The translations under genes were made by a program, and so were the position numbers. A stretch of DNA of 64,000 nucleotides from the NCBI GenBank assembly GCA_001179505.1, contig CDMY01000336.1, positions 62,001-126,000 of the forward strand, in the 5' to 3' direction. This DNA comes from Vitrella brassicaformis CCMP3155. Lineage: Eukaryota > Protista > Chromerida. The notes beneath the pieces are model-generated. The model did no database searches. It saw only the letters and a list, made by a program, of their open reading frames with translations, and was not told where the DNA came from. Below are positions 1 to 64,000 of this stretch, one piece after another. Position 1 is the first letter of the stretch, and every line of letters begins with the position of its first letter.

Positions 1-3000
1 TGTGGGTGTATGTGTGTGTTCAGGTGGCCCCCGGCGCTCAGGACGCCATGCGTCGTGCGTGCGAGCTGCTGGGCGTGCAGCCCGCCGCACTCGAGGAGAC
101 CCTCTGCTACAGACTCATCAGAACCAAAACCGAGAACTACATGTCAGTCAGTAGACAGACAGACAGACAACACAGAAGGAGGGGAAATGAGAGAGCAGGG
201 CGTCGACTCACATCCATTTGTGTGTGTGCAGGAAGCCGTTGAACATCCACGAGGCCGAGGACGCCCGTGACGCGTTGGCTCGGGCGTTGTACGGTTCGCT
301 GTTCCTGCGGATCGTCCACCGCACCAACATCTCCATCGGCTACAACGACTCGGTCAAACTCATGTAAGCTCGGCCGACCATCAAAACACACACGCGCACA
401 CGCAGACGAGGACGGGGCGGGGCAGGGCAGGGCGGGAATCACTCTCTCTGTCTGTGTGTGTATGTCTCTTGTGTGTGCAGGTGCGGCGTGTTGGACATCT
501 TTGGGTTTGAGTGTTTCAAGCTCAACTCGTTCGAGCAGATCTGCATCAACTTCACAAACGAACGGTGTGCACACTGCACCCACCCCCATCCATCCATTCA
601 TCCATCCCCACGTGTCAATCAATGTGCTGGCTGCCGTCTGTCTTTGCCTGCCATGGATGGATGGTATGTGTGGCTTTGCCTGCAGTCTTCAGCATTTCTT
701 CAACACGTTCGTGTTCAAGTGCGAGGAGGAGCTCTACCGCAAGGAGAACATCCCATGGGACCCGCTGGACTTCCCCGACAACCAGGACTGCGTCGACACG
801 CTGCAGGAAAGACGGACGGTACGTGTCGTACGGTCAGCCACACAGCTCAGCTCAGCTACTCACTCACTCACCGAACGACAAACCAACATGGAGACGAGAT
901 GCACGTCACATGCAAATGTGTTTGTGTGTGTTGTGTGTGGATCCTGACAGGGTATCTTCTCGATGCTGGACGAGGAGTGCATGGTGCCTCAGGGGTCAGA
1001 CAGGGGCTTCTGCAACAAAATCATCAAACAACACGCAAGTGAGTCGAGTCGAGCCGCTCACACAGCACACACACACACACACTCTCTCTCTCTCCCTGCG
1101 TCCACTCCACTCATTTTTCCATCAGAGAACCCGCGATTCGGCATCATCAAGACGGAGCCCTCGTGGTTCACGGTCAACCACTTCGCCGGCCCCGTGCACT
1201 ACTGCAGCGACAGCTTCCTCGACAAGAACAAGGACCACCTCTCAACCGACGTCCAGGAGTGCATCAAGACCTCCAACAACCCATTCGTCGCCTCACTGTT
1301 CAGGTAACCAACAGAACTGACAGACGGAGGGAGGGAGAGAGGGAGAGGGACACACCATACCATCGTCGCGTTCATTCGATGGGTGGACGTATGTCTGTCT
1401 GTCAGGGAGCACCTGCATCGGGGGGAGGTCGACGAGGGCTCCTCGTCGTCCAGCGGCAGGGGGGCACCCGAACCGGCAAAAAAGTGAGACGACGAAGCAA
1501 TAGAGAGGGAGAGAGGGAGGGACATACGCGCACCGCATCGCAGCACACATCAATGGGCTCGTGTGGATGGATGTGATATGTATGGTGTGCAGGCGTGGCA
1601 TCAAGCGTCCGGTGACAGTGTCGTCGGAGTTCCGCGATCAGCTCAACGACCTCATGAACAAGATCGACACCACCGAGCCGCACTTCATCAGGTGGGCACT
1701 GCACTGCACCAAACCCACCTCACCTGAATGCCGTGGGGGGACCCATACGAAGGAATGGTGTGAACCTCTGATCTCTCTGCTGTTGGCCGTGTGGTGCAGG
1801 TGCATCAAGCCGAACCCCCAGAATGCGCCCGACGACTTCCACAGGCTCAGCGTCACGGAGCAGCTCAGGTGAGGGAGGTGCCACTGACCGACTGACACGG
1901 ACAGACAGACAGGGACAGTGGGACTGGAGGTGTGAGTGTGTGTGTGTGTGTGTGTGCAGGTACGGCGGCGTGTTGCAGGCGGTGCAGGTGAGCCGTGCGG
2001 GCTACCCGGTGCGCTTCCCACACCGAGACTGCTTCGACGACTACAAAGTCCTCGCCAAACATGCGGTCGGTTAGCACACATCATACCAGCAGATACACAC
2101 ACACAAGCAGCAGGGACAACAGACGCCCTTCCTTGTTTCTCCCTCTCTCTGTCAGATGCTGCGCTCGCTGACGGCCGACATGGACGCCCGCACTCGTGCG
2201 CACAAGCTGCTGGAGCACCTGGAGGAAGACCTCCCAATCCCCAAAGTCCAGCACTCGGCCTACAGCTGGGCAGTCGGCAAGACGCTATGCTTCCTCAAGT
2301 ATACACACAGACAGACAGACAGACAGACAAAGAGAGACCCAATACCCTTTCTCGTACCCGTTGATTGCAGGCAGGAGGCGTTTGAGGCGCTGCAGAGTGC
2401 GCGTCTGAAGCTGCGTTCGGCGTGTGCCGTCAAGATCCAGGCGGTGTTCAAGGGCCGCCGGGAGCGGCGGTCCTACGTCTACCTGCAGTGCTGCGTCCTG
2501 CAGATCCAGGCGCTCATGCGCGGCAAGATCGCACGGATGGAGGCGCAGAGGAGGCGGCAGGACAGGGCCGTGCGGGTGATCCAGAGGGTCGCCAGGGGGT
2601 TCGTCCAACGAATCAGATACCAGCGGTGAGATGAGCGGCCCTGCTCCACCAAGACAGACAGACAGACAGAAAATGGTGTGGTGTCCGTTGTGTGCAGCAC
2701 CTTGTTCAAGATCGTGTTGATTCAGTCGTGGTGGCGCGGCATCAAAGGCCGCGAGCTCGCCGCCAACTGGAGGGTCCACTGCGCCGCGTCCGTCATCCAG
2801 GCCTCCTGGAAGATGAGCAAGCAGCGTGCCCACTACGTCCAGCTGCGGGCGGCCGCGTGTGTGTTCCAACGTCGGTGGCGCGTCAAGGCGGCCAAGCGGC
2901 AGCTGAGGCGGCTCCGCCAGGAGGCCAAGGAGGTCGGCAACCTGCTGGTGCGCATCCAGGCCCTCATGCAGGAGAACGCCGACCTCAAACAGACCAAATC

Positions 3001-6000
3001 GGACGTAAGGCAGTGGGTGGGGGCCATGGACGGGACGCACTGACACACAGACCAATCCAATCGCTGTTGTCTGTGTGTTGATTGATTGATAACTGGATGG
3101 ATGGTGTGTTCAGATGGAGGTTCACGCGCTGCAGCGTGAGGACCACCTGCGCCATCTGGTGGATCGCATCTCGCACTTGGAGGGATCCATCCGCGACAAG
3201 GAGGACGTCATCCGCCAGAAGGACAGAGAGCTCGAGGAGCAGTACACACGAGCCACACACAGACCACGCATCGTCGACCAACCACCCCAGCCACCAGCAG
3301 CCCCACCAGCAGCCGCACCAGCGGCGGTAGAGGAGACCCCCGTCCACGCCCCCTCCCCGGCAGTCGACGCACTCCACCCCTCCCCGCCCGAGCACACCAC
3401 ACCCCCCACACGCGATCGCACCGACGCAGAGGCCGCTGTAGCCGACCAGCACCCTGCACACGCTCATGCCCCCGCCCATGTGCACACGCCGCCCCGCGCG
3501 GTCACCGTCAGTCGAGGGACCGATGCGGAGGTGCAGCACGACGGGCATTCGCTGGGTTTGGGCTCGGGTGGTGGGCGTGAGGTGCGGCGCAAGTCATCAG
3601 GGGCTGGCAGTGGGGCCGGTGGGACGCCCCAGAAGAGCACCCCCCGCCCTGTCAGCCACGTGGCCACGCAGTCATCGAGCGCAACAGCGGTGCCGGTGCC
3701 CAACGCCGTGGCGCCGCACCATCACAACCTGCAAGAAGTGGTCAGTCAGGGAGTGCACCGAGCGACCACACAGACAGACAGACCAGCCTGTTCGTGTCTG
3801 TGTGTGTGCTTGGATTGCATTGCAGATAGAGCGTGTTCGTGCGGAGGTAGCCGAGGAGATGCAGCGTGAGGCGTCCCATGCGGCCGACAAGCACCGGGTC
3901 CAGAGGGCCGAGCTCGAGACGGAGAACGCCGACCTCAAGCAGCAGCTGGCGGCGGAGCAGCAGGAGCTCAAACAGCTCCAGTCGCGGTACCACCACCTGC
4001 TCATGAGCTCCGTCGGGTCGTCCACGTCAAACCCCCATAATCTGGTCCAGGCCACACACAGCAGCCAAAGCCACCTCCACAACGGGCCCGTCTCGCCCGA
4101 CCCGCCGCACATCAACGGTGTGGTGGCCACTCCCCCCTCTCAATCGAGCCGCGACAACGTCATGATGGAGGACGGCCTGACTTCGCGGCACAACGTCGAG
4201 TCGCCAGTGCAGCCGTCGGCGCAGGCGAGGCAGGGGGCGGTGGTGCTGCCCTTCTGGTCGTCGGACACACGCTCGGACATTCTGCTCGTTGGCGCGCCGG
4301 GAGCCGGCAAAACACAGCTGCTCGAGAGCCTCTTTGAAAAGGTCGGTCCGTAGCCAGCCATGGCTGGAGAGAGAGAGAGAGAGAGAGGGAGAGAGAGGGG
4401 GAGGGAGGGGAGAGAGAGGGAGGTGGTGGCAATGAGAGCACGGCTCTGAATGTGTGTTGTGGGACGTCCAGATGGGCGACACGGCGAATCTGGATAGGCT
4501 GCGTCGTGAGCGTTTCACGACGGACCCGACGGTGACTTTGGTGTACTTCAACGTCACGATGGACGGCTACGCCTTCCGCATCCTCGACTGCCCGGCCTCC
4601 GACTTCATGGGCGACCCCTACGAGTCCATCATCAAGCCGCAGTTCAGGCGCAGCAGGTGGGCCGTCATCCTCTACGACATGTCAAAGCTAGACACCTACC
4701 AGGCCGCCGTCAGAGCACTCGATGAGGTAGGTAGAGACGTCAGGTGGCAGGGGACAAGGGGAGAAGGAGTGGATCGATGGATGGATGGATGTGGTGGTCG
4801 ACTCAGGCGCGGCACTCCGGCGTCAACTTCCTGCTCTTCGGCAACAAGTGGTCACACAAAAACGAAAACGCCTCCATCGAGGTAGGTACCGTACCTGCGC
4901 TGCTGGTAGCAACATTGCCTGGCACCCACACACAGCACAGAAACCCATGTGTGCGTCCTCCTGTCGCTGCGGTGCATTGGGTCACGTGACGCAGGTGGAT
5001 CTCTACGAGGCCAAGGACAAGGCCGCGTCGGGTCTGGGGCTCAGCGTGGAGAGCGACGATCTGTCCGACGCCTTCCACCCCATCATAGGCGACCTCAAGA
5101 CGGAGGCCCGACACACCGGCATGTACTCGCGCGTCAACAACACGAACACGCCGCAGCCGAACTACTACCGGGCCGCCAACAAGCCCCCTATCGGCCCCTC
5201 GTCAGCCACCGCACCGAGGCGGTCCACACCTGCCAGGCTCCACCCCCCACACACCGTACGCTACGCGACGCATCACAGAGATGGAGATCCTGTCACTCAA
5301 TTCATCAGTCCATGTGTGTGGTTGTGGGTGTGGTTGTGGGTGTGGGTATGGTTGGCTGCACAGCGTCTGACGGCCAACCCGGGGAACCGTTCTCGCCTGG
5401 CGACGACGCTGGAGAACATGCGGTCGTGGTTCAGAGGAGAGGAGCCCAAGAGAGCAGTCGGCAACACCTCGCAGGTACCCTTGGACGGAGGCCAACCCTG
5501 CAGGCACTGTTTCACTCTATGCCTGTGTCCCTCCCTGTCTGTCTGTATCTGTCTGTCTGTCTGTCTGTCTGCAGCTGTTGGTTCCCTCATTGTATGCGCC
5601 TGAGTCCAAGAGGCCTCCGCCCTCCAAGAAGGGCGACCACTCGGCCGACGTTATGCCCGTCCAACAAATAGAGGTCAGACAGACAGACAGACAGACGAAC
5701 AGACAGGTGGTGCGGTGCATGGGATGTGCACTTGTCTAGTTCCACCTGCCTGTGTTTTTGCGATGTGTGTGTGTGCGTGTGTGTGTGTGTGTGTGTGTTT
5801 AGCTCAAGTCGCCCAGCGGTCAGGCGAGCGCGGTGACGTGTCTGGCGCTGGGCCGGGAGCGCAAGAAGAAGCCCTACTTCTTCCTAGCTATCGGCACCAA
5901 GGAGGGACAAATCACCGTGTACAGGTCAGAGCCGCCCCCCCCCCCCCNNNNNNNNNNNNNNNNNNNNNNNNNNNNNNNNNNNNNNNNNNNNNNNNNNNNN

Positions 6001-8076
6001 NNNNNNNNNNNNNNNNNNNNNNNNNNNNNNNNNNNNNNNNNNNNNNNNNNNNNNNNNNNNNNNNNNNNNNNNNNNNNNNNNNNNNNNNNNNNNNNNNNNN
6101 NNNNNNNNNNNNNNNNNNNNNNNNNNNNNNNNNNNNNNNNNNNNNNNNNNNNNNNNNNNNNNNNNNNNNNNNNNNNNNNNNNNNNNNNNNNNNNNNNNNN
6201 NNNNNNNNNNNNNNNNNNNNNNNNNNNNNNNNNNNNNNNNNNNNNNNCACTCTCGTCAATCACATGCCAAACTATGCTCTGTGTGTGGTGTGTGAGCAGG
6301 GTGTATCGCACCCCTCTGGAGAGGGACTTGCTGCGTCGGCATCAGTCGTTCGGCGCCGAGTACAACACCGTCTCGCCCGACGAGCTGTCCGACGCTGATC
6401 GCACTGCCGGAGAGGCCGAGTTCCACATCGACCTGGTGCGGTGCCAAAGACACTCAGGAGATGGGAAGATGATCTGTGTGGTGTGGTGTGGTTGGCAGGT
6501 TGGTCACAAGCGAGCGGTGACGTCCTTGCGGTTCAGCCCGCTGGAGGACTTCATCTTCTCCACCTCCATAGACAAGTCCACTCGGTTCTTCGACCCTGAC
6601 ACCGGTAGGTACCCGGGCCGCGCCATCCACCCACAATCATGGGCCGACAGGACAGAATCAGGACGCCATGCCTCTTGTGTTGTGTTGTGTTGTGTGGCTG
6701 TGGCTGTGGCTATGGCTGTCGCGTGTGTGTGTGTGTGTGTGACATGGCCAGGTGAGTGTCTGAAGGTGTTTGCGGACGGCACCCCCGCCCTGACAGCGGC
6801 CTTCCTGCCCCTCAACCTCAACGTCATCATCATTGCCAACACCAACTCGGTGCTCAGACTCGTCAACGCAACCAACGGCGGGGTCATCCAGAAACTCAAG
6901 GTCCGTCAGTGGGACAGGGCGGCTGTGTGCATCGCATCCTCACCCACGAGTGTGGTGGGAGGAATGGAATGGAATCGGTGTGTTTGTGTGCATGGATGGA
7001 TGGATGGATGTGTGTGCAGTTTGACACTGAGGTTCGGGCGATGCAGTTCGACGACACGAGCTGCTTCTGCTTCGCCGGCACCAAGAACGGCGTCATCCAC
7101 GTCCTCGAGGCCACCGACTCGTCCACCCTCAAATTCAAATTCAAACAGGCCCTCTCCAACAGAAACAGGGTCAGTCAGCCAGTGGGTGGACACACACACA
7201 CTCACACACACACACACACCGACACAGGACAGCTTCTCCATGTGGAATGGCTGTGCGTGTGTGTGTGTAGGCGGCGATAACGTGCATAAACTACGTGAGT
7301 TCGACGACGCCCGAGCGCAACCCCTACATCCTGGTCAACTCGTGCGACAACTTCGTCTCCATCGTCGACTGCATCTACGGGGAGCCATCCGTACTCACCA
7401 ACCTCACCGTCAGACACAGAGTCAAGGTACGTACGGACGTGTCGGTGGTGCTGTCGCGGCGACAGACACCACCCACCACACCGACCCCCGCACATCCATG
7501 GCCATACCCCTCCCCTGTGGGGTGTCTGTCTGGTGTGTCTGTCAGGTTGCGCATTCCCTGCTGCCGATCGGTAGCTGCTACTCGGGTGCGGGGGGAGGTT
7601 TTGTCGTCTCGGGATCGGAGGACAAGGAGGTGGGCGAGGGAGTGGGGAGTGGGGTGGGTTCAGCAAAGGGGGAGAGGGCGGGAGGGAGGGAGGTGCGACG
7701 TCATTGATGCGGCTGCCCGCCTCCCTGCCTGGCTGGCTGGCTGCATGGCTGGTTGTCTGTGTTGTTTGTTCAGGTGTATTTGTATTCCCTCGACCCGCAC
7801 AACAACTATCGGCTGCAGAACCTAGCCCATGTGCACCAGGTACTCACTTACATCCCTTCATCACACACACACATAGAGAGATAGATGCCATCCCTGCAGA
7901 CACACACACGCCTTGATTGATTATGGTGTGTTGTTCGTGCCGTCCGTCCACATGGCGTGCAGGCTCCTGTGTTGGCGGTGGCCAGCAATTTTGTCGACAC
8001 TCTTCTCATCTCTGGGGACTCTGCCGGGGTGGTCTTCCTCTGGAGACGACTCGAGTACACCGAGGGCGGCAACTGA
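1..8076 (+). CDS. MyoF: Myosin heavy chain, class XXII/MyoF-like (5'-partial, multi-exon): motor, 6 IQ motifs, coiled coil, Rab-like domain, WD40 repeats
   Basis: Spliced exons give LDIFGFE (switch II), [24 protein letters not shown] and [23 protein letters not shown]. Six IQxxxRG-like motifs lie at about 2430-2900. GAPGAGKT is at about 4290. WD-type exons ([42 protein letters not shown]) end at TGA 8074-8076. One part crosses an N gap. Confidence 0.88.
5948..6247. other. Assembly gap (300 N) inside a myosin intron
   Basis: Run of n counted directly. Confidence 0.99.
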
Positions 8077-9129
8077 CAACACACACACGCATAAATAGGA
8101 TGGGCGATTGTACTGGGACGACTGGAATGGACGGCTGGACGCCGTAGCCAATCCACCCTCTCTCCCTCCCTCCCTCCCTCCCTCTGTGTCCATGTGCACC
8201 ACTCAGCCACGCCATGTTCTTTATTTCTTCATCCCTTCTTGTGTGTGACATATATATGATACGATATCTATGATGTGTGTGGGGGGGGTGGCGCGTGCCG
8301 TGCGTAAGGGAGGGATTCTTTTATTTATGTGCCTGCCAGTGAGTGAGTGACTGAGTGAGTGACTGAATGAATGGATGGATGAGTGCGTTGCGCTGCAATG
8401 CACTCGACACGGCGTCATTTTTGTTTCTTTCTTTCTGTGAATGGTAGTGGTACGGACGGGGCGGGACGGACAGCGCGCCTTCCTTCCTTGACGTGTGTAC
8501 ATTCATTCCTTGATGCCTTCCTTCATGGTGCGAAGCGTTTCGTGTAATGGGGGGGGGAGAGGGGAGGGAGGGGGGGAGGGTGAGTGTATAAAAGACTGTC
8601 TGGCTGGCTGTCTGTCTGTCTTGTCTGTCTGGGTGTCAGTCATGGTTCCTCTGCCAGTGGGTGTGTGTGGGTCCACGTGGTGTATTGCTGATTGATTGAT
8701 GCGTGTGCTGTGCGTGGGAGTGTGAGAGAGTGTGTATGAAATGAAGACACCTGACCTGTATGCTATGGCTGGCTACCACTGACAATCAATTTGCCTCCAT
8801 GATGACGACATAACATGACACCAATCCATCCATTGATTTGTCCACCGCTCACCTCACCAAACATTGATTTCTCCACCCCCACCATTTGTTTGGTCGCGCT
8901 GGGGCTTCTGGAGGTCGGCTGGGTGATACTGGGGCGGCACCGCGGTTCTCATGCCGCCCCAATATCACCCAGGCGGATTTCAAGAAGCCCCACCGCTCAC
9001 CCAGTGAATCGTCAGACACTCAATTCACCCTCACCGCCAAGCGTAAGTCTATTCACACCCCACCCCATCCGCGTCACCCGTCCCATACACCCACCCCTCT
9101 AGTACCCCCCCTCCCCTTTCGGCAGTTGG

Positions 9130-9731
9130 TCATGCGTCTGCACTGGCACCTTTCGCGTCTTGCCGCTCGCCCCGCATGGTGGCTGGCGGTGGCTGGTTCA
9201 TCAGCACCAGCGACATCGTCCGCCCGTCATGAGCCTCAACAGACGCATCGCGAAGGAACTCCGGACGCTCCACAGCAGCGGCAGAAGATGATGCACCAGC
9301 CGCAGTACCAGCGTCATTCACAGCTGCCGGTTGGGCAGCAGCAGCAGCAGCGGCAGCAGGAGGGGAGGGCTGTGGTGCCACCGACGGGTGCTGTTTGTGT
9401 GTGGGGGATGGGAGGGAGGAGTCGCCGACCTGGTGCTGTAGCAGGAGGGATGCCAGCTGTTCGGGCGTGTGGTTGGAGTTGGGCATGAAGACGCCTTCCG
9501 GTAGGCCGTGGTGCCGCTTGCATATCTTCTTGAGGCGGGAGGCGATGAAGAACATCTTCTTCCGCTTCGCCTCGCTCAGGTACGACATGTCTGAACCAAC
9601 GAACCAATCAGACAACGCATCAGCGGAGTCAGAGAAGGCTTTCTGACAAAGAGGTTTCTCTCTGCCTGCGATGCGTGAAGGGAGAGCTCACCTGCCGAGA
9701 ACTTCTTGCTTTTCTTGTACTTTGGAGCCAT
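9130..9731 (-). CDS. Small basic hypothetical protein (about 3 exons; MAPKYKKSKKFSA...SYLSEAKRKKMFFIASRLKKICKRHHGLP...)
   Basis: ATG at 9731, GTGAG donor after exon 1, in-frame exons ending at the stop of ORF 9130..9615. No family recognised. Confidence 0.55.
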
Positions 9732-9898
9732 CCTGATTCTGAACTCCAGAGCAGCAGCAGCGGTTTCAGGAAGCACTCTGAGCGGCCTGACGAATCGTCG
9801 TGTCCTGACCTTAGTGCGAAACGCATCCCCGCCCTAAGCGAATTCTGATCTTGCATGAGATTCAGGATTTCCAGCTGCAGCTGAGGTTCCTCGCCCGC
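9732..9898. promoter_or_regulatory. 167-bp bidirectional promoter region between head-to-head genes
   Basis: Divergent ATGs at 9731 (-) and 9899 (+). Perfect 12-bp palindrome CAGCTGCAGCTG at 9872-9883. Confidence 0.5.
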
Positions 9899-11771
9899 AT
9901 GGCGCCAAAGAAGCGGGTGAGCGCTTCAGGAAAAACAGCACAGAATTCGACATTCATCGTGTCCAACTGTCGCTTCCTCAGGCGGCTGAGGCTCCGGTCG
10001 AGCCCCAGCGCCGCAACGGGCGCGGCTCCAAGAAGGCCCGGCAGCAGCACCTCGCGGCCGCCATAGAGGCTCAGGTGGTGCATGAGCAGCAAGACGAGCT
10101 GGACATCTGCCGTCAGAACGCTTCCCAGCGCGAGAAGGCCTTCCAGAACGGCACTGAGAAGCTCCGGTTCCTCGTGCCCGACTACAATGGCGCGGCGTTG
10201 CTCAGCGGTGCCATGATGAGCCAGTACTCGTCCGCCGTCAAGGCGCACAGCGACCTCGTAAGGCCACATCACATGGATGGCACAGACAGGGCACTGCGGG
10301 CGGGGGAAAACTGCACTGCATGGCTGTTGTGTTGGTGTGTCTGTGCGTCGGATGGCTGCAGGACCGTTTTGCGATGCCGGAGGGTTTCCTGAGTCAGTGC
10401 GGCGAGGAGTTCAAGAAGTTGCGCTCCTTCACCGTGGACCGGATCTTCGCGGCCTGCAGCAGCATGCGCGTGTGCGGGGGGGCACTCGTGGCAAGCGTCC
10501 GGCTGTTCGACTACTACCAATACAAACGTGAGGCGGCACCTGCACACACACACACACACACGTGCCCTCGTGAGAGTGTTTGTTTTGTGCCTGCCTGCCT
10601 GGGTGGCCTCAACAGAGTGGGAGAGCGGTGTGGGCCTGTTTGAGCATAACGTTGTTGCGGTAGACGGCATCGCACACACGAACGCGCCAAGATACGGACA
10701 GAGATGTCCGTGCGCATCTGTGTGTGGTGTGCTGCACTGCGTGTGCCCGTCCATAGGTTGGTTACACGTGTCTGTGGATAGCGTCCAAGTTTGAGAGCGA
10801 CGCGGCGTTGGTCAACGACCTGGTGAGCCTGATGAACCAGGTGCCGTGGGACAAACGGGGCAAGGACTTCACGCCCAACGACTTCCTCAACCTCGAGATA
10901 CACATACAGGGGTAAGGAGGTTGGTGACCGGGGAGGGAGGAAGATGGGCCATGGTGGCATCTCTCTCTCTCTCTCTCTGTGTCTGTCTGTCTGTCTGTGT
11001 GTGTGTGTGTGTGGTGGTTGCAGCGTTGTCGGCATGCGAGTGGCGTTCCCTACCCCGTGTAGCTTCACCGATCGGTTTGCCGAGGCCGGCGGCATTGCCA
11101 TGGACACCAAGGACCACTCCTTCGTGTATTTCCTACAGGTGGGCTGGCTCGGCAACAAACACACACACAGATGCACCCTCTTTGTGCTGTGTGCGCAGGA
11201 ACTGACGTTGACGGACCTCAACTTCTCCAAGTACAAGGCCATCATCATCACGGTAGGTACTCAGACACACAAAGGCTGACTTACACCATTTATCTGGACT
11301 TCTGGCTGTCCTTGTGTGGTCCATCCATCCATCCATCGCCTAAACAGAGCGCTGCTGTGTACATGACCCGCAAGATGTGGCTGCTGATGGAGGGCCAGCC
11401 ACGACACGGCGAGGATAGCTGGGTACACACACCACACCGCATAACACCACACCACACAATACACTCACAGGAGGGCAAAAGAACACACTCATGTTTGTAT
11501 TATGACTCGTGTGCAGACGGACACGTTGGCTCGCGTGACAGGCGTCAGGAAGTCGCAGCTGCGGCACTGCGCCGGCAAGATGGCCGACCTCCTGCGCACC
11601 CTCGGCCGCCCCGACGTAGCCGAGGTGCACATTTGTGCAAAGATCGCACGGATGAACCTGCGAGCCCTCCTGGCTGTGTGTGTATGGCACAAACAGGGGA
11701 TTCAGGATGCCTTCGTGGCCAAGTGGAGCTTGCCGGTCAACTACGCCCTGGCGGCCACACTCTACGACTAG
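9899..11771 (+). CDS. Divergent cyclin (cyclin N and C boxes, about 10 exons)
   Basis: Spliced product contains VGYTCLWIASKFE...FTPNDFLNLEIHI...FPTPCSFTDRF...ELTLTDLNFSKYK...SAAVYMTRK...WTDTLARVTGVRKSQLRHCAGKMADLL, matching the A/B-type cyclin fold consensus. TAG at 11769-11771. Confidence 0.8.
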
Positions 11772-12604
11772 TCACCGACGAACCCACACACACGTGACGT
11801 AGGTAGGTAAGTGAGCAAAAGGAGCGAGGGGGAGACACACATATGGTCTCTTGTCTGCCTCTCTGTCCCTGCAGATGGCTGGAGGCTGCATTTTCTCTTC
11901 GTATCTGTCCCCTTCCCACCAGTATGTAACCAATCGGCTTGTATGGCGTGGATGCGCGGGAGTGTCTGTCTGTCTGTCTGTGGGACTGGCTGGAGGGACG
12001 GAGGGTGGGTCTTGTCTTGTCTTACCGCAGAGAGAAAGGCAGGGGCAGGGCGGGAGGGTTCGGTGCGGCCTTAGCAGCAGCTCAGCCATGGCATGGATGA
12101 GAAAGAAATGGACATGGCGACTGCGCGGCGTGGCATGCGTCGTTCCCACCCTAATGTCTGGCTGCACCCATCCCATCCCCCCCCTCGTTGCATAGGTGTG
12201 GTATGTGCAGGCGCTGTGTCCGTGTGTGTGGTTGGGCTGGGTGGTCTGGCTGTTGTCAATATTGCCCGCGGTGTCTGTCCGAATCGATGGGTGTCACTGA
12301 TCGTTGTGGGGACGTGCGCGTGTGTGTGTGAGTGTGTGGATGGACACGGGAGACGGTTGAATGCGACAGAGGGATATCTTCAGTGTGTGTGTGTGCGTGT
12401 GTGCGTGCGAATGAACACACATACACATGCTGATGGGAGGGGAGAGGGAGAGACGTCCGTACACACCTCAGAAGTGAGTGACACTCACCGGCTACACATG
12501 CAGACAATCATGCTAACATATGCGTGGTGCTTTGACGCCACCACCCATCGGCATATTCGTTTGTTCTCCCCGTACGTGGCGATGGCTGCCAGCACAAGGC
12601 ACAA

Positions 12605-13465
12605 TTGCGAACTTGGCGAGAATTCTCGTCGGGAGACGTCACTAAGAATCACCGCTGTCGTGTTGTCCTGCCTCGTTTTCCAGCTCATCGGGCGTCATCT
12701 CGTTCTACTCTCTCTTTTCCTCGTTGGTTTCGTCGCGTCCCACACACCTCATCCTCATCCCGCCCCTCTCTCCCTTCCTCGGCCTGTGGGTGACAGCGGG
12801 CCAGCCGCCCTTATCGCTCGCCAACGCGGCATACAGCCAGCGGGCCCAGCCCTCCTGGCCAAGGATCCACGGCTGCATTCTGTCTGTCCGGCGCGTCGCC
12901 CCCTTGTCGGTGTTTGTTTCAGGTACGGTTTTTGCTCAATATGTGAAGATGTCTTTTTGATGCCGATCCGATCCGACCGAGACGCACGGGAAATTCGTGA
13001 CCCCCCACCTCAGTGTGGCGACGTCACTGCACCAATCGGCGGCTTAACTTGTGAAATTGGCGAGAATTCTCGTCGGGAGACAGGACGTCAAGAAGAACAA
13101 GAAAACAACCACATTACTTACCGCTGCCGTGTTGTTCTGCCTTGTTTTCCAGCATCGGGCGTGATCTCTTCCAGGACTGGTCCCTTGCGTCCCACCCGCC
13201 TCAGCCTCCCTCGCCTCTCCCTCCCTTCTGCAAGTGGCAGCGGCAACCAGCCGCCTCGCCGCCCCTATTGGCCTTCCCCCAACGCGGCATCAGCCAGCCG
13301 GCCCAGCCCCTCCTGGACCCCTGGTTCCCGCCAAGAGTCCAACCTGTCTGTCCACCGCCTCGTCGGTGTTTTATTTCGAATTGAGGGAAGTCACTGTGTG
13401 TGGACATGTGAGAGGTAACATGACTTTTTGAGCACATGTACTTGTCGTCTGTTGCCAGCGAGGCA
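12605..13465 (+). repeat. Degenerate tandem duplication with period about 444 bp
   Basis: TGGCGAGAATTCTCGTCGGGAGAC occurs twice (palindromic core CGAGAATTCTCG at 12617-12628 and 13061-13072). Each is followed by colinear blocks (ccgctg.cgtgttgt.ctgcct.gttttccagc; caacgcggcat.cagccagc.ggcccagccc; tcgtcggtgttt). Confidence 0.85.
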
Positions 13466-14086
13466 GCAGTGCCCGCACGTGGACGAGGACCGAGCGCCTG
13501 TGCCCGTGGGTTGACACAAGAAAGTATTCTCGACGAGAGACGGAGTGAAATATTCTTTTCGTTCTCGCTTTTTCGAGGTTGTGCTTCTCAGCTGAGTCAC
13601 GTCGGTGTTCTTCCTTGCCGCAAGTTCAAGTTGGTCCTTGGGCCCCCTTTCGCCCCCAGTCTCTTCGAAAGACCGGGAGAATCATGATGAGCATTCAATT
13701 TGGACGGTGAGCAGGCTCTTCAACTTGATGATCCTGAGCGTGCCTGTGGGATGTGGCAGCGGAGTGTGCGTCAGGATTCAAGCCCAAGTTCAGGCCATGG
13801 TGCCGGCAAAGGCTGCTCCTGCAACGGATGAGCTCGAGAAATGCACTGCAGCTGAGCGAAGGCAGACGAAGAGGATTTCGTCATGATGGATGCCAGGATT
13901 GCACCTTCAGCCACCAGGCGGGTCAACTCAAGAGCGTCAAGTACGCCTCATTCGTGAGTGTGGCTCCACACTTACGAATTGCATCCGCACGGCAATTCAA
14001 TGGTGTGCTCTCTCCTTTGCTTTTCAGTAGGTCCATCACACTCAAGTTCATCGCCGACACATCACGGCCGCCATCACCATTCGCTT

Positions 14087-17027
14087 ATGCTGGATGCCAT
14101 GAAGATGAAAGAGCGGCGCAACGATGGAAGGAGAGGCCGAGGCAAAGACGACAATGACGACAGTGACGACGAGGATGACGATGATTATGAAGTGGACGAG
14201 CAGGAGGACCGCATGGAGCTTTCAGGTGGGGAAGATCTCGAGAAAGGTGGTTGTGTGTGTTTCTGTCTGTGTGCCTTTTTCCCGGACATAGACGAAGAAG
14301 CTGACCTGGGCGAAATGAAGGGTCCGCTGGTTGCCCGCTACATGTGTCGCCCGCTGCGAGGATGTACCAAAAGAGGAAACAGGACCTCACTTGGTACACC
14401 ACACCATACACCAGCATGTGCACCTCCCTCCCTCCCTCCCTCCCTCCCTTCGTGTGTGCCGTGTTTTCGCGTGTCATGCAGGTGTGTATTGGGACACCAA
14501 CGGCCAGTCCTACCGTGCCCGCATCCGCAATATGTCAGGCGGCAAATTCAAGCCCGCCGACTGGACCCTCCGCGGCCCCTCCAGAGGTCCTCACCGACGC
14601 CGTTCTCTCCCATGGCTGTTGGGCATCCCCCTTGGCCCGCGGATGGGCCACCACCCGCTGCGCCTCTCGAGAGTCAGGAGAACAACTCATTTGCAACACA
14701 ACAACACATATCTGATTGAATGTCCTTGTGCTGTCCATATAATATGTGCAGCGTCTGACAACGACGACAACGTGACTCGCTCCTCAGGGATGCCGTCGTC
14801 TGGTATGGACGACGAGGATTCCTGCCCAGCCGCCCTCCACGCCGCCTTCCACAAGGCCGCCGCCTTCAAGGGCCTGAAAGCGCACATCATCACCAGCGAC
14901 TCCAAGGCTTTCCTCGTGCTGGCGGGGCCCTTTCGTGCTGGGGGAGGGGGCAAATACTACGTCCAAGCCGAGGTGCGCCGCCAACGGGGGAGCTGGGATC
15001 TTCGGGGGCTGCGCTTGAAGGTCGAGCGGGCGAGGAAGAGGGCGGGCCAGCCACCCGACATGCGCCGCAACCACTACGTCAACATTCAAGGATTTCGGGT
15101 GCTAGAGGGAGGGAGGGGACATCAGCAGCTACCGGAGATCGCCATGCCGCCCCAGATCGACGACGGTGGCCCCCCAGCGAGCAAGGACGGTCAGACCCGC
15201 AGCCGCCAGCCACCGTCTTCGTCTGAAGATGAGAACCAGCTGCTAGCAACGAGGCCGTCAGCGAGAGGCACCATGCACAAGGTGAGAAGAAGGCACATCG
15301 ACACACACAGGAACTAGGGTGATGTGCCAAGTGCATGTCTGCTCCTCTGATACGTGACTTGCTCGTCAATGAGTGACTGCAGGCACACAATGAGGTCCAG
15401 CTGCTGAAGGAGGAAGGTCAGAAGGGCTGGAAAAGACGGGCAGCGTGGCACGGGCAGATGGAGGGATGGAGGAACAGTGAGGCCAAACTTTGTCAGTGTG
15501 TTTGTTTGTTTGTTTGTTTGGTGCAGAGAAGGAGACTCAGTGTGAGACGGCTGGGGGAAAGCGGCAGCGGAAGGCCGACGAGTCAACGGGCACCTGCGAC
15601 GTCGACTGGCTTCTCTTCAAGATGCTCAGGTCACATCAAACAAACCGACCAGACACCGACAAACCGACCTGCAACCATGATTGTTGTCTCCACTTGTTGT
15701 GTGCAGGCAATATCGCTGCGTACATTTTATATTTTGACCGATATCTATCGCCTTCCAGTGTATGGTGTAAAAAGAAAAGACTTCTCCCTCCTGCCGATGG
15801 CCGAGGTCCCCCTCATGCTGCGGCGCGCCGGCTGCGGCAGGGCTATGTGCGGCCGGACGTGGTGCACATGTCGTTCATACAGGAGCTGAGCCAGGCCATG
15901 CGACTCCCGTGAAGCCCGTCAGCGGTGAGTTGGGAGGCGGTGGTCACACGCACAGACACACAGAAGCTCATTGCCGTGTGATGATCCATTCATTCATTGT
16001 GTCTCCCTCCATCTGTGTGTGTGGTGCAGCCAGACGCGGCCTCAATCGCCGCCTGCATTTTATATTCGCTTGGATTTTTCTGTTGATACTCTGCCGCGCC
16101 CATTTGTTACTTCCTGTTCAGAACAAGGAGGTCATCAAGAAGAAGAAGCAGAAGAAGGACCTCTTCGCAAAAGTCGAAGGCCCTCTGAGACTCCCCATAA
16201 AACCTGTAAACCAATCACCTGCCTGCACAAACAGATAGACAGACGTGCATCTATATGTTCACACGCATCCATCGCATCTGTAGGGCAAGGCTCCCGCTCC
16301 CCCAGTGGCCCCCACGATCCCTGGTGAGGGTCACGACAACGGGCGTCGGACGGCCAAACCACCGGCAGCAGCAGCTGGGGCGGCTCGATTGGTCAGGACT
16401 GATGCACGACACAAAACACCTGGTGCTGCAACAGTTGCGGGTGCTGCTTCTGGTGGACGCGTGGCAGCAACCAAACAGGTATGTGGGATACACTCACTTA
16501 TGTGTGTGTGCATTTATGTGTGGTTTCTTTATCCATCCATCCATCCATCAGGCCGGCAGAGGTGAAGGCCGCGGTCCATCCGCTGGCAGACTGCAGTGCC
16601 CAAATGGCAGGACACAGCAGGTGTGCTTACAGTACTCACACATCACAAACACAAACGCAGACAGCCCAGCCGTCCATCACTCTGTCTGTCTGTCTGTCTT
16701 TGTGTCATTGATGTGGATGTGTGTCAGGCGTTGACTGCTGGCGGTCGAGGTGTCAGCATGGGGCCGATGATGGGCCACAAGGCACCCTCACCTTCTGGTC
16801 TTCACGCTGCTCTTCCACTGGTCAAGAAGAGCACCCTGAAGAGCCCCCCACTGGTCCAGAATGCCGACCGTCCGCGGCTGTCTGTTGTCATGACTCATCA
16901 GCATCACCACGCTCGGCCTCAACCGCATCACCACGCTCGCTATGACATGGTGTGTATCCTACGTCTTATCCATTCCATGCCGACACTGAGGGCCGACAGA
17001 CACAAGGAGGGGCACTCGAATCAATGA
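14087..17027 (+). CDS. Hypothetical, possibly chimeric or decaying gene: acidic N-terminus, AP2-like motif, 3' exons paralogous to the neighbouring minus-strand gene
   Basis: Spliceable exons: DDEDDDDYEVDE, GVYWDTNGQSYRARIRN, NKEVIKKKKQKK, GKAPAPPVAPTIP, GHKAP, ADRPRLSVVMT. Exon connectivity is uncertain. Confidence 0.4.
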
Positions 17028-17169
17028 AGCGTGTAAGTCGTGAATGGATATGGCACATCACTGCGGTATACCTGTGTGTCTGTGTCTCCTGTGTGTGTGC
17101 AGGACGTTTCGCCAGAGGCTTGAGACTGGATCAACCGCTGTCTACATTATATATTTGTCGAGTCTCTTC

Positions 17170-17521
17170 CCTTCAGCTCCGTACGCTACCCCTTGCCCCG
17201 GACCGTCTGCTGCCCCTGGCGCTCCACCACGACGGCCACGCCACCCACCCATCCCCCTCCAACCTCTCATTCGGCCCACACGAGGCATAAGCCATCGGCT
17301 GGAAGATCGGGTCCTTCCTGCACGAGCCACACACCGCCATGGCGACCATCGATGGGTACCTGATAGGTGACTCGCTGCTGAGGCGCCGCGTGCGGGCGGC
17401 CGTGGCGCATTTCGTGGAAGAGGCGGCCACGCGGACGAGCAGCAACCGGGAGGTGGTCAGGGGGAGGCGGCACGTGCAGCACGAGAAAGGGTCTCCCTCA
17501 CTGGCAACAGGAAACAAGTAA
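17170..17521 (+). pseudogene. Gene fragment with an in-frame TAA (FGPHEA*AIGWKIGSFLHEPHTAMATIDGYLIGDSLLRRRVRAAVAHFVEEAATRTSSNREVV)
   Basis: ORFs 16952..17290 and 17339..17521 share one frame and are separated only by TAA 17288-17290. The peptide resembles a motif I recall from an expanded Vitrella family (unverified). Confidence 0.5.
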
Positions 17522-17645
17522 ACGTGCACAAAAAGGCATGTCTCTCTTCACATTGAGCGTTAACCGTACTTGAAAAAAAACACCGACGAGGGAGCGACGC
17601 GCAGGACAGACAGAATGCACCCGTGGATCTTTGGCCAGGAAGGTC
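17493..17645 (-). repeat. Inverted copy of the repeat unit at 12850-12960 and 13300-13465
   Basis: Reverse complement cctggccaaagatccacgggtgcattctgtctgtcctgcgcgtcgctccctcgtcggtgtttt aligns to 12853-12925. Its continuation acatgcctttttgtgcacgtttacttgtttcctgttgccagtgagg aligns to about 13418-13463. Confidence 0.85.
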
Positions 17646-18007
17646 TGCCTTTTGGTGTAACTTGTGCATCTGTGTGTGAATGCATACAGACGCGCTCATC
17701 CATGAGTTGGGTTGGCACCGCTACATTTTGACCTTCCTTGACATACATAGAGGGAGGGATCAATGGACACACAGGGAGGGAGGGATTAATACGACGAGCG
17801 ATCTTGATTTAACGCTCTCAGTCTCTCAGGCGAAGGACAACGTCATGTCATGCACGCACGATCAGCGTATCCATGCGGTCCACATACGCACAACCAGCCA
17901 ATTCACGTAGCATATCAACACAACACAAGACAACACAACAACCGACCGCCATAAATCGCCACTCATCGCAGCCGCCAGCGACCTCTCCTACCCCCTGCCA
18001 GCCTACC

Positions 18008-21000
18008 CTACAGCCGCCTAGAGGTCTCCCCTTGACTCGACTCACTGACCGGTGGGGCCTCCCTTAAGGGTGAGTGGCCATCATCATTATGTGAGGTGGG
18101 TGTGGCGCATAGAACAAGGGCTGGCCGATCGTCGCATAGGGCGGCGGAGGCGCAAAGGCCATGGCAGGGGGCGGCTGCGGCACGGGTGGTTGGATGTATC
18201 GCTGCTGCTGCTGGCGATGGCCATTGTGGTGACGTGACTGTGCTGAGATTGTGGCGGGGAGGCGGAGGTCGGGGATGCGCCGCGGCATTGTGGCCGATGC
18301 AGCATGGCCTTTGGCATGGAGAAGGGGCGGCGACAACGGCTGGCCGCTCATGATCACACCAACAGCACCTGTCACACACAGCACCCACAGAGACAGGTGG
18401 CATCGATGCTGCGTTTTTTCCGCTGCGACTGCATGCGTACGCTTGTTGGCGTCCGATTTCCATTGAGTCTGGGTCTCTTGCAGCTTGAGCTTGAGTGCGT
18501 TGGCGGGAGTCAGCGGGCCGCACTTGGGGTGGTGCCTGTGGTGCTCGGTAAACGAGTGGTGGACGACCGACCGGCGGGATGCCCTTGCCGCTCCACAGCC
18601 GAGCCCCCACCCTGTCGGCCTCTATGTCGATGCCCACTCCCTCTCCCACCACTGGCAGGCGCGTCTTGGCCACGTCAAATGACGGCGGCTCGTTGGCGAT
18701 TCGGGTCATGACAATAGACAGCCTCGGCCGCTCGGCTTTCTTGACCATCGGGGCGCTCTTCAGGTGGTCATCAGGCTGCTCTTCTTGCTTGGGTGTGTGC
18801 CGCTCGGATGTATCGACCACTCCCTCCCCCACCACCGGCAGGCGCGTCTTGGCCACGTCAAATGAGGGCGGCTCGTTAGCGATGCGGGTCATGACAATCG
18901 ACAGCCTCGGCTGCTCGGCTTTCTTGAGCGCTGGGGCGGTCTTCTGACGGTGGTCTTGTGTGAGTGCGAGTGTCTTGGGGGCGTCCGATGCTGTTAGGGC
19001 GGTGAAGGGGCGGGGGGCTTTGGTGCCGGATGCCCCTATCATGCCGGCCAGGGCAGCAAAAGGGTCACCGCTGCCACCTGCACACATCAACGAGTGACAC
19101 ACACACCAATATGTGTCATACCGCGTGTTGGTCCTCCTCCCTCTCCCTCCTTGTCTCTCTCTCTCTCTCTCTCTCACCTCCTGTGCGGATGCCGACACCT
19201 GGTCCGATCATCGCGGCATTCTCGCCGCCATGACTTCTCTCAACACCAGCAGCGCCATTGGCCGTCTGTGGTGGCGGGGGCTGCTTTCTCCGACCAGCTG
19301 CACTAGCTGTGACCGATCGCTGCTTAGAGATCTTCTTGGGCACAGTGGCGGCCGCATTGCCGTCGTCAGTCGTGTCGGCCGCCCTCTGTTTCCTGGCGTG
19401 AGCCCTGACGTCTGTGTGGGCGTCTGTGGGGGGCGTGGCGATGCGGCCATCGAAGGCGACGACGCCGTCTGCATGTGAGGCCACCCTGGCGCCAGGGCTA
19501 GTGGAGGAGATGGCAGCAGAAGGGGGGGCCTTGTGCCCCAGAACCCCACCCCCAATGCTCGCACCGCGGCCACCACCAGTCAAATGTGTCTGACATACAC
19601 ACACGACACACAGACACACAGACAGGGAGATCGGGGGTCTGTCTTTGTTTGTGTATGTTTGTGAGTTCTGCCTTGCTGCACACCTGCTGCTGTCTCCTGC
19701 CGTTTGTGAAGTGCGATCCGCCAGCCGATGGCCACCGGCCTTCGCCTCTGCTGGCGCCCCCACGCACGGCACGGCCCTGGTGGATGGATGCAGAAACACC
19801 GAGGGCAGGGCACCCACACACGTCCACATATGGGTGAGTGAGTGTCTCGTGTGTTTGTAATGTCTGTCTGCCCCACGTACCGTACCTGAATCTGCGATTT
19901 ATGGCTGAGCAGTCGGGCAGCCCCTGCCACTGGGACACCGCCAGCAGGGATCGTGGGGGCCACTGGGGGAGCGGGAGCCTTGCCCTCGGCCGTCTTCCGC
20001 AGACTCGTGGCCTCGCGAACCAAACGGTCCGCACGTACCTGACGGATGGATGGATGGAATGGCCAACACAAAGAACACACCCCACAATGACCGTGCGACG
20101 ACTGTGGGGTGATGTTTCCGTGTGGTGTGTATGCCCACACCCCGCCCCATCTCACCAGTTCTCTGTCGAGTGTTTGCTCAGTTCTGTGGATGACGGCGGT
20201 CACCTCGGGCGGCAAATCGCAACCGGACAAAAGACGTTCCAAATCACCGTCTACACACACACACACATAGGGAATGAACATCTGTCTCTGTCTCTCTGTC
20301 GGTGTGGTGTGCGTGTCGCCCACCTCCCCCCTCCCCCTTCTCACCTGTGGCCACGTCGTTCTCCCCACCAGCCACAGCCAATTCGTCCACATTGGCCGCG
20401 GCGACCTTCTTGAGACGCTCCTGCGTGAGGCAGGCAGCCATGACACACAAGACACCACAAGCATCAATGTGCCAATATATGGATGGGTGTTCCTGTGTGG
20501 CTGCCTCAAAGTCTCTTCCATCAGCTGGTTGTATTTCTCCTGAAGCTCGTCCAGCCGGGCCTGCAACTCATCGTACTGGTCCTTGGTGACGTGATCCAAA
20601 GCAGACGGCTCCTGTACCTGACATCAGTGGAGTGAGGAGGAGAGCCCGTGACTGGATTGGATGGTGTGTGGCTGTGCTGCCTAACCGCATCAGTGGCCTT
20701 GGTTCTCTCGGCTTCCTGGAGTTTTGCATTGACCATGTCCTGCATACAGACACACAATCAGACACCCTTCATCAGTGGACCTTTGCTGGTGGAGGACACG
20801 CAGGCCCTCACTGACCAGCTCCCGCTGTTGTTTGCCGATGGCGGTGCGGAGGACGTGCTCCATTTTGAACCACTCATCGGCCGCCTTGGCAGCCGCCGCA
20901 TCCTTGTCAGCCAGCAGCTTGGTCTACACACAGCACAACACAACACAACACACCGATGTGCATATGTGCGCCTATAGATGTGTGCGTCACTCAGTCTCTC

Positions 21001-24000
21001 ACTGACCTTGTTATCACCCGCAGCTGCAAGATGCGACCTCAGCTCGGCTATCGTCTTCTCTTGGTGGTGGTACATGTCCTTGATGGCATCGTATCGGTTC
21101 TTGACGTCGTCGTACTTCCGCATGTAGTACCGCGCCATGCTCTCACCCATGAGGCGGTCGTCTGCGTCGAAATCTGTGTCGAAATCATCGTCATCGCTCT
21201 CCTACAGACAACACAGCACACGTACGCAGAGTGAGGGAGAGAGAGGTCCAGTCGATATCTTTCCCTCAGTTCTGTGTGTGCGTCACAGTGCGGCGCGCAC
21301 CTGTCTGTCGGTATCCTGCCGTTTGTGTGTGGTGGGGGCTGCCACTGCGGCCATATCGCGGCACCACTCGTCATCGTCACTGGCACTGCTGGCACTGCTG
21401 CTGCCTCCCTTGGCTGCAGCATCAACACCGGGCGCTGCGGCTGCGGCTGCTGCCACTTGGTCTGGCGGGTAGTTGCGATCACGCTCCTGAGACCACCACA
21501 GCACACACATACACACACACACACACACTGACGACTGTGTGGATGTGAGGATGAGTGAGGGTCTGTGTGCCTACCTCGTGGACCTCCTTGAGGTTGAGTT
21601 TGGGAAGGGCTGGCGGGGGCAGCGAGGGGCTCCGCTGGTGGCGGTTGTGGTGCACAGGGTGGGGGAGAAAATAGACCTGACGGTACACAGACACACAGAC
21701 ACACACACACACACACACACAGGTAAATAAGAGTGGATGTGTGTGTGCGCCCTGCCGTGCCTACGTCCACGAAATCTTCCTCGTCATTGGCGTCGTCCAT
21801 CTGGCGGTGCCGGCTATCTGATTGACCAACACAAAGGCAGTCAGATAAAAGGTGACAGATGTGCATCAATCAACCATCCCCATCCATGGGTGAGAATGCG
21901 ATGCGTACCGCTGAGTGGCTGCAGGCGGTGTGGTGAGGCCATCAAAACTCCTGCCAACCGCCCCGGCCTCGTATCATCGCTGAAGCCACCAATCCAGCCA
22001 GTGGGCCACAGGCGCACACACACAGGCAACAGATGATTGGCGTGGGGTTGGAGGGGGGAGGGGGGTGGGGTTGGCTGGGTACCTTGTCCTCTTGTTGGCG
22101 CGTTTGCGTAGCTCGTCTATCTCCGTTGTCTTGTCGAGGATGTCCTCAGCCTGGCGGCTGATCTTGCTCTTGAGATGCCGCTCGTGCAACCTGGTGACAC
22201 ACACAACGAGATAGAGATGGAATGAGTGAGTGGAGTGACTGTGTGGGTTCTCTCTCTCTCTCGTCTGTTGCCAGGTGGTTGGCTGACCGTACCGTGCTGC
22301 CCTGAGCTGCTTCTCTGTCGCCTCCTGTCGGTCCTTCATCCTCGCTGCCTCCTGCACTCATTCACCGCACCACACGCGCCGCACCGCACAATATGTACAA
22401 GATGCACTGACCTGCCTCACTCAGTCACAACTGCGGGCTGCCCTGCCCGACTCTCTCTCGTGTATGTCGTGCAGGTCTGCTCTGCTGTGCTCTGCTGTGC
22501 TGCACTCACACTCACTCACCTCCTGCGACGCCTTTTCCTGCTCCTGACGAAGGGCGAGGGCGCGTCGCTCCTCTAGCTCCTGCTGTTCTCTTTGGTGGAG
22601 CTGGTAATGAGCGCTGGGCGGCAGGAAGGCACCCAGCTGCTGCTCGTCATCGCTGTCATGCTCCTGCGTCAGTGCAGGGGGAGCGAAGACAACGAAATCA
22701 GTGAATGAGTGAATGACTGGCGCTGTGACAGCTATCAGTCATTGCTTGCCTGGTCCTCTGGCGGAACACCCCCGAATCCCATAGAGGGCTTCTTCACAAG
22801 GTTCTTCATCATCGTGTTTCTCTTGCTTCGAGAGAGGGGAAACCTGTGGGCCTTTGGGGGAGACTGCGAGCTTTCTTGAGTATCTCGACTCGAATTCACC
22901 GCACAAACGACGGACGAGGCCCATCACCCTTTCCCCTTTACTCTCGACAAGCGACAAGCTCTCTGGGGGAAACTTTTGACATTTGCGCGTTTGCGGCCAG
23001 GTTTGGGTGAGCCGCTCCCCTCCCGTGTGCAACCAACCCATCCTTCCTATTCTTTTCTCCCAGCTCTCCCAGAATTGTATATACGAACCATGCCAGCCAA
23101 CTCGTGGCATGCGTCTGTCTGTATGCACATACAAATTCACCCGCCCACAACTCACACGACACCACACCACAGCAGGCAAGGCAGGCCCTCCCACACCATT
23201 CACCACTCGCTCACCCATGGCATCCTCCGCCCGCCGCCCACCCTCCCGTGCCGCCTCATCTGTGCCCTCCCCTTCCTCACTCGCAGCTCACGCACAAACG
23301 ATGCATACGCCGCCCTCTCCTCATTCGCCGCCACATCACCTCCACCTTGATCAATGATCTCTTCACATTTCCTGTGAACGCCCTTGAGAAACTCATTCAG
23401 CCGCCGCAGCGTCTCGGTCGACGGCGCTATGTGGGGAGGCTCGTGTGGCCGGGGTGGTGGTGGTGGGGGCAGGGGCGGTCTTCCCCTGTGTGCGGGGGGG
23501 CGGGATGAGGGTGGTCGATACGAGCGGGGGGGAGGGGCAGAGGGAGTGGGAGATTTGGAAGACGGCGGGTTGCACCGGGGGGTCGGTATCGACCGAGAGG
23601 AGTCCCTGGCCTCCTTGGCCAGCTTGCGCCATGACAGACCTCTGCAAGCGGCAACGCAACAAGAGACAAACCGAGCACCCACAATGCGCCACTCGATTAT
23701 TGGGTTTCATGTCTGCTCACCTTGGTTCAGCTGGCAAGGTGGAGCATCCCCTGTCGCGTGGGGTCGTCACGGCACTGCCCCGCCCCCTCAGCTGCGACTC
23801 CCATCTCCTCCGCCGCTCCTCATCCAGTCCACGGGCACTCATCTGCTGGGGGCGGGATGACCTGTTGACCAGGTGCAGTGGCAGCCTCATGGGGGGCAAC
23901 GGGGGCTTCCCGACATGCTCCCCGACATGCTCATGGGGTGGGGGTGGGGGTGGCTTGGGTCTGGCCAGGGCCAGCCGATCGAAGGCCGACTCCACGCAGT

Positions 24001-24034
24001 GCCAATACACAGCTGAGATAAGGGAAGGAAACAA
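18008..24034 (-). CDS. Large multi-exon coiled-coil, low-complexity hypothetical protein
   Basis: Many in-frame exons with heptad character (KISRQAEDILDKTTEIDELRKR; KYDDVKNRYDAIKDMYHHQEKTIAELR; QYDELQARLDELQEKYNQLMEE). May be continuous with the exons at 24.1-26.3 kb. Confidence 0.6.
18655..18945 (-). repeat. Intragenic tandem repeat, period about 180 bp (KKAE[RQ]PRLSIVMTRIANEPPSFDVAKTRLPVVGEGV x2)
   Basis: Near-identical DNA at about 18659-18758 and 18840-18940, visible in ORF 18008..19198. Confidence 0.9.
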
Positions 24035-24099
24035 GGCATTGTATCACGATCACGGAGATGCCCATGCTCTTTGTGTGTTTGGTGGTCTACCTGTGAGTG

Positions 24100-26292
24100 T
24101 GTCGGCCATGACTCTCACTTTGGCTACCGATAGCAGGGCCGCGGCGTGCCACGAGGCCACCGTCCGCGACAACAGGCACCGCTGAAAGGGCGCAGAGGGA
24201 AAGACACACGGGAGTCATCGAGCAATGGACTGGTGGTCTGTCAGTCTTCCTGTCTGCGGGTCTGCCTGCCTGCCGGGATACCTTCCAGCGGGAGAGGGCG
24301 GATGCGTTCCGCCTGTTCTTGATCCGCCGCACCCCTGGGTGTCCATATGACACGGCAAATCATTCGATTGCTGGACGGACCGGTGCAGTGTGCACTTACT
24401 CGTGTAGCGGACAAGGCTTCGAAACGCACGCATCATCAGTCTCTTGCTGCACAGCACACACCAACGACAACCCCACACACATGCAATGCAGACACGCGAC
24501 GATGACGCATGACAGGCATGGCAGCGCACCTGTAGTGGCTGTTGGCGAGCCCACAGCCAGCGGTGTGTCGCCTCCGCCCGGAGCAGTAGGCCTTCCATCT
24601 CGCCATGGAGCGATCTAGTGCCCGCTCATGGGAGAAAGAGGAGGTCATGCGATCGATCTGATGCCAACGCCACTGCTGCTCTGCATTGCATTCGTCCGTC
24701 CGTCCGTCCATCCACCCCACCCACACAGACACAGGGACCATATGGGCTGTTGTTCCGCTCCTGTCTCCTGTGTCGTACCAGCATAATGTCGCCACTTGCC
24801 TATTGCCTTTTCGCACGCACGCAGTGCCGCATAGCTGCACCACAATCAGGACAAGACGCAATGAGGGCGAAGTGCGGGGCGTGCCTTGGTTGGTGCGAGG
24901 GAGAGAGAGTGCTCACTTGGCTGCCAGCAGCATGTTCTTGCGCACCAGCGACCTGGCGACGGTGTGCCGGTGCCACACACCCAAAGCCTGGTGCTGCAGG
25001 ATGGGATGCTGATGCTGCCGACCAACACTATCGCAACGATCGCCCTCACGGCCACCGCCAGATGCAGCACCATCTGACAGTACAACAACCCCACACCAGC
25101 GTCATCCCGGTTGGTTTTCTGTTGTCCTGTTCTCCTCAGTTACTCACCTGGTGTGTTGTGGGTACCATCTGTGTGTGGTCTCAGCCTGTGCAGAGCGGTG
25201 CGGAGCAGCCGGTGCTGACGTCTATGGTCAGACAGACAGACGGAGAAGGAGAGAGACATACACGCACATGCGGCGTAAGGGTCTGTCGTCGTCGGTGCCT
25301 TGCGGACCTTTGTATGAGCTGGAGAGCTGTCTCCCTCTGCCTGCAAGCATCGAAATATATGGGGGGAAGGTGGACAAATGAGTCAGTCAAGCATTCAGCA
25401 GCTCCTTCATTCGCACCCTTGTTTCTGCAGTATCAGCCTCTGCCACGAGCTGAACGACAACTGGACCAAACACACACACATTCATCAATGGTGCCTTCCT
25501 TCTGTCTGCTTCATCAATGAATGACCCACCTACCTGTTTCGTGTACGCTGCCCTTGCATCTAATCCGTCTCGATCGGCGACAACGGCACAGCCATCCCCG
25601 CCCTCCATCGAGTCGCCATCCTCCACCAAACCAGTGCTATCATCACCATCCCTAGGCTGCTGATGCTGCTGCACGACCGGTGATGGTTCATCAGAACGAT
25701 GGCCACCATGGCCACCATCACAAGCGTCCTTCGATGTGCCCCTCTCGAGCCATGCCAGCAGCTGCAGGCAACGCTGTCGACGCTGCTCACGGCTGAGCGG
25801 GAAGAGGGCCGCCGATGGTGGTGCCGGCGCCTGCAGCTTGCGAATGAGGAGGGCCTTCAGGCGGCCGATAGACGACGGGCTACACAGGAGGGCATGGATG
25901 AGCCTCTCGATGGGGCGCTCGGCCTGCCTTGCGATGGCATGGCTTTGGCTGAGCAGGGCGGTGAGCAGAGGCTCGTTGGCGAGCAGGCCTTCGATCAGCG
26001 ACTCCCGAGTGGCGCTGCAAACACGATGCAGCATCCACCACACATGAGAGATCATGGAGCAGCGACGCAGGGACTCTCTGCCATATTGTTTGTTTGCATA
26101 CCTTTCATGTGATGACGGTTTTCGTTGGTCCGCAAGACGAGCATACGACGCTGCAGCACGAGTGCGCCGATGAGCCCTATGTGCCGAGCTCTGCGGTGCT
26201 GCGTAGCTCCTCAGTCGTGTATGCCATTTGCGCGCACCATCCTCAGGGCCGCAACATCCCTTCCACGGCCCTGTGCCGCCTTCAGTCATCAA
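24100..26292 (-). CDS. Hypothetical helical protein exons (probably the 5' part of the 18-24 kb gene)
   Basis: ORF 25387..26292 plus short exons with basic/Trp helices (RCLLSRTVASWHAAALL; SMARWKAY). Not assigned to a family. Confidence 0.4.
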
Positions 26293-26632
26293 GAATGGGC
26301 TTGGAATGAGGCAGTTCCCTTCTCCAATCCATCTCCATCATCCCAGCTCGCAACTCCTCCCTCTGTGCGCGGCTCACCCTTTCGCCCAGGAATGCGACAG
26401 CACGGCACTGAGTGGGGGAAGTGGATGCGGATGGGCCGGGGAGTGGTTCCCCGGCACGGTTTCACGGGTCTCTGACTCTCATGACCACGAGTTGGCTCAG
26501 CACTCTCGTGTTCCCTCAAGCGCATTAGATCCATCGGCACGTCCAGAAGGTGAGTGAGCAATGACGTCTGCCACGCACGGAGGCAATCTGTCTGTTCTTT
26601 GTGTGCGTGCGGCAGACCGTTGTTTGCCGAGC

Positions 26633-27819
26633 ATGAGCAGGCGTTCTCTAGATCAGGGCCCTGACGGCCGCCCTGCTGCCAAGAAGAGCAAGCCCAGCAC
26701 AGAATGGCGATCGGTAGGACGCGCAGACACGCACCAACCAGGTCCACACATGGACCCTCTATCCTGCAGTTCTTGGTCTGTCTGTGTGCCGCTTGGTTGA
26801 GCAGCGTGATGATAGCGTGTACTGGAGGGACTATGGCTCGACGGGATCGGACAAGGTGTTGGGGCTCGACCTCGACGACACACTCATCGCCCCCAAGAGC
26901 GGCACCACATTCCCGATGGATACCAAAGACTGGAGGCTGCTTTATGGTGATGCGCGCAAGAGAGTGCTGAAGCAACACCTGCGCAACGGATAGGTGCAGC
27001 GAGCCACGATGGGGTTTGATGGGATGGGGGTGGTGCAGTCCGAGGGCCCTGGTTGTGTGTCGTTAGGTTCAAGTTGGTGGTGTTTAGCAACCAGAACGGC
27101 GTGGTTAGGGGCAACCCGCAGATCAAGGACCTGCAGAACAAAGTCGATGCCATCCAGGCCGCCCTCGACGTGCCCATGCAAGTGTACCTCGCGTGGGCGA
27201 ACCAGACACTCACACACCGCCCTCTCCTCTGCTCTCCTTTTGTATGCGTGTGTTGGTCGGCAGGACGAAGACCGACAAGTACAGGAAGCCGCGTACGTCA
27301 CGATGATGGCTGTATCCACACATCCACGCCCTTCCTCCATCCATCCATCTATCCATCCATCTATCCACCCTCTCTCGTGTCTGTGTGTGTGAGTGCATCG
27401 GTCACGCACTGGCGCGTGGGATCTGATGGAGAGCGACCACAACGACGGCATCAAAATCAATCGCCAAGAAAGCAAATTCCTGGGTACGTAGCCAACACAC
27501 ACCACACACCGCTGAGTTCCCACACGCCGCCGTCTTCGTGTGGTTGTGTGGTGTGGTGCATACCATGCCTGCAGGGGATGCGGCTGGCCGCCCTGCCAGC
27601 GATGGGCGCAAGGAGGACCACTCCGACAGCGATCTCCAATTTGCCCGCGGCCTCGGCGTAGAGTTCCTGACGCCCGAGAAGGCCTTTGTGAAGGGTCAGG
27701 GAACACACCAAATGAACCTGGATGTGGTGCGGTGCAGATGTGTGCTGGGTGTGGGCGCTGCGCAGGTGAGAGCGCCAGTGTGTTGGCTGCTGGCTGACGT
27801 GGCAGTTCAGTCCGTCTAG
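26633..27819 (+). CDS. PNKP-type DNA 3'-phosphatase (HAD family); no kinase domain seen
   Basis: HAD motifs in spliced exons: GLDLDDTLIAPKSG..FPMDTKDW, VVFSNQNG, DKYRKP, GDAAGR...HSDSDLQFARGLGVEFLTPE. The 3' end is approximate. Confidence 0.88.
27654..27692 (+). repeat. 39-bp direct repeat, copy 1 (inside the last PNKP exon)
   Basis: cggcgtagagttcctgacgcccgagaaggcctttgtgaa; 37/39 identical to 31836-31874. Confidence 0.92.
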
Positions 27820-28093
27820 CGCACTTGGCGTGTGGTGTACAGAGAGAGATCGCACGACAATTGCGTGGGGGGCATGGATGGCATGTGTGTGTGAGTCGAC
27901 TGAAACGGCGGCTCGACTGTGTATGTTCGCAGAGGGAGGGAGGGGGGGAGGAAGGTCGGTGTCTTGTGTTTGTGTTGTGTTGTGCAACTTGTGTTGTGTT
28001 GTGTTGTGTTTGTGTGAGTGGGGTGCGATATGCACGTGAGCGGAGTGCCAGCAAAGGGGTCGGCTTATGGAACGATACATGTATGCCGGCGGC

Positions 28094-28133
28094 ACGACAG
28101 AAAACGACAGAAAACGACACAAAACGACACAAA
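28094..28133 (+). repeat. 10-bp tandem repeat ACGACA[GC]AAA x4, upstream of the chimeric gene
   Basis: Read directly from the sequence. Confidence 0.9.
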
Positions 28134-28468
28134 CAAAGAGGGCGGAAATCGGCCTGTGGGTTTCCTGGCCGGAAGTGTCTTCGGTTTTGAGGGCATCTGA
28201 GCGCGCCACGAAGGAGAAATCATCGCATCGCATGCCGTAGCTCTGTCGACGATGCAGACGTACTTGATTGCGTATGGATAGCCGCCATTCTCGAACATGG
28301 CGGGCACTTCTCGTCTTGACCCACGGGTGCCGATGACCCATCTGACGTCGTCTGCTGATAGCCCATAAGGTCAGCTCGGAGGGCGCAAGGAAGCGTGTTG
28401 GATGCGGCCGCACCACCGTCGCCGTGTGCCATGTGCCTTGTTCTGTGGCAGACCACTGAGGTGAAGTC

Positions 28469-31376
28469 ATGGACACGGAAGGGGCGGAGCTGATGGCTGG
28501 ACGCCGAAAGGAGGCTGAGATGGACTGCCACGTGACGGTTGCTCACCAGAGTGACGGGACGTGCACCGAGTACGCCCACATCAAACTCGTCGACATCAGG
28601 GACAAGTTCCTCGTCATCAAACTCTCACCGGCCGATGGACTCGGGAGCCTCAATGTCACGGTGAGTGAGCGACGAATCACCTGCACACACGTGGACGGGC
28701 GGATGGGTCGTGTGGCGGTGTTTTTGATATATGTGCGTCAGATTCCCTCTCAGTCTGTCAAGGAGATCATGAAGACCAAGGGGGACGTCCAGGGCATCAC
28801 CTGCATCGAGACTGGCAGCCACCGCCAGGTCAACTTCTACCCCCAGCCAGACCAGCTCAGGGCCTTCTTCGCCAGGTTCCCCCAACTCAAGCCGCCCGAC
28901 GTCAAAGACAGCGCTCTGCTCACACGCAAACGAGGTTACCATCACACCAACACACCACACCCCCCACACCATTCACCACCCCACCACACTCCTCTCTCTG
29001 TGTGTCTGTGTGTGTCCATCCATTCCATCCATCAATCCATCGGTCAGGTGACGAGAACCCCAACGGCGATGGATTCGTGCCGAACCCCCACATGATGTTT
29101 TCCACGTCGTCCAGCAGCCAGATGATGGGCCAGGGCAACCACAACTACAACAGCAGTAGCTACATCCCGCCTGCACGCGGGCAGCCTGACGTCAACCCCG
29201 GACCGCCACCGCTGGGCGGCGCCATGGGCGGCATCCCCCTGCAGCAGGGGCCCGTGCTGTTCAAGCCACGTGACCGAAACAAAGACCAACGCGCAAACGC
29301 CCTGCACTCGTCAGGTAAGCTACCCTCCCCTCTCCCCATCCCTCCCCCCGTCCACATCGCCCACCCAGCACACACTAGGCGTGTTGTCCACTGTCACGGC
29401 AACAGGTGGGAGCGCTGCTGGACGGGGAGGTGGCGGTGGTGGCGGGGGAGGTGGTGGTGGTCGGGGTGGTTACCGTGGCCAGCCAGATGCCGACGAAGAC
29501 ATGATGATGATGCCTGAGAGCTCGCCCCCGACACAGACGCCCACTAACCGCAACAAACGCGTAAGGCTCCACTGACCACTGGATGGCACACACAAGCCGG
29601 TCACTCCCCCGTGTGTGTGTGTGTGTGTGTTTATGTCAGCGAATGGATGTCGACGGCGGGGCGGCTCAGTGGGGGGCGGGCGGTGCTGTGGGACCGAATG
29701 AGAACGACAACAGTGCACAGCATAGCAACGCGGTGCGCACAAGTCGACAGACACACACACAGACACACAAAGGAGCTCATTGTTGTGGGTCAATCACTGG
29801 TCAGGTGCCTGCTGATGACGGCGCTAAGAGGCGTAGACGCGTAGACATCAGCCGTACTGCTGCTGCTGCTGGTGGCCATAGCGGAGGTACGCAAAGCATC
29901 AGCTGCTGTTGGTGGACTGCACATCGTCATGACCGTCCTGTGCTGTGTTATGGTGTCTTCAGGTGGGTCGATTGGTGCGGGTGGTGCTGCGGCAGAGTCA
30001 CAGCAGCAGCATGAGGGGGGCGGCAGCTCACTGTCGGCAGATCTGACGGCCCCCACAATGCAGCACCCCCACCAGCAGCAGCAGCAGCAGCACCCCGTGT
30101 GGTACGTCCTCGCCCACCGCGGCAGCGATTTCCTGCTGCGGGATGTGCTGCGTCTGAGGGAGAGCTGCAAATGGGCCAGAGGCCTTTTCGGAGCGCCTCA
30201 GCTGCGGCAGCGACTCAGCCATGAGCTCGGCACACAGGCGGGGCTGCGGCGGACGGTGAATGGGAATGTGGTGCAGCTGCTGACATTCGACGACCAGCAG
30301 ATGGGCGAGGGTGACCTGCTGGCGGCGCTGTGTGTGACGGAGGCGGGCGGCTGGAGTGAGATGAGCGAGGCGATCGAGCTGGCGGGGCAGTGCGGCAACT
30401 GCCAGCTGCCTGTGAGGCTCACTGCCGCCGATCTGCACCAATACCCAAACAAGACGGTAAGCCAACCGAGGGAGGGAGGGAGGGAGGGAGGGAGAACGGA
30501 TGGCTCTCAATCGGTGTGTGGTGTGTTGATGTGTTGTGTATGCAGGTGTATTTGGCCGACCCCCGTGTGTTGGCTCAGCTCAAGATGGTCTGCCCCCACA
30601 TCGACTTCGGCGACGGCGTGAGCTTTCGGCTGTTCCAGCACGGCAACACAGTGCGGGCCATCCAGGATTAGGACGGCTTCGAGCTCGACACCAACCCGCC
30701 CTTCCCTGCCAACCACCCCTACCAGCAGCACCGACAGCCGCACGACCCGCCCGTCCGCAGCAGGATCACAGGCTGGGAGTCGCAGCCTCAGTCGCTGCTT
30801 CATGTCGACTCCGCATCTGTGTCGTCGTGTGTTAAGAAGATCGTCCTCAACCACTTCAGGGGGACTCACCAGATCAACAGCACTTGCCGTAATATCGACA
30901 GGTGAGGCGGGGCATCACTGTGTCAGGGCACTGCCACGACACACGAGATGTATGTGTGTCTTCATTGGTCAGGCATATCGACAACGGCCGGCTGGACACC
31001 CTCATGACACAGTCCCCCCACACACCAGTGGAGAGATGCACCACCACCACATCGGAGTGGTCAGCTATCGGCTTCACTTACCGTCGTCTCGTGTTGACCA
31101 ACACTGGCCACCCGTTCGTCGCGTGGATCAACGTCAACGAGCACACCAACACCGGTCAGCCCAGCCCGGCACAGCGAGGGGGAGGAATGCGGTGCCACTC
31201 TCATCTCTGTCCTCTCTTGTCATCCATTTGCAGTGGAGGTGTATGTGTGCATCAACACGACCGAGTCGGCTGTGTCTGGTGTGGGTGGCGCCTTTAAGGT
31301 CCACTTCCCGGTGACCACTCGGCTGGCGCGTGCGGTGCTGGAGACCATCATCTCAGCCAGGATCTTCGACCGATAG
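28469..31376 (+). pseudogene. Chimeric gene: unique N-terminal beta-rich domain and Gly/Gln linker fused in frame to cassette copy 1, with a nonsense codon
   Basis: Phase-compatible exons MDTEGAE...RAFFARFPQLK...NKR|RMDVDGG...HSNA|VPADDGAKRRRRVDIS...|cassette. TAG at 30669-30671 lies where copy 2 has CAG. Natural stop at 31374-31376. Confidence 0.7.
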
Positions 31377-31740
31377 ACAGCTGAGGTATGTTTGCACCAA
31401 ACACGACTGAGACGAGCAGAGGATGCGCTCACGACTTACGCAATGGTGTCTGTGTCTGTCTTTCCATGTGTGTGTCAGGCTGGGCGGTGGTGCGGTGTTG
31501 GCGTTGAAGCGATCCGACCGACATACTCTCTCTGGACGGATGTGTGGGCGGCAGATAGATAGAGGGGGGCGGGTGGGGACTTCCTCTCGTGTGGTGTGCT
31601 GTCTGCTGTGGTACTGGCTGATGGATGGTCTGCCTCTTCCTAATGTCCGCGTGTTTGTTCACACCAGTGTGTCTGTTCGGCTGGCTCGCTCGTCCCTTCC
31701 TGTCTGTTTGCTGCCCCCACTCATGTGCATTGGCCGACCA
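29716..31740 (+). repeat. Multicopy intron-containing cassette, copy 1 (coding module plus about 0.4 kb of conserved 3' flank)
   Basis: Colinear exon, intron and 3' flank identity with 38620-40765 (-) and 55600-58815 (+). Confidence 0.92.
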
Positions 31741-31835
31741 GTGCGATGGATGGGTGGGTCGGCATTCGCCACCTGTGTTGTTTTTGCATCGTATGTGTGT
31801 GATGTAGGTCCCGGCATCACGTCACACAGTTCCTG

Positions 31836-31874
31836 CGGCATAGAGTTCCTGACGCCCGAGAAGGCCTTTCTGAA
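31836..31874 (+). repeat. 39-bp direct repeat, copy 2 (orphan PNKP 3' coding fragment GIEFLTPEKAFLNDRPAD)
   Basis: cggcatagagttcctgacgcccgagaaggcctttctgaa. Confidence 0.92.
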
Positions 31875-32947
31875 CGATCGGCCGGCTGATTTACTCTCGC
31901 TCTCGCCTCTTTTCTCTCCCTCTCTTGTGCCGCACAGACAGACAGATACACACAGGTGTGGCGTAGCGGCGATTTTGCCGACAGCCATCCCCCCAGCCAC
32001 AGACACATTCACACACACACGTGCTCACCTGTACATAACATCCATGAGTGTGTGTGTGTGTGTGGCCGTCGTCCCTCTGGCTGCCCTCTGTATCTCTCTT
32101 CCCCACATTTTTGGTGTCGATGGCCGGTTTTCACACCCATCGTCCGTCTACACACCTATGAATGCTTTCTCTCTCCTCCTCTCCCCTCCCCTTGACAGCA
32201 CAGACAGACAGACAGACAGACATTCCATATCTGTCTGTTTGCCGGTAGCTCCGTCCGTCCTTTGCATGGCACCATGTTCATGTTTGCACGTTTCCATGGT
32301 TGTGCAGATGGCTGTCGGGTGAAGTGCCTAGGTCAATTCCTATTCATGTGCATAGAGGGAGGGAGGGAGCTCGGTGATCTGTGTCTGTGTGTAGTGTTTG
32401 TGTGAGTGGACTGACTGCGAGTTACACGTGAGCGCACGCGTTTGTGTGTAATTATGTACACGAGCCGAGCCAAGCCGGTCAGTCAGTCAGTTCACCAACC
32501 GCACCAAGGCCATGACACGACACACACACATCCATCTCGACACACACAATTGTCATGTCATGAGAGCTCCATCCGCCACACACCAGCCACAGCACACCGC
32601 AGCACACCATGACAGACACACTCCTCTCACACGTACGGTACGTCAGCCAGGCAGTCAGCCTGTTATTCCGCTTCAGGCAGATGGCAGTCCACCTTGCTTG
32701 CGTCTGGCGCTACACCTACCCCACCTAACTGACCAGAAATACCCCCCTCTCTCCCTCCCTCCCTCCCTCCCTCCCGGATTCCCTCCCTGCCCTCTACCTA
32801 CTGAGACAGACAGACAGACAGACCCACACGCGCACACACATACAGCAGTCCCTCCCTGCCTGCATCCCTGCCATGCCATGCGTGTGTGAATGTGTGTGTG
32901 TGAGTGTGTACAGGGTAGTAGTAGGTCGGTTGACTGACTGACTGACG

Positions 32948-35940
32948 TCACCATCCGCCATAGCCTTTGTGCTGGAACTCCACCTCGAGCAGGTAGCGCA
33001 GGCAGATCTGCTCCACGCTGTAGACTATGTACTGATCGACCAACAAGCCAACCAACCACACACACAGAGACAGAGAGAGATGCCTGGATGGGATGGCATG
33101 GCGGACACTCACACATTCCTTCTTGCCTCACCTCGTTGTACTGCAGGACGAGGTCAGGCCGGTTGGTCTCCACAGCGTCACACGCCGGAACCTGACACAT
33201 AAGACACATACACACAGATACACCATATGTGTGTATTTATTGCAGGCGGGTGTGTGAGCTGACCTTGACGCCGTTGGGCAGTGAGATGAATCCGCTGGGG
33301 TCGGGGTAGCTACGTCCGAGGCCCTTGGTGCTGAGCTTGCCGGCCGGGAGCCGGTCGGCATTGTAGTCGGCGTTGCAGAGCTCGTGGCAGTCGCCCAACG
33401 CCACCTCAGCCAACATCATCACACCCACGTTCGAACGCCCTCCAGACTGATTGATGAGTGTATGTATAGCGACACACACACACAGAGAGAGAGAGAGAGG
33501 ATTGTGGGTGAGGTGTGGTGCGGTTGTGAGTGTGTGTTGGTGCCTGTGTGTGTGTATCGCCCACCGGGACATAGCAGTACTGGGCGCTCTTGGAGACCAT
33601 GTCGGCGAAGTAGACCCCCTTGCCAAACATGTACCCCGACACAGGAGCTAGCAACCAACCACCCCAACCACCCCCACCACACACACACACACACACACGT
33701 CAGCCGCCGCAGCTCCTCACCTCCCTCCCTCCCTCCCTATCTACCTTCCGGCGGTGCGATGCGGAGTCCTTGGCTGAGGATGCCCACGTAGTTGGTCAGA
33801 CGGGAGCCGTGCCACAGCAGCATACTGCCACACAAACCATTATATCCACCATTGGAGAGTGGGCTGTGCTGCGCCGGGCAGGGCAGACTGATGACTGACT
33901 CACTGACTCCCGCACCGGTTGTGGTTGTTTTGGTGTTTGCCGAATCGCTTCTCCTCGCCCTGGCGCGCTATCTCGAATATGTTCTGCACCTGCACACACA
34001 CACACACACACACGTGTCCATGCAGCTGCCCCGCCATCTGTTTGTTGTCTTGTCGTGTTTGTCACACCATGCATGGTGTGTGAGGGTGTGTGTGGTGTGT
34101 GTCTGCTCTGTCTGCGCACCTTGAGGTCCCACATCATGTGGGTCTTGCCGTGGGTCTTCTTCACATACGACACTATCAACTGCATGCACCACCCACCCAG
34201 CCACCCACCCCACCAAAACCAAAACCATCCCTCTGGCGTGTGTGTTTGTCGACAGACAGACAGATGGTCACTGACTGACCTTGTGCATGGTGTCCGACGG
34301 CTCGAGCGGTCGTATCTCTGTCTTGAGGCTGCGGTAGTGGATGTCGGCGGGGTGCTCGTCGATGTCCGACGCCTCCTTCAACACGTGCTTGGCGATTTCT
34401 GCACACACACACACACGCAGGGGGTCGTGTGTGTGTGTTGTGTGTTGTGTGTGTGTGTGAAGGTAGGTACCCACCGATTTCAGCGAGTGACTCGAGCATC
34501 TCCTGCTTCTTCTTAACCTGCTCCAGACTGTTGATGGTACTGCCACGTATGTCGGCAAATCTGGGGGGGGAGGGACACACATACCCACGCCAGCCCTCCA
34601 GCCCTTCAGTCCTTCAGCCCTCCCTCCCTCCATTTGCGAGTGCGTTGGTTTGTCGGCGTGTGATGTGGCTGACCCGAAGTCGTGCGGTATGATGGTGTAG
34701 AACTGACTCGTCAAGTCTCTCAGTAACGTGTGACTGCACACACACACAAGCACACACACACCCACACACAGGCACAGACACAAACATGGCCCGGCCTCAT
34801 GCCATCGGGTGTGGTCTCGTGTCTGTGTGTGGGTGGGGTGGCAGCCAGTACTTGCTTACGTCTGTGAGGTGGGTCGTTTGATGTTGCTCTCGATCTGTGT
34901 GAGCACCTTGTAGCCCATGTTGATGGTGCTCTTGGACAGCTTGCCCAGCGGCATCTTCTTGGCGTCATACCCTATCTCCACCTGATATATCGGACCAACC
35001 AAGCAACCAACCAACCAACATGCACATACGCAATGGGTGGTGGTGGTGTGAGTGGCCGAGGGGGTCGTGTCGTGTCACCTACCATACCATCTGGTCGTTC
35101 ATCATTTTGAAGTCGCAGATGCGCTCCACCAACTTGAACACACGATGCTCCAACTGAGACTTGACCGGCTGCAGTGCAGCCACACAAGCACCACACACAT
35201 GTACACCACACCCACTGCCGACCATATCTCTCTCTCTCTGTCTCTGTCTCTGTATCTCTCTCTCTGTCTCTGACCTCCTTCTTTTTGGCCGGTGAGGCCC
35301 CGCCACCAGCAGCAGCAGCGGCCGCGGCAGCCGGTGCAGCGGGCGGCTCCTGGTCGTTGCCGTAGTCCATCTCGAGCAGCATGTACTTGCCACTGTACAG
35401 CGAGAAACTCTGCAACGTCTGGCTCACGCTACCCAACCTGACAGACAGTTGACACAGACACACACACACAGAAACCAATGGAGGGCGGGGGCGGTTGTGC
35501 TGTGCTGTGCTGTGCTGTGGTGTGCTATGTGCAGACGGACCAGTGGTTTCTGGTCTTGTCCCGGAACTTGGACTGAAACTCGGCCTTGGCCTCCTCCTGT
35601 GGGCAAGGCAACGCAACGAACCCATCAATGCATCAAGCGACACACAGACAGACAGGCAGGTAGGCAGGATGGCAAGGAGGCCTGTGTCTGTCTGGTGTGG
35701 AGTGAGCGTTGTACCAGTGAGTGGTACTGCTTGAGAGAGTTCTGAAGGGCGGGCACGCAGGCAGACAGACAGGCAGACACAGCCTTTCATTCGTGTGGCG
35801 GGCGTCATCCCTCTCCCTCTCTCCCTCTTTGTGTGTGTGTGTGTGCGACCTGTCCGTCGTACCCCACGCGCCCCCATCTGTTCCAGCAGTAGTAACTCCG
35901 ACTCTTGACGTCGTCATGCTCCAGCAACTGCATCCACACA

Positions 35941-35971
<31 letters not shown>

Positions 35972-37484
35972 GGTAGTTTACACGTGTGTGTGCCATGGGT
36001 TGCCTGGCCTGGCCTGCCTGGTGCGGACGGACCTGTATGATGTAGTACTTGTTGTTGTTGCCGTCAACGTTGGTCTGGTTGAGCATGCAGTCCCAAAACC
36101 CGACCTGGTCACCGTACACCTACTCACACACAAGGCAGACACAAGGTTGACACAATACATTTGGTCGCCACCAAATGTATTGTGTTGGTTGACCTACGTG
36201 GTATTTCTTGCGTATGTCTTTTTCGCATTTGGGGTCGACGGGCGGCCCGCCGCCCTTGGCCACCACCTTGACAGCCGTCGACTTGCGCTCCTCCTACACA
36301 CACACGATCCAACACATGATCCCTGACGCCATACACGTCACCTGCATCCATATCCATGCAGCCCACCTTTTTCTTCTTCTTGGCCTTCTTCTTCTCCTCC
36401 TCGGCATCCTCAACCTCGTCCCCATCATCGCCCTCGCCGTCAAACAGATCGTCACCGTCATCCGCAGCTGGTGCTGTAGCTGCAGCTGCAGCAGCAGCGG
36501 GGGCCGGCTTGCGATCGCGGCGGGGCTTCTTGGCTACTGCTGCAACCACAAGCCAAACAGGCGGAGGGACGTGTCATGGTGTGGTGGCCACGTGGCTGTG
36601 TGTGTGAGTGGGTGGGTGCCTTTGGGTGGCTTGTCCTCTTCCTCCTCTGCCTCCTCGCCCTCGTCCACAGCAGCAGCCGCCGCGGCAGCAGCAGCGGCCG
36701 GCGCATCGGCCTTGCGCTTGCGGGCTGAATGGGTGGATGACAACCACACACACACAGACAGAGAGAGAGAGAGAGATGCAGGAAGGCCTCCATGCCATGT
36801 GTTTGGTTGGTTGGCCTCCGAGCTTACGGGCTTTGGGCTCCTTTGGTGGTTTGATGACGTACTTCTTGGCCATGGTCTTGGTGAACTTCCCTGAAGCAGC
36901 CGGCCAGTCACACGACGAGGCCGTCTTCTCGCTGTGTGTGCGTACCGTACCCGTCTTCTCCATCTCAGCAAACGCCTCAAAACTGACAAACACCGTCTTG
37001 GGGTCTGCCCAATGACAGCAACACACACACACCCATGATTAGCTGCTGTGTCCATCCATCCGCCCTCCCAATCCGCCCTCACTCACTCACCGATTTCGAG
37101 TGCCTTTTCGACGGTGGGCGTCTTGTCCTTCAGGTCCTCCTCACGGGCCACTACATAGTCCACGCCATCGTCACCGATCTCGTCGACAAACTCGCCACCT
37201 GATGCACCCATAACACACACACACAGGAGAGTGATGACAAGTGCTGTGTGTTGGTCGGTCTCTTCCCGGCTGCTGCTCACGCACACACCTCTGGCCAGCA
37301 CCATGTTCTTGAATGTCTGAAGGAAAGAATGGAACAAAAATGGTGGCCAGGGAGGTGTTGTGGTGGCCAGCGCCATGATGATGTGGATGTGGGTGCGTGA
37401 GTGCGCGTCTACCGTCACATTGGGAACGGCATCATCGCAGCTGAGGGCGATGGCGAACCCTGCGAGCAAAACCGCAGACACCAT
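32948..37484 (-). CDS. PARP: Poly(ADP-ribose) polymerase with BRCT, WGR, regulatory and catalytic domains (about 18 exons)
   Basis: BRCT-like [38 protein letters not shown] domain [24 protein letters not shown]. Regulatory [11 protein letters not shown]. Catalytic [28 protein letters not shown], so the H-Y-E triad is intact. TGA at 32948-32950. Confidence 0.95.
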
Positions 37485-38619
37485 TCATTCCATCGCTCGT
37501 CGCCGCTTTGGCCTTGCTGACAGTGCCCTCCTTGGCCGCTCTCACCCTCTAAGAGCTTATCGGGATCTGAGCAAACACACCCCACACACACGGACACATT
37601 GGGCGTTGGTTGTGTCGTGTTTTTCGATCAATGGAGCGTACCTTTTCGCTTGGGAGGCATGGCTGGCCACCAACAACGACAACCAACAAACAGCTATGCG
37701 ATGTTCTTACCTTCAGTCCCAAGGGATACGATCGGTGAACTGAACGGAGGCATGGAGCCTGTATACTTGGTTTTGGAGACCTTTGATTCATCCATCGCCG
37801 AGTGTGATTCATATCATCCACACGAGAAGCGTCTCAGGACATGACACCATGCAATCAATGCAGAGAGGGAATACGCAAGACAGGCACGCAGGCAGAGAGT
37901 GTGAGAGCGAGGCAGAGAGAGCCTATGCACAGCACACAAGGACGGACCTACACACCCACACGGGCCACACCCACACGCACATACAAACATTTCACATGCA
38001 CTGACAGACACCACAACCACACACGGCGTATCCGTCCTTCCATGCAGCTCTAGCTCTCTCTCTCTCGCTCTCTCAGCGACTGAGATCCTCTCTATCCTCT
38101 CTGTGTTAGTGGTGCCGTGCCGTACGACACAATGTAAGTCAGCCAGCCACCAAACAGCCAGCCATGCCCATCTATCCGTCTGACTGACTGACTGACTGCC
38201 CGCCTGACTGTGGGGGACCTGTGTCTTGAGATGAGCCCATCGGTGCGGTGTCGTCAGTGCCGGCAGTGGCCGCACTGACGAAGCCGCACGATTACATGAA
38301 AGAAAACTAGACAGACACCCTCTCTGTCTGTCGCAGGCAGCTATGATTCCTCCCTCCCTCCAGTCGTCAGTATCATAAGGCTGATAGGAAGAGTCAGCAC
38401 GGTCAGGCAAGTGCGGGCCGGGCCGCGTGAGCAAAACACAGTCAGTGCATTGCCACACCACACGAGAATCGAGACGACTCGCCGCTACACACGCGTCAAC
38501 AGGTATAGACACACACACGTGGGGTGGGGTGGGGTGGTTGACTCGACCAAAAGCAAAAGGAGAGGACGTGTATTGTCACGCATTGCACACACGAGGCGGA
38601 CGGATGTGCCATGGGACGG

Positions 38620-40765
38620 TGTGTGTGCCTTGCTGTGTTTGCCCATCTCCCCTCTGCTGCTGTCTGTCCTCTCTCCGGCCCACACACACCTCACCGGTCT
38701 GGGCGGCGAATGCACATGAGGGGGGGCAGTGGGAGGGGAGGGGCGGAGTGGACAGACAGACAGACAGACAGACAGACAGGGACGAGCGAGCCAGCCGAAG
38801 AGACACACTGGTGTGAACAAACACGCGGACATTAGGGAGAGGCAGACCATCCATCCATCCATCCATCCAGCCATCAGCGAGTACCACAGCAGACAGCACA
38901 CGCCACGAGAGAAAGTCCCCACCGGCCCCCCTCTATCTGCCGCCCACACATCCGTCCAGAGAAAATGTCTCGGGCGGATCGCTCCAACGCCAACACCGCC
39001 GCCCAGCCTGACACACACATGGAAAGACAGACACAGACACCATTGCGTAAGTCATGAGCGCATCTTCTGCTCGTCTCAGTCGTGTTTGGTGCAGACATAC
39101 CTCAGCTGTCTATTGGTCGAAGATCATGGCTGAGATGATGTCCCTCAGCACCGCACGGGCCAGCTGAGTGGTCACCGGGAAGCGGACCTTGAAGGCGCCA
39201 CCCACAGACACAGCCGGTTCGGTGGTGCAGACATCCACACGCACTGCAAATGGATGACAGGAGAGGACAGAGATGAGAGTGGCACCGCATTTCCTCCCCC
39301 TCGCTGTGCAGGGCTGGGCTGACCGTCGACGAAACGATCGATGCGAATCCATGCGACGAATGAGTGGCTGGCGTCGGTCAGGACGAGAGAACGATTGCGG
39401 CCGATAGGGCCGAGGTACGATGTTGTGGTGGTGCATCCCTCCACTGGTGTGTGGGGGGACTGTGTCAGCAGGGTGTGCAGCCGGCTGTTGTCGACATGCC
39501 TGACACACACAACGTACACTCGTGTGTGACGTGGCAATGCTCACAGAGAGTGATGCCCCGCCTCACCTGTCGATCATACGGTAAGTTCTGTTGATCTGGT
39601 GAGTCCCCCTGAAGTGGTCGAGGACGATCCTCTTGACATACGACGACACAGATGAGAAGTTGCGAGCAAACAGCGGCGGCTGCCAGCCCTGGTGAGAATA
39701 GTCGATCCTGCTGCGGACTGGCGGGTCATGGGGCTGTCGGTGCTGCTGGTAGGGGTGGTTGGGAGGGAGGGGCGGGATGATGTCGATTTCGAAGCCGTCC
39801 TGGTCCTTAATGGCCCGCACTGTGATGCCGTGCTGGAACAGCTGGAAGGTCACGCCGTCGCCGAAGTCGATGTGGCGGCCGACCATCTTGAGCTGAGCCA
39901 ACACACGGGGATCGGCCAAATACGCCTGCACACACAACACATCAACACACCACACACCGATTGAGAGCCATGGTCCCTCCCTCCCTCCCTCCCTCCCTCG
40001 GTCGGTTGGCCTACCGTCTTGTTTGGGTGTTGGTGCAGATCGGCGGCAGTGATGCTCACAGGCAGCTGGCAGTTGCCGCACTGCCCCGCCAGCTCGATCG
40101 CCTCGCTCATCTCACTCCAACCGCCCGCCTCCGTCACACACAGCGCCGCCAACAGGTCACCCACACCCATCTGCTGCTGGTCGAATGTCACCAGCTGCTG
40201 TCCGTTGGCCGTCCGCCGCAGCCCCGCCTGTGTGCCGAGTTCATTGTCTGTTGTCCATTGGCTGAGCAGCTGCCGCAGCTGAGGCGCTCCGAAGAGGCCA
40301 CTGGCCCAGTTGCAGGTCTTACTCAGACGCAGCACATCTCGCAGCAGAAAATCGCTGCCGCGGTGGGCGCAGACGAACCACACGGGGTGCTGCTGCTGCT
40401 GCTGCTGGGGGTGCTGCATGGGGGCCGTCAGACCTGCCGACAGTGAGCTGCCGCCCCCCTCATGCTGCTGCTGTGACTCTGCCGCAGCACCACCCACACC
40501 AATCGAGCCACCTGAAGGCACCACACAGCACAGGACGGTCATGACGATGTGCAGTCCACCAACAGCAGCTGATGCTTTGCGTTCCTCCGCTATGTCCACC
40601 ACCAGCAGCAGCAGCACCACCACCATCAGCAGCAGGGCTTCTGCCTACGCGTCTACGCTTCTCGGCGCTGTCATCATCAGGCACCTGACCAGCAACACAC
40701 ACCAATGAGTTTGTGTCTGTGTGGGCGTGGGTGTGGACTTGTGCGTACCGCTTTGCTATGCTGTT
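38620..40765 (-). repeat. Multicopy cassette, copy 2 including 3' flank
   Basis: Reverse complement is colinear with copies 1 and 3. It shares its 3' flank with copy 3 up to gcaaggcacacacac. Confidence 0.92.
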
Positions 40766-40805
40766 TGTTGCGGCTACTGTCCATCTGACGAACACGGTCA
40801 ACCAC
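39110..40805 (-). CDS. Lineage-specific family protein (cassette copy 2), apparently intact, with a short unique N-terminus
   Basis: Exons ...MDSSRNKQHSKA|VPDDDSAEKRRR...|HPVWFVCAHRGSDFLLRDVLRLSKTC...ELAGQCGNCQLP...|AYLADPRVLAQLKM...|...IISAMIFDQ*. TAG at 39110-39112. Start codon uncertain. Confidence 0.75.
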
Positions 40806-41510
40806 CTGCACCAAGGAAGCAAAGCAGCCACACAGCGACATGGGATGCAGTCATCAGTGCGCCTGTGATCTCAGTCTGCCGACTCACTGCTCAGTGTGTG
40901 AGTTTTGGCGTCAGCCTTCGAGCTGAAACTGACGCCAGCCATCAAGAAGCAGCCCGACTGATGCCGTCAGTGCTGCCCGCCGCACAAATGCAAAACCTCT
41001 CAACTCAGGCCGTCACCGTCAGATCTGACGGCACACACACCGCACAGCCAGGCAGGGAGGGAAGGGAATGTGTTGCCTGTCGTTTCTATGTGTTATGGCT
41101 CATCTGCCTGTCTGCCTGCCTCCCTCAGTTGGCCTCGCTGATGGGAAGCGCCTCGGCTCGCTGAGTGAATGGGTGGAGAGGTCTTTTGGTCTCACCGATG
41201 GTGACGAGAGCAAGTGTGGAGGCATCAACAAGCCGTCATCGGAGCTAAACTTTCCTCGTCCGCTTTGGAATGCGAGTTCCTTCGTCAGCTTTGGGCTTCG
41301 AGGGAGGAGGCGGGATCTTTCCCTGTGCGTATCGAGGGTGAAGGTGACGGCAAACGCGTATCTTGCGCTGCATCTGTGCGTGGGTTGCGCCTTTCCGCTG
41401 CAGATGTGTCGCTGCCTCTGTGCGTCTGAGAGCATCCAGTCTGTTTGTCTGGCGTGCTATGTCGGATGAAGCTTGCCATCGAATGCACACAGCAATGGAG
41501 CCCACGGCGG

Positions 41511-44500
41511 ATGCTGCTGATCTTGATCACTCTGTGCCTTCCCGGGTCCGCGCCTGCCGCCCTACTTCATCCGCTTCCCCTCCCTCTTTCTTCTTTCCGC
41601 CAGAGGACTCAGCTCACTGCACATCCCCACCCCCCCAGCCACATGAGGCATCCCCCACCCCCTCTGCTGCATCCCTCACACAGTGCCCCTCTCCCCCTCC
41701 CTCTGTCCGGCGCCGGCCTGCTCGAGCCATCCGCACAGGCGTCGCTGCACTCCCTCCTGCACCGTCTGAAGCATCTAACCCACCAGTCCCGGTCGTCAGC
41801 GGCCAAGGCCCGTCGCCACGGCGTCACCAGCGGCTTTCACCGAGAGGCCAACAACTCTGTCGAGGAGGCGCGGGACATCTTTGTAAGAGTGGAGGAGGTG
41901 CTCGGTTTCTCCGGCCACCCCGGATCGTTTACCCCTCTCAAGGCCGATGAGTGGGACGTGATTGTGTGCGCAGCCAGCCGGCTGCTGGGCTGGCGGGGGG
42001 CGCTCATGTGGCTAGAGAGGATGCGACGGCACTCCTTGGCGCAGCGGCCGTCTTCAACGGCGTGCAATGCAGTGATGGGTGCGCTAAGCCGGTCGAAGCG
42101 GGCGGGGGAGGCGCTGGAGTTGCTGTCTAGGATGGACAAGGAGGGCGTTGATACGGACTGCTGGACCTACAGTGCGGCGCTGGGTGCGTGCAGCTGGTGC
42201 TGGGAGGGGGTTGAGCTATATGATCGGCTGAGGGCGGAGGGCGTCCAGATGGATGTCTTCTGCTGCAACTCGGCATTGGCTGCGTGTCGGCACCTGGCCC
42301 TGCCAGACAAGGCCGCCGAGATACTTCAGGTGGCCAGGAAGCAGCACACAAACACGAGATGGACACCTCAACAACACGTGTATGTGTATGTGTATGTGTA
42401 TCGTTTTCTTCTTCAGGACATGAAGGCATCCGGCGTTCGTCCAGATGCAGGCTCATACAAGCTGGCCATCCACTCACTGCACTCACTACTGGAGAGGTCA
42501 ACTCCCGACAACACACCCACCGACCATTCCCTGTCAGCGCGAGCCCTCGCCCTCTACAGCGACTTCCAGCGGCAGCTCAATGACGGTCCCTGCCCGCAGG
42601 TGCTGAGTGCGACGATGCGGGTGCTGCTAAAGGAGGGGCAGTGGCGAGAGGTGCTGCTGCTGCTGGATGACAGCTGCCGTGCCGGATGTGGGGAGGGGGA
42701 GGGGGGTGTCGATTTGGCTATTGTGAATATTGGGCTGGGCGCCTGCGCTATGGGCAGGGATATGGGGAAGGCCAACGACATTCTCGAGGTGAGGGAGGCT
42801 GGCCGCCCAGAGAGAGGGGGAGGTGCATGCAATGCATGGGATATGATTGTATGCGCTCGTGTTGTGTGTTGTGCAGGTGATGCGGGCGTGCCAGTTGTCT
42901 CCCTCCATCATGACGTTCAACGCCTACATCAACTGTCTGGCCGAGTGCGGCCTCTGGCAAGACGCCCTCGCCCTCGTAGACCCCTCACGGGCTCTTGGCT
43001 CGCCCCCGGCTCTGCCCCCGCCCCTCCCTCCAATGGCGCCCAACATCGAGACATACAACCAGGTGCTGAAAGCGCTGGAACGGTCGGGAGAGTGGAAGAT
43101 CGCCCTGCAGCTGCTCATGCACCAGCTGAGCCACGTGGCGCCCTCACTCAAGCTGGGAGAGCCGTCGGCAGCCGCGATCCGTGACGAGAGAGGCCGCGTG
43201 ATCGCCCCCGACGCCATCAGCTACACGACGGTGCTCAAGGCGTGTTCGCGAGAGGGGCGGTGGCGGGCGGCTTTGCGAGTGTTTTACTGGATGCGGCAGC
43301 TGCGGAGGGGCAAGGAGGGAGTGGATCGTCTGGCGTACACGACGGCCATCAGTGCGTGTGCACGGGCGGGCGAGGTGGGGTTTGCTGAGAGTCTGTTTGA
43401 GGAGGCCAAGAGGGAGGGGGTGCTGCCCGACCTCATCATGGTCAATGCACTGCTCGACGCATGCGACAAGGTGAGTTGAGTGGGTGGATGCCTCACACGC
43501 ACATGGGCTTTGTATTGTGTGTGTATGCATGTGTGTGTCAGGCTGGTGAGTGGGAGCGTGCAGTTGACATTCTGACCCAGCTGAAGGAGACACCCTTCCC
43601 CTCTCTGCGGCCCGACCACCGCTCCTTCAACTCGGTCATCTCGGCCTGCTCCAAGAACGGCCAGATGGACCTGGCATTCTCATTCACTCTGGAGATGCAG
43701 ACCTACGGCTTCAGACCGAACGAGGTCACCTACCACGCCCTCGTATTCGCCGCTGACGACCGACTCAGGCCCCCTGATGATGCGACGGCTGATGTGTCGG
43801 CAGAGGAGCTGGACAATTTCCTCGGCGACGTGTATGACAGCACCAGCGACGCGCCTGATCCGGTGGCTTATGGGGCGGCCATCGCGTCATGCAGACGGAG
43901 GGGCGACTGGAAGCAGGCGTTCTCCATCTTGCGCGAAATGAAGGGCCACGGCCTGACGCCCACGTCTTTCTGCTACACGGCCACCCTGCAGACCCTCATC
44001 GCCGCTGCAAAGAGCGGCAGATACACTGGGGATGGAGAGGGAGAGGGAGGGGGAGAGGGTGCGGAGAGCGGCCCCTTTGCGCATCACAGCTGGTGGAGCC
44101 ACGCCGTCTCCTTGATGGAGGACATGCGCGAGGACAACGTGCCGCCCGACAAGAACATGTTTGCCACCCTCATCGACCTCCTCGATCGACTTGGCCACGG
44201 CGATCTCGCTCTGGAGCTTTACAGGGAGGCCGTCGACCGGTCCCTGCTGCCCTCGTCAAGCCAAAAGGACGAGGGAGGGATGCTTGACCTCTCGCGCCAG
44301 CCGTCGGCCCTCACACGAATGGCACTGAAGCACGCGCTGCACATCGCACTACACGGGGGCCCCATGCCGTCATCCATCAACACGGGCGACGAAGAGCTGC
44401 TCACCCACGCCCGTCACTTTTTGCGGGCGTGCAACCCGCCCATCCGCACACACGGCACCCGCCATCCCCACCGGCTGATGATCGACCGTGGCGATTTGAT

Positions 44501-44648
44501 CGAGTTCATGCAGGTGCGGTCGAGGGCGCTGAGGCTGCCGAGCCGTCGGAGGGGCGGTCTGGCCAAGAGGCGGGCAAGGCTTGTGGGGACAAGGAGAGAA
44601 GACAGCAGCAGCAGCAGCAGCAGCAGGGGACGGGATGAGGGAGACTGA
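41511..44648 (+). CDS. Pentatricopeptide-repeat protein with N-terminal signal/transit-like leader and C-terminal SMR-like domain
   Basis: Multiple 35-aa PPR motifs (ACNAVMGALSR, TYSAALGAC, TFNAYINCLAECG, TYNQVLKALERSG, SYTTVLKACSREG, AYTTAISACARAG, SFNSVISACSKNG). Leader MLLILITLCLPGSAPAALL followed by an S/R-rich stretch. Confidence 0.9.
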
Positions 44649-45114
44649 ATTTGATCATGAAGGGTTTGATAGGTCTTGAGCTGTGACTGTGTGGAGGGAG
44701 GCATAGGCGATGTGTGTGTGTGTGTGTGTGTGACAATGAAGGCATTGATTGACGTCTGTGGTGGCTCACGGAAGGTTTAACAGTGCTCACTTGAGGCGGG
44801 TGGCAGAAATGCATTACTCATTGACATGCAAACAGGGGCTGATGCTGCGGGCCGTTTGAGCCGCCCGGGCAGGCAGAGAGTTTGATTGGACCGCTTTCAC
44901 ACACACTGGAAAGAGAGGTGCAGACACACGAGGGTGGATGCGGTGGTGTGTGTCGTGAATGAATGGGTGGTGTGAGACCTCACACGTCCGCTTCGCGACA
45001 CGAGAGAGGGAACGATTGGTGCGACTGTATGTCACTTGACTTGATGGCAATCGATGAGCCACACGGCCACGAATGGGTCCAATGTCACTCACGCACACGA
45101 ACTGACCATCTCAC

Positions 45115-48100
45115 TCAGAGGAATACGAGCGTCAGCGATTCAGCTGACCAGGGCTGGTTCGACCGATGGGTGGTGGGACGAATGGGTGGTTCTGTAACAG
45201 CCTGGTGTGCCCTGGCGGGCAGAATGAAAAGGGGAGTGAGGGCAGCGGAGGACCGGCCGGCGGGAAGCCTGTCGACAAACATGCCGGGGAGACACAGGCA
45301 TAGCGTGAGAGTCCGTCTCTGGGTGGAAGAGATGGGCGGTGTGTGTCTGTGGGTACCTGTGGATACTATGTTGGCCGTGTGGTTTGCCCCTGTGCTCTGG
45401 GACGAAGCGGTGTTCTCACGGGACCTTGGTCCTGAGAGCGGCCTGGTGTCCTCCTTCTTCACACCCACCTTGCGGCTGACACGCACATATACACAAATAC
45501 ATGAATTGATGGATGGACGGATGAATGCCGACAGGTTCGTGTTGAATGCGCACCTGGGAGACAGCGTGGTTTGGGTGATGTTGAGGGGGGTCTGCTGGTG
45601 CTGCTGGTGCTGGTGCTGGTGCTTGCTGGGGCCGTTGTGAGTCGAAAAGAGCGTGGCAGCAGAGGGCCGCGAGACATACGACGACACACCGATCAAAGGC
45701 TGCATGATGGAAGCAGACTGCCCATTCGATATACCTAGACAAAGATTAGACACCGGAAACTGCTGCACCCTGCTCTCGTTCGTGGCCTCCTCGCCATTCT
45801 CCTCACCCCCAGTCGTCAGCGGCCTGTTCCAGGGATTCGTAGGCGGCCCGCCATTGCTGCTGCCGTTGGTGGAGCGCTTCTTCGGCGCAGCCTCTTGTGA
45901 ACGTGGGCGAGCGCCAGGGCGGTAGCGAACAGCCGTGTGTGTGCCGCCAGGGGGGAATCTCACCCTCGAGCCCTGAGGAAGCCTCCCCGCCGCGCCATGC
46001 CCCGCCCGTCGCCCGGCGCCGCTGCCGCCCACCTCGACCGGGGTCACGTGTTTGGGCACCGCGCCCGTGCGATGCTTCTGATGGGTGGTGAGGTGGGTGC
46101 TCCTGGGCTGGCTCGAGTGGGATGGGGGGACGGACCCCCGCAACATCCTCGACGCCACCGCTGTCTCGCTCAGCCCCCTGGGTGGTCGGTCCTTGTCCTC
46201 GCTCATCGTCAGCTGCCCCTGCCCAGCCGCGCCACCGTTGCGACGGGCACCATTCTGTTTGCTGGCCTTGATGTGGTTGAGCAGTGAGGGGCGCTCTGTG
46301 GTCGTGCTGTCTGTCGTGGGGATGGTGTTTCGCGAGTGGTGGTCGGATATGATCGGGGCCTGCCGCTGGTTGGTGTGAGAGTGGGGGTGGGCCCTAGCGT
46401 TGGACGCCAGGCTCCCGCTGTTGGCCAGGTTCTGCCGGTTGAGTGAGAGTGAGAGGCTGGGGCGGTGGGCTGGGAAGGAAGAAGAAGAAGAAGACACAGT
46501 GACAGTAGCCGCCGGCTGCTTGGGCCTGGGCGGCACCACAGGGGCGCTGTTGTCGTTGACACCGGCCATCGTCTGCAAAAAAGCCTGAGAGAGAGAGAAA
46601 AAGAGAAGAAACATACACTGGGCAGTTGTGTCTTTCTGCAATGCGTGTTGCGCACCTGTCCGCCCCGTATGAAGGTCTCCTCCTCTGCAGCATCCACACC
46701 CGTCCCTTCATCACCCTCCTGTGACCCACCAACCACACCACCCACCACACCACCGCCAGCTGCTGCGGCTGGGGCGCCCACGTCCGCCGAACCCGACGAC
46801 TCACCCCCGCTGCTGCCCGCCGCCTTCTGCGCCACGATGCCCTCAAGGAAGCTTGACACGGGCCTGCCCCCGTACTCGCCCCACCTATCCACCTCTCTCG
46901 CCGGTCGTTGCGATGGTGCTGAGGCGGCCGGCAGGTCGGTGTGAGCCAGCGATGCCATTTGCAGCGGAAGGCCTGGCAAAATGGCATCGGGAGCCATGTC
47001 TCGCGCAGCCTCACCCACAGCAGTCTCATTGCGATCGCCCTCCCGACCAGCACCACGACCCTCACCACCATTCGGCACCACCTGTGTCTGTTGGCCCTCC
47101 TCTCGCTCCCTCGCCTCGCCGATGAACCCCTCCTCCCCCACGTTGTGGCGCCCTACCGGCTGACCCAGGTTAACAGGTCGACCGCCACCTGGGTGGAAGT
47201 CGCGCTCGTGATGCATCAACAGCCCGTCGGGGACCCGGTTAGGTACATTGAGATCACCGAAAGCGATGGGCTGTCTCGGCGACGGGCAGTGTCGTAGCTG
47301 CTCCGAGGGCGGAAGAGCGGCCAGCTCTCCGTCAGGTGGCGGCGGCCATGTGGGAAGGACGGACGGTTCGGCGACGGGCAGGGCGACGATGGACGCTTCG
47401 GCGACGGGCAGGGCGGCGATTTCTGCCTCTTGTGGGTCCTCCTGTGCCGAGAGGATCTGTGACCTCATGGCGCGGCTGTGGTCAAGCTGCGCCTGGCACT
47501 GCATCTGCTCCAGCTCCACCTTGAGGTCATTCACCAGCTCGTCGAGCTCCTTTTTTTCCTTCTTGAGCTTTTCGTTCTCCTTCCGCAGATCCTTATTCTC
47601 ATTGCTGAACCAAAGCAAGGGAAAGTGACACCGGGAGGGAAGGAAGGCAAGGATGGGCTCAGGCGCAAAGGGCTGTCTTGGGCTGGTCATTCACTCACTG
47701 TAGTTCGATGCCTTTGTCGAAAAGGAAGACCGCCTCCCCTCTCTGGGACAGCCAGTCGCGCATGGGGATCTGCCCCTCCTCTCCCTTCAACTCTCTATTC
47801 AGCCTCTCAACGTCTTTCATGTTCTTGGCTACATTAATGGACACACACGAGACACAGGAGGGAGGAAAGATGGGTTGACAGACGCCAGGAGAGCGCTCGC
47901 ACGTACGTGATGTCTCGCCCGCCTCTGTCAGGAAATCGACCTCAGGAATGTCTACCAACTCTGCAGAAAGAGAATGAAAGACGCGTATGTGTGGGTCTGC
48001 GTGTCTATCTGTGTGGGGGTCCTGTGGACATACTTGTGTCAAACCCCTCGAGCTCATCCGTGTCGAAAATTTCCTCAGCTGCTTTACCATACCGCTGTAA

Positions 48101-49553
48101 GACACAGGACAGGCAAGCCACAAGACACACACACACACAAAGACACACACAAAATACATTGCTGTGCTCTCGCCGGCCCGTGTAGGTGTGTGTGTACCTC
48201 TCTAAGGATGCGCTGAAATTCCGTTGTGGCCCTGTAGCACTTGTCCAGCAGGGCATCGAGCTGGGTGACAGTGAGTTGGGCGTCCAGCTGGTCCCAGTCG
48301 AGCAGGTGACGGCACCGCGCCGTCTCCTCAAGGGTGATCGCTGCCGCATCGTCTTCCTCCCCCTCCAGCCCACCGTCATCCTCACCGTCGTGCTGATTCT
48401 CCTCGTCTATCGTCTCCCCCTCCACTCCGTGCTGATCCTCCTCGTCTATCGTCTCCTCCTCCACCCCGTTCGTCATCCCAGCACCATGACCGTTGTCAGC
48501 CCGATCGTGGCCCAGGGTATCGTTGGTCATCCGAGCCTCCCCGCGCCCCTCTTGCCCATCCTCTGGTCCAGGACCCACCCCCTCTCCATCACCCTCTCCC
48601 TCTCCGTCTCCCTCCATCCCGCTCTCGCCATCACCCTCGCTGTGGCCATTCACCATCTCCTCCTGGGCGTCCGCATCGCCGTGTTGCCGCCTGGCGGCCT
48701 CCCGCTTGGCGGCCTCCCGCTTGGCGGCTTCCTGCCTGGCGATATTTCGCTTTTCTGACTCGGTGAGGGGGAAGTCGTCCATGAAGTCTGGGTCCCGGAG
48801 CCTGTGGAGCATGCAGAGAAAATCCCACCCAGAGGGAGGTGCCGGGACGGGTGGGCATGGCACACGAGGACATAGCACACGAGGGCCAGGCGATGGTGTG
48901 TTGGCTGTCGCTGCGATGGTGCTGGCGGGGTCCGCGCCCTCGATGTGCTGGGCCAGCTTGTCTTCCGACATAGGGAAGCCATGGTTGATGAGTTCGGAAA
49001 GAATGCGGAAACGAAGAGGGTCTCCGAACATGCGCAGATGACTGATGAGCTGGCACCACATGTGCTCGCGGTGCCAGTCGTTAACCTGTAGCAAAGTGCA
49101 TGACAAACACGAGTCCGTCAAGGGCATGTGGCGTCGATGCGGCCATGGAAGCTTACACGTCTCATCCTCTGCGTCACTGTCAACATGGATTGGACACGAC
49201 GTCGAATGTGGGCTGTCTGCAGCGAGAATACCAGTGCAAATGAGGACGTCTGTCGACGTTCCCCCTTTCCTTTCGCCCTCACCCATATCTTCATATCCCG
49301 CAACATTTTCCTCTCGCGCTCGGGCAATTCCAGCAAACGAACCTGTGATATGCATCGAATCGGATGGACTCTTTCTCTGTCGCCCTCCCCTTCCTTCCTG
49401 CGCTGGTGATTGGTGTCTTACTGGCTTGGTCCTCTCCAAATCGTTGCCTTCAGACCCTTGGCCTTCATCCGACTCACGCCTCGCTTCACGCCGACGGGCC
49501 GGGCCCGGGGTAGGTTCTAGGTCCACGGGTCTGCGCTCGTTGATGGTGTCCAT
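45115..49553 (-). CDS. Large multi-exon hypothetical protein (helical or wHTH-like segment, coiled coil, long disordered tail)
   Basis: ORFs 48084..49553, 46209..47690 and 45115..46641 can be joined by GT-AG introns. Coiled coil ENKDLRKENEKLKKEKKELDELVNDLKVELE. Confidence 0.6.
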
Positions 49554-49948
49554 TATTACTGCGATGCGACAATCGTTGCAACGTTGACAGCAGAATCTAC
49601 CACCCCAGAGTGTTTAGAGCGCATGTGTTTAATGGTCGGTTTGTCGATCTACGGAAGTTGGCCAAAAAACTATCGTTCACCGGGAGCCAGTGAAGTCAGC
49701 ATGCCTACCATGCTTGCTGTCTACACGCCTGTCTCTACCTCCTGCTTCTACTTCATTCTCGTTTTAAACCAGATCGATTGAGGATCGAATTTCTGTTTTT
49801 CTCGAATCTACCAAATTCGTTTGTTGGTTTTATCGCCTGGATTCCTTTCCAGTGTGATCACACACACATTGATGCAGAAAAACATAGTTTGACTTGCGAG
49901 CTTGAGCTCGCAGAAGAGTCCATTTGTCCATGAGCACACTCTTCGATT

Positions 49949-52900
49949 ATGTGGCATCTGCGGCTGTTGTGCCTCATCGCGACGGCTTCAAGCATCAACC
50001 AGAGAGCACCCTGGGCCTTCAGGGGTCACCATCATGTGCTGATCTGCCAACACAGGCACCGCAGACTGAGAGCCCAGCATCCGCGAGTGTGGATGGGCGA
50101 CGTTAGCGGCGAAGGGGTGGGCAGAATGACCACCATGGAGGGACAGACCAGGCAAGGCGGCCCATCCCCCGTCCCGAAAGAATGGAAGACTCTCTCAGAT
50201 GGTGAGCAAGATCCCACAATCAGGCAGATCTTCCATGCAATTGCATTGCTGATGTTGGTGCATCTATATCATGCGCAGGTGTGTATCTGATGCATCCGAC
50301 GCGTGACGACCCCTTCGATGCGGCTCAGGATGATGCCGACGTCACCGGCGACGCGCCCTTGACAGATCAGGACATCGACATCGTTTTTATACACGGGTAA
50401 CGACACACAAGACAACACAGGCAGACAGGAGCATTGGGCGCAGACGAAAGCCATCTGTATTGTGATGTGTTGCATATCCCTTCATTTGTCAGGTTGCAGG
50501 GCAGCGCCGCCAAGACCTGGCGCCAGATCAGGCCGTCGCAGATGAGTGACGATGATGCGGCCTTGACGGACCCATCCGCCCCGCTCTCCCCCACATCCAC
50601 GGGCCGCAACGGTCGACCGCGGCGGCGCCGCCCCCCTCCCCCAGCCATTTATGTCACTTTGGAAGACCTGCAGAGGGAGGCGGAGATGCATGACGACGAC
50701 GGCGATTTGAAACAGGATGTTGGTGAAGCGGCAGATCGAGATGCGATGCCGGCATCTGCCGCCGACACACCAGAGGATGACGTGGAGCTGCAGACAGATG
50801 ACGAGGATGCGGCTGAGAAGGCGAGGAGGGGACGAAGGCTTCGTTTCCCTCGCTTCAACATCCGGCTGTCCCCATCCTTTGCTCGCGCCCTCCTGCGGCT
50901 GCCCTCGGCTCTCACCAAGGACCAAACACGCCAGAAGACAGCGAGAAGGGCCAATCGCAACCCGTCCTCTAGCCCCCTGCTGCTTGATGACGTTCAAGAC
51001 ACCACGGCGTCATCGAGCGGCGATGAGAGCCGCGCTCTGGCCGTGACTGAGGAGATGAGGGCCATGATCTCCTCACTGGAGCAGGGGATGCAAGAATCAG
51101 ATGAGGAGGACGCCGAGACTGATGGACGCCCCTATGTGCCCCTCTCCGGCAACTTTCTCGATGATCCCTTCGTGCCAGAGGACAACAGCACCCTGGAGCT
51201 CGGCAGCAGGGCCCAGCCAACGGAGAGCGAAGCATCGTCATCCCCTCCCAAGCCCCGTCCACCTCCCGGCCCTCCGTTGAAGCGTTTCTGGTCTGCCGTG
51301 ACGGACGCCTTGCGTCAGCGACAGCGCGCTGGAATGAGTCCGTCTCGTCGAAAGGCACTGGTGCGGGAGGCGTTGAAGAAGGGCATAGAGGAGGAGGAGA
51401 TGCGGGCACAGCAGAGGGACGTGACCGTCAGGAAGGACCCAAAGTCACAGTAAGTCAGGGGAGGGGCTAGAGAGAAGTCGGGGCTGGTGGATGACGGTGA
51501 GAGAGGAGCGAGGCGTTGCGTTCGTCGTTTTTGGATGTGTATGTTGCAGGACGTTTGTACACTGGCCCGCCCGCTTTATCCCTGAGGACTTCCCCGGAGC
51601 AAGGATCATCGCTGTCGATTACGACGTATGTGACGCACACGTGACCTGATTCCTATCTGTCATTGTGCCATTCCTTCCGCGCGGTCAGGCTCCGATGTTC
51701 CGTGACCGGAGGCCCCGCAGGCAGCTCCCCAACCCGCGGCAGAGCCAACCAGCCAACGTGACGGCTGCAGAGAACAGCAGTGCCCAAGACACGTCGACGC
51801 CCTCCCCGCCGACCGCGGCCCCTCTCACGACACTCACGGCATCCCCTCCCTGGGCCGTTCACCAGGGGAGCCAGCGGTCCGCGAGGGCAAAGGGCCTGGC
51901 CCACATACGCCCCCCTTCTCCCCCGCTCTCGTTCAGACCCCCTCCGCCCCAGAAAACGCCTGTGCTCGACCTCAGGGGACCGGCGATGCGCTTCGGGGGC
52001 TGGCGAAACCCACTCAGGGATCGCACCAATGCCACCCAAGACGCCCAGCCGGTGAAGGAGAGGCGGGGCCACCGGCGGCAGTCAGCCGAGGCGGATCGAC
52101 TTACTTTGAATCAGCTGTCGGACGATCTTCTGGCCCGGCTGCAGGCGGCTGGTGTGGGCAGGAATGGGAGGGGTGTGGTGCTGGTTGGTCACTCATTGGG
52201 AGGGCTGCTTGCAAAGAGCCTTGTGGTCAAGGACAAGGTCAGCACGGTCACAAACGAAGAAATACCATTCGTCTGAATCATCCGCTCGCTTCCTTTGTTG
52301 TGGCGCATCAGGGTCTTCGTGAGAGCGTGCGTGGCGTTCTCTTCTACGGCGTGCCGCACTTGGGTGCGCCAATCGCGAGCATGCCCCGAGTGTTCCGGCC
52401 CATGTTCTCGCAGATAGTGCAGCAGCTGCGGCCCAACCGTGAGCTGCTCTTCCTCAACAACGCATTCAGAGACATCGCACTACAACAAGGTGTGCATGTG
52501 GGTGGGAAGGTGGTCTCACGACTGATACGCCACGCCCCTCTGCATACGATACGTATGCGTGTGTGTGTGTGACCGTAGGGATCGAGACGATATCGGTGGC
52601 TGAGTCGCGGCCCACCCGTCTGCCTTTCAACCAGCTGGATTTTGTGGTCCCGGTAAACTATGCCTATCCGCGGGTGGGCGAGCTGTGTGTGGTGGGCGAG
52701 GCCGACCACATCGAGGTCTGCAAGGCCGCCGCCAAAGACGGAGACGCCAGATACGAGACGCTCAGAGACCTAATCACACGGGTAAGAGATCTCCGTGTGG
52801 GTGCCCACACGCCAGGCAACTCATGTTTGCGGATGGCTGTCTGTAACTTCAGGCGTTGGAGCCGCAGGAGTCATCCAGAGATCGGCTGCTCCTCCCACTG

Positions 52901-53158
52901 GTGTTCACCTCACGAGCAGACCGGAGTACAAACAATAGGCCAACCGCCGCGCAACCACTGGAGGCGACGGACACCACATCATCGAGTGTGTCAGGAGAGA
53001 GCAGCGAAGATAGCGAGAGGGAAGCGGGTCGGCTGGAGGCGTTGCGCAGGCGTCTGTTCCGGATGCGGCGTGGCGATGGCGATGGCGATGAGGGAGAGGA
53101 TGAAGACAGCGGTGCGCGGGACGACCGGCCTGCATCGAGGCCGCTGGTTCTGCGGTGA
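49949..53158 (+). CDS. SERAC1/PGAP1-like alpha/beta-hydrolase with hydrophobic leader and long insertions
   Basis: DIVFIHGLQGSAAKTWR; HWPARFIPEDFPGARIIAVDYD; VLVGHSLGGLLAK (GxSxG); LFYGVPHLGA; ADHIEVCK. Confidence 0.85.
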
Positions 53159-54167
53159 CTGGTGGATGAGGCATGAGTGCAGAGGTCTGTCTAGAGAGGG
53201 TGCCGTCTGTTCGGTTGTGTCAATATGCATAGCCTGCCTAGGTAGGTAGCTCAAGTAGAACTATGAGTGAGGCGCGAGGGTCAGCCTGCCAGCCAGCCAT
53301 CTATCCATGCAGCTGTGTCAGCTAGTGCATGTGTGTGTACGGTAGGGTATGGTGTGGTGTGGCGTGGCGTGGCGCTGCATATGTAATCTAATCTGGCGGC
53401 ACGTGTATGCGCTTGAATGAATGTGTATATCCCGAAGGGATGAGATGAGGAGCGCGTCAGTCTTTTGCAACGGCTGACATGTCAGTGAGAGGTGGATAAA
53501 GAAAGGGCGAGGGCCGTGTGTGTTTGGTGTGATGGATTGATGCGATGCATGTCATGATACACACTGTGTGTGGTGTTGTGCTACTCTCTGCAGAGAGAGA
53601 GATCGGGTGAGCTGTACAGATGGACAGACAGACAGATGACGACTGCCTGGCGTGGCGTGGGGTTCGGCTGACTGACATGATTCACTGATTGATTGACTGA
53701 TGCGTTTGGACCCCTCATGGTACTCCATTGACTGAGTGAAAGCAATGGCCTGTTTGCAATCACAAGAGGCAACGAACTGATAGCATGAGAGCTTCGTACA
53801 CCCCGGGGTGGGCGGAATCGCCACACGGAGCGCCGCACGGAGGGGAAGCCTTCTCCTTATCGAACAGCCCCTTCAAAAGCACTCCTCACTCATCGCGTTG
53901 GGGCCTCGCAACAAGCACGAGCTTTGATTCGATCGCCGCTTGTGAGAAGAGGGAAAGAGCGAGGAAAGCGCTCACCGAGACCGGCTTGGAGCCATGGAGG
54001 CAGATCCAGCCCGCCCTGTCCGGTGAACCATCCCCTTGCCTCTTCTTCGGCCTCTGGCAGCTATTTTCTTCTGCTGGACGTCAGGGGCTCTCTACAAGCG
54101 GCATCCATCAGGTTGCTGCTTGGATCCAACCAGCATCAATCTCATCGCCTGAGCAGGAGCCAGAAGG

Positions 54168-57100
54168 ATGAGCCTCTCGTATCGTATCGGGCCTTCCCTC
54201 CCTCCCTCCCACCAGCGGAGTGGTGACGGTTCCCAGCTGGCTACGTCGTCCCCCATCTCTGCAGGCGGCAGTATGTCCATCGACTCATCGCAGGCCAGCC
54301 TGGCCATGGCCGCTGCTGCTGCCACCATGCCCGGCTACCCCATGCCCACACACCCACACTCACCGCCACACTCCCGGCTCCCCGTGGCCACCCCGGGCGG
54401 GCAGACGCCTCTGACGCACGACAACAGCATGACGGCTCAGAAGCGGCAGGGTGTGGGTGTCAACACGCCGCCGGGTCGTGTGCTGCTGATTCGCAACTTG
54501 CCGCGGGACGTCAGCGAGTTGGAGATCAAGGAGGCCTTCTCGCCATTCACCATGGGGCGGGCACTCAGGATGTCCCTCAACCTGAGTGCTGGACAGGCGC
54601 TCGTAGAGTTCCCGGTATGTGGGAGGAGGGTGGAGGGAGGAGGGTGGAGGGAGGAGGGTGGAGGGAGGAAGGAACAGTCTCCATGAACCCACCCACCATA
54701 CACAAGATGTCTGTCATGTGCCATGTGATCAGGACGGGCCGGCTGCGTCGGCTGCGCTGGCTCAGGTGCGTCAGGGCGGTGTGGTGATCCGCGGGTGCAC
54801 CATCCAGGGCGGCTACCGGACGCCCAAGCCTGTGGAGACCAACCAGGAGCGCAGCGCCGATTGCCGCATCCTGCTCGTCACCGTCACCAACTTGCAGTAC
54901 GCCGTCGAGATCGACGCATTAGAGCGCATCTTCTCCAGATACGGATTCGTCGACAAGGTCAGTGGACACACACACCATCACAACAAAGCAGCTTGCCTTC
55001 ATTCGTGTCTGTGGTTTCTTATGTGTTGCAGATAGTGTTGTTTCAGAAGGTGCAGGGGACGATGCGTGCGTGGATTCAGTTCCAGAGCAGCATTGACGCC
55101 GCCCAGGCCCTCGCACAAGTCAACGGACGCAACATGTACGACGGATGCAACACCCTGCAGGTAGGTACACACACACGACAGGGAGGCAACGACCACACAA
55201 GATCCACTGGGTAGGTGCAATCAAGGTTGGTGCCTTTTCTGCTGTCTCTCCCACTGGCTGCAGGTTCAGCTCTCTGACATGACGGAGCTCTGGGTGAAGG
55301 ACAAGCGCAACAAGGGCCGCGACTCCACCGCACACGCCGTGCCCATTGCTGGTGACCCGCCACGCACACACACCCAGTGCTGATGTCGATGTCACATGTG
55401 ATCTGGTGTGTGGATCAGGTGTGGCTGGCTATCCCACAGCTCCTGGCGGCGTGCACCTGATGCCCCCAGGCGACTCCACCTATGCGCCACCACCACCAAT
55501 GGTACGTAACGACACAACACACGAGACGAAAAGGCAATGTGGGCTCATCTCTCTCTGTCCTTTTTGTTGGGTCACCAGGGCATGCCCCCGCAGGACATGA
55601 GTGCCAAGAAGCGTAGAAGCGTAGACATCAGCCATGCTGGTGGTGATGGTGGTGGTGGTGGACACAGTGGAGGTACGCAAAGCATCAGCTGCTGTTGGTG
55701 GACTGCACATCGTCATGACTGTCCTGTGCTGTGTGGTGCCTTCAGGTGGCTCGATTGGTGTGGGTGGTGCTGCGGCAGAGTCACAGCAGCAGCATGAGGG
55801 GGGCGGCAGCTCACTGTCGGCAGGTCTGACGGCCTCCATGCAGCACCCCCAGCAGCAGCAGCACCCCGTGTGGTTCGTCTGCGCGCACCGCGGCAGCGAT
55901 TTTCTGCTGCGGGATGTGCTGCGTCTGAGGAAGACGTGCACCTGGGCGAGAGGCCTCTTCGGAGCGCCTCAGCTGCGGCAGCTGCTCAGCCAATGGACAA
56001 CAGCCAATGAACTCAGCACACAGGCGGGGCTGCGACGGACGGCCAACGGACAGCAGCTGGTGACATTCGACCAGCAGCAGATGGGTGGTGACCTGTTGGC
56101 GGCGCTGTGTGTGACGGAGGAGGGCGGCTGGAGTGAGATGAGCGAGGCGATCGAGCTGGCGGGGCAGTGCGGCAACTGCCAGCTGCCTGTGAGCATCACT
56201 GCCGCCGATCTGCACCAACACCCAAACAAGACGGTAGGCCAACCGACCGAGGGAGGGAGGGAGGGACCATGGCTCTCAATCGGTGTGTGGTGTGTTGATG
56301 TGTTGTGTGTGCAGGCGTATTTGGCCGATCCCCGTGTGTTGGCTCAGGTCAAGATGGTCGGCCGCCACATCGACTTCGGCGACGGCGTGACCTTCCAGCT
56401 CTTCCACCACGGCAACACAGTGCGGGCCATCAAGGATGAGGGCGACTTCGAGATCGACATCGACACTTCCCTCCCTCCCAACCACCCCTACCAGCAGCAC
56501 CGACAGCCGCACGACCCGCCAGTCCGCAGCAGAATCACATATTCCCACCAGGGCTGGCAGCCGCCGCTGTTTCATGTCGACTCCGCATCTGTGTCGTCGT
56601 GTGTCAAGAAGATCGTCCTCAACCACTTCAGGGGGACTCACCAGATCAACAGCACTTGCCGTAATATCGACAGGTGAGGCGGGGCATCACTGTGTCAGGG
56701 CACTGCCACGACACACGAGATGTATGTGTGTCTTCATTGGTCAGGCATATCGACAACGGCCGGCTGGACACCCTCATGACACAGTCCCCCCACACACCAG
56801 TGGAGAGATGCACCACCACCACATCGGAGTGGTCAGCTATCGNNNNNNNNNNNNNNNNNNNNNNNNNNNNNNNNNNNNNNNNNNNNNNNNNNNNNNNNNN
56901 NNNNNNNNNNNNNNNNNNNNNNNNNNNNNNNNNNNNNNNNNNNNNNNNNNNNNNNNNNNNNNNNNNNNNNNNNNNNNNNNNNNNNNNNNNNNNNNNNNNN
57001 NNNNNNNNNNNNNNNNNNNNNNNNNNNNNNNNNNNNNNNNNNNNNNNNNNNNNNNNNNNNNNNNNNNNNNNNNNNNNNNNNNNNNNNNNNNNNNNNNNNN

Positions 57101-58333
57101 NNNNNNNNNNNNNNNNNNNNNNNNNNNNNNNNNNNNNNNNNNCCTCTTCGGAGCGCCTCAGCTGCGGCAGCTGCTCAGCCAATGGACAACAGCCAATGAA
57201 CTCAGCACACAGGCGGGGCTGCGACGGACGGCCAACGGACAGCAGCTGGTGACATTCGACCAGCAGCAGATGGGTGGTGACCTGTTGGCGGCGCTGTGTG
57301 TGACGGAGGAGGGCGGCTGGAGTGAGATGAGCGAGGCGATCGAGCTGGCGGGGCAGTGCGGCAACTGCCAGCTGCCTGTGAGCATCACTGCCGCCGATCT
57401 GCACCAACACCCAAACAAGACGGTAGGCCAACCGACCGAGGGAGGGAGGGAGGGACCATGGCTCTCAATCGGTGTGTGGTGTGTTGATGTGTTGTGTGTG
57501 CAGGCGTATTTGGCCGATCCCCGTGTGTTGGCTCAGGTCAAGATGGTCGGCCGCCACATCGACTTCGGCGACGGCGTGACCTTCCAGCTCTTCCACCACG
57601 GCAACACAGTGCGGGCCATCAAGGATGAGGGCGACTTCGAGATCGACATCGACACTTCCCTCCCTCCCAACCACCCCTACCAGCAGCACCGACAGCCGCA
57701 CGACCCGCCAGTCCGCAGCAGAATCACATATTCCCACCAGGGCTGGCAGCCGCCGCTGTTTCATGTCGACTCCGCATCTGTGTCGTCGTGTGTCAAGAAG
57801 ATCGTCCTCAACCACTTCAGGGGGACTCACCAGATCAACAGCACTTGCCGTAATATCGACAGGTGAGGCGGGGCATCACTGTGTCAGGGCACTGCCACGA
57901 CACACGAGATGTATGTGTGTCTTCATTGGTCAGGCATATCGACAACGGCCGGCTGGACACCCTCATGACACAGTCCCCCCACACACCAGTGGAGAGATGC
58001 ACCACCACCACATCGGAGTGGTCAGCTATCGGCTTCACTTACCGTCGTCTCGTGTTGACCAACACTGGCCACCCGTTCGTCGCGTGGATCAACGTCAACG
58101 AGCACACCAACACCGGTCAGCCCAGCCCGGCACAGCAAGGGAGGAGGGAATGCGGTGCCACTCTCATCTCTGTGCTCTCCCGTCATCTGTTTGCAGTGGG
58201 TGTGGAGGTCTGCACCACCGAGTCGGCTGTGTGTGGTGTGGGTGTCCCCTTCAAGGATCGCTTCCCGCAGACCACTCGGCTGGCGAGTGCGGTGCTGGGG
58301 CCCGTCATCTCACAGAGGATCATCGACCAATAG
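54168..58333 (+). CDS. PTB/hnRNP-L-like gene (RRM1-RRM2) fused in frame to cassette copy 3
   Basis: RRM1 RVLLIRNLPRDVSELEI..GQALVEF. RRM2 RILLVTVTNLQYAVEIDALERIFSRYGFVDKIVLFQK..RAWIQF..NGRNMYDGCNTLQVQLS. A phase-0 junction PPPPM|GMPPQDMSAKKRRSVDIS leads into the cassette. The span includes the gap and the probable artefactual duplication. Confidence 0.75.
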
Positions 58334-58815
58334 ACAGCTGAGGTATGTCTGCATCAAACACGACTGAGACGAGCAGCAGATGCGCTCACGACTTACGCAA
58401 TGGTGTCTGTGTCTTTCCATGTGTGTGTCAGGGTGGGCGACGGTGTTGGCCTTGGAGCGATCCGCCCGACATACTCTCTCTGGACGGATGTGTGGGCGGT
58501 AGATAGATAGAGGGGGGCGGGTGGGGACTTCCTCTCGTGGCGTGTGCTGTCTGCTGTGGTACTAGCTGATGGATGGATGGATGGATGGTCTGCCTCTCCC
58601 TAATGTCCGCGTGTTTGTTCACACCAGTGTGTCTCTTCGGCTGGCTCGCTCGTCCCTTTCTGTCTGTCTGTCTGTCTGTCTACTCCGCCCCTCCCCTCCC
58701 ATTGCCCCCACTCATGTGCATTGGCCGACCAGACCGGTGAGGTGTGGGTGGGTCGGAGAGAGTGGACAGACAGCAGCAGAGGGGAGATGGGCAAATACAG
58801 CAAGGCACACACACG
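55600..58815 (+). repeat. Multicopy cassette, copy 3 (889 bp appear twice, either side of a gap)
   Basis: 55954-56842 matches 57143-58031 (offset 1189). 3' flank shared with copies 1 and 2. Confidence 0.9.
56843..57142. other. Assembly gap (300 N)
   Basis: Run of n counted directly. Confidence 0.99.
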
Positions 58816-59383
58816 GTGGCCTGATTGAAGTGCGAGGGCAGTAGGTGCCGATGCGGTCGGCGAGCGCAAACAGACAGACAACAGACAGACAGACAGACAG
58901 ATGGAATGATGAACGTATCTAGCTGCATTGAGTGAGAGAAACTGTGTGCATATCGGCTGGGGGATGTGTGTGTTCGTATGGCTGAATGCCTGGCTGTTGC
59001 AACGAGTGAATAGCCTTAGCTAAGCTGACCGCATCCATCCGAAGCGCACCACACACACGGTGTCTGTACACATTATCTGTCTGTCTGTCTCTCGACGCCG
59101 CTCGGTGGCCGGCGGACAGGGAGCAGCACAACGTCAATCCATTGGCAGGCACGGTCTATGCACCCACACACACATCACATACAAAAGGGAACACCCGCCA
59201 CACACACATCTGTCTGTCTGTCTGTCTGCCCCTCTCTCTGCCAGCTGCTAATTGACTGCACAAAACACAAACACCGAACAGCTGGCATGAAGACAGACGG
59301 GGAGGCAGGCAGGCAGGCAGGCCAGAGTGCACGCCAGCCACTAGCTAAGCTAACTAACGATCTACAAACAGGCAGCGAGAGCG

Positions 59384-60720
59384 TCAGAGCTTCTCAAAGA
59401 TCGACCCAACACGCCCGCGAAGGGGTCCTCCCACGTGCGGCGGTTGTTTTTTCTCCTCTGCAACCCCACCCGTCTTGCCGCTCCCTGCCACTGCCTGGTG
59501 CTCTTTGTGCGCCTCCTCCGTGATGTACTCCTGCCCGTCGCTGGTCTTGCGCGTGGTCTCGGTCTTGGCCGTGCCATCCGGCTCGGTCCACTTCTCTGTC
59601 ACGATGGTCTCCTGCTTGCCGTTGACATTGCGGTGCGCCACGCTCTTGCTGTCTCCGGAAGACGACCCTCCGGAAAACGAAGAGAAGGGCGAGAACGTCG
59701 AGAACGACGACGAGAACGGCGGAGAACGGGGAGAACGAGGGAGCGGGGTGGTAACACGGAGGGAACGGGGAGAACGGCGAGAACGAGGACCTCCTCGAGC
59801 TGGAGAGCGACCTGCCCCCTCCCCCGCCACCGAATGCCGCAAATGGGTCATCGGACCCTTTGAACATGTCCTCAAATCCCTTGAAGCAGTCTTTGAACAT
59901 CTCGTCGAACATCTCGTCGGCCTGGGCGGAGCTGAAGTGGTGCGCAGCGCCGAAGTCAAAGCCGCCAGCACCGCCAGCGAGGGAGGCGTCGTACTGATTC
60001 CGCTTGGCGGGGTTGCTGAGGGTCTCGTATGCCTCGGCAATGCGGATGAGCCGCTCCGCGGCCTCCTTCTTGTCACCTGCAGCCACACAGGCAGCCACCG
60101 GTGACGCAATGGGCGGCAAGGTATCTCCTCGCTAGGTGCGTACTGACCTTGGTACTTGTCAGGGTGATACGCTTTCTTGATCTCCCTGACGCCCAGCACG
60201 TCATAGTAGATCTCCTTCTCCTCGCCCGCCAGCGCCTGCAGACACACACATCACACACAAAGAGATCGGGTCTCTCTCATTCATCGGCTGGCTAAAGGTG
60301 GGAGATGCGCTGACCAGGAAGGCACAGACGCCCAGCAAGATGGAGCAGACGGAGATGCGATGCTGGAAACGACATTGAGCCACGATGACGTTGCCGTGGA
60401 TGGCAGCTCGGAGCTCCTTCTGTGCGACGCCGATCTCAAGGGTCAATCTGCACAAACCCACCTTGATCTCCTCGGGTTCTTTGGGCCGCTCTTTCTTGCG
60501 CTCGGCTTCCTCGACCTCCGCCAACACCTGCCTGGAGTGCACAAACATAAGACGCCGGTCGTCACGGTGCAACCAACCCACACACTCGCGCACCTTCTGC
60601 AGACGCTGCTCGTACAACTCCTTGGTGGTTGTCGCTGCAGGTATGCAAACCACAGTAATGCATCAGACACAAAGATCAGACATGACGTTTCTGGCGTTTT
60701 TCACCTCTGTTCTCAGCCAT
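59384..60720 (-). CDS. DnaJ/Hsp40 (DNAJB6/B9-like) with a shortened J-domain and an apparent frameshift; possibly degenerate
   Basis: YYDVLGVREIKKAYHPDKYQ|GDKKEAAERLIRIAEAYETLSNPAKRNQYD, a G/F-rich region, then SKSVAHRNVNGKQETIVTEK in a different frame. 5' exons uncertain. Confidence 0.75.
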
Positions 60721-60933
60721 CGTCAGATCTCTGCCGTCGCACTGCTAACCGACAATCCCTCTCAACCCCAAGCACTGCTTTCTCATCTCCATGCGATCGC
60801 CTGTGGAAAGCGCGCAAGTGTGGTTCCTCGCTGAGTTTCTGCAGGAGTCACGAATCTCATTGCATTCCTTTGCTTGCAGCGTACAGCGATAGTTCCGACC
60901 AGATCTGATGGCGCTTCCCTCCCAGCAGCTGTC

Positions 60934-61701
60934 ATGCTGATACGTGATTGGCTACGGCGGGCCGGCGCATCTCTCTCTCGGACTCATCAGCCTACGACCA
61001 TTCATTGCAACGATCAACCACCACCATCAGCGCGAGATGCCGCGGCCATCCCCCCTGCCGCCACTGATGCACGTGACAATGATACGTCAGCGGCCAAGGG
61101 CGGCTTCCCCCAGGTGGTCGACACCCTCGGCGACGCCATCACGACAGTCGACAGCACCGTCACCACAGCAGCAGACACTGCACAGCGTCTCTTCGGTGCT
61201 CTGTCCTTCCCGGCATTCATGGCGGGCACTATCGTCTTCGGCGTGGCGTCGGGCGTCAAGGCCTACCGTCGGCAGCTGAGGCGACTCGCCAGCCAGGAGA
61301 ATGGCCATGTGAGGGGACACATGGCGGCACGGTGGACGGGGAGGGGGGCGTCGGGTCAGCAGGGTGTGTCGGGTGAGGAGCTGCCGCGTGCCGGGGCACT
61401 GTTGACGCCCTGGGAGATGTTCAAGGTGTTTGCCTATCCTGCCTGCATCGTTGTGACGTGCACCACGCTCATGTGGTGGTCATTCCAGCGCGTCTGCGGA
61501 GTCAAAGACGTAAGCCTCGACGAATGAGAAGGCAGGCAGACAGGGAGGGTTTGCGGAGCGTTTGTGGTGGTGTGTGGTCTGCAGTTTGGTCACTTCATAG
61601 GTCTGGTCAAGTGGCTTAGAGGAATCGGCCCCAAGCCGCCCGACACAGACAGGGGCCAGAGAGAGGGAGAGGGAGGGGAGGAGAGTAGCTCTGCCAAGTG
61701 A
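60934..61701 (+). CDS. Small two-TM protein, TMEM242/Aim11-like architecture (2 exons)
   Basis: Hydrophobic segments FPAFMAGTIVFGVASGVKAY and FKVFAYPACIVVTCTTLMWWSFQRVCGVKD|FGHF. The family guess rests on topology and the terminal GV motif only. Confidence 0.45.
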
Positions 61702-61981
61702 CAGGAGGGGGGGAGGGGTCGTTCGTGAGTGACATGACAGTTGGTTTGCATGGCTGGCTCACATTTAGTGTCCTGACAATCGACAGTGCATGTGTGTATT
61801 TCAATGAGGGATTCGTTCAACAAGTCCAGTGACATTATGCCCTAGGCAGCCCGGCAGCCCGGCAGGCAGACAGGCAAGAGAAAAAATACCCGAACACAAC
61901 AAACCGCCCGAACAAGCGTACCCCAGCTGGTCGGGCACCCGTCACGTGCACCCACCACAGCACAGCGGCTCTCGAAAGCAC

Positions 61982-64000
61982 TCACAGATGAGGGAAGAAT
62001 GTCTCAATCCTCTTGAGGAAGGCCCTAAACCGCCGCACAAACTCCTCGTTGTACTGCTCCTCAACACTGAATCGCTTCTGCCCGCCGGGCTGTTCCTCAG
62101 CCCTGCTCTGAATCACTCCCACCTGCATACCATGCAGACAGGCGCATCGGATCGTGCGCATCAATCGGCGTATCCATCCATCCAACCATCCCTTACTTAC
62201 CTCATGTATGTCGAGCAGGTGCTGCAGTTTCTTGTGCTGCCGGAGCGGCCCCAACACAGACGATGAGCTGCGCTGCGTCATTATGCCCGATCTCGTGCGG
62301 CCCCTGTCGATGTCCCGCAGCGTGGGCAGCCGCGCCATGCCCCTCCCCTGCTGCTGTCGGTCGCCATCTGCCGCAAGAGACACGGCTTTTTTTTCGCCGC
62401 CCACCTGGAATGAGGACTGCTGTCTTGACGGCTGCCGGAGGATGGACTTAGGCCGGGGCTCCTCCTCACGGGCCATGTCGTCTATGGCATCTCCAGTGAT
62501 GACGCAACCTCGCCTGCCGCGGGCTGCCTGTAGAGGGGGAGACAGATGGATGGGGGAATGTGTGAATGGGATCTTACGTGCTTTAGTGCCACGTCGGGAG
62601 TCTCGGTGAGGAAGGCACTGAGGGCACACAACAGAAAGGGCATCCATAATCGGGGAAACGACACACTCACGGTTTTCGAAACTTTGGGCTCCAGTCCTTG
62701 GGCGACTCGTCGACCTCGAGGGACTCATATGTGTATCCCCCACCCAGCACGGCGGACGACGCACTCGAGCTCATCGGAACAAGATCCTTCGCCTCCTCTG
62801 TCTCTACACTCACCTCTGTCTCACCAGCAATGCTCTCGTCTTCCTCCCGGCTTGCCGTCTTCTCCGGCCTCATGGTTCGATCCTGCATCGCCCTCTCCCG
62901 GCGTTTCTGTCTCTTAGCTGCCTCAGCCACGGCCAGCTGGTGGCGGAATCTTCGTTTGGTGACTTTGGTGTGGTGGTTGGAGGAAATGGTGTAGGCCTGC
63001 GAGAGGTCGACGCGCATCCGCTCCAGGAGCGCCATGCGTCCGAGGGCCTCACAGAACTCGTCGAATGTGAGGTCAGTCATGCCGTCGAGGTGCTGGCTGT
63101 CCTCTGGCTGCCGCTTGCACAGACCGAAGACTGACATGGCGTCCTTGGCGGTGAATCCCTGAACAGGCGGACAGGCGGACAGGCGGACAGATGGATGGGT
63201 GCGATGGTAGGGGAATGGAAGGGCGTCAAGTCAATAGGGTGTGGCTGTTGGTGTTACAATGTTACTTACTGTGTCGAATATCTTGAGCATCTGGGTCAGG
63301 TCCACAAGATGAGACATGCTGTCGCCATAGCTGCATTCATCACCGTCATATGCACACAGCGACAACTGAAGGCAAATGGGCCCATTGCTCACTTGGTGTA
63401 TAGCTTCTTGAGCCTCTTTCGATGATCCAGGATGGCAATCTTGACCTGAGCAACAACAAAAATGTTCGCAGCTTCTCAGCCCTGCCTGCCGGAATTCCCT
63501 CGCTGCGCTGACCGACCTGCGGGAGTCTCATAGGGTGTCTTGGAAAAGGCGAGAATGGAAACACCAGCAGTCTTGGGAACACACACCCATTCATCAGCTG
63601 GTGGAAGGCCGCCGACACAGGTACATCCTCATACACCTTGACACTCAGTCGAATCAGCAGCTCCATCAGGTGATGCCGACACAGAGGCGCCAATGTCTCG
63701 GAAGTGGACGTCAGCGGCAGCAACGTCCCGCCGCGCATTGTGTCATTAGGCGGCACCTTCAGCGTCTGAAAGATCAGCTGCTGCAGGTCGGCCAAGGACA
63801 GCTCGGGGAGCATCTCAACCTCCGCCGGGGGATCTCGGTCAGCCGATCCAAGGACCCCGCCCTGCCGCCTGTGCAGCCGGAGGACGTTCAGCAGCGATGG
63901 GTCTCGGGGGAAGCACCCCAGCAGGTGGAAGAGGTCGTATAGGTCGAGTTGTGCCAGTAGCGGCCACGCTGTGCTGCGGCCGGCGATGATGGCCCACACT
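61982..64000 (-). CDS. Hypothetical multi-exon protein (5'-partial) with degenerate EF-hand-like helices
   Basis: LCRHHLMELLIRLSVKVYE; LVDLTQMLKIFD; DGMTDLTFDEFCEALGRMAL. Stop at the end of ORF 61982..62764. Confidence 0.55.

Follow-up and report, generated by a model that had tools for sequence, protein, structure and literature searches.

Does the genome of Vitrella brassicaformis CCMP3155 harbour a mobile module that appends itself, introns included, to resident genes? The question is raised by a stretch of 64,000 nucleotides of contig CDMY01000336.1 (hereafter, the window), in which a unit of about 2 kb occurs three times, and for which an original prediction had proposed a single cassette grafted in frame onto three unrelated N-termini. 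Our analysis leads to a different reading, to which we assign a probability of roughly 70%: the chimeras would be by-products of duplication and recombination in a gene family that is very large, evolves fast and is restricted, as far as sequence comparisons indicate, to V. brassicaformis, with no mobile grafting module involved.

The three copies in the window

The three copies (29717-31713 and 55603-58756 on the forward strand, 38761-40764 on the reverse strand) are 85-90% identical in pairwise comparisons (BLAST E = 0). They have their exons and introns in common, as had been predicted, together with ~340-390 nt of 3′ flank. What had been called a cassette corresponds to an entire family gene, and two of the three copies are true in-frame chimeras produced by joins inside exons (Table 1).

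Other parts of the prediction do not hold. It was stated that every copy starts with a KRR exon, but in copy 1 homology to the family already begins at ~29530, 5′ of that exon. Moreover, only copies 1 and 3 are fused to foreign sequences, so that there are not three unrelated N-termini; copy 2 carries the family's own head, and its supposedly short private exon is the canonical first exon, kept along with ~470 nt of upstream DNA in at least 14 other family copies. Copy 2, whose annotated protein is P0002 (428 aa; CDS ~39113-40784), is thus an ordinary family member. A search of the annotated proteins found none for copy 1 or copy 3.

Table 1. Positions in the window of the three copies, their heads and neighbouring features
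Feature	Position	Strand	Basis or details
End of PNK 3′-phosphatase domain coding sequence, gene upstream of copy 1	27651-27692	+	Alignment, domain search
Head of copy 1 (three exons from a small family of repeated genes)	28469-29482	+	Paralog alignment, frames
48-nt filler between the two homologies (16 codons, in frame, exon-internal)	29483-29530	+	Alignment, frames
Copy 1 family gene	29531-31762	+	Alignments, frames
Copy 1 downstream flank, including 43-nt repeat (31832-31874)	31820-32349	+	Sequence comparison
Copy 2, canonical stand-alone family gene, including ~470 nt of family-conserved upstream DNA	38669-41251	-	Comparison with other copies, annotation
Copy 3 head, PTB-type RRM1-RRM2 fragment	54168-55604	+	Alignment to PTB paralogs, gene model; exons 54168-54614, 54733-54957, 55032-55160, 55264-55351, 55419-55501 and first 26 nt of junction exon
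Copy 3 junction exon	55579-55672	+	Alignments to PTB paralogs and family
Copy 3 family part up to contig end before gap	55603-56842	+	Exons 55746-56233, 56315-56673, 56745-56842
Tract 94-100% identical to copy 2 (rest of gene 79-89%)	55635-56420	+	Read as gene-conversion mosaic
Assembly artefact, 300 N and 889-nt exact repeat	56843-58031	.	889/889 identical
Tract 100% identical to copy 1 (30843-31136)	57804-58097	+	Also before gap, 56615-56842
Copy 3 family part after gap	58032-58762	+	Exon remainder to 58115, last exon 58197-58330, stop 58331-58333, 3′ flank

A large gene family

The unit is not an element of three copies, as it is one of at least 45 matches at the DNA level (from 201 first-look candidates). 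Exon searches gave 169 matches from 744 first-look candidates, placing the first core exon at ~85 places genome-wide, and the family proteins form 122 representative clusters. All of the named family proteins that were checked (18/18) belong to Vitrella, and two more come from metagenome contigs. The survey of 5′ partners gave essentially the outcome that the prediction had named as fatal to it, a predominance of stand-alone genes: among 24 loci of the KRR type, 20 begin with the head proper to the family, with its first exons, and have ~500 nt of conserved upstream DNA. Likewise, 135 of 162 family proteins lack a foreign head and only ~5 clearly have one. Foreign heads include Cyclin_C in P0032 and CBM20 in P0025.

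Dispersed copies commonly share a fairly sharp 5′ edge, located ~500 nt upstream of the ATG and coinciding within ~80 nt, and the 3′ ends of the units are nested and variable, falling in subgroups. There is also a solo 300-nt fragment of the family at C336:211882. For family pairs, dN/dS is 0.59-1.07 by the Nei-Gojobori method, a rough estimate in a genome of 59% GC with gene conversion.

A gene of the family opens with an optional head (an MDSS... exon, a block-B exon and a KRR exon resembling a nuclear localisation signal), which is followed by a degenerate stretch resembling an F-box and, at the C-terminus, by a beta-rich domain of ~200 aa. The C-terminal half has no match among known folds (best Z 4.9), and no Pfam domain reaches the threshold in the family. 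The F-box-like signal is weak. It is best in P0124, where the F-box-like profile scores 17.4 bits (E 0.0037; cut-off 24.3 bits) and the F-box profile gives E 0.02, followed by P0098 (E 0.025) and P0017 (E 0.066), all of these matches being at the homologous site and below the cut-off. Neither PF00646 nor PF12937 matches copies 1-3 or P0002, and a family profile of the region retrieved no F-box protein from the PDB sequences. UniProt names P0098 and P0124 "F-box domain-containing", and the AF2 model has helices at residues 29-62, with pLDDT <50 there. The family may play a role similar to that of SCF adaptors.

The PTB fusion of copy 3

The prediction that copy 3 follows PTB-like RRM1-2 in phase, with the breakpoint inside an exon at about 55600, was borne out. 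In the junction exon, the 5′ part (GMPPQDMS) comes from a PTB gene and the 3′ part (AKKRRSVDIS...) from the KRR exon of the family. The breakpoint lies at 55603/55604, in frame, with PTB homology reaching 55604 (where the paralogs L032 and L033 cease to match) and family homology starting at 55603. The resulting reading chain has 743 codons in ten exons, without stops, with consistent phases and with GT-AG borders in all introns; it is the only one of the two chimeras that remains fully open.

The head is of the PTB type, with RRM1 and RRM2 (RRM_1 plus RRM_8). It is homologous to the corresponding part of the Vitrella proteins P0139 (C387) and P0178 (C289); at the DNA level, copy 3 and the C387 PTB gene show 77-84% identity. 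In contrast to the members of the PTB/hnRNP I family, copy 3 is truncated after RRM2 and the linker: RRM3-4 are absent downstream of the latter, where the family gene follows. Fuller PTB genes do exist elsewhere, as the prediction had proposed to check, namely P0139 (472 aa) and P0178 (533 aa), which carries RRM_5, RRM_occluded and PF22976. The 5′ fragment of PTB is itself a duplicated piece that, elsewhere on the contig, is joined to ankyrin repeats (P0144). Consequently, it is ambiguous which partner was "grafted".

The whole fusion is duplicated at C336:142500-150500 (L031) with 80-82% identity. This sister is annotated as a single RRM-containing protein (CEM03177.1); its core carries a frameshift. 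The sister protein, P0039, contains RRM_1 (E 9.8e-15) and RRM_8 (E 7.5e-11), and the exons of copy 3 share 79-95% of its residues. Between both loci, dS is 0.15-0.22; each has substitutions of its own, and the join differs by an indel of 9 nt. In nucleotide alignments, the join of L031 contains a CGGCG microhomology common to both parents.

The fusion of copy 1

Copy 1 represents another in-frame fusion, of independent origin, with a premature stop. Its order is the last ~30 nt of the family head exon, the block-B exon, the KRR exon, the core exons and the 3′ flank, and it is in phase with the upstream gene over five GT-AG exons. An in-frame TAG is found at 30669-30671, where other copies have CAG. 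The phase had been correctly predicted; the beta-rich domain in front of copy 1 is, however, not unique, as contigs C22, C447 and C275 carry paralogs of it. Homology to them stops at 29482, and the 48-nt filler that follows is present in neither parent. After its beta-rich N-terminus, the head has Gln/Pro-rich and RGG-rich parts, and its AF2 model is of low confidence (pLDDT 44).

Just past copy 1 there is a 43-nt copy, 93% identical, of the sequence encoding the end of the PNK3P domain, so that a direct repeat brackets the copy 1 block. The downstream arm lies within a flank of 530 nt that also follows the family copy on C243 (84-93% identity). No comparable bracketing repeat was seen at copies 2 and 3.

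The reading frame is kept at both joins.

Assembly gap and gene conversion

The N gap in copy 3 (56843-57142) is flanked by two stretches of 889 nt that are 100% identical (55954-56842 and 57143-58031). They are the unmerged overlapping ends of two contigs, so that 1,189 nt of the span originally assigned to copy 3 are an assembly artefact. Copy 3 is therefore one continuous gene, and its apparent tandem duplication is false. Identity between copies is mosaic, ranging from 100% down to <70%. The tract of copy 3 that is identical to copy 1 is probably the product of gene conversion, and it is probably also what made the contig break off here.

Origin of the chimeras

As had been predicted, the copies originated at the DNA level, because introns are kept in all of them. 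They do not have the character of processed retrocopies, typified by intron loss and a poly(A) tail, as all copies retain the same introns with recognisable sequence. We propose that the family spread by segmental or tandem duplication of a unit that would carry its introns, ~500 nt of upstream and ~350 nt of downstream DNA, and that its copies would exchange sequence through gene conversion. In copy 3, the event may have been a non-homologous or microhomology join inside exons that attached a duplicated 5′ fragment of PTB (RRM1-2) to the KRR exon, the fusion being later duplicated as a whole (L031). In copy 1, a small repeated gene would have contributed its 5′ half, which the filler connects to the end of the family head exon. 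The chimeras would be mostly neutral by-products. Several observations fit this proposal less well. For instance, two independent, exon-internal and in-frame fusions lie within 30 kb (the chance that both are in frame is ~1 in 9), and no splice site is damaged. Together this exceeds what a purely neutral model predicts, although it was their being in frame that drew attention to the joins. Additionally, the sharp 5′ edge shared by dispersed copies also fits a defined mobile unit, and the fully open frame of copy 3, which is old enough for its sister to have diverged to 80-82% identity, could mean selection.

The latter possibility, that the fusions are selected working genes (new SCF-type adaptors or nuclear proteins whose RNA-binding PTB head, or copy 1 head, would bring the F-box-like and C-terminal domains of the family to new targets), is consistent with the 743 open codons and intact GT-AG sites of copy 3, with the retention of its fusion in two paralogs, one of them annotated as a single gene, with the other foreign heads in the family and with the presence of family members in MMETSP transcriptomes. 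We nevertheless consider it unlikely. By the same rough method, the PTB head of copy 3 gives dN/dS values of 0.74 with its sister and 1.5 with L032, as compared with 0.45 with the intact PTB paralog. The value of 0.74, those of the family pairs, the TAG of copy 1 and the frameshift in the core of L031 are signs of weak constraint, and the F-box is insignificant both in Pfam and against PDB sequences. It is more doubtful still that the family gene acts as an autonomous duplicating unit, bounded by a defined 5′ edge and equipped with a promoter, that spreads by replicative template switching. In this view, microhomology or filler joins would recurrently attach its body (NLS, F-box-like and C-terminal domains) to the 5′ halves of host genes, and Vitrella would thereby generate ubiquitin-ligase adaptors with borrowed targeting heads (RRM, cyclin, CBM20 and others).

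Slightly less probable again is a family gene that constitutes, or is carried by, a mobile unit of DNA (similar to Helitrons, of the Pack-type capture kind or of another non-TIR type), copied with its introns, recurrently landing in or near genes and giving chimeric transcripts. Such a unit would account for the dispersal of copies over many contigs, the 5′ edge that many of them share and the 43-nt direct repeat around the copy 1 block. However, the fixed termini of DNA transposons, with TIRs or Helitron-type ends, are not found: 5′ edges agree only within ~80 nt, and the nested 3′ ends have no single terminus. No long inverted repeats occur other than those that the gene copies form by lying in opposite orientations, and the 43-nt repeat is not a simple target duplication, as its downstream arm belongs to the flank shared with the C243 locus. 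Furthermore, the breakpoints differ within the unit (29530 in copy 1 and 55603 in copy 3, the latter equivalent to 29823 in copy 1), which fits random breakage and not element ends. As had been noted originally, neither terminal repeats nor a transposase are visible, and no clear target-site duplication was seen. In the large ORFs scanned between and beside the copies (~26.9-53.2 kb), no transposase, helicase or reverse-transcriptase domains were found, only PPR and PNK3P genes, and the family proteins gave no such Pfam domain either. Finally, we can hardly believe that repeat-induced false joins in the draft assembly explain the chimeras. Although the copy 3 locus holds a proven artefact and a tract fully identical to copy 1 at the contig end, both joins lie in N-free sequence distant from the gap, the PTB join occurs twice with independent substitutions and an indel, and that of copy 1 includes 48 nt found in neither parent. 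Duplication and recombination within the family remain the explanation that we prefer.

Comparison with known systems

Lineage-specific F-box superfamilies evolve by birth and death, and comprise several hundred genes each in Arabidopsis and Caenorhabditis. The Vitrella family resembles them in being very large, species-restricted and clustered on some contigs, in its rapid duplication, with many truncated or stop-bearing copies and roughly estimated dN/dS values near 1, and in having an N-terminal F-box-like stretch before a presumed target-binding domain. By contrast, its F-box is detected only weakly, its C-terminal domain has no known fold, and a subset of members has an extra head with the NLS-like KRR exon.

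The Drosophila gene Sdic is a fusion of duplicated AnnX and Cdic that was later amplified in tandem. Similarly, the Vitrella chimeras retain introns, have breakpoints inside genes, with either microhomology or filler, and include a fused gene that was later duplicated. They differ in that two independent fusions of the same family occur within 30 kb, one of them already disabled by a stop codon. Plant Pack-MULEs and Helitrons capture gene fragments; as in Vitrella, copying takes place at the DNA level, includes introns and may give rise to chimeric reading frames. Unlike in these elements, no TIRs, clear target-site duplications, Helitron-type ends or transposase were found for the Vitrella unit, which comprises an entire gene and the upstream region belonging to it, and whose ends are nested.

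Significance

For the annotation of this genome, a false tandem duplication is removed, an intact and unannotated RRM-family fusion gene (copy 3) is identified, and copy 1 is recognised as a stop-bearing chimera. The analysis also points to an undescribed family that would be exclusive to Vitrella, a free-living relative of apicomplexan parasites, numbering about a hundred genes or more, whose proteins combine a degenerate stretch resembling an F-box with a C-terminal domain that matches no known fold. The 5-nt microhomology, the 48-nt filler and the mosaic tracts offer clean cases of how intron-containing chimeras may be born. As it stands, the finding reflects the usual dynamics of gene families, not a novel mechanism of mobility; it would carry greater weight if the fusions are expressed and the family binds Skp1.

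Organization of the three copies

Self-comparison of the window recovered three copies of a ~2-kb unit, and these are 85-90% identical to one another, introns and ~340-390 nt beyond the stop codon included. The original prediction, which described three such units that keep their introns and a non-coding 3′ flank, was largely right in its observations. The coordinates of the copies and of the exons of copy 3 are collected in the following table.

Coordinates of the three copies and of the copy 3 exons within the window
Feature	Position	Strand	Remarks
Copy 1	29717-31713	+	self-comparison of the window
Copy 2	38761-40764	-	self-comparison of the window
Copy 3	55603-58756	+	self-comparison of the window
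Copy 3 exon 1	54168-54614	+	GT-AG introns
Copy 3 exon 2	54733-54957	+	GT-AG introns
Copy 3 exon 3	55032-55160	+	GT-AG introns
Copy 3 exon 4	55264-55351	+	GT-AG introns
Copy 3 exon 5	55419-55501	+	GT-AG introns
Copy 3 exon 6, junction exon	55579-55672	+	GT-AG introns
Copy 3 exon 7	55746-56233	+	GT-AG introns
Copy 3 exon 8	56315-56673	+	GT-AG introns
Copy 3 exon 9	56745-56842, resumes 58032-58115	+	GT-AG introns, overlap left out
Copy 3 exon 10	58197-58330, stop at 58331	+	GT-AG introns

Copy 3 spans an assembly gap whose two sides carry one and the same 889-nt sequence (55954-56842 and 57143-58031), matching at all 889 positions. This indicates that two overlapping contig ends were left unmerged by the scaffolder, so that 1,189 nt of the assembly (300 N and one copy of the 889 nt) are an artefact and copy 3 is one gene reading straight through; for alignment, it was joined without the overlap. 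The contig break falls in a ~300-nt stretch that copies 1 and 3 share at 100% identity, and this identity is probably its cause. Elsewhere in the window, a second 300-N assembly gap lies at 5948-6247, and PPR ORFs lie between copies 2 and 3 (41445-44648, plus strand; PPR_2, E 2e-13 and 4e-28).

A large gene family in Vitrella

The genome searched, that of Vitrella brassicaformis CCMP3155, comprised 72.7 Mb in 1,064 contigs, with the window at C336:62001-126000, and exons and ORFs were used as separate queries. There are at least 45 DNA matches to the unit genome-wide (201 candidates at first look), while a profile of 20 family proteins gave 169 exon matches (744 candidates) and placed the first exon of the conserved core at ~85 places on dozens of contigs, which rules out a three-copy element. 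Among 1.84 billion representative proteins, the family makes up 122 clusters. The sources of 20 of these, the weakest included, were looked up: 18 are Vitrella and two are metagenome contigs, with neither Chromera nor any other relative among them. No published description of the family was found in a literature search. In this GC-rich genome, exons could not be told from introns by open-frame scoring over 18 copies.

Annotated family proteins have 180-435 aa, with a conserved core of ~360 aa that starts from a Gln-rich ‘MQH...QQQHP’ stretch. A Pfam search of these proteins gave no family above the cut-off; below it, F-box-like matches fall at one common site in three members (E 0.0037-0.066), two of which are named F-box proteins in UniProt, and an LFDLPPxV...L..LRRTC motif is plain in distant members. 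When a profile of this region was compared with PDB sequences, it found no solved F-box, only a chance lectin match (E 0.33). The AF2 model of a family protein has a mean pLDDT of 56.8 (70-88 for the beta-rich C-terminal half alone), and the C-terminal fold has no convincing structural match (best PDB Z 4.9; best ESM Atlas TM ≤0.28). Given the sub-cut-off Pfam matches and the lack of a structural match, we label the family ‘F-box-like, unproven’ and assign its C-terminal domain to no known fold; as the profile scores stay below the cut-off, F-box membership is not established. A divergent branch (P0035, P0043, P0048, P0053 and P0055) begins MG(A/N)xxS and so resembles N-myristoylation signals in form.

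Canonical and foreign heads

The head of long-form members consists of an MDSS(H)DAP... exon, a block-B exon (RMDVDGG...NKQHSNEV) and the KRR exon (VPADDGGAKKRRRVDI), a basic exon that appears NLS-like and precedes the core. The first exon of copy 2, which had been taken as private, is conserved, together with ~470 nt upstream (to ~41251), in 14 or more other copies on other contigs (72-91% identity). Copy 2, whose annotated product is P0002 (428 aa), is a canonical family gene. At the end of its KRR exon (40626-40634, minus strand) it has GA in place of the GT intron donor of other copies, and the P0002 model splices in frame at a GT 15 nt upstream.

Genome-wide, 24 loci contain the KRR exon, and the 4.5 kb upstream of 20 of these were searched for the family head. 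The family's own head is present at 20 of the 24, copy 2 among them. Three loci are chimeric, namely copy 1, copy 3 and L031, a sister locus with a second PTB-family fusion. One more (L055, C336:211882-212186, on the contig of the window) is a solo fragment of ~300 nt that comprises the KRR exon, the intron behind it and the first part of the exon after that, with no core following. A tally covered 162 family proteins: 118 have fewer than 60 residues ahead of the core, 17 carry the canonical head and 27 have other extensions of at least 60 residues, mostly N-terminal core sequence that has diverged and stayed outside the profile alignment. Clearly foreign heads are found in ~5 of the 162: an RRM (P0039), Cyclin_C (P0032), CBM20 (P0025), and those of P0052 and P0149. 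In P0032 (CEM10031.1) a Cyclin_C fragment precedes the core, which is followed by a long acidic tail, and in P0025 (CEM03390.1) a CBM20 fragment precedes the core; both are on other contigs. Most copies are consequently stand-alone genes and fusions a small minority, an outcome that the original prediction had itself named as refuting its module grafted in phase onto other genes.

The PTB-family fusion of copy 3

The match of copy 3 to PTB-type genes (P0139 at L033 on contig C387, and L032 at C336:282 kb) stops at 55604, and the family match starts at 55603. Both positions lie inside the junction exon, which reads GMPPQDMS / AKKRRSVDISHAGG..., in agreement with the predicted breakpoint within an exon near 55600. 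The predicted in-phase continuation from PTB-like RRM1-RRM2 also holds, as the ten exons have consistent phases and form an open chain of 743 codons.

L031 (C336:142500-150500) is a second whole fusion, 80-82% identical to copy 3 and annotated as one protein of 575 aa with RRM_1 and RRM_8 (CEM03177.1), and its core carries a frameshift. Its join shows CGGCG, found in both parents in the same codon phase, and copy 3 differs from it at the join by a 9-nt in-frame indel. Fuller PTB genes do exist elsewhere in the genome, as had been thought worth checking: P0178 (533 aa) has later RRM-type domains and P0139 has 472 aa. At L032 (C336:280500-289500, ~1680-4910), a third copy of the RRM1-RRM2 fragment runs ~75 nt beyond the copy 3 breakpoint and is followed by a long ORF with ankyrin repeats, in one annotated protein of 861 aa (P0144; RRM_1, RRM_8, Ank). 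P0144 is another chimera on the same PTB piece, and this piece is thus as promiscuous as the family gene. Just upstream of the PTB head, window positions 53635-53785 match C243:546237-546373 (87%), which lies further downstream of a family copy on contig C243; such a match may be part of a broader patchwork of segments common to these loci.

Word-index searches (137-436, 316-1006 and 260-826 aa) and the representatives yielded no annotated protein for either copy 1 or copy 3, although both may still be annotated. Seven of eight sequencing runs share 18-61% of the words of the window; none is recorded as RNA, and such a share cannot separate RNA from low-coverage DNA.

The second fusion, at copy 1

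The gene upstream of copy 1 starts at an ATG at 28469 and encodes a beta-rich N-terminus; the exons behind it are rich in Gln/Pro and in RGG. Its match to paralogs on C22 (83-85% identity), C447 and C275 goes no further than 29482, a position within the RGG exon, and the family match begins at ~29531 with the last 30 nt of the family head exon (…TQTPTNRNKR); in the alignment, the 48 nt between the two homologies are absent from both parents. The frame is kept over the join exon and the next four exons, so the fusion is in phase as proposed, but the paralogs show that the head domain is not unique. This head gave no Pfam match and no usable ESM Atlas match, and its single-sequence AF2 model has a pLDDT of 44. 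Within the core, the CAG of relatives is replaced by TAG at 30669-30671, which cuts copy 1 short as assembled.

In the paralogs on C22 (L034) and C447 (L035), the N-terminal exon has stops or frameshifts, or an extra intron, mid-domain, while the copy 1 version is open; the small family of this head may thus be largely decayed. The copy 1 block is bracketed by a 43-nt direct repeat from the end of a PNK 3′-phosphatase domain (27651-27692 and 31832-31874), whose downstream arm falls within a 530-nt flank (31820-32349) that also follows the C243 family copy (L008).

Origin of the copies and chimeras

The original prediction proposed an intron-containing cassette that acts as a mobile module and grafts itself in frame onto resident genes. 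This reading is only partly supported: its fusions are in phase, but self-comparison and a search of nearby large ORFs brought up no TIR, consistent TSD or transposase-type domain at the copies, in keeping with the earlier remark that neither a transposase nor a terminal repeat is visible. On these grounds, assignment of the unit to any transposon class is unsupported.

Identity among the copies is mosaic. Copies 2 and 3 are 94-100% identical in the 5′ half and 79-89% in the remainder, copies 1 and 3 are 74-91% identical outside their identical stretch, and between copy 3 and L031 the value ranges from ~50% to 100% along the sequence. The 5′ edge of the unit is common within ~80 nt and its 3′ ends fall in nested groups, and the copy 1 and copy 3 chimeras break it at different internal positions. 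Constraint on family copies and on the PTB head appears weak from dN/dS, which is 0.59-1.07 between family copies, a rough range in a GC-rich, converting family; for the PTB head of copy 3, the rough estimates are 0.74 in comparison with L031, 1.5 with L032 and 0.45 with the intact gene on C387. Together with the lack of element features, the mosaic identity, unit edges, differing breakpoints and weak constraint argue for duplication, random breakage, joining and ectopic gene conversion rather than for a module that transposes. The family copies would have multiplied by segmental duplication with random breakage, the chimeras would have arisen by non-homologous or microhomology-mediated joining, and frequent ectopic gene conversion would exchange sequence among the copies.

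The nearest known parallel of the family is the lineage-specific F-box gene superfamilies with birth-and-death evolution, and that of the chimeras is DNA-level fusion genes, of which Drosophila Sdic is an example. Copy 3 may be expressed and useful, the main argument being its fully open frame.
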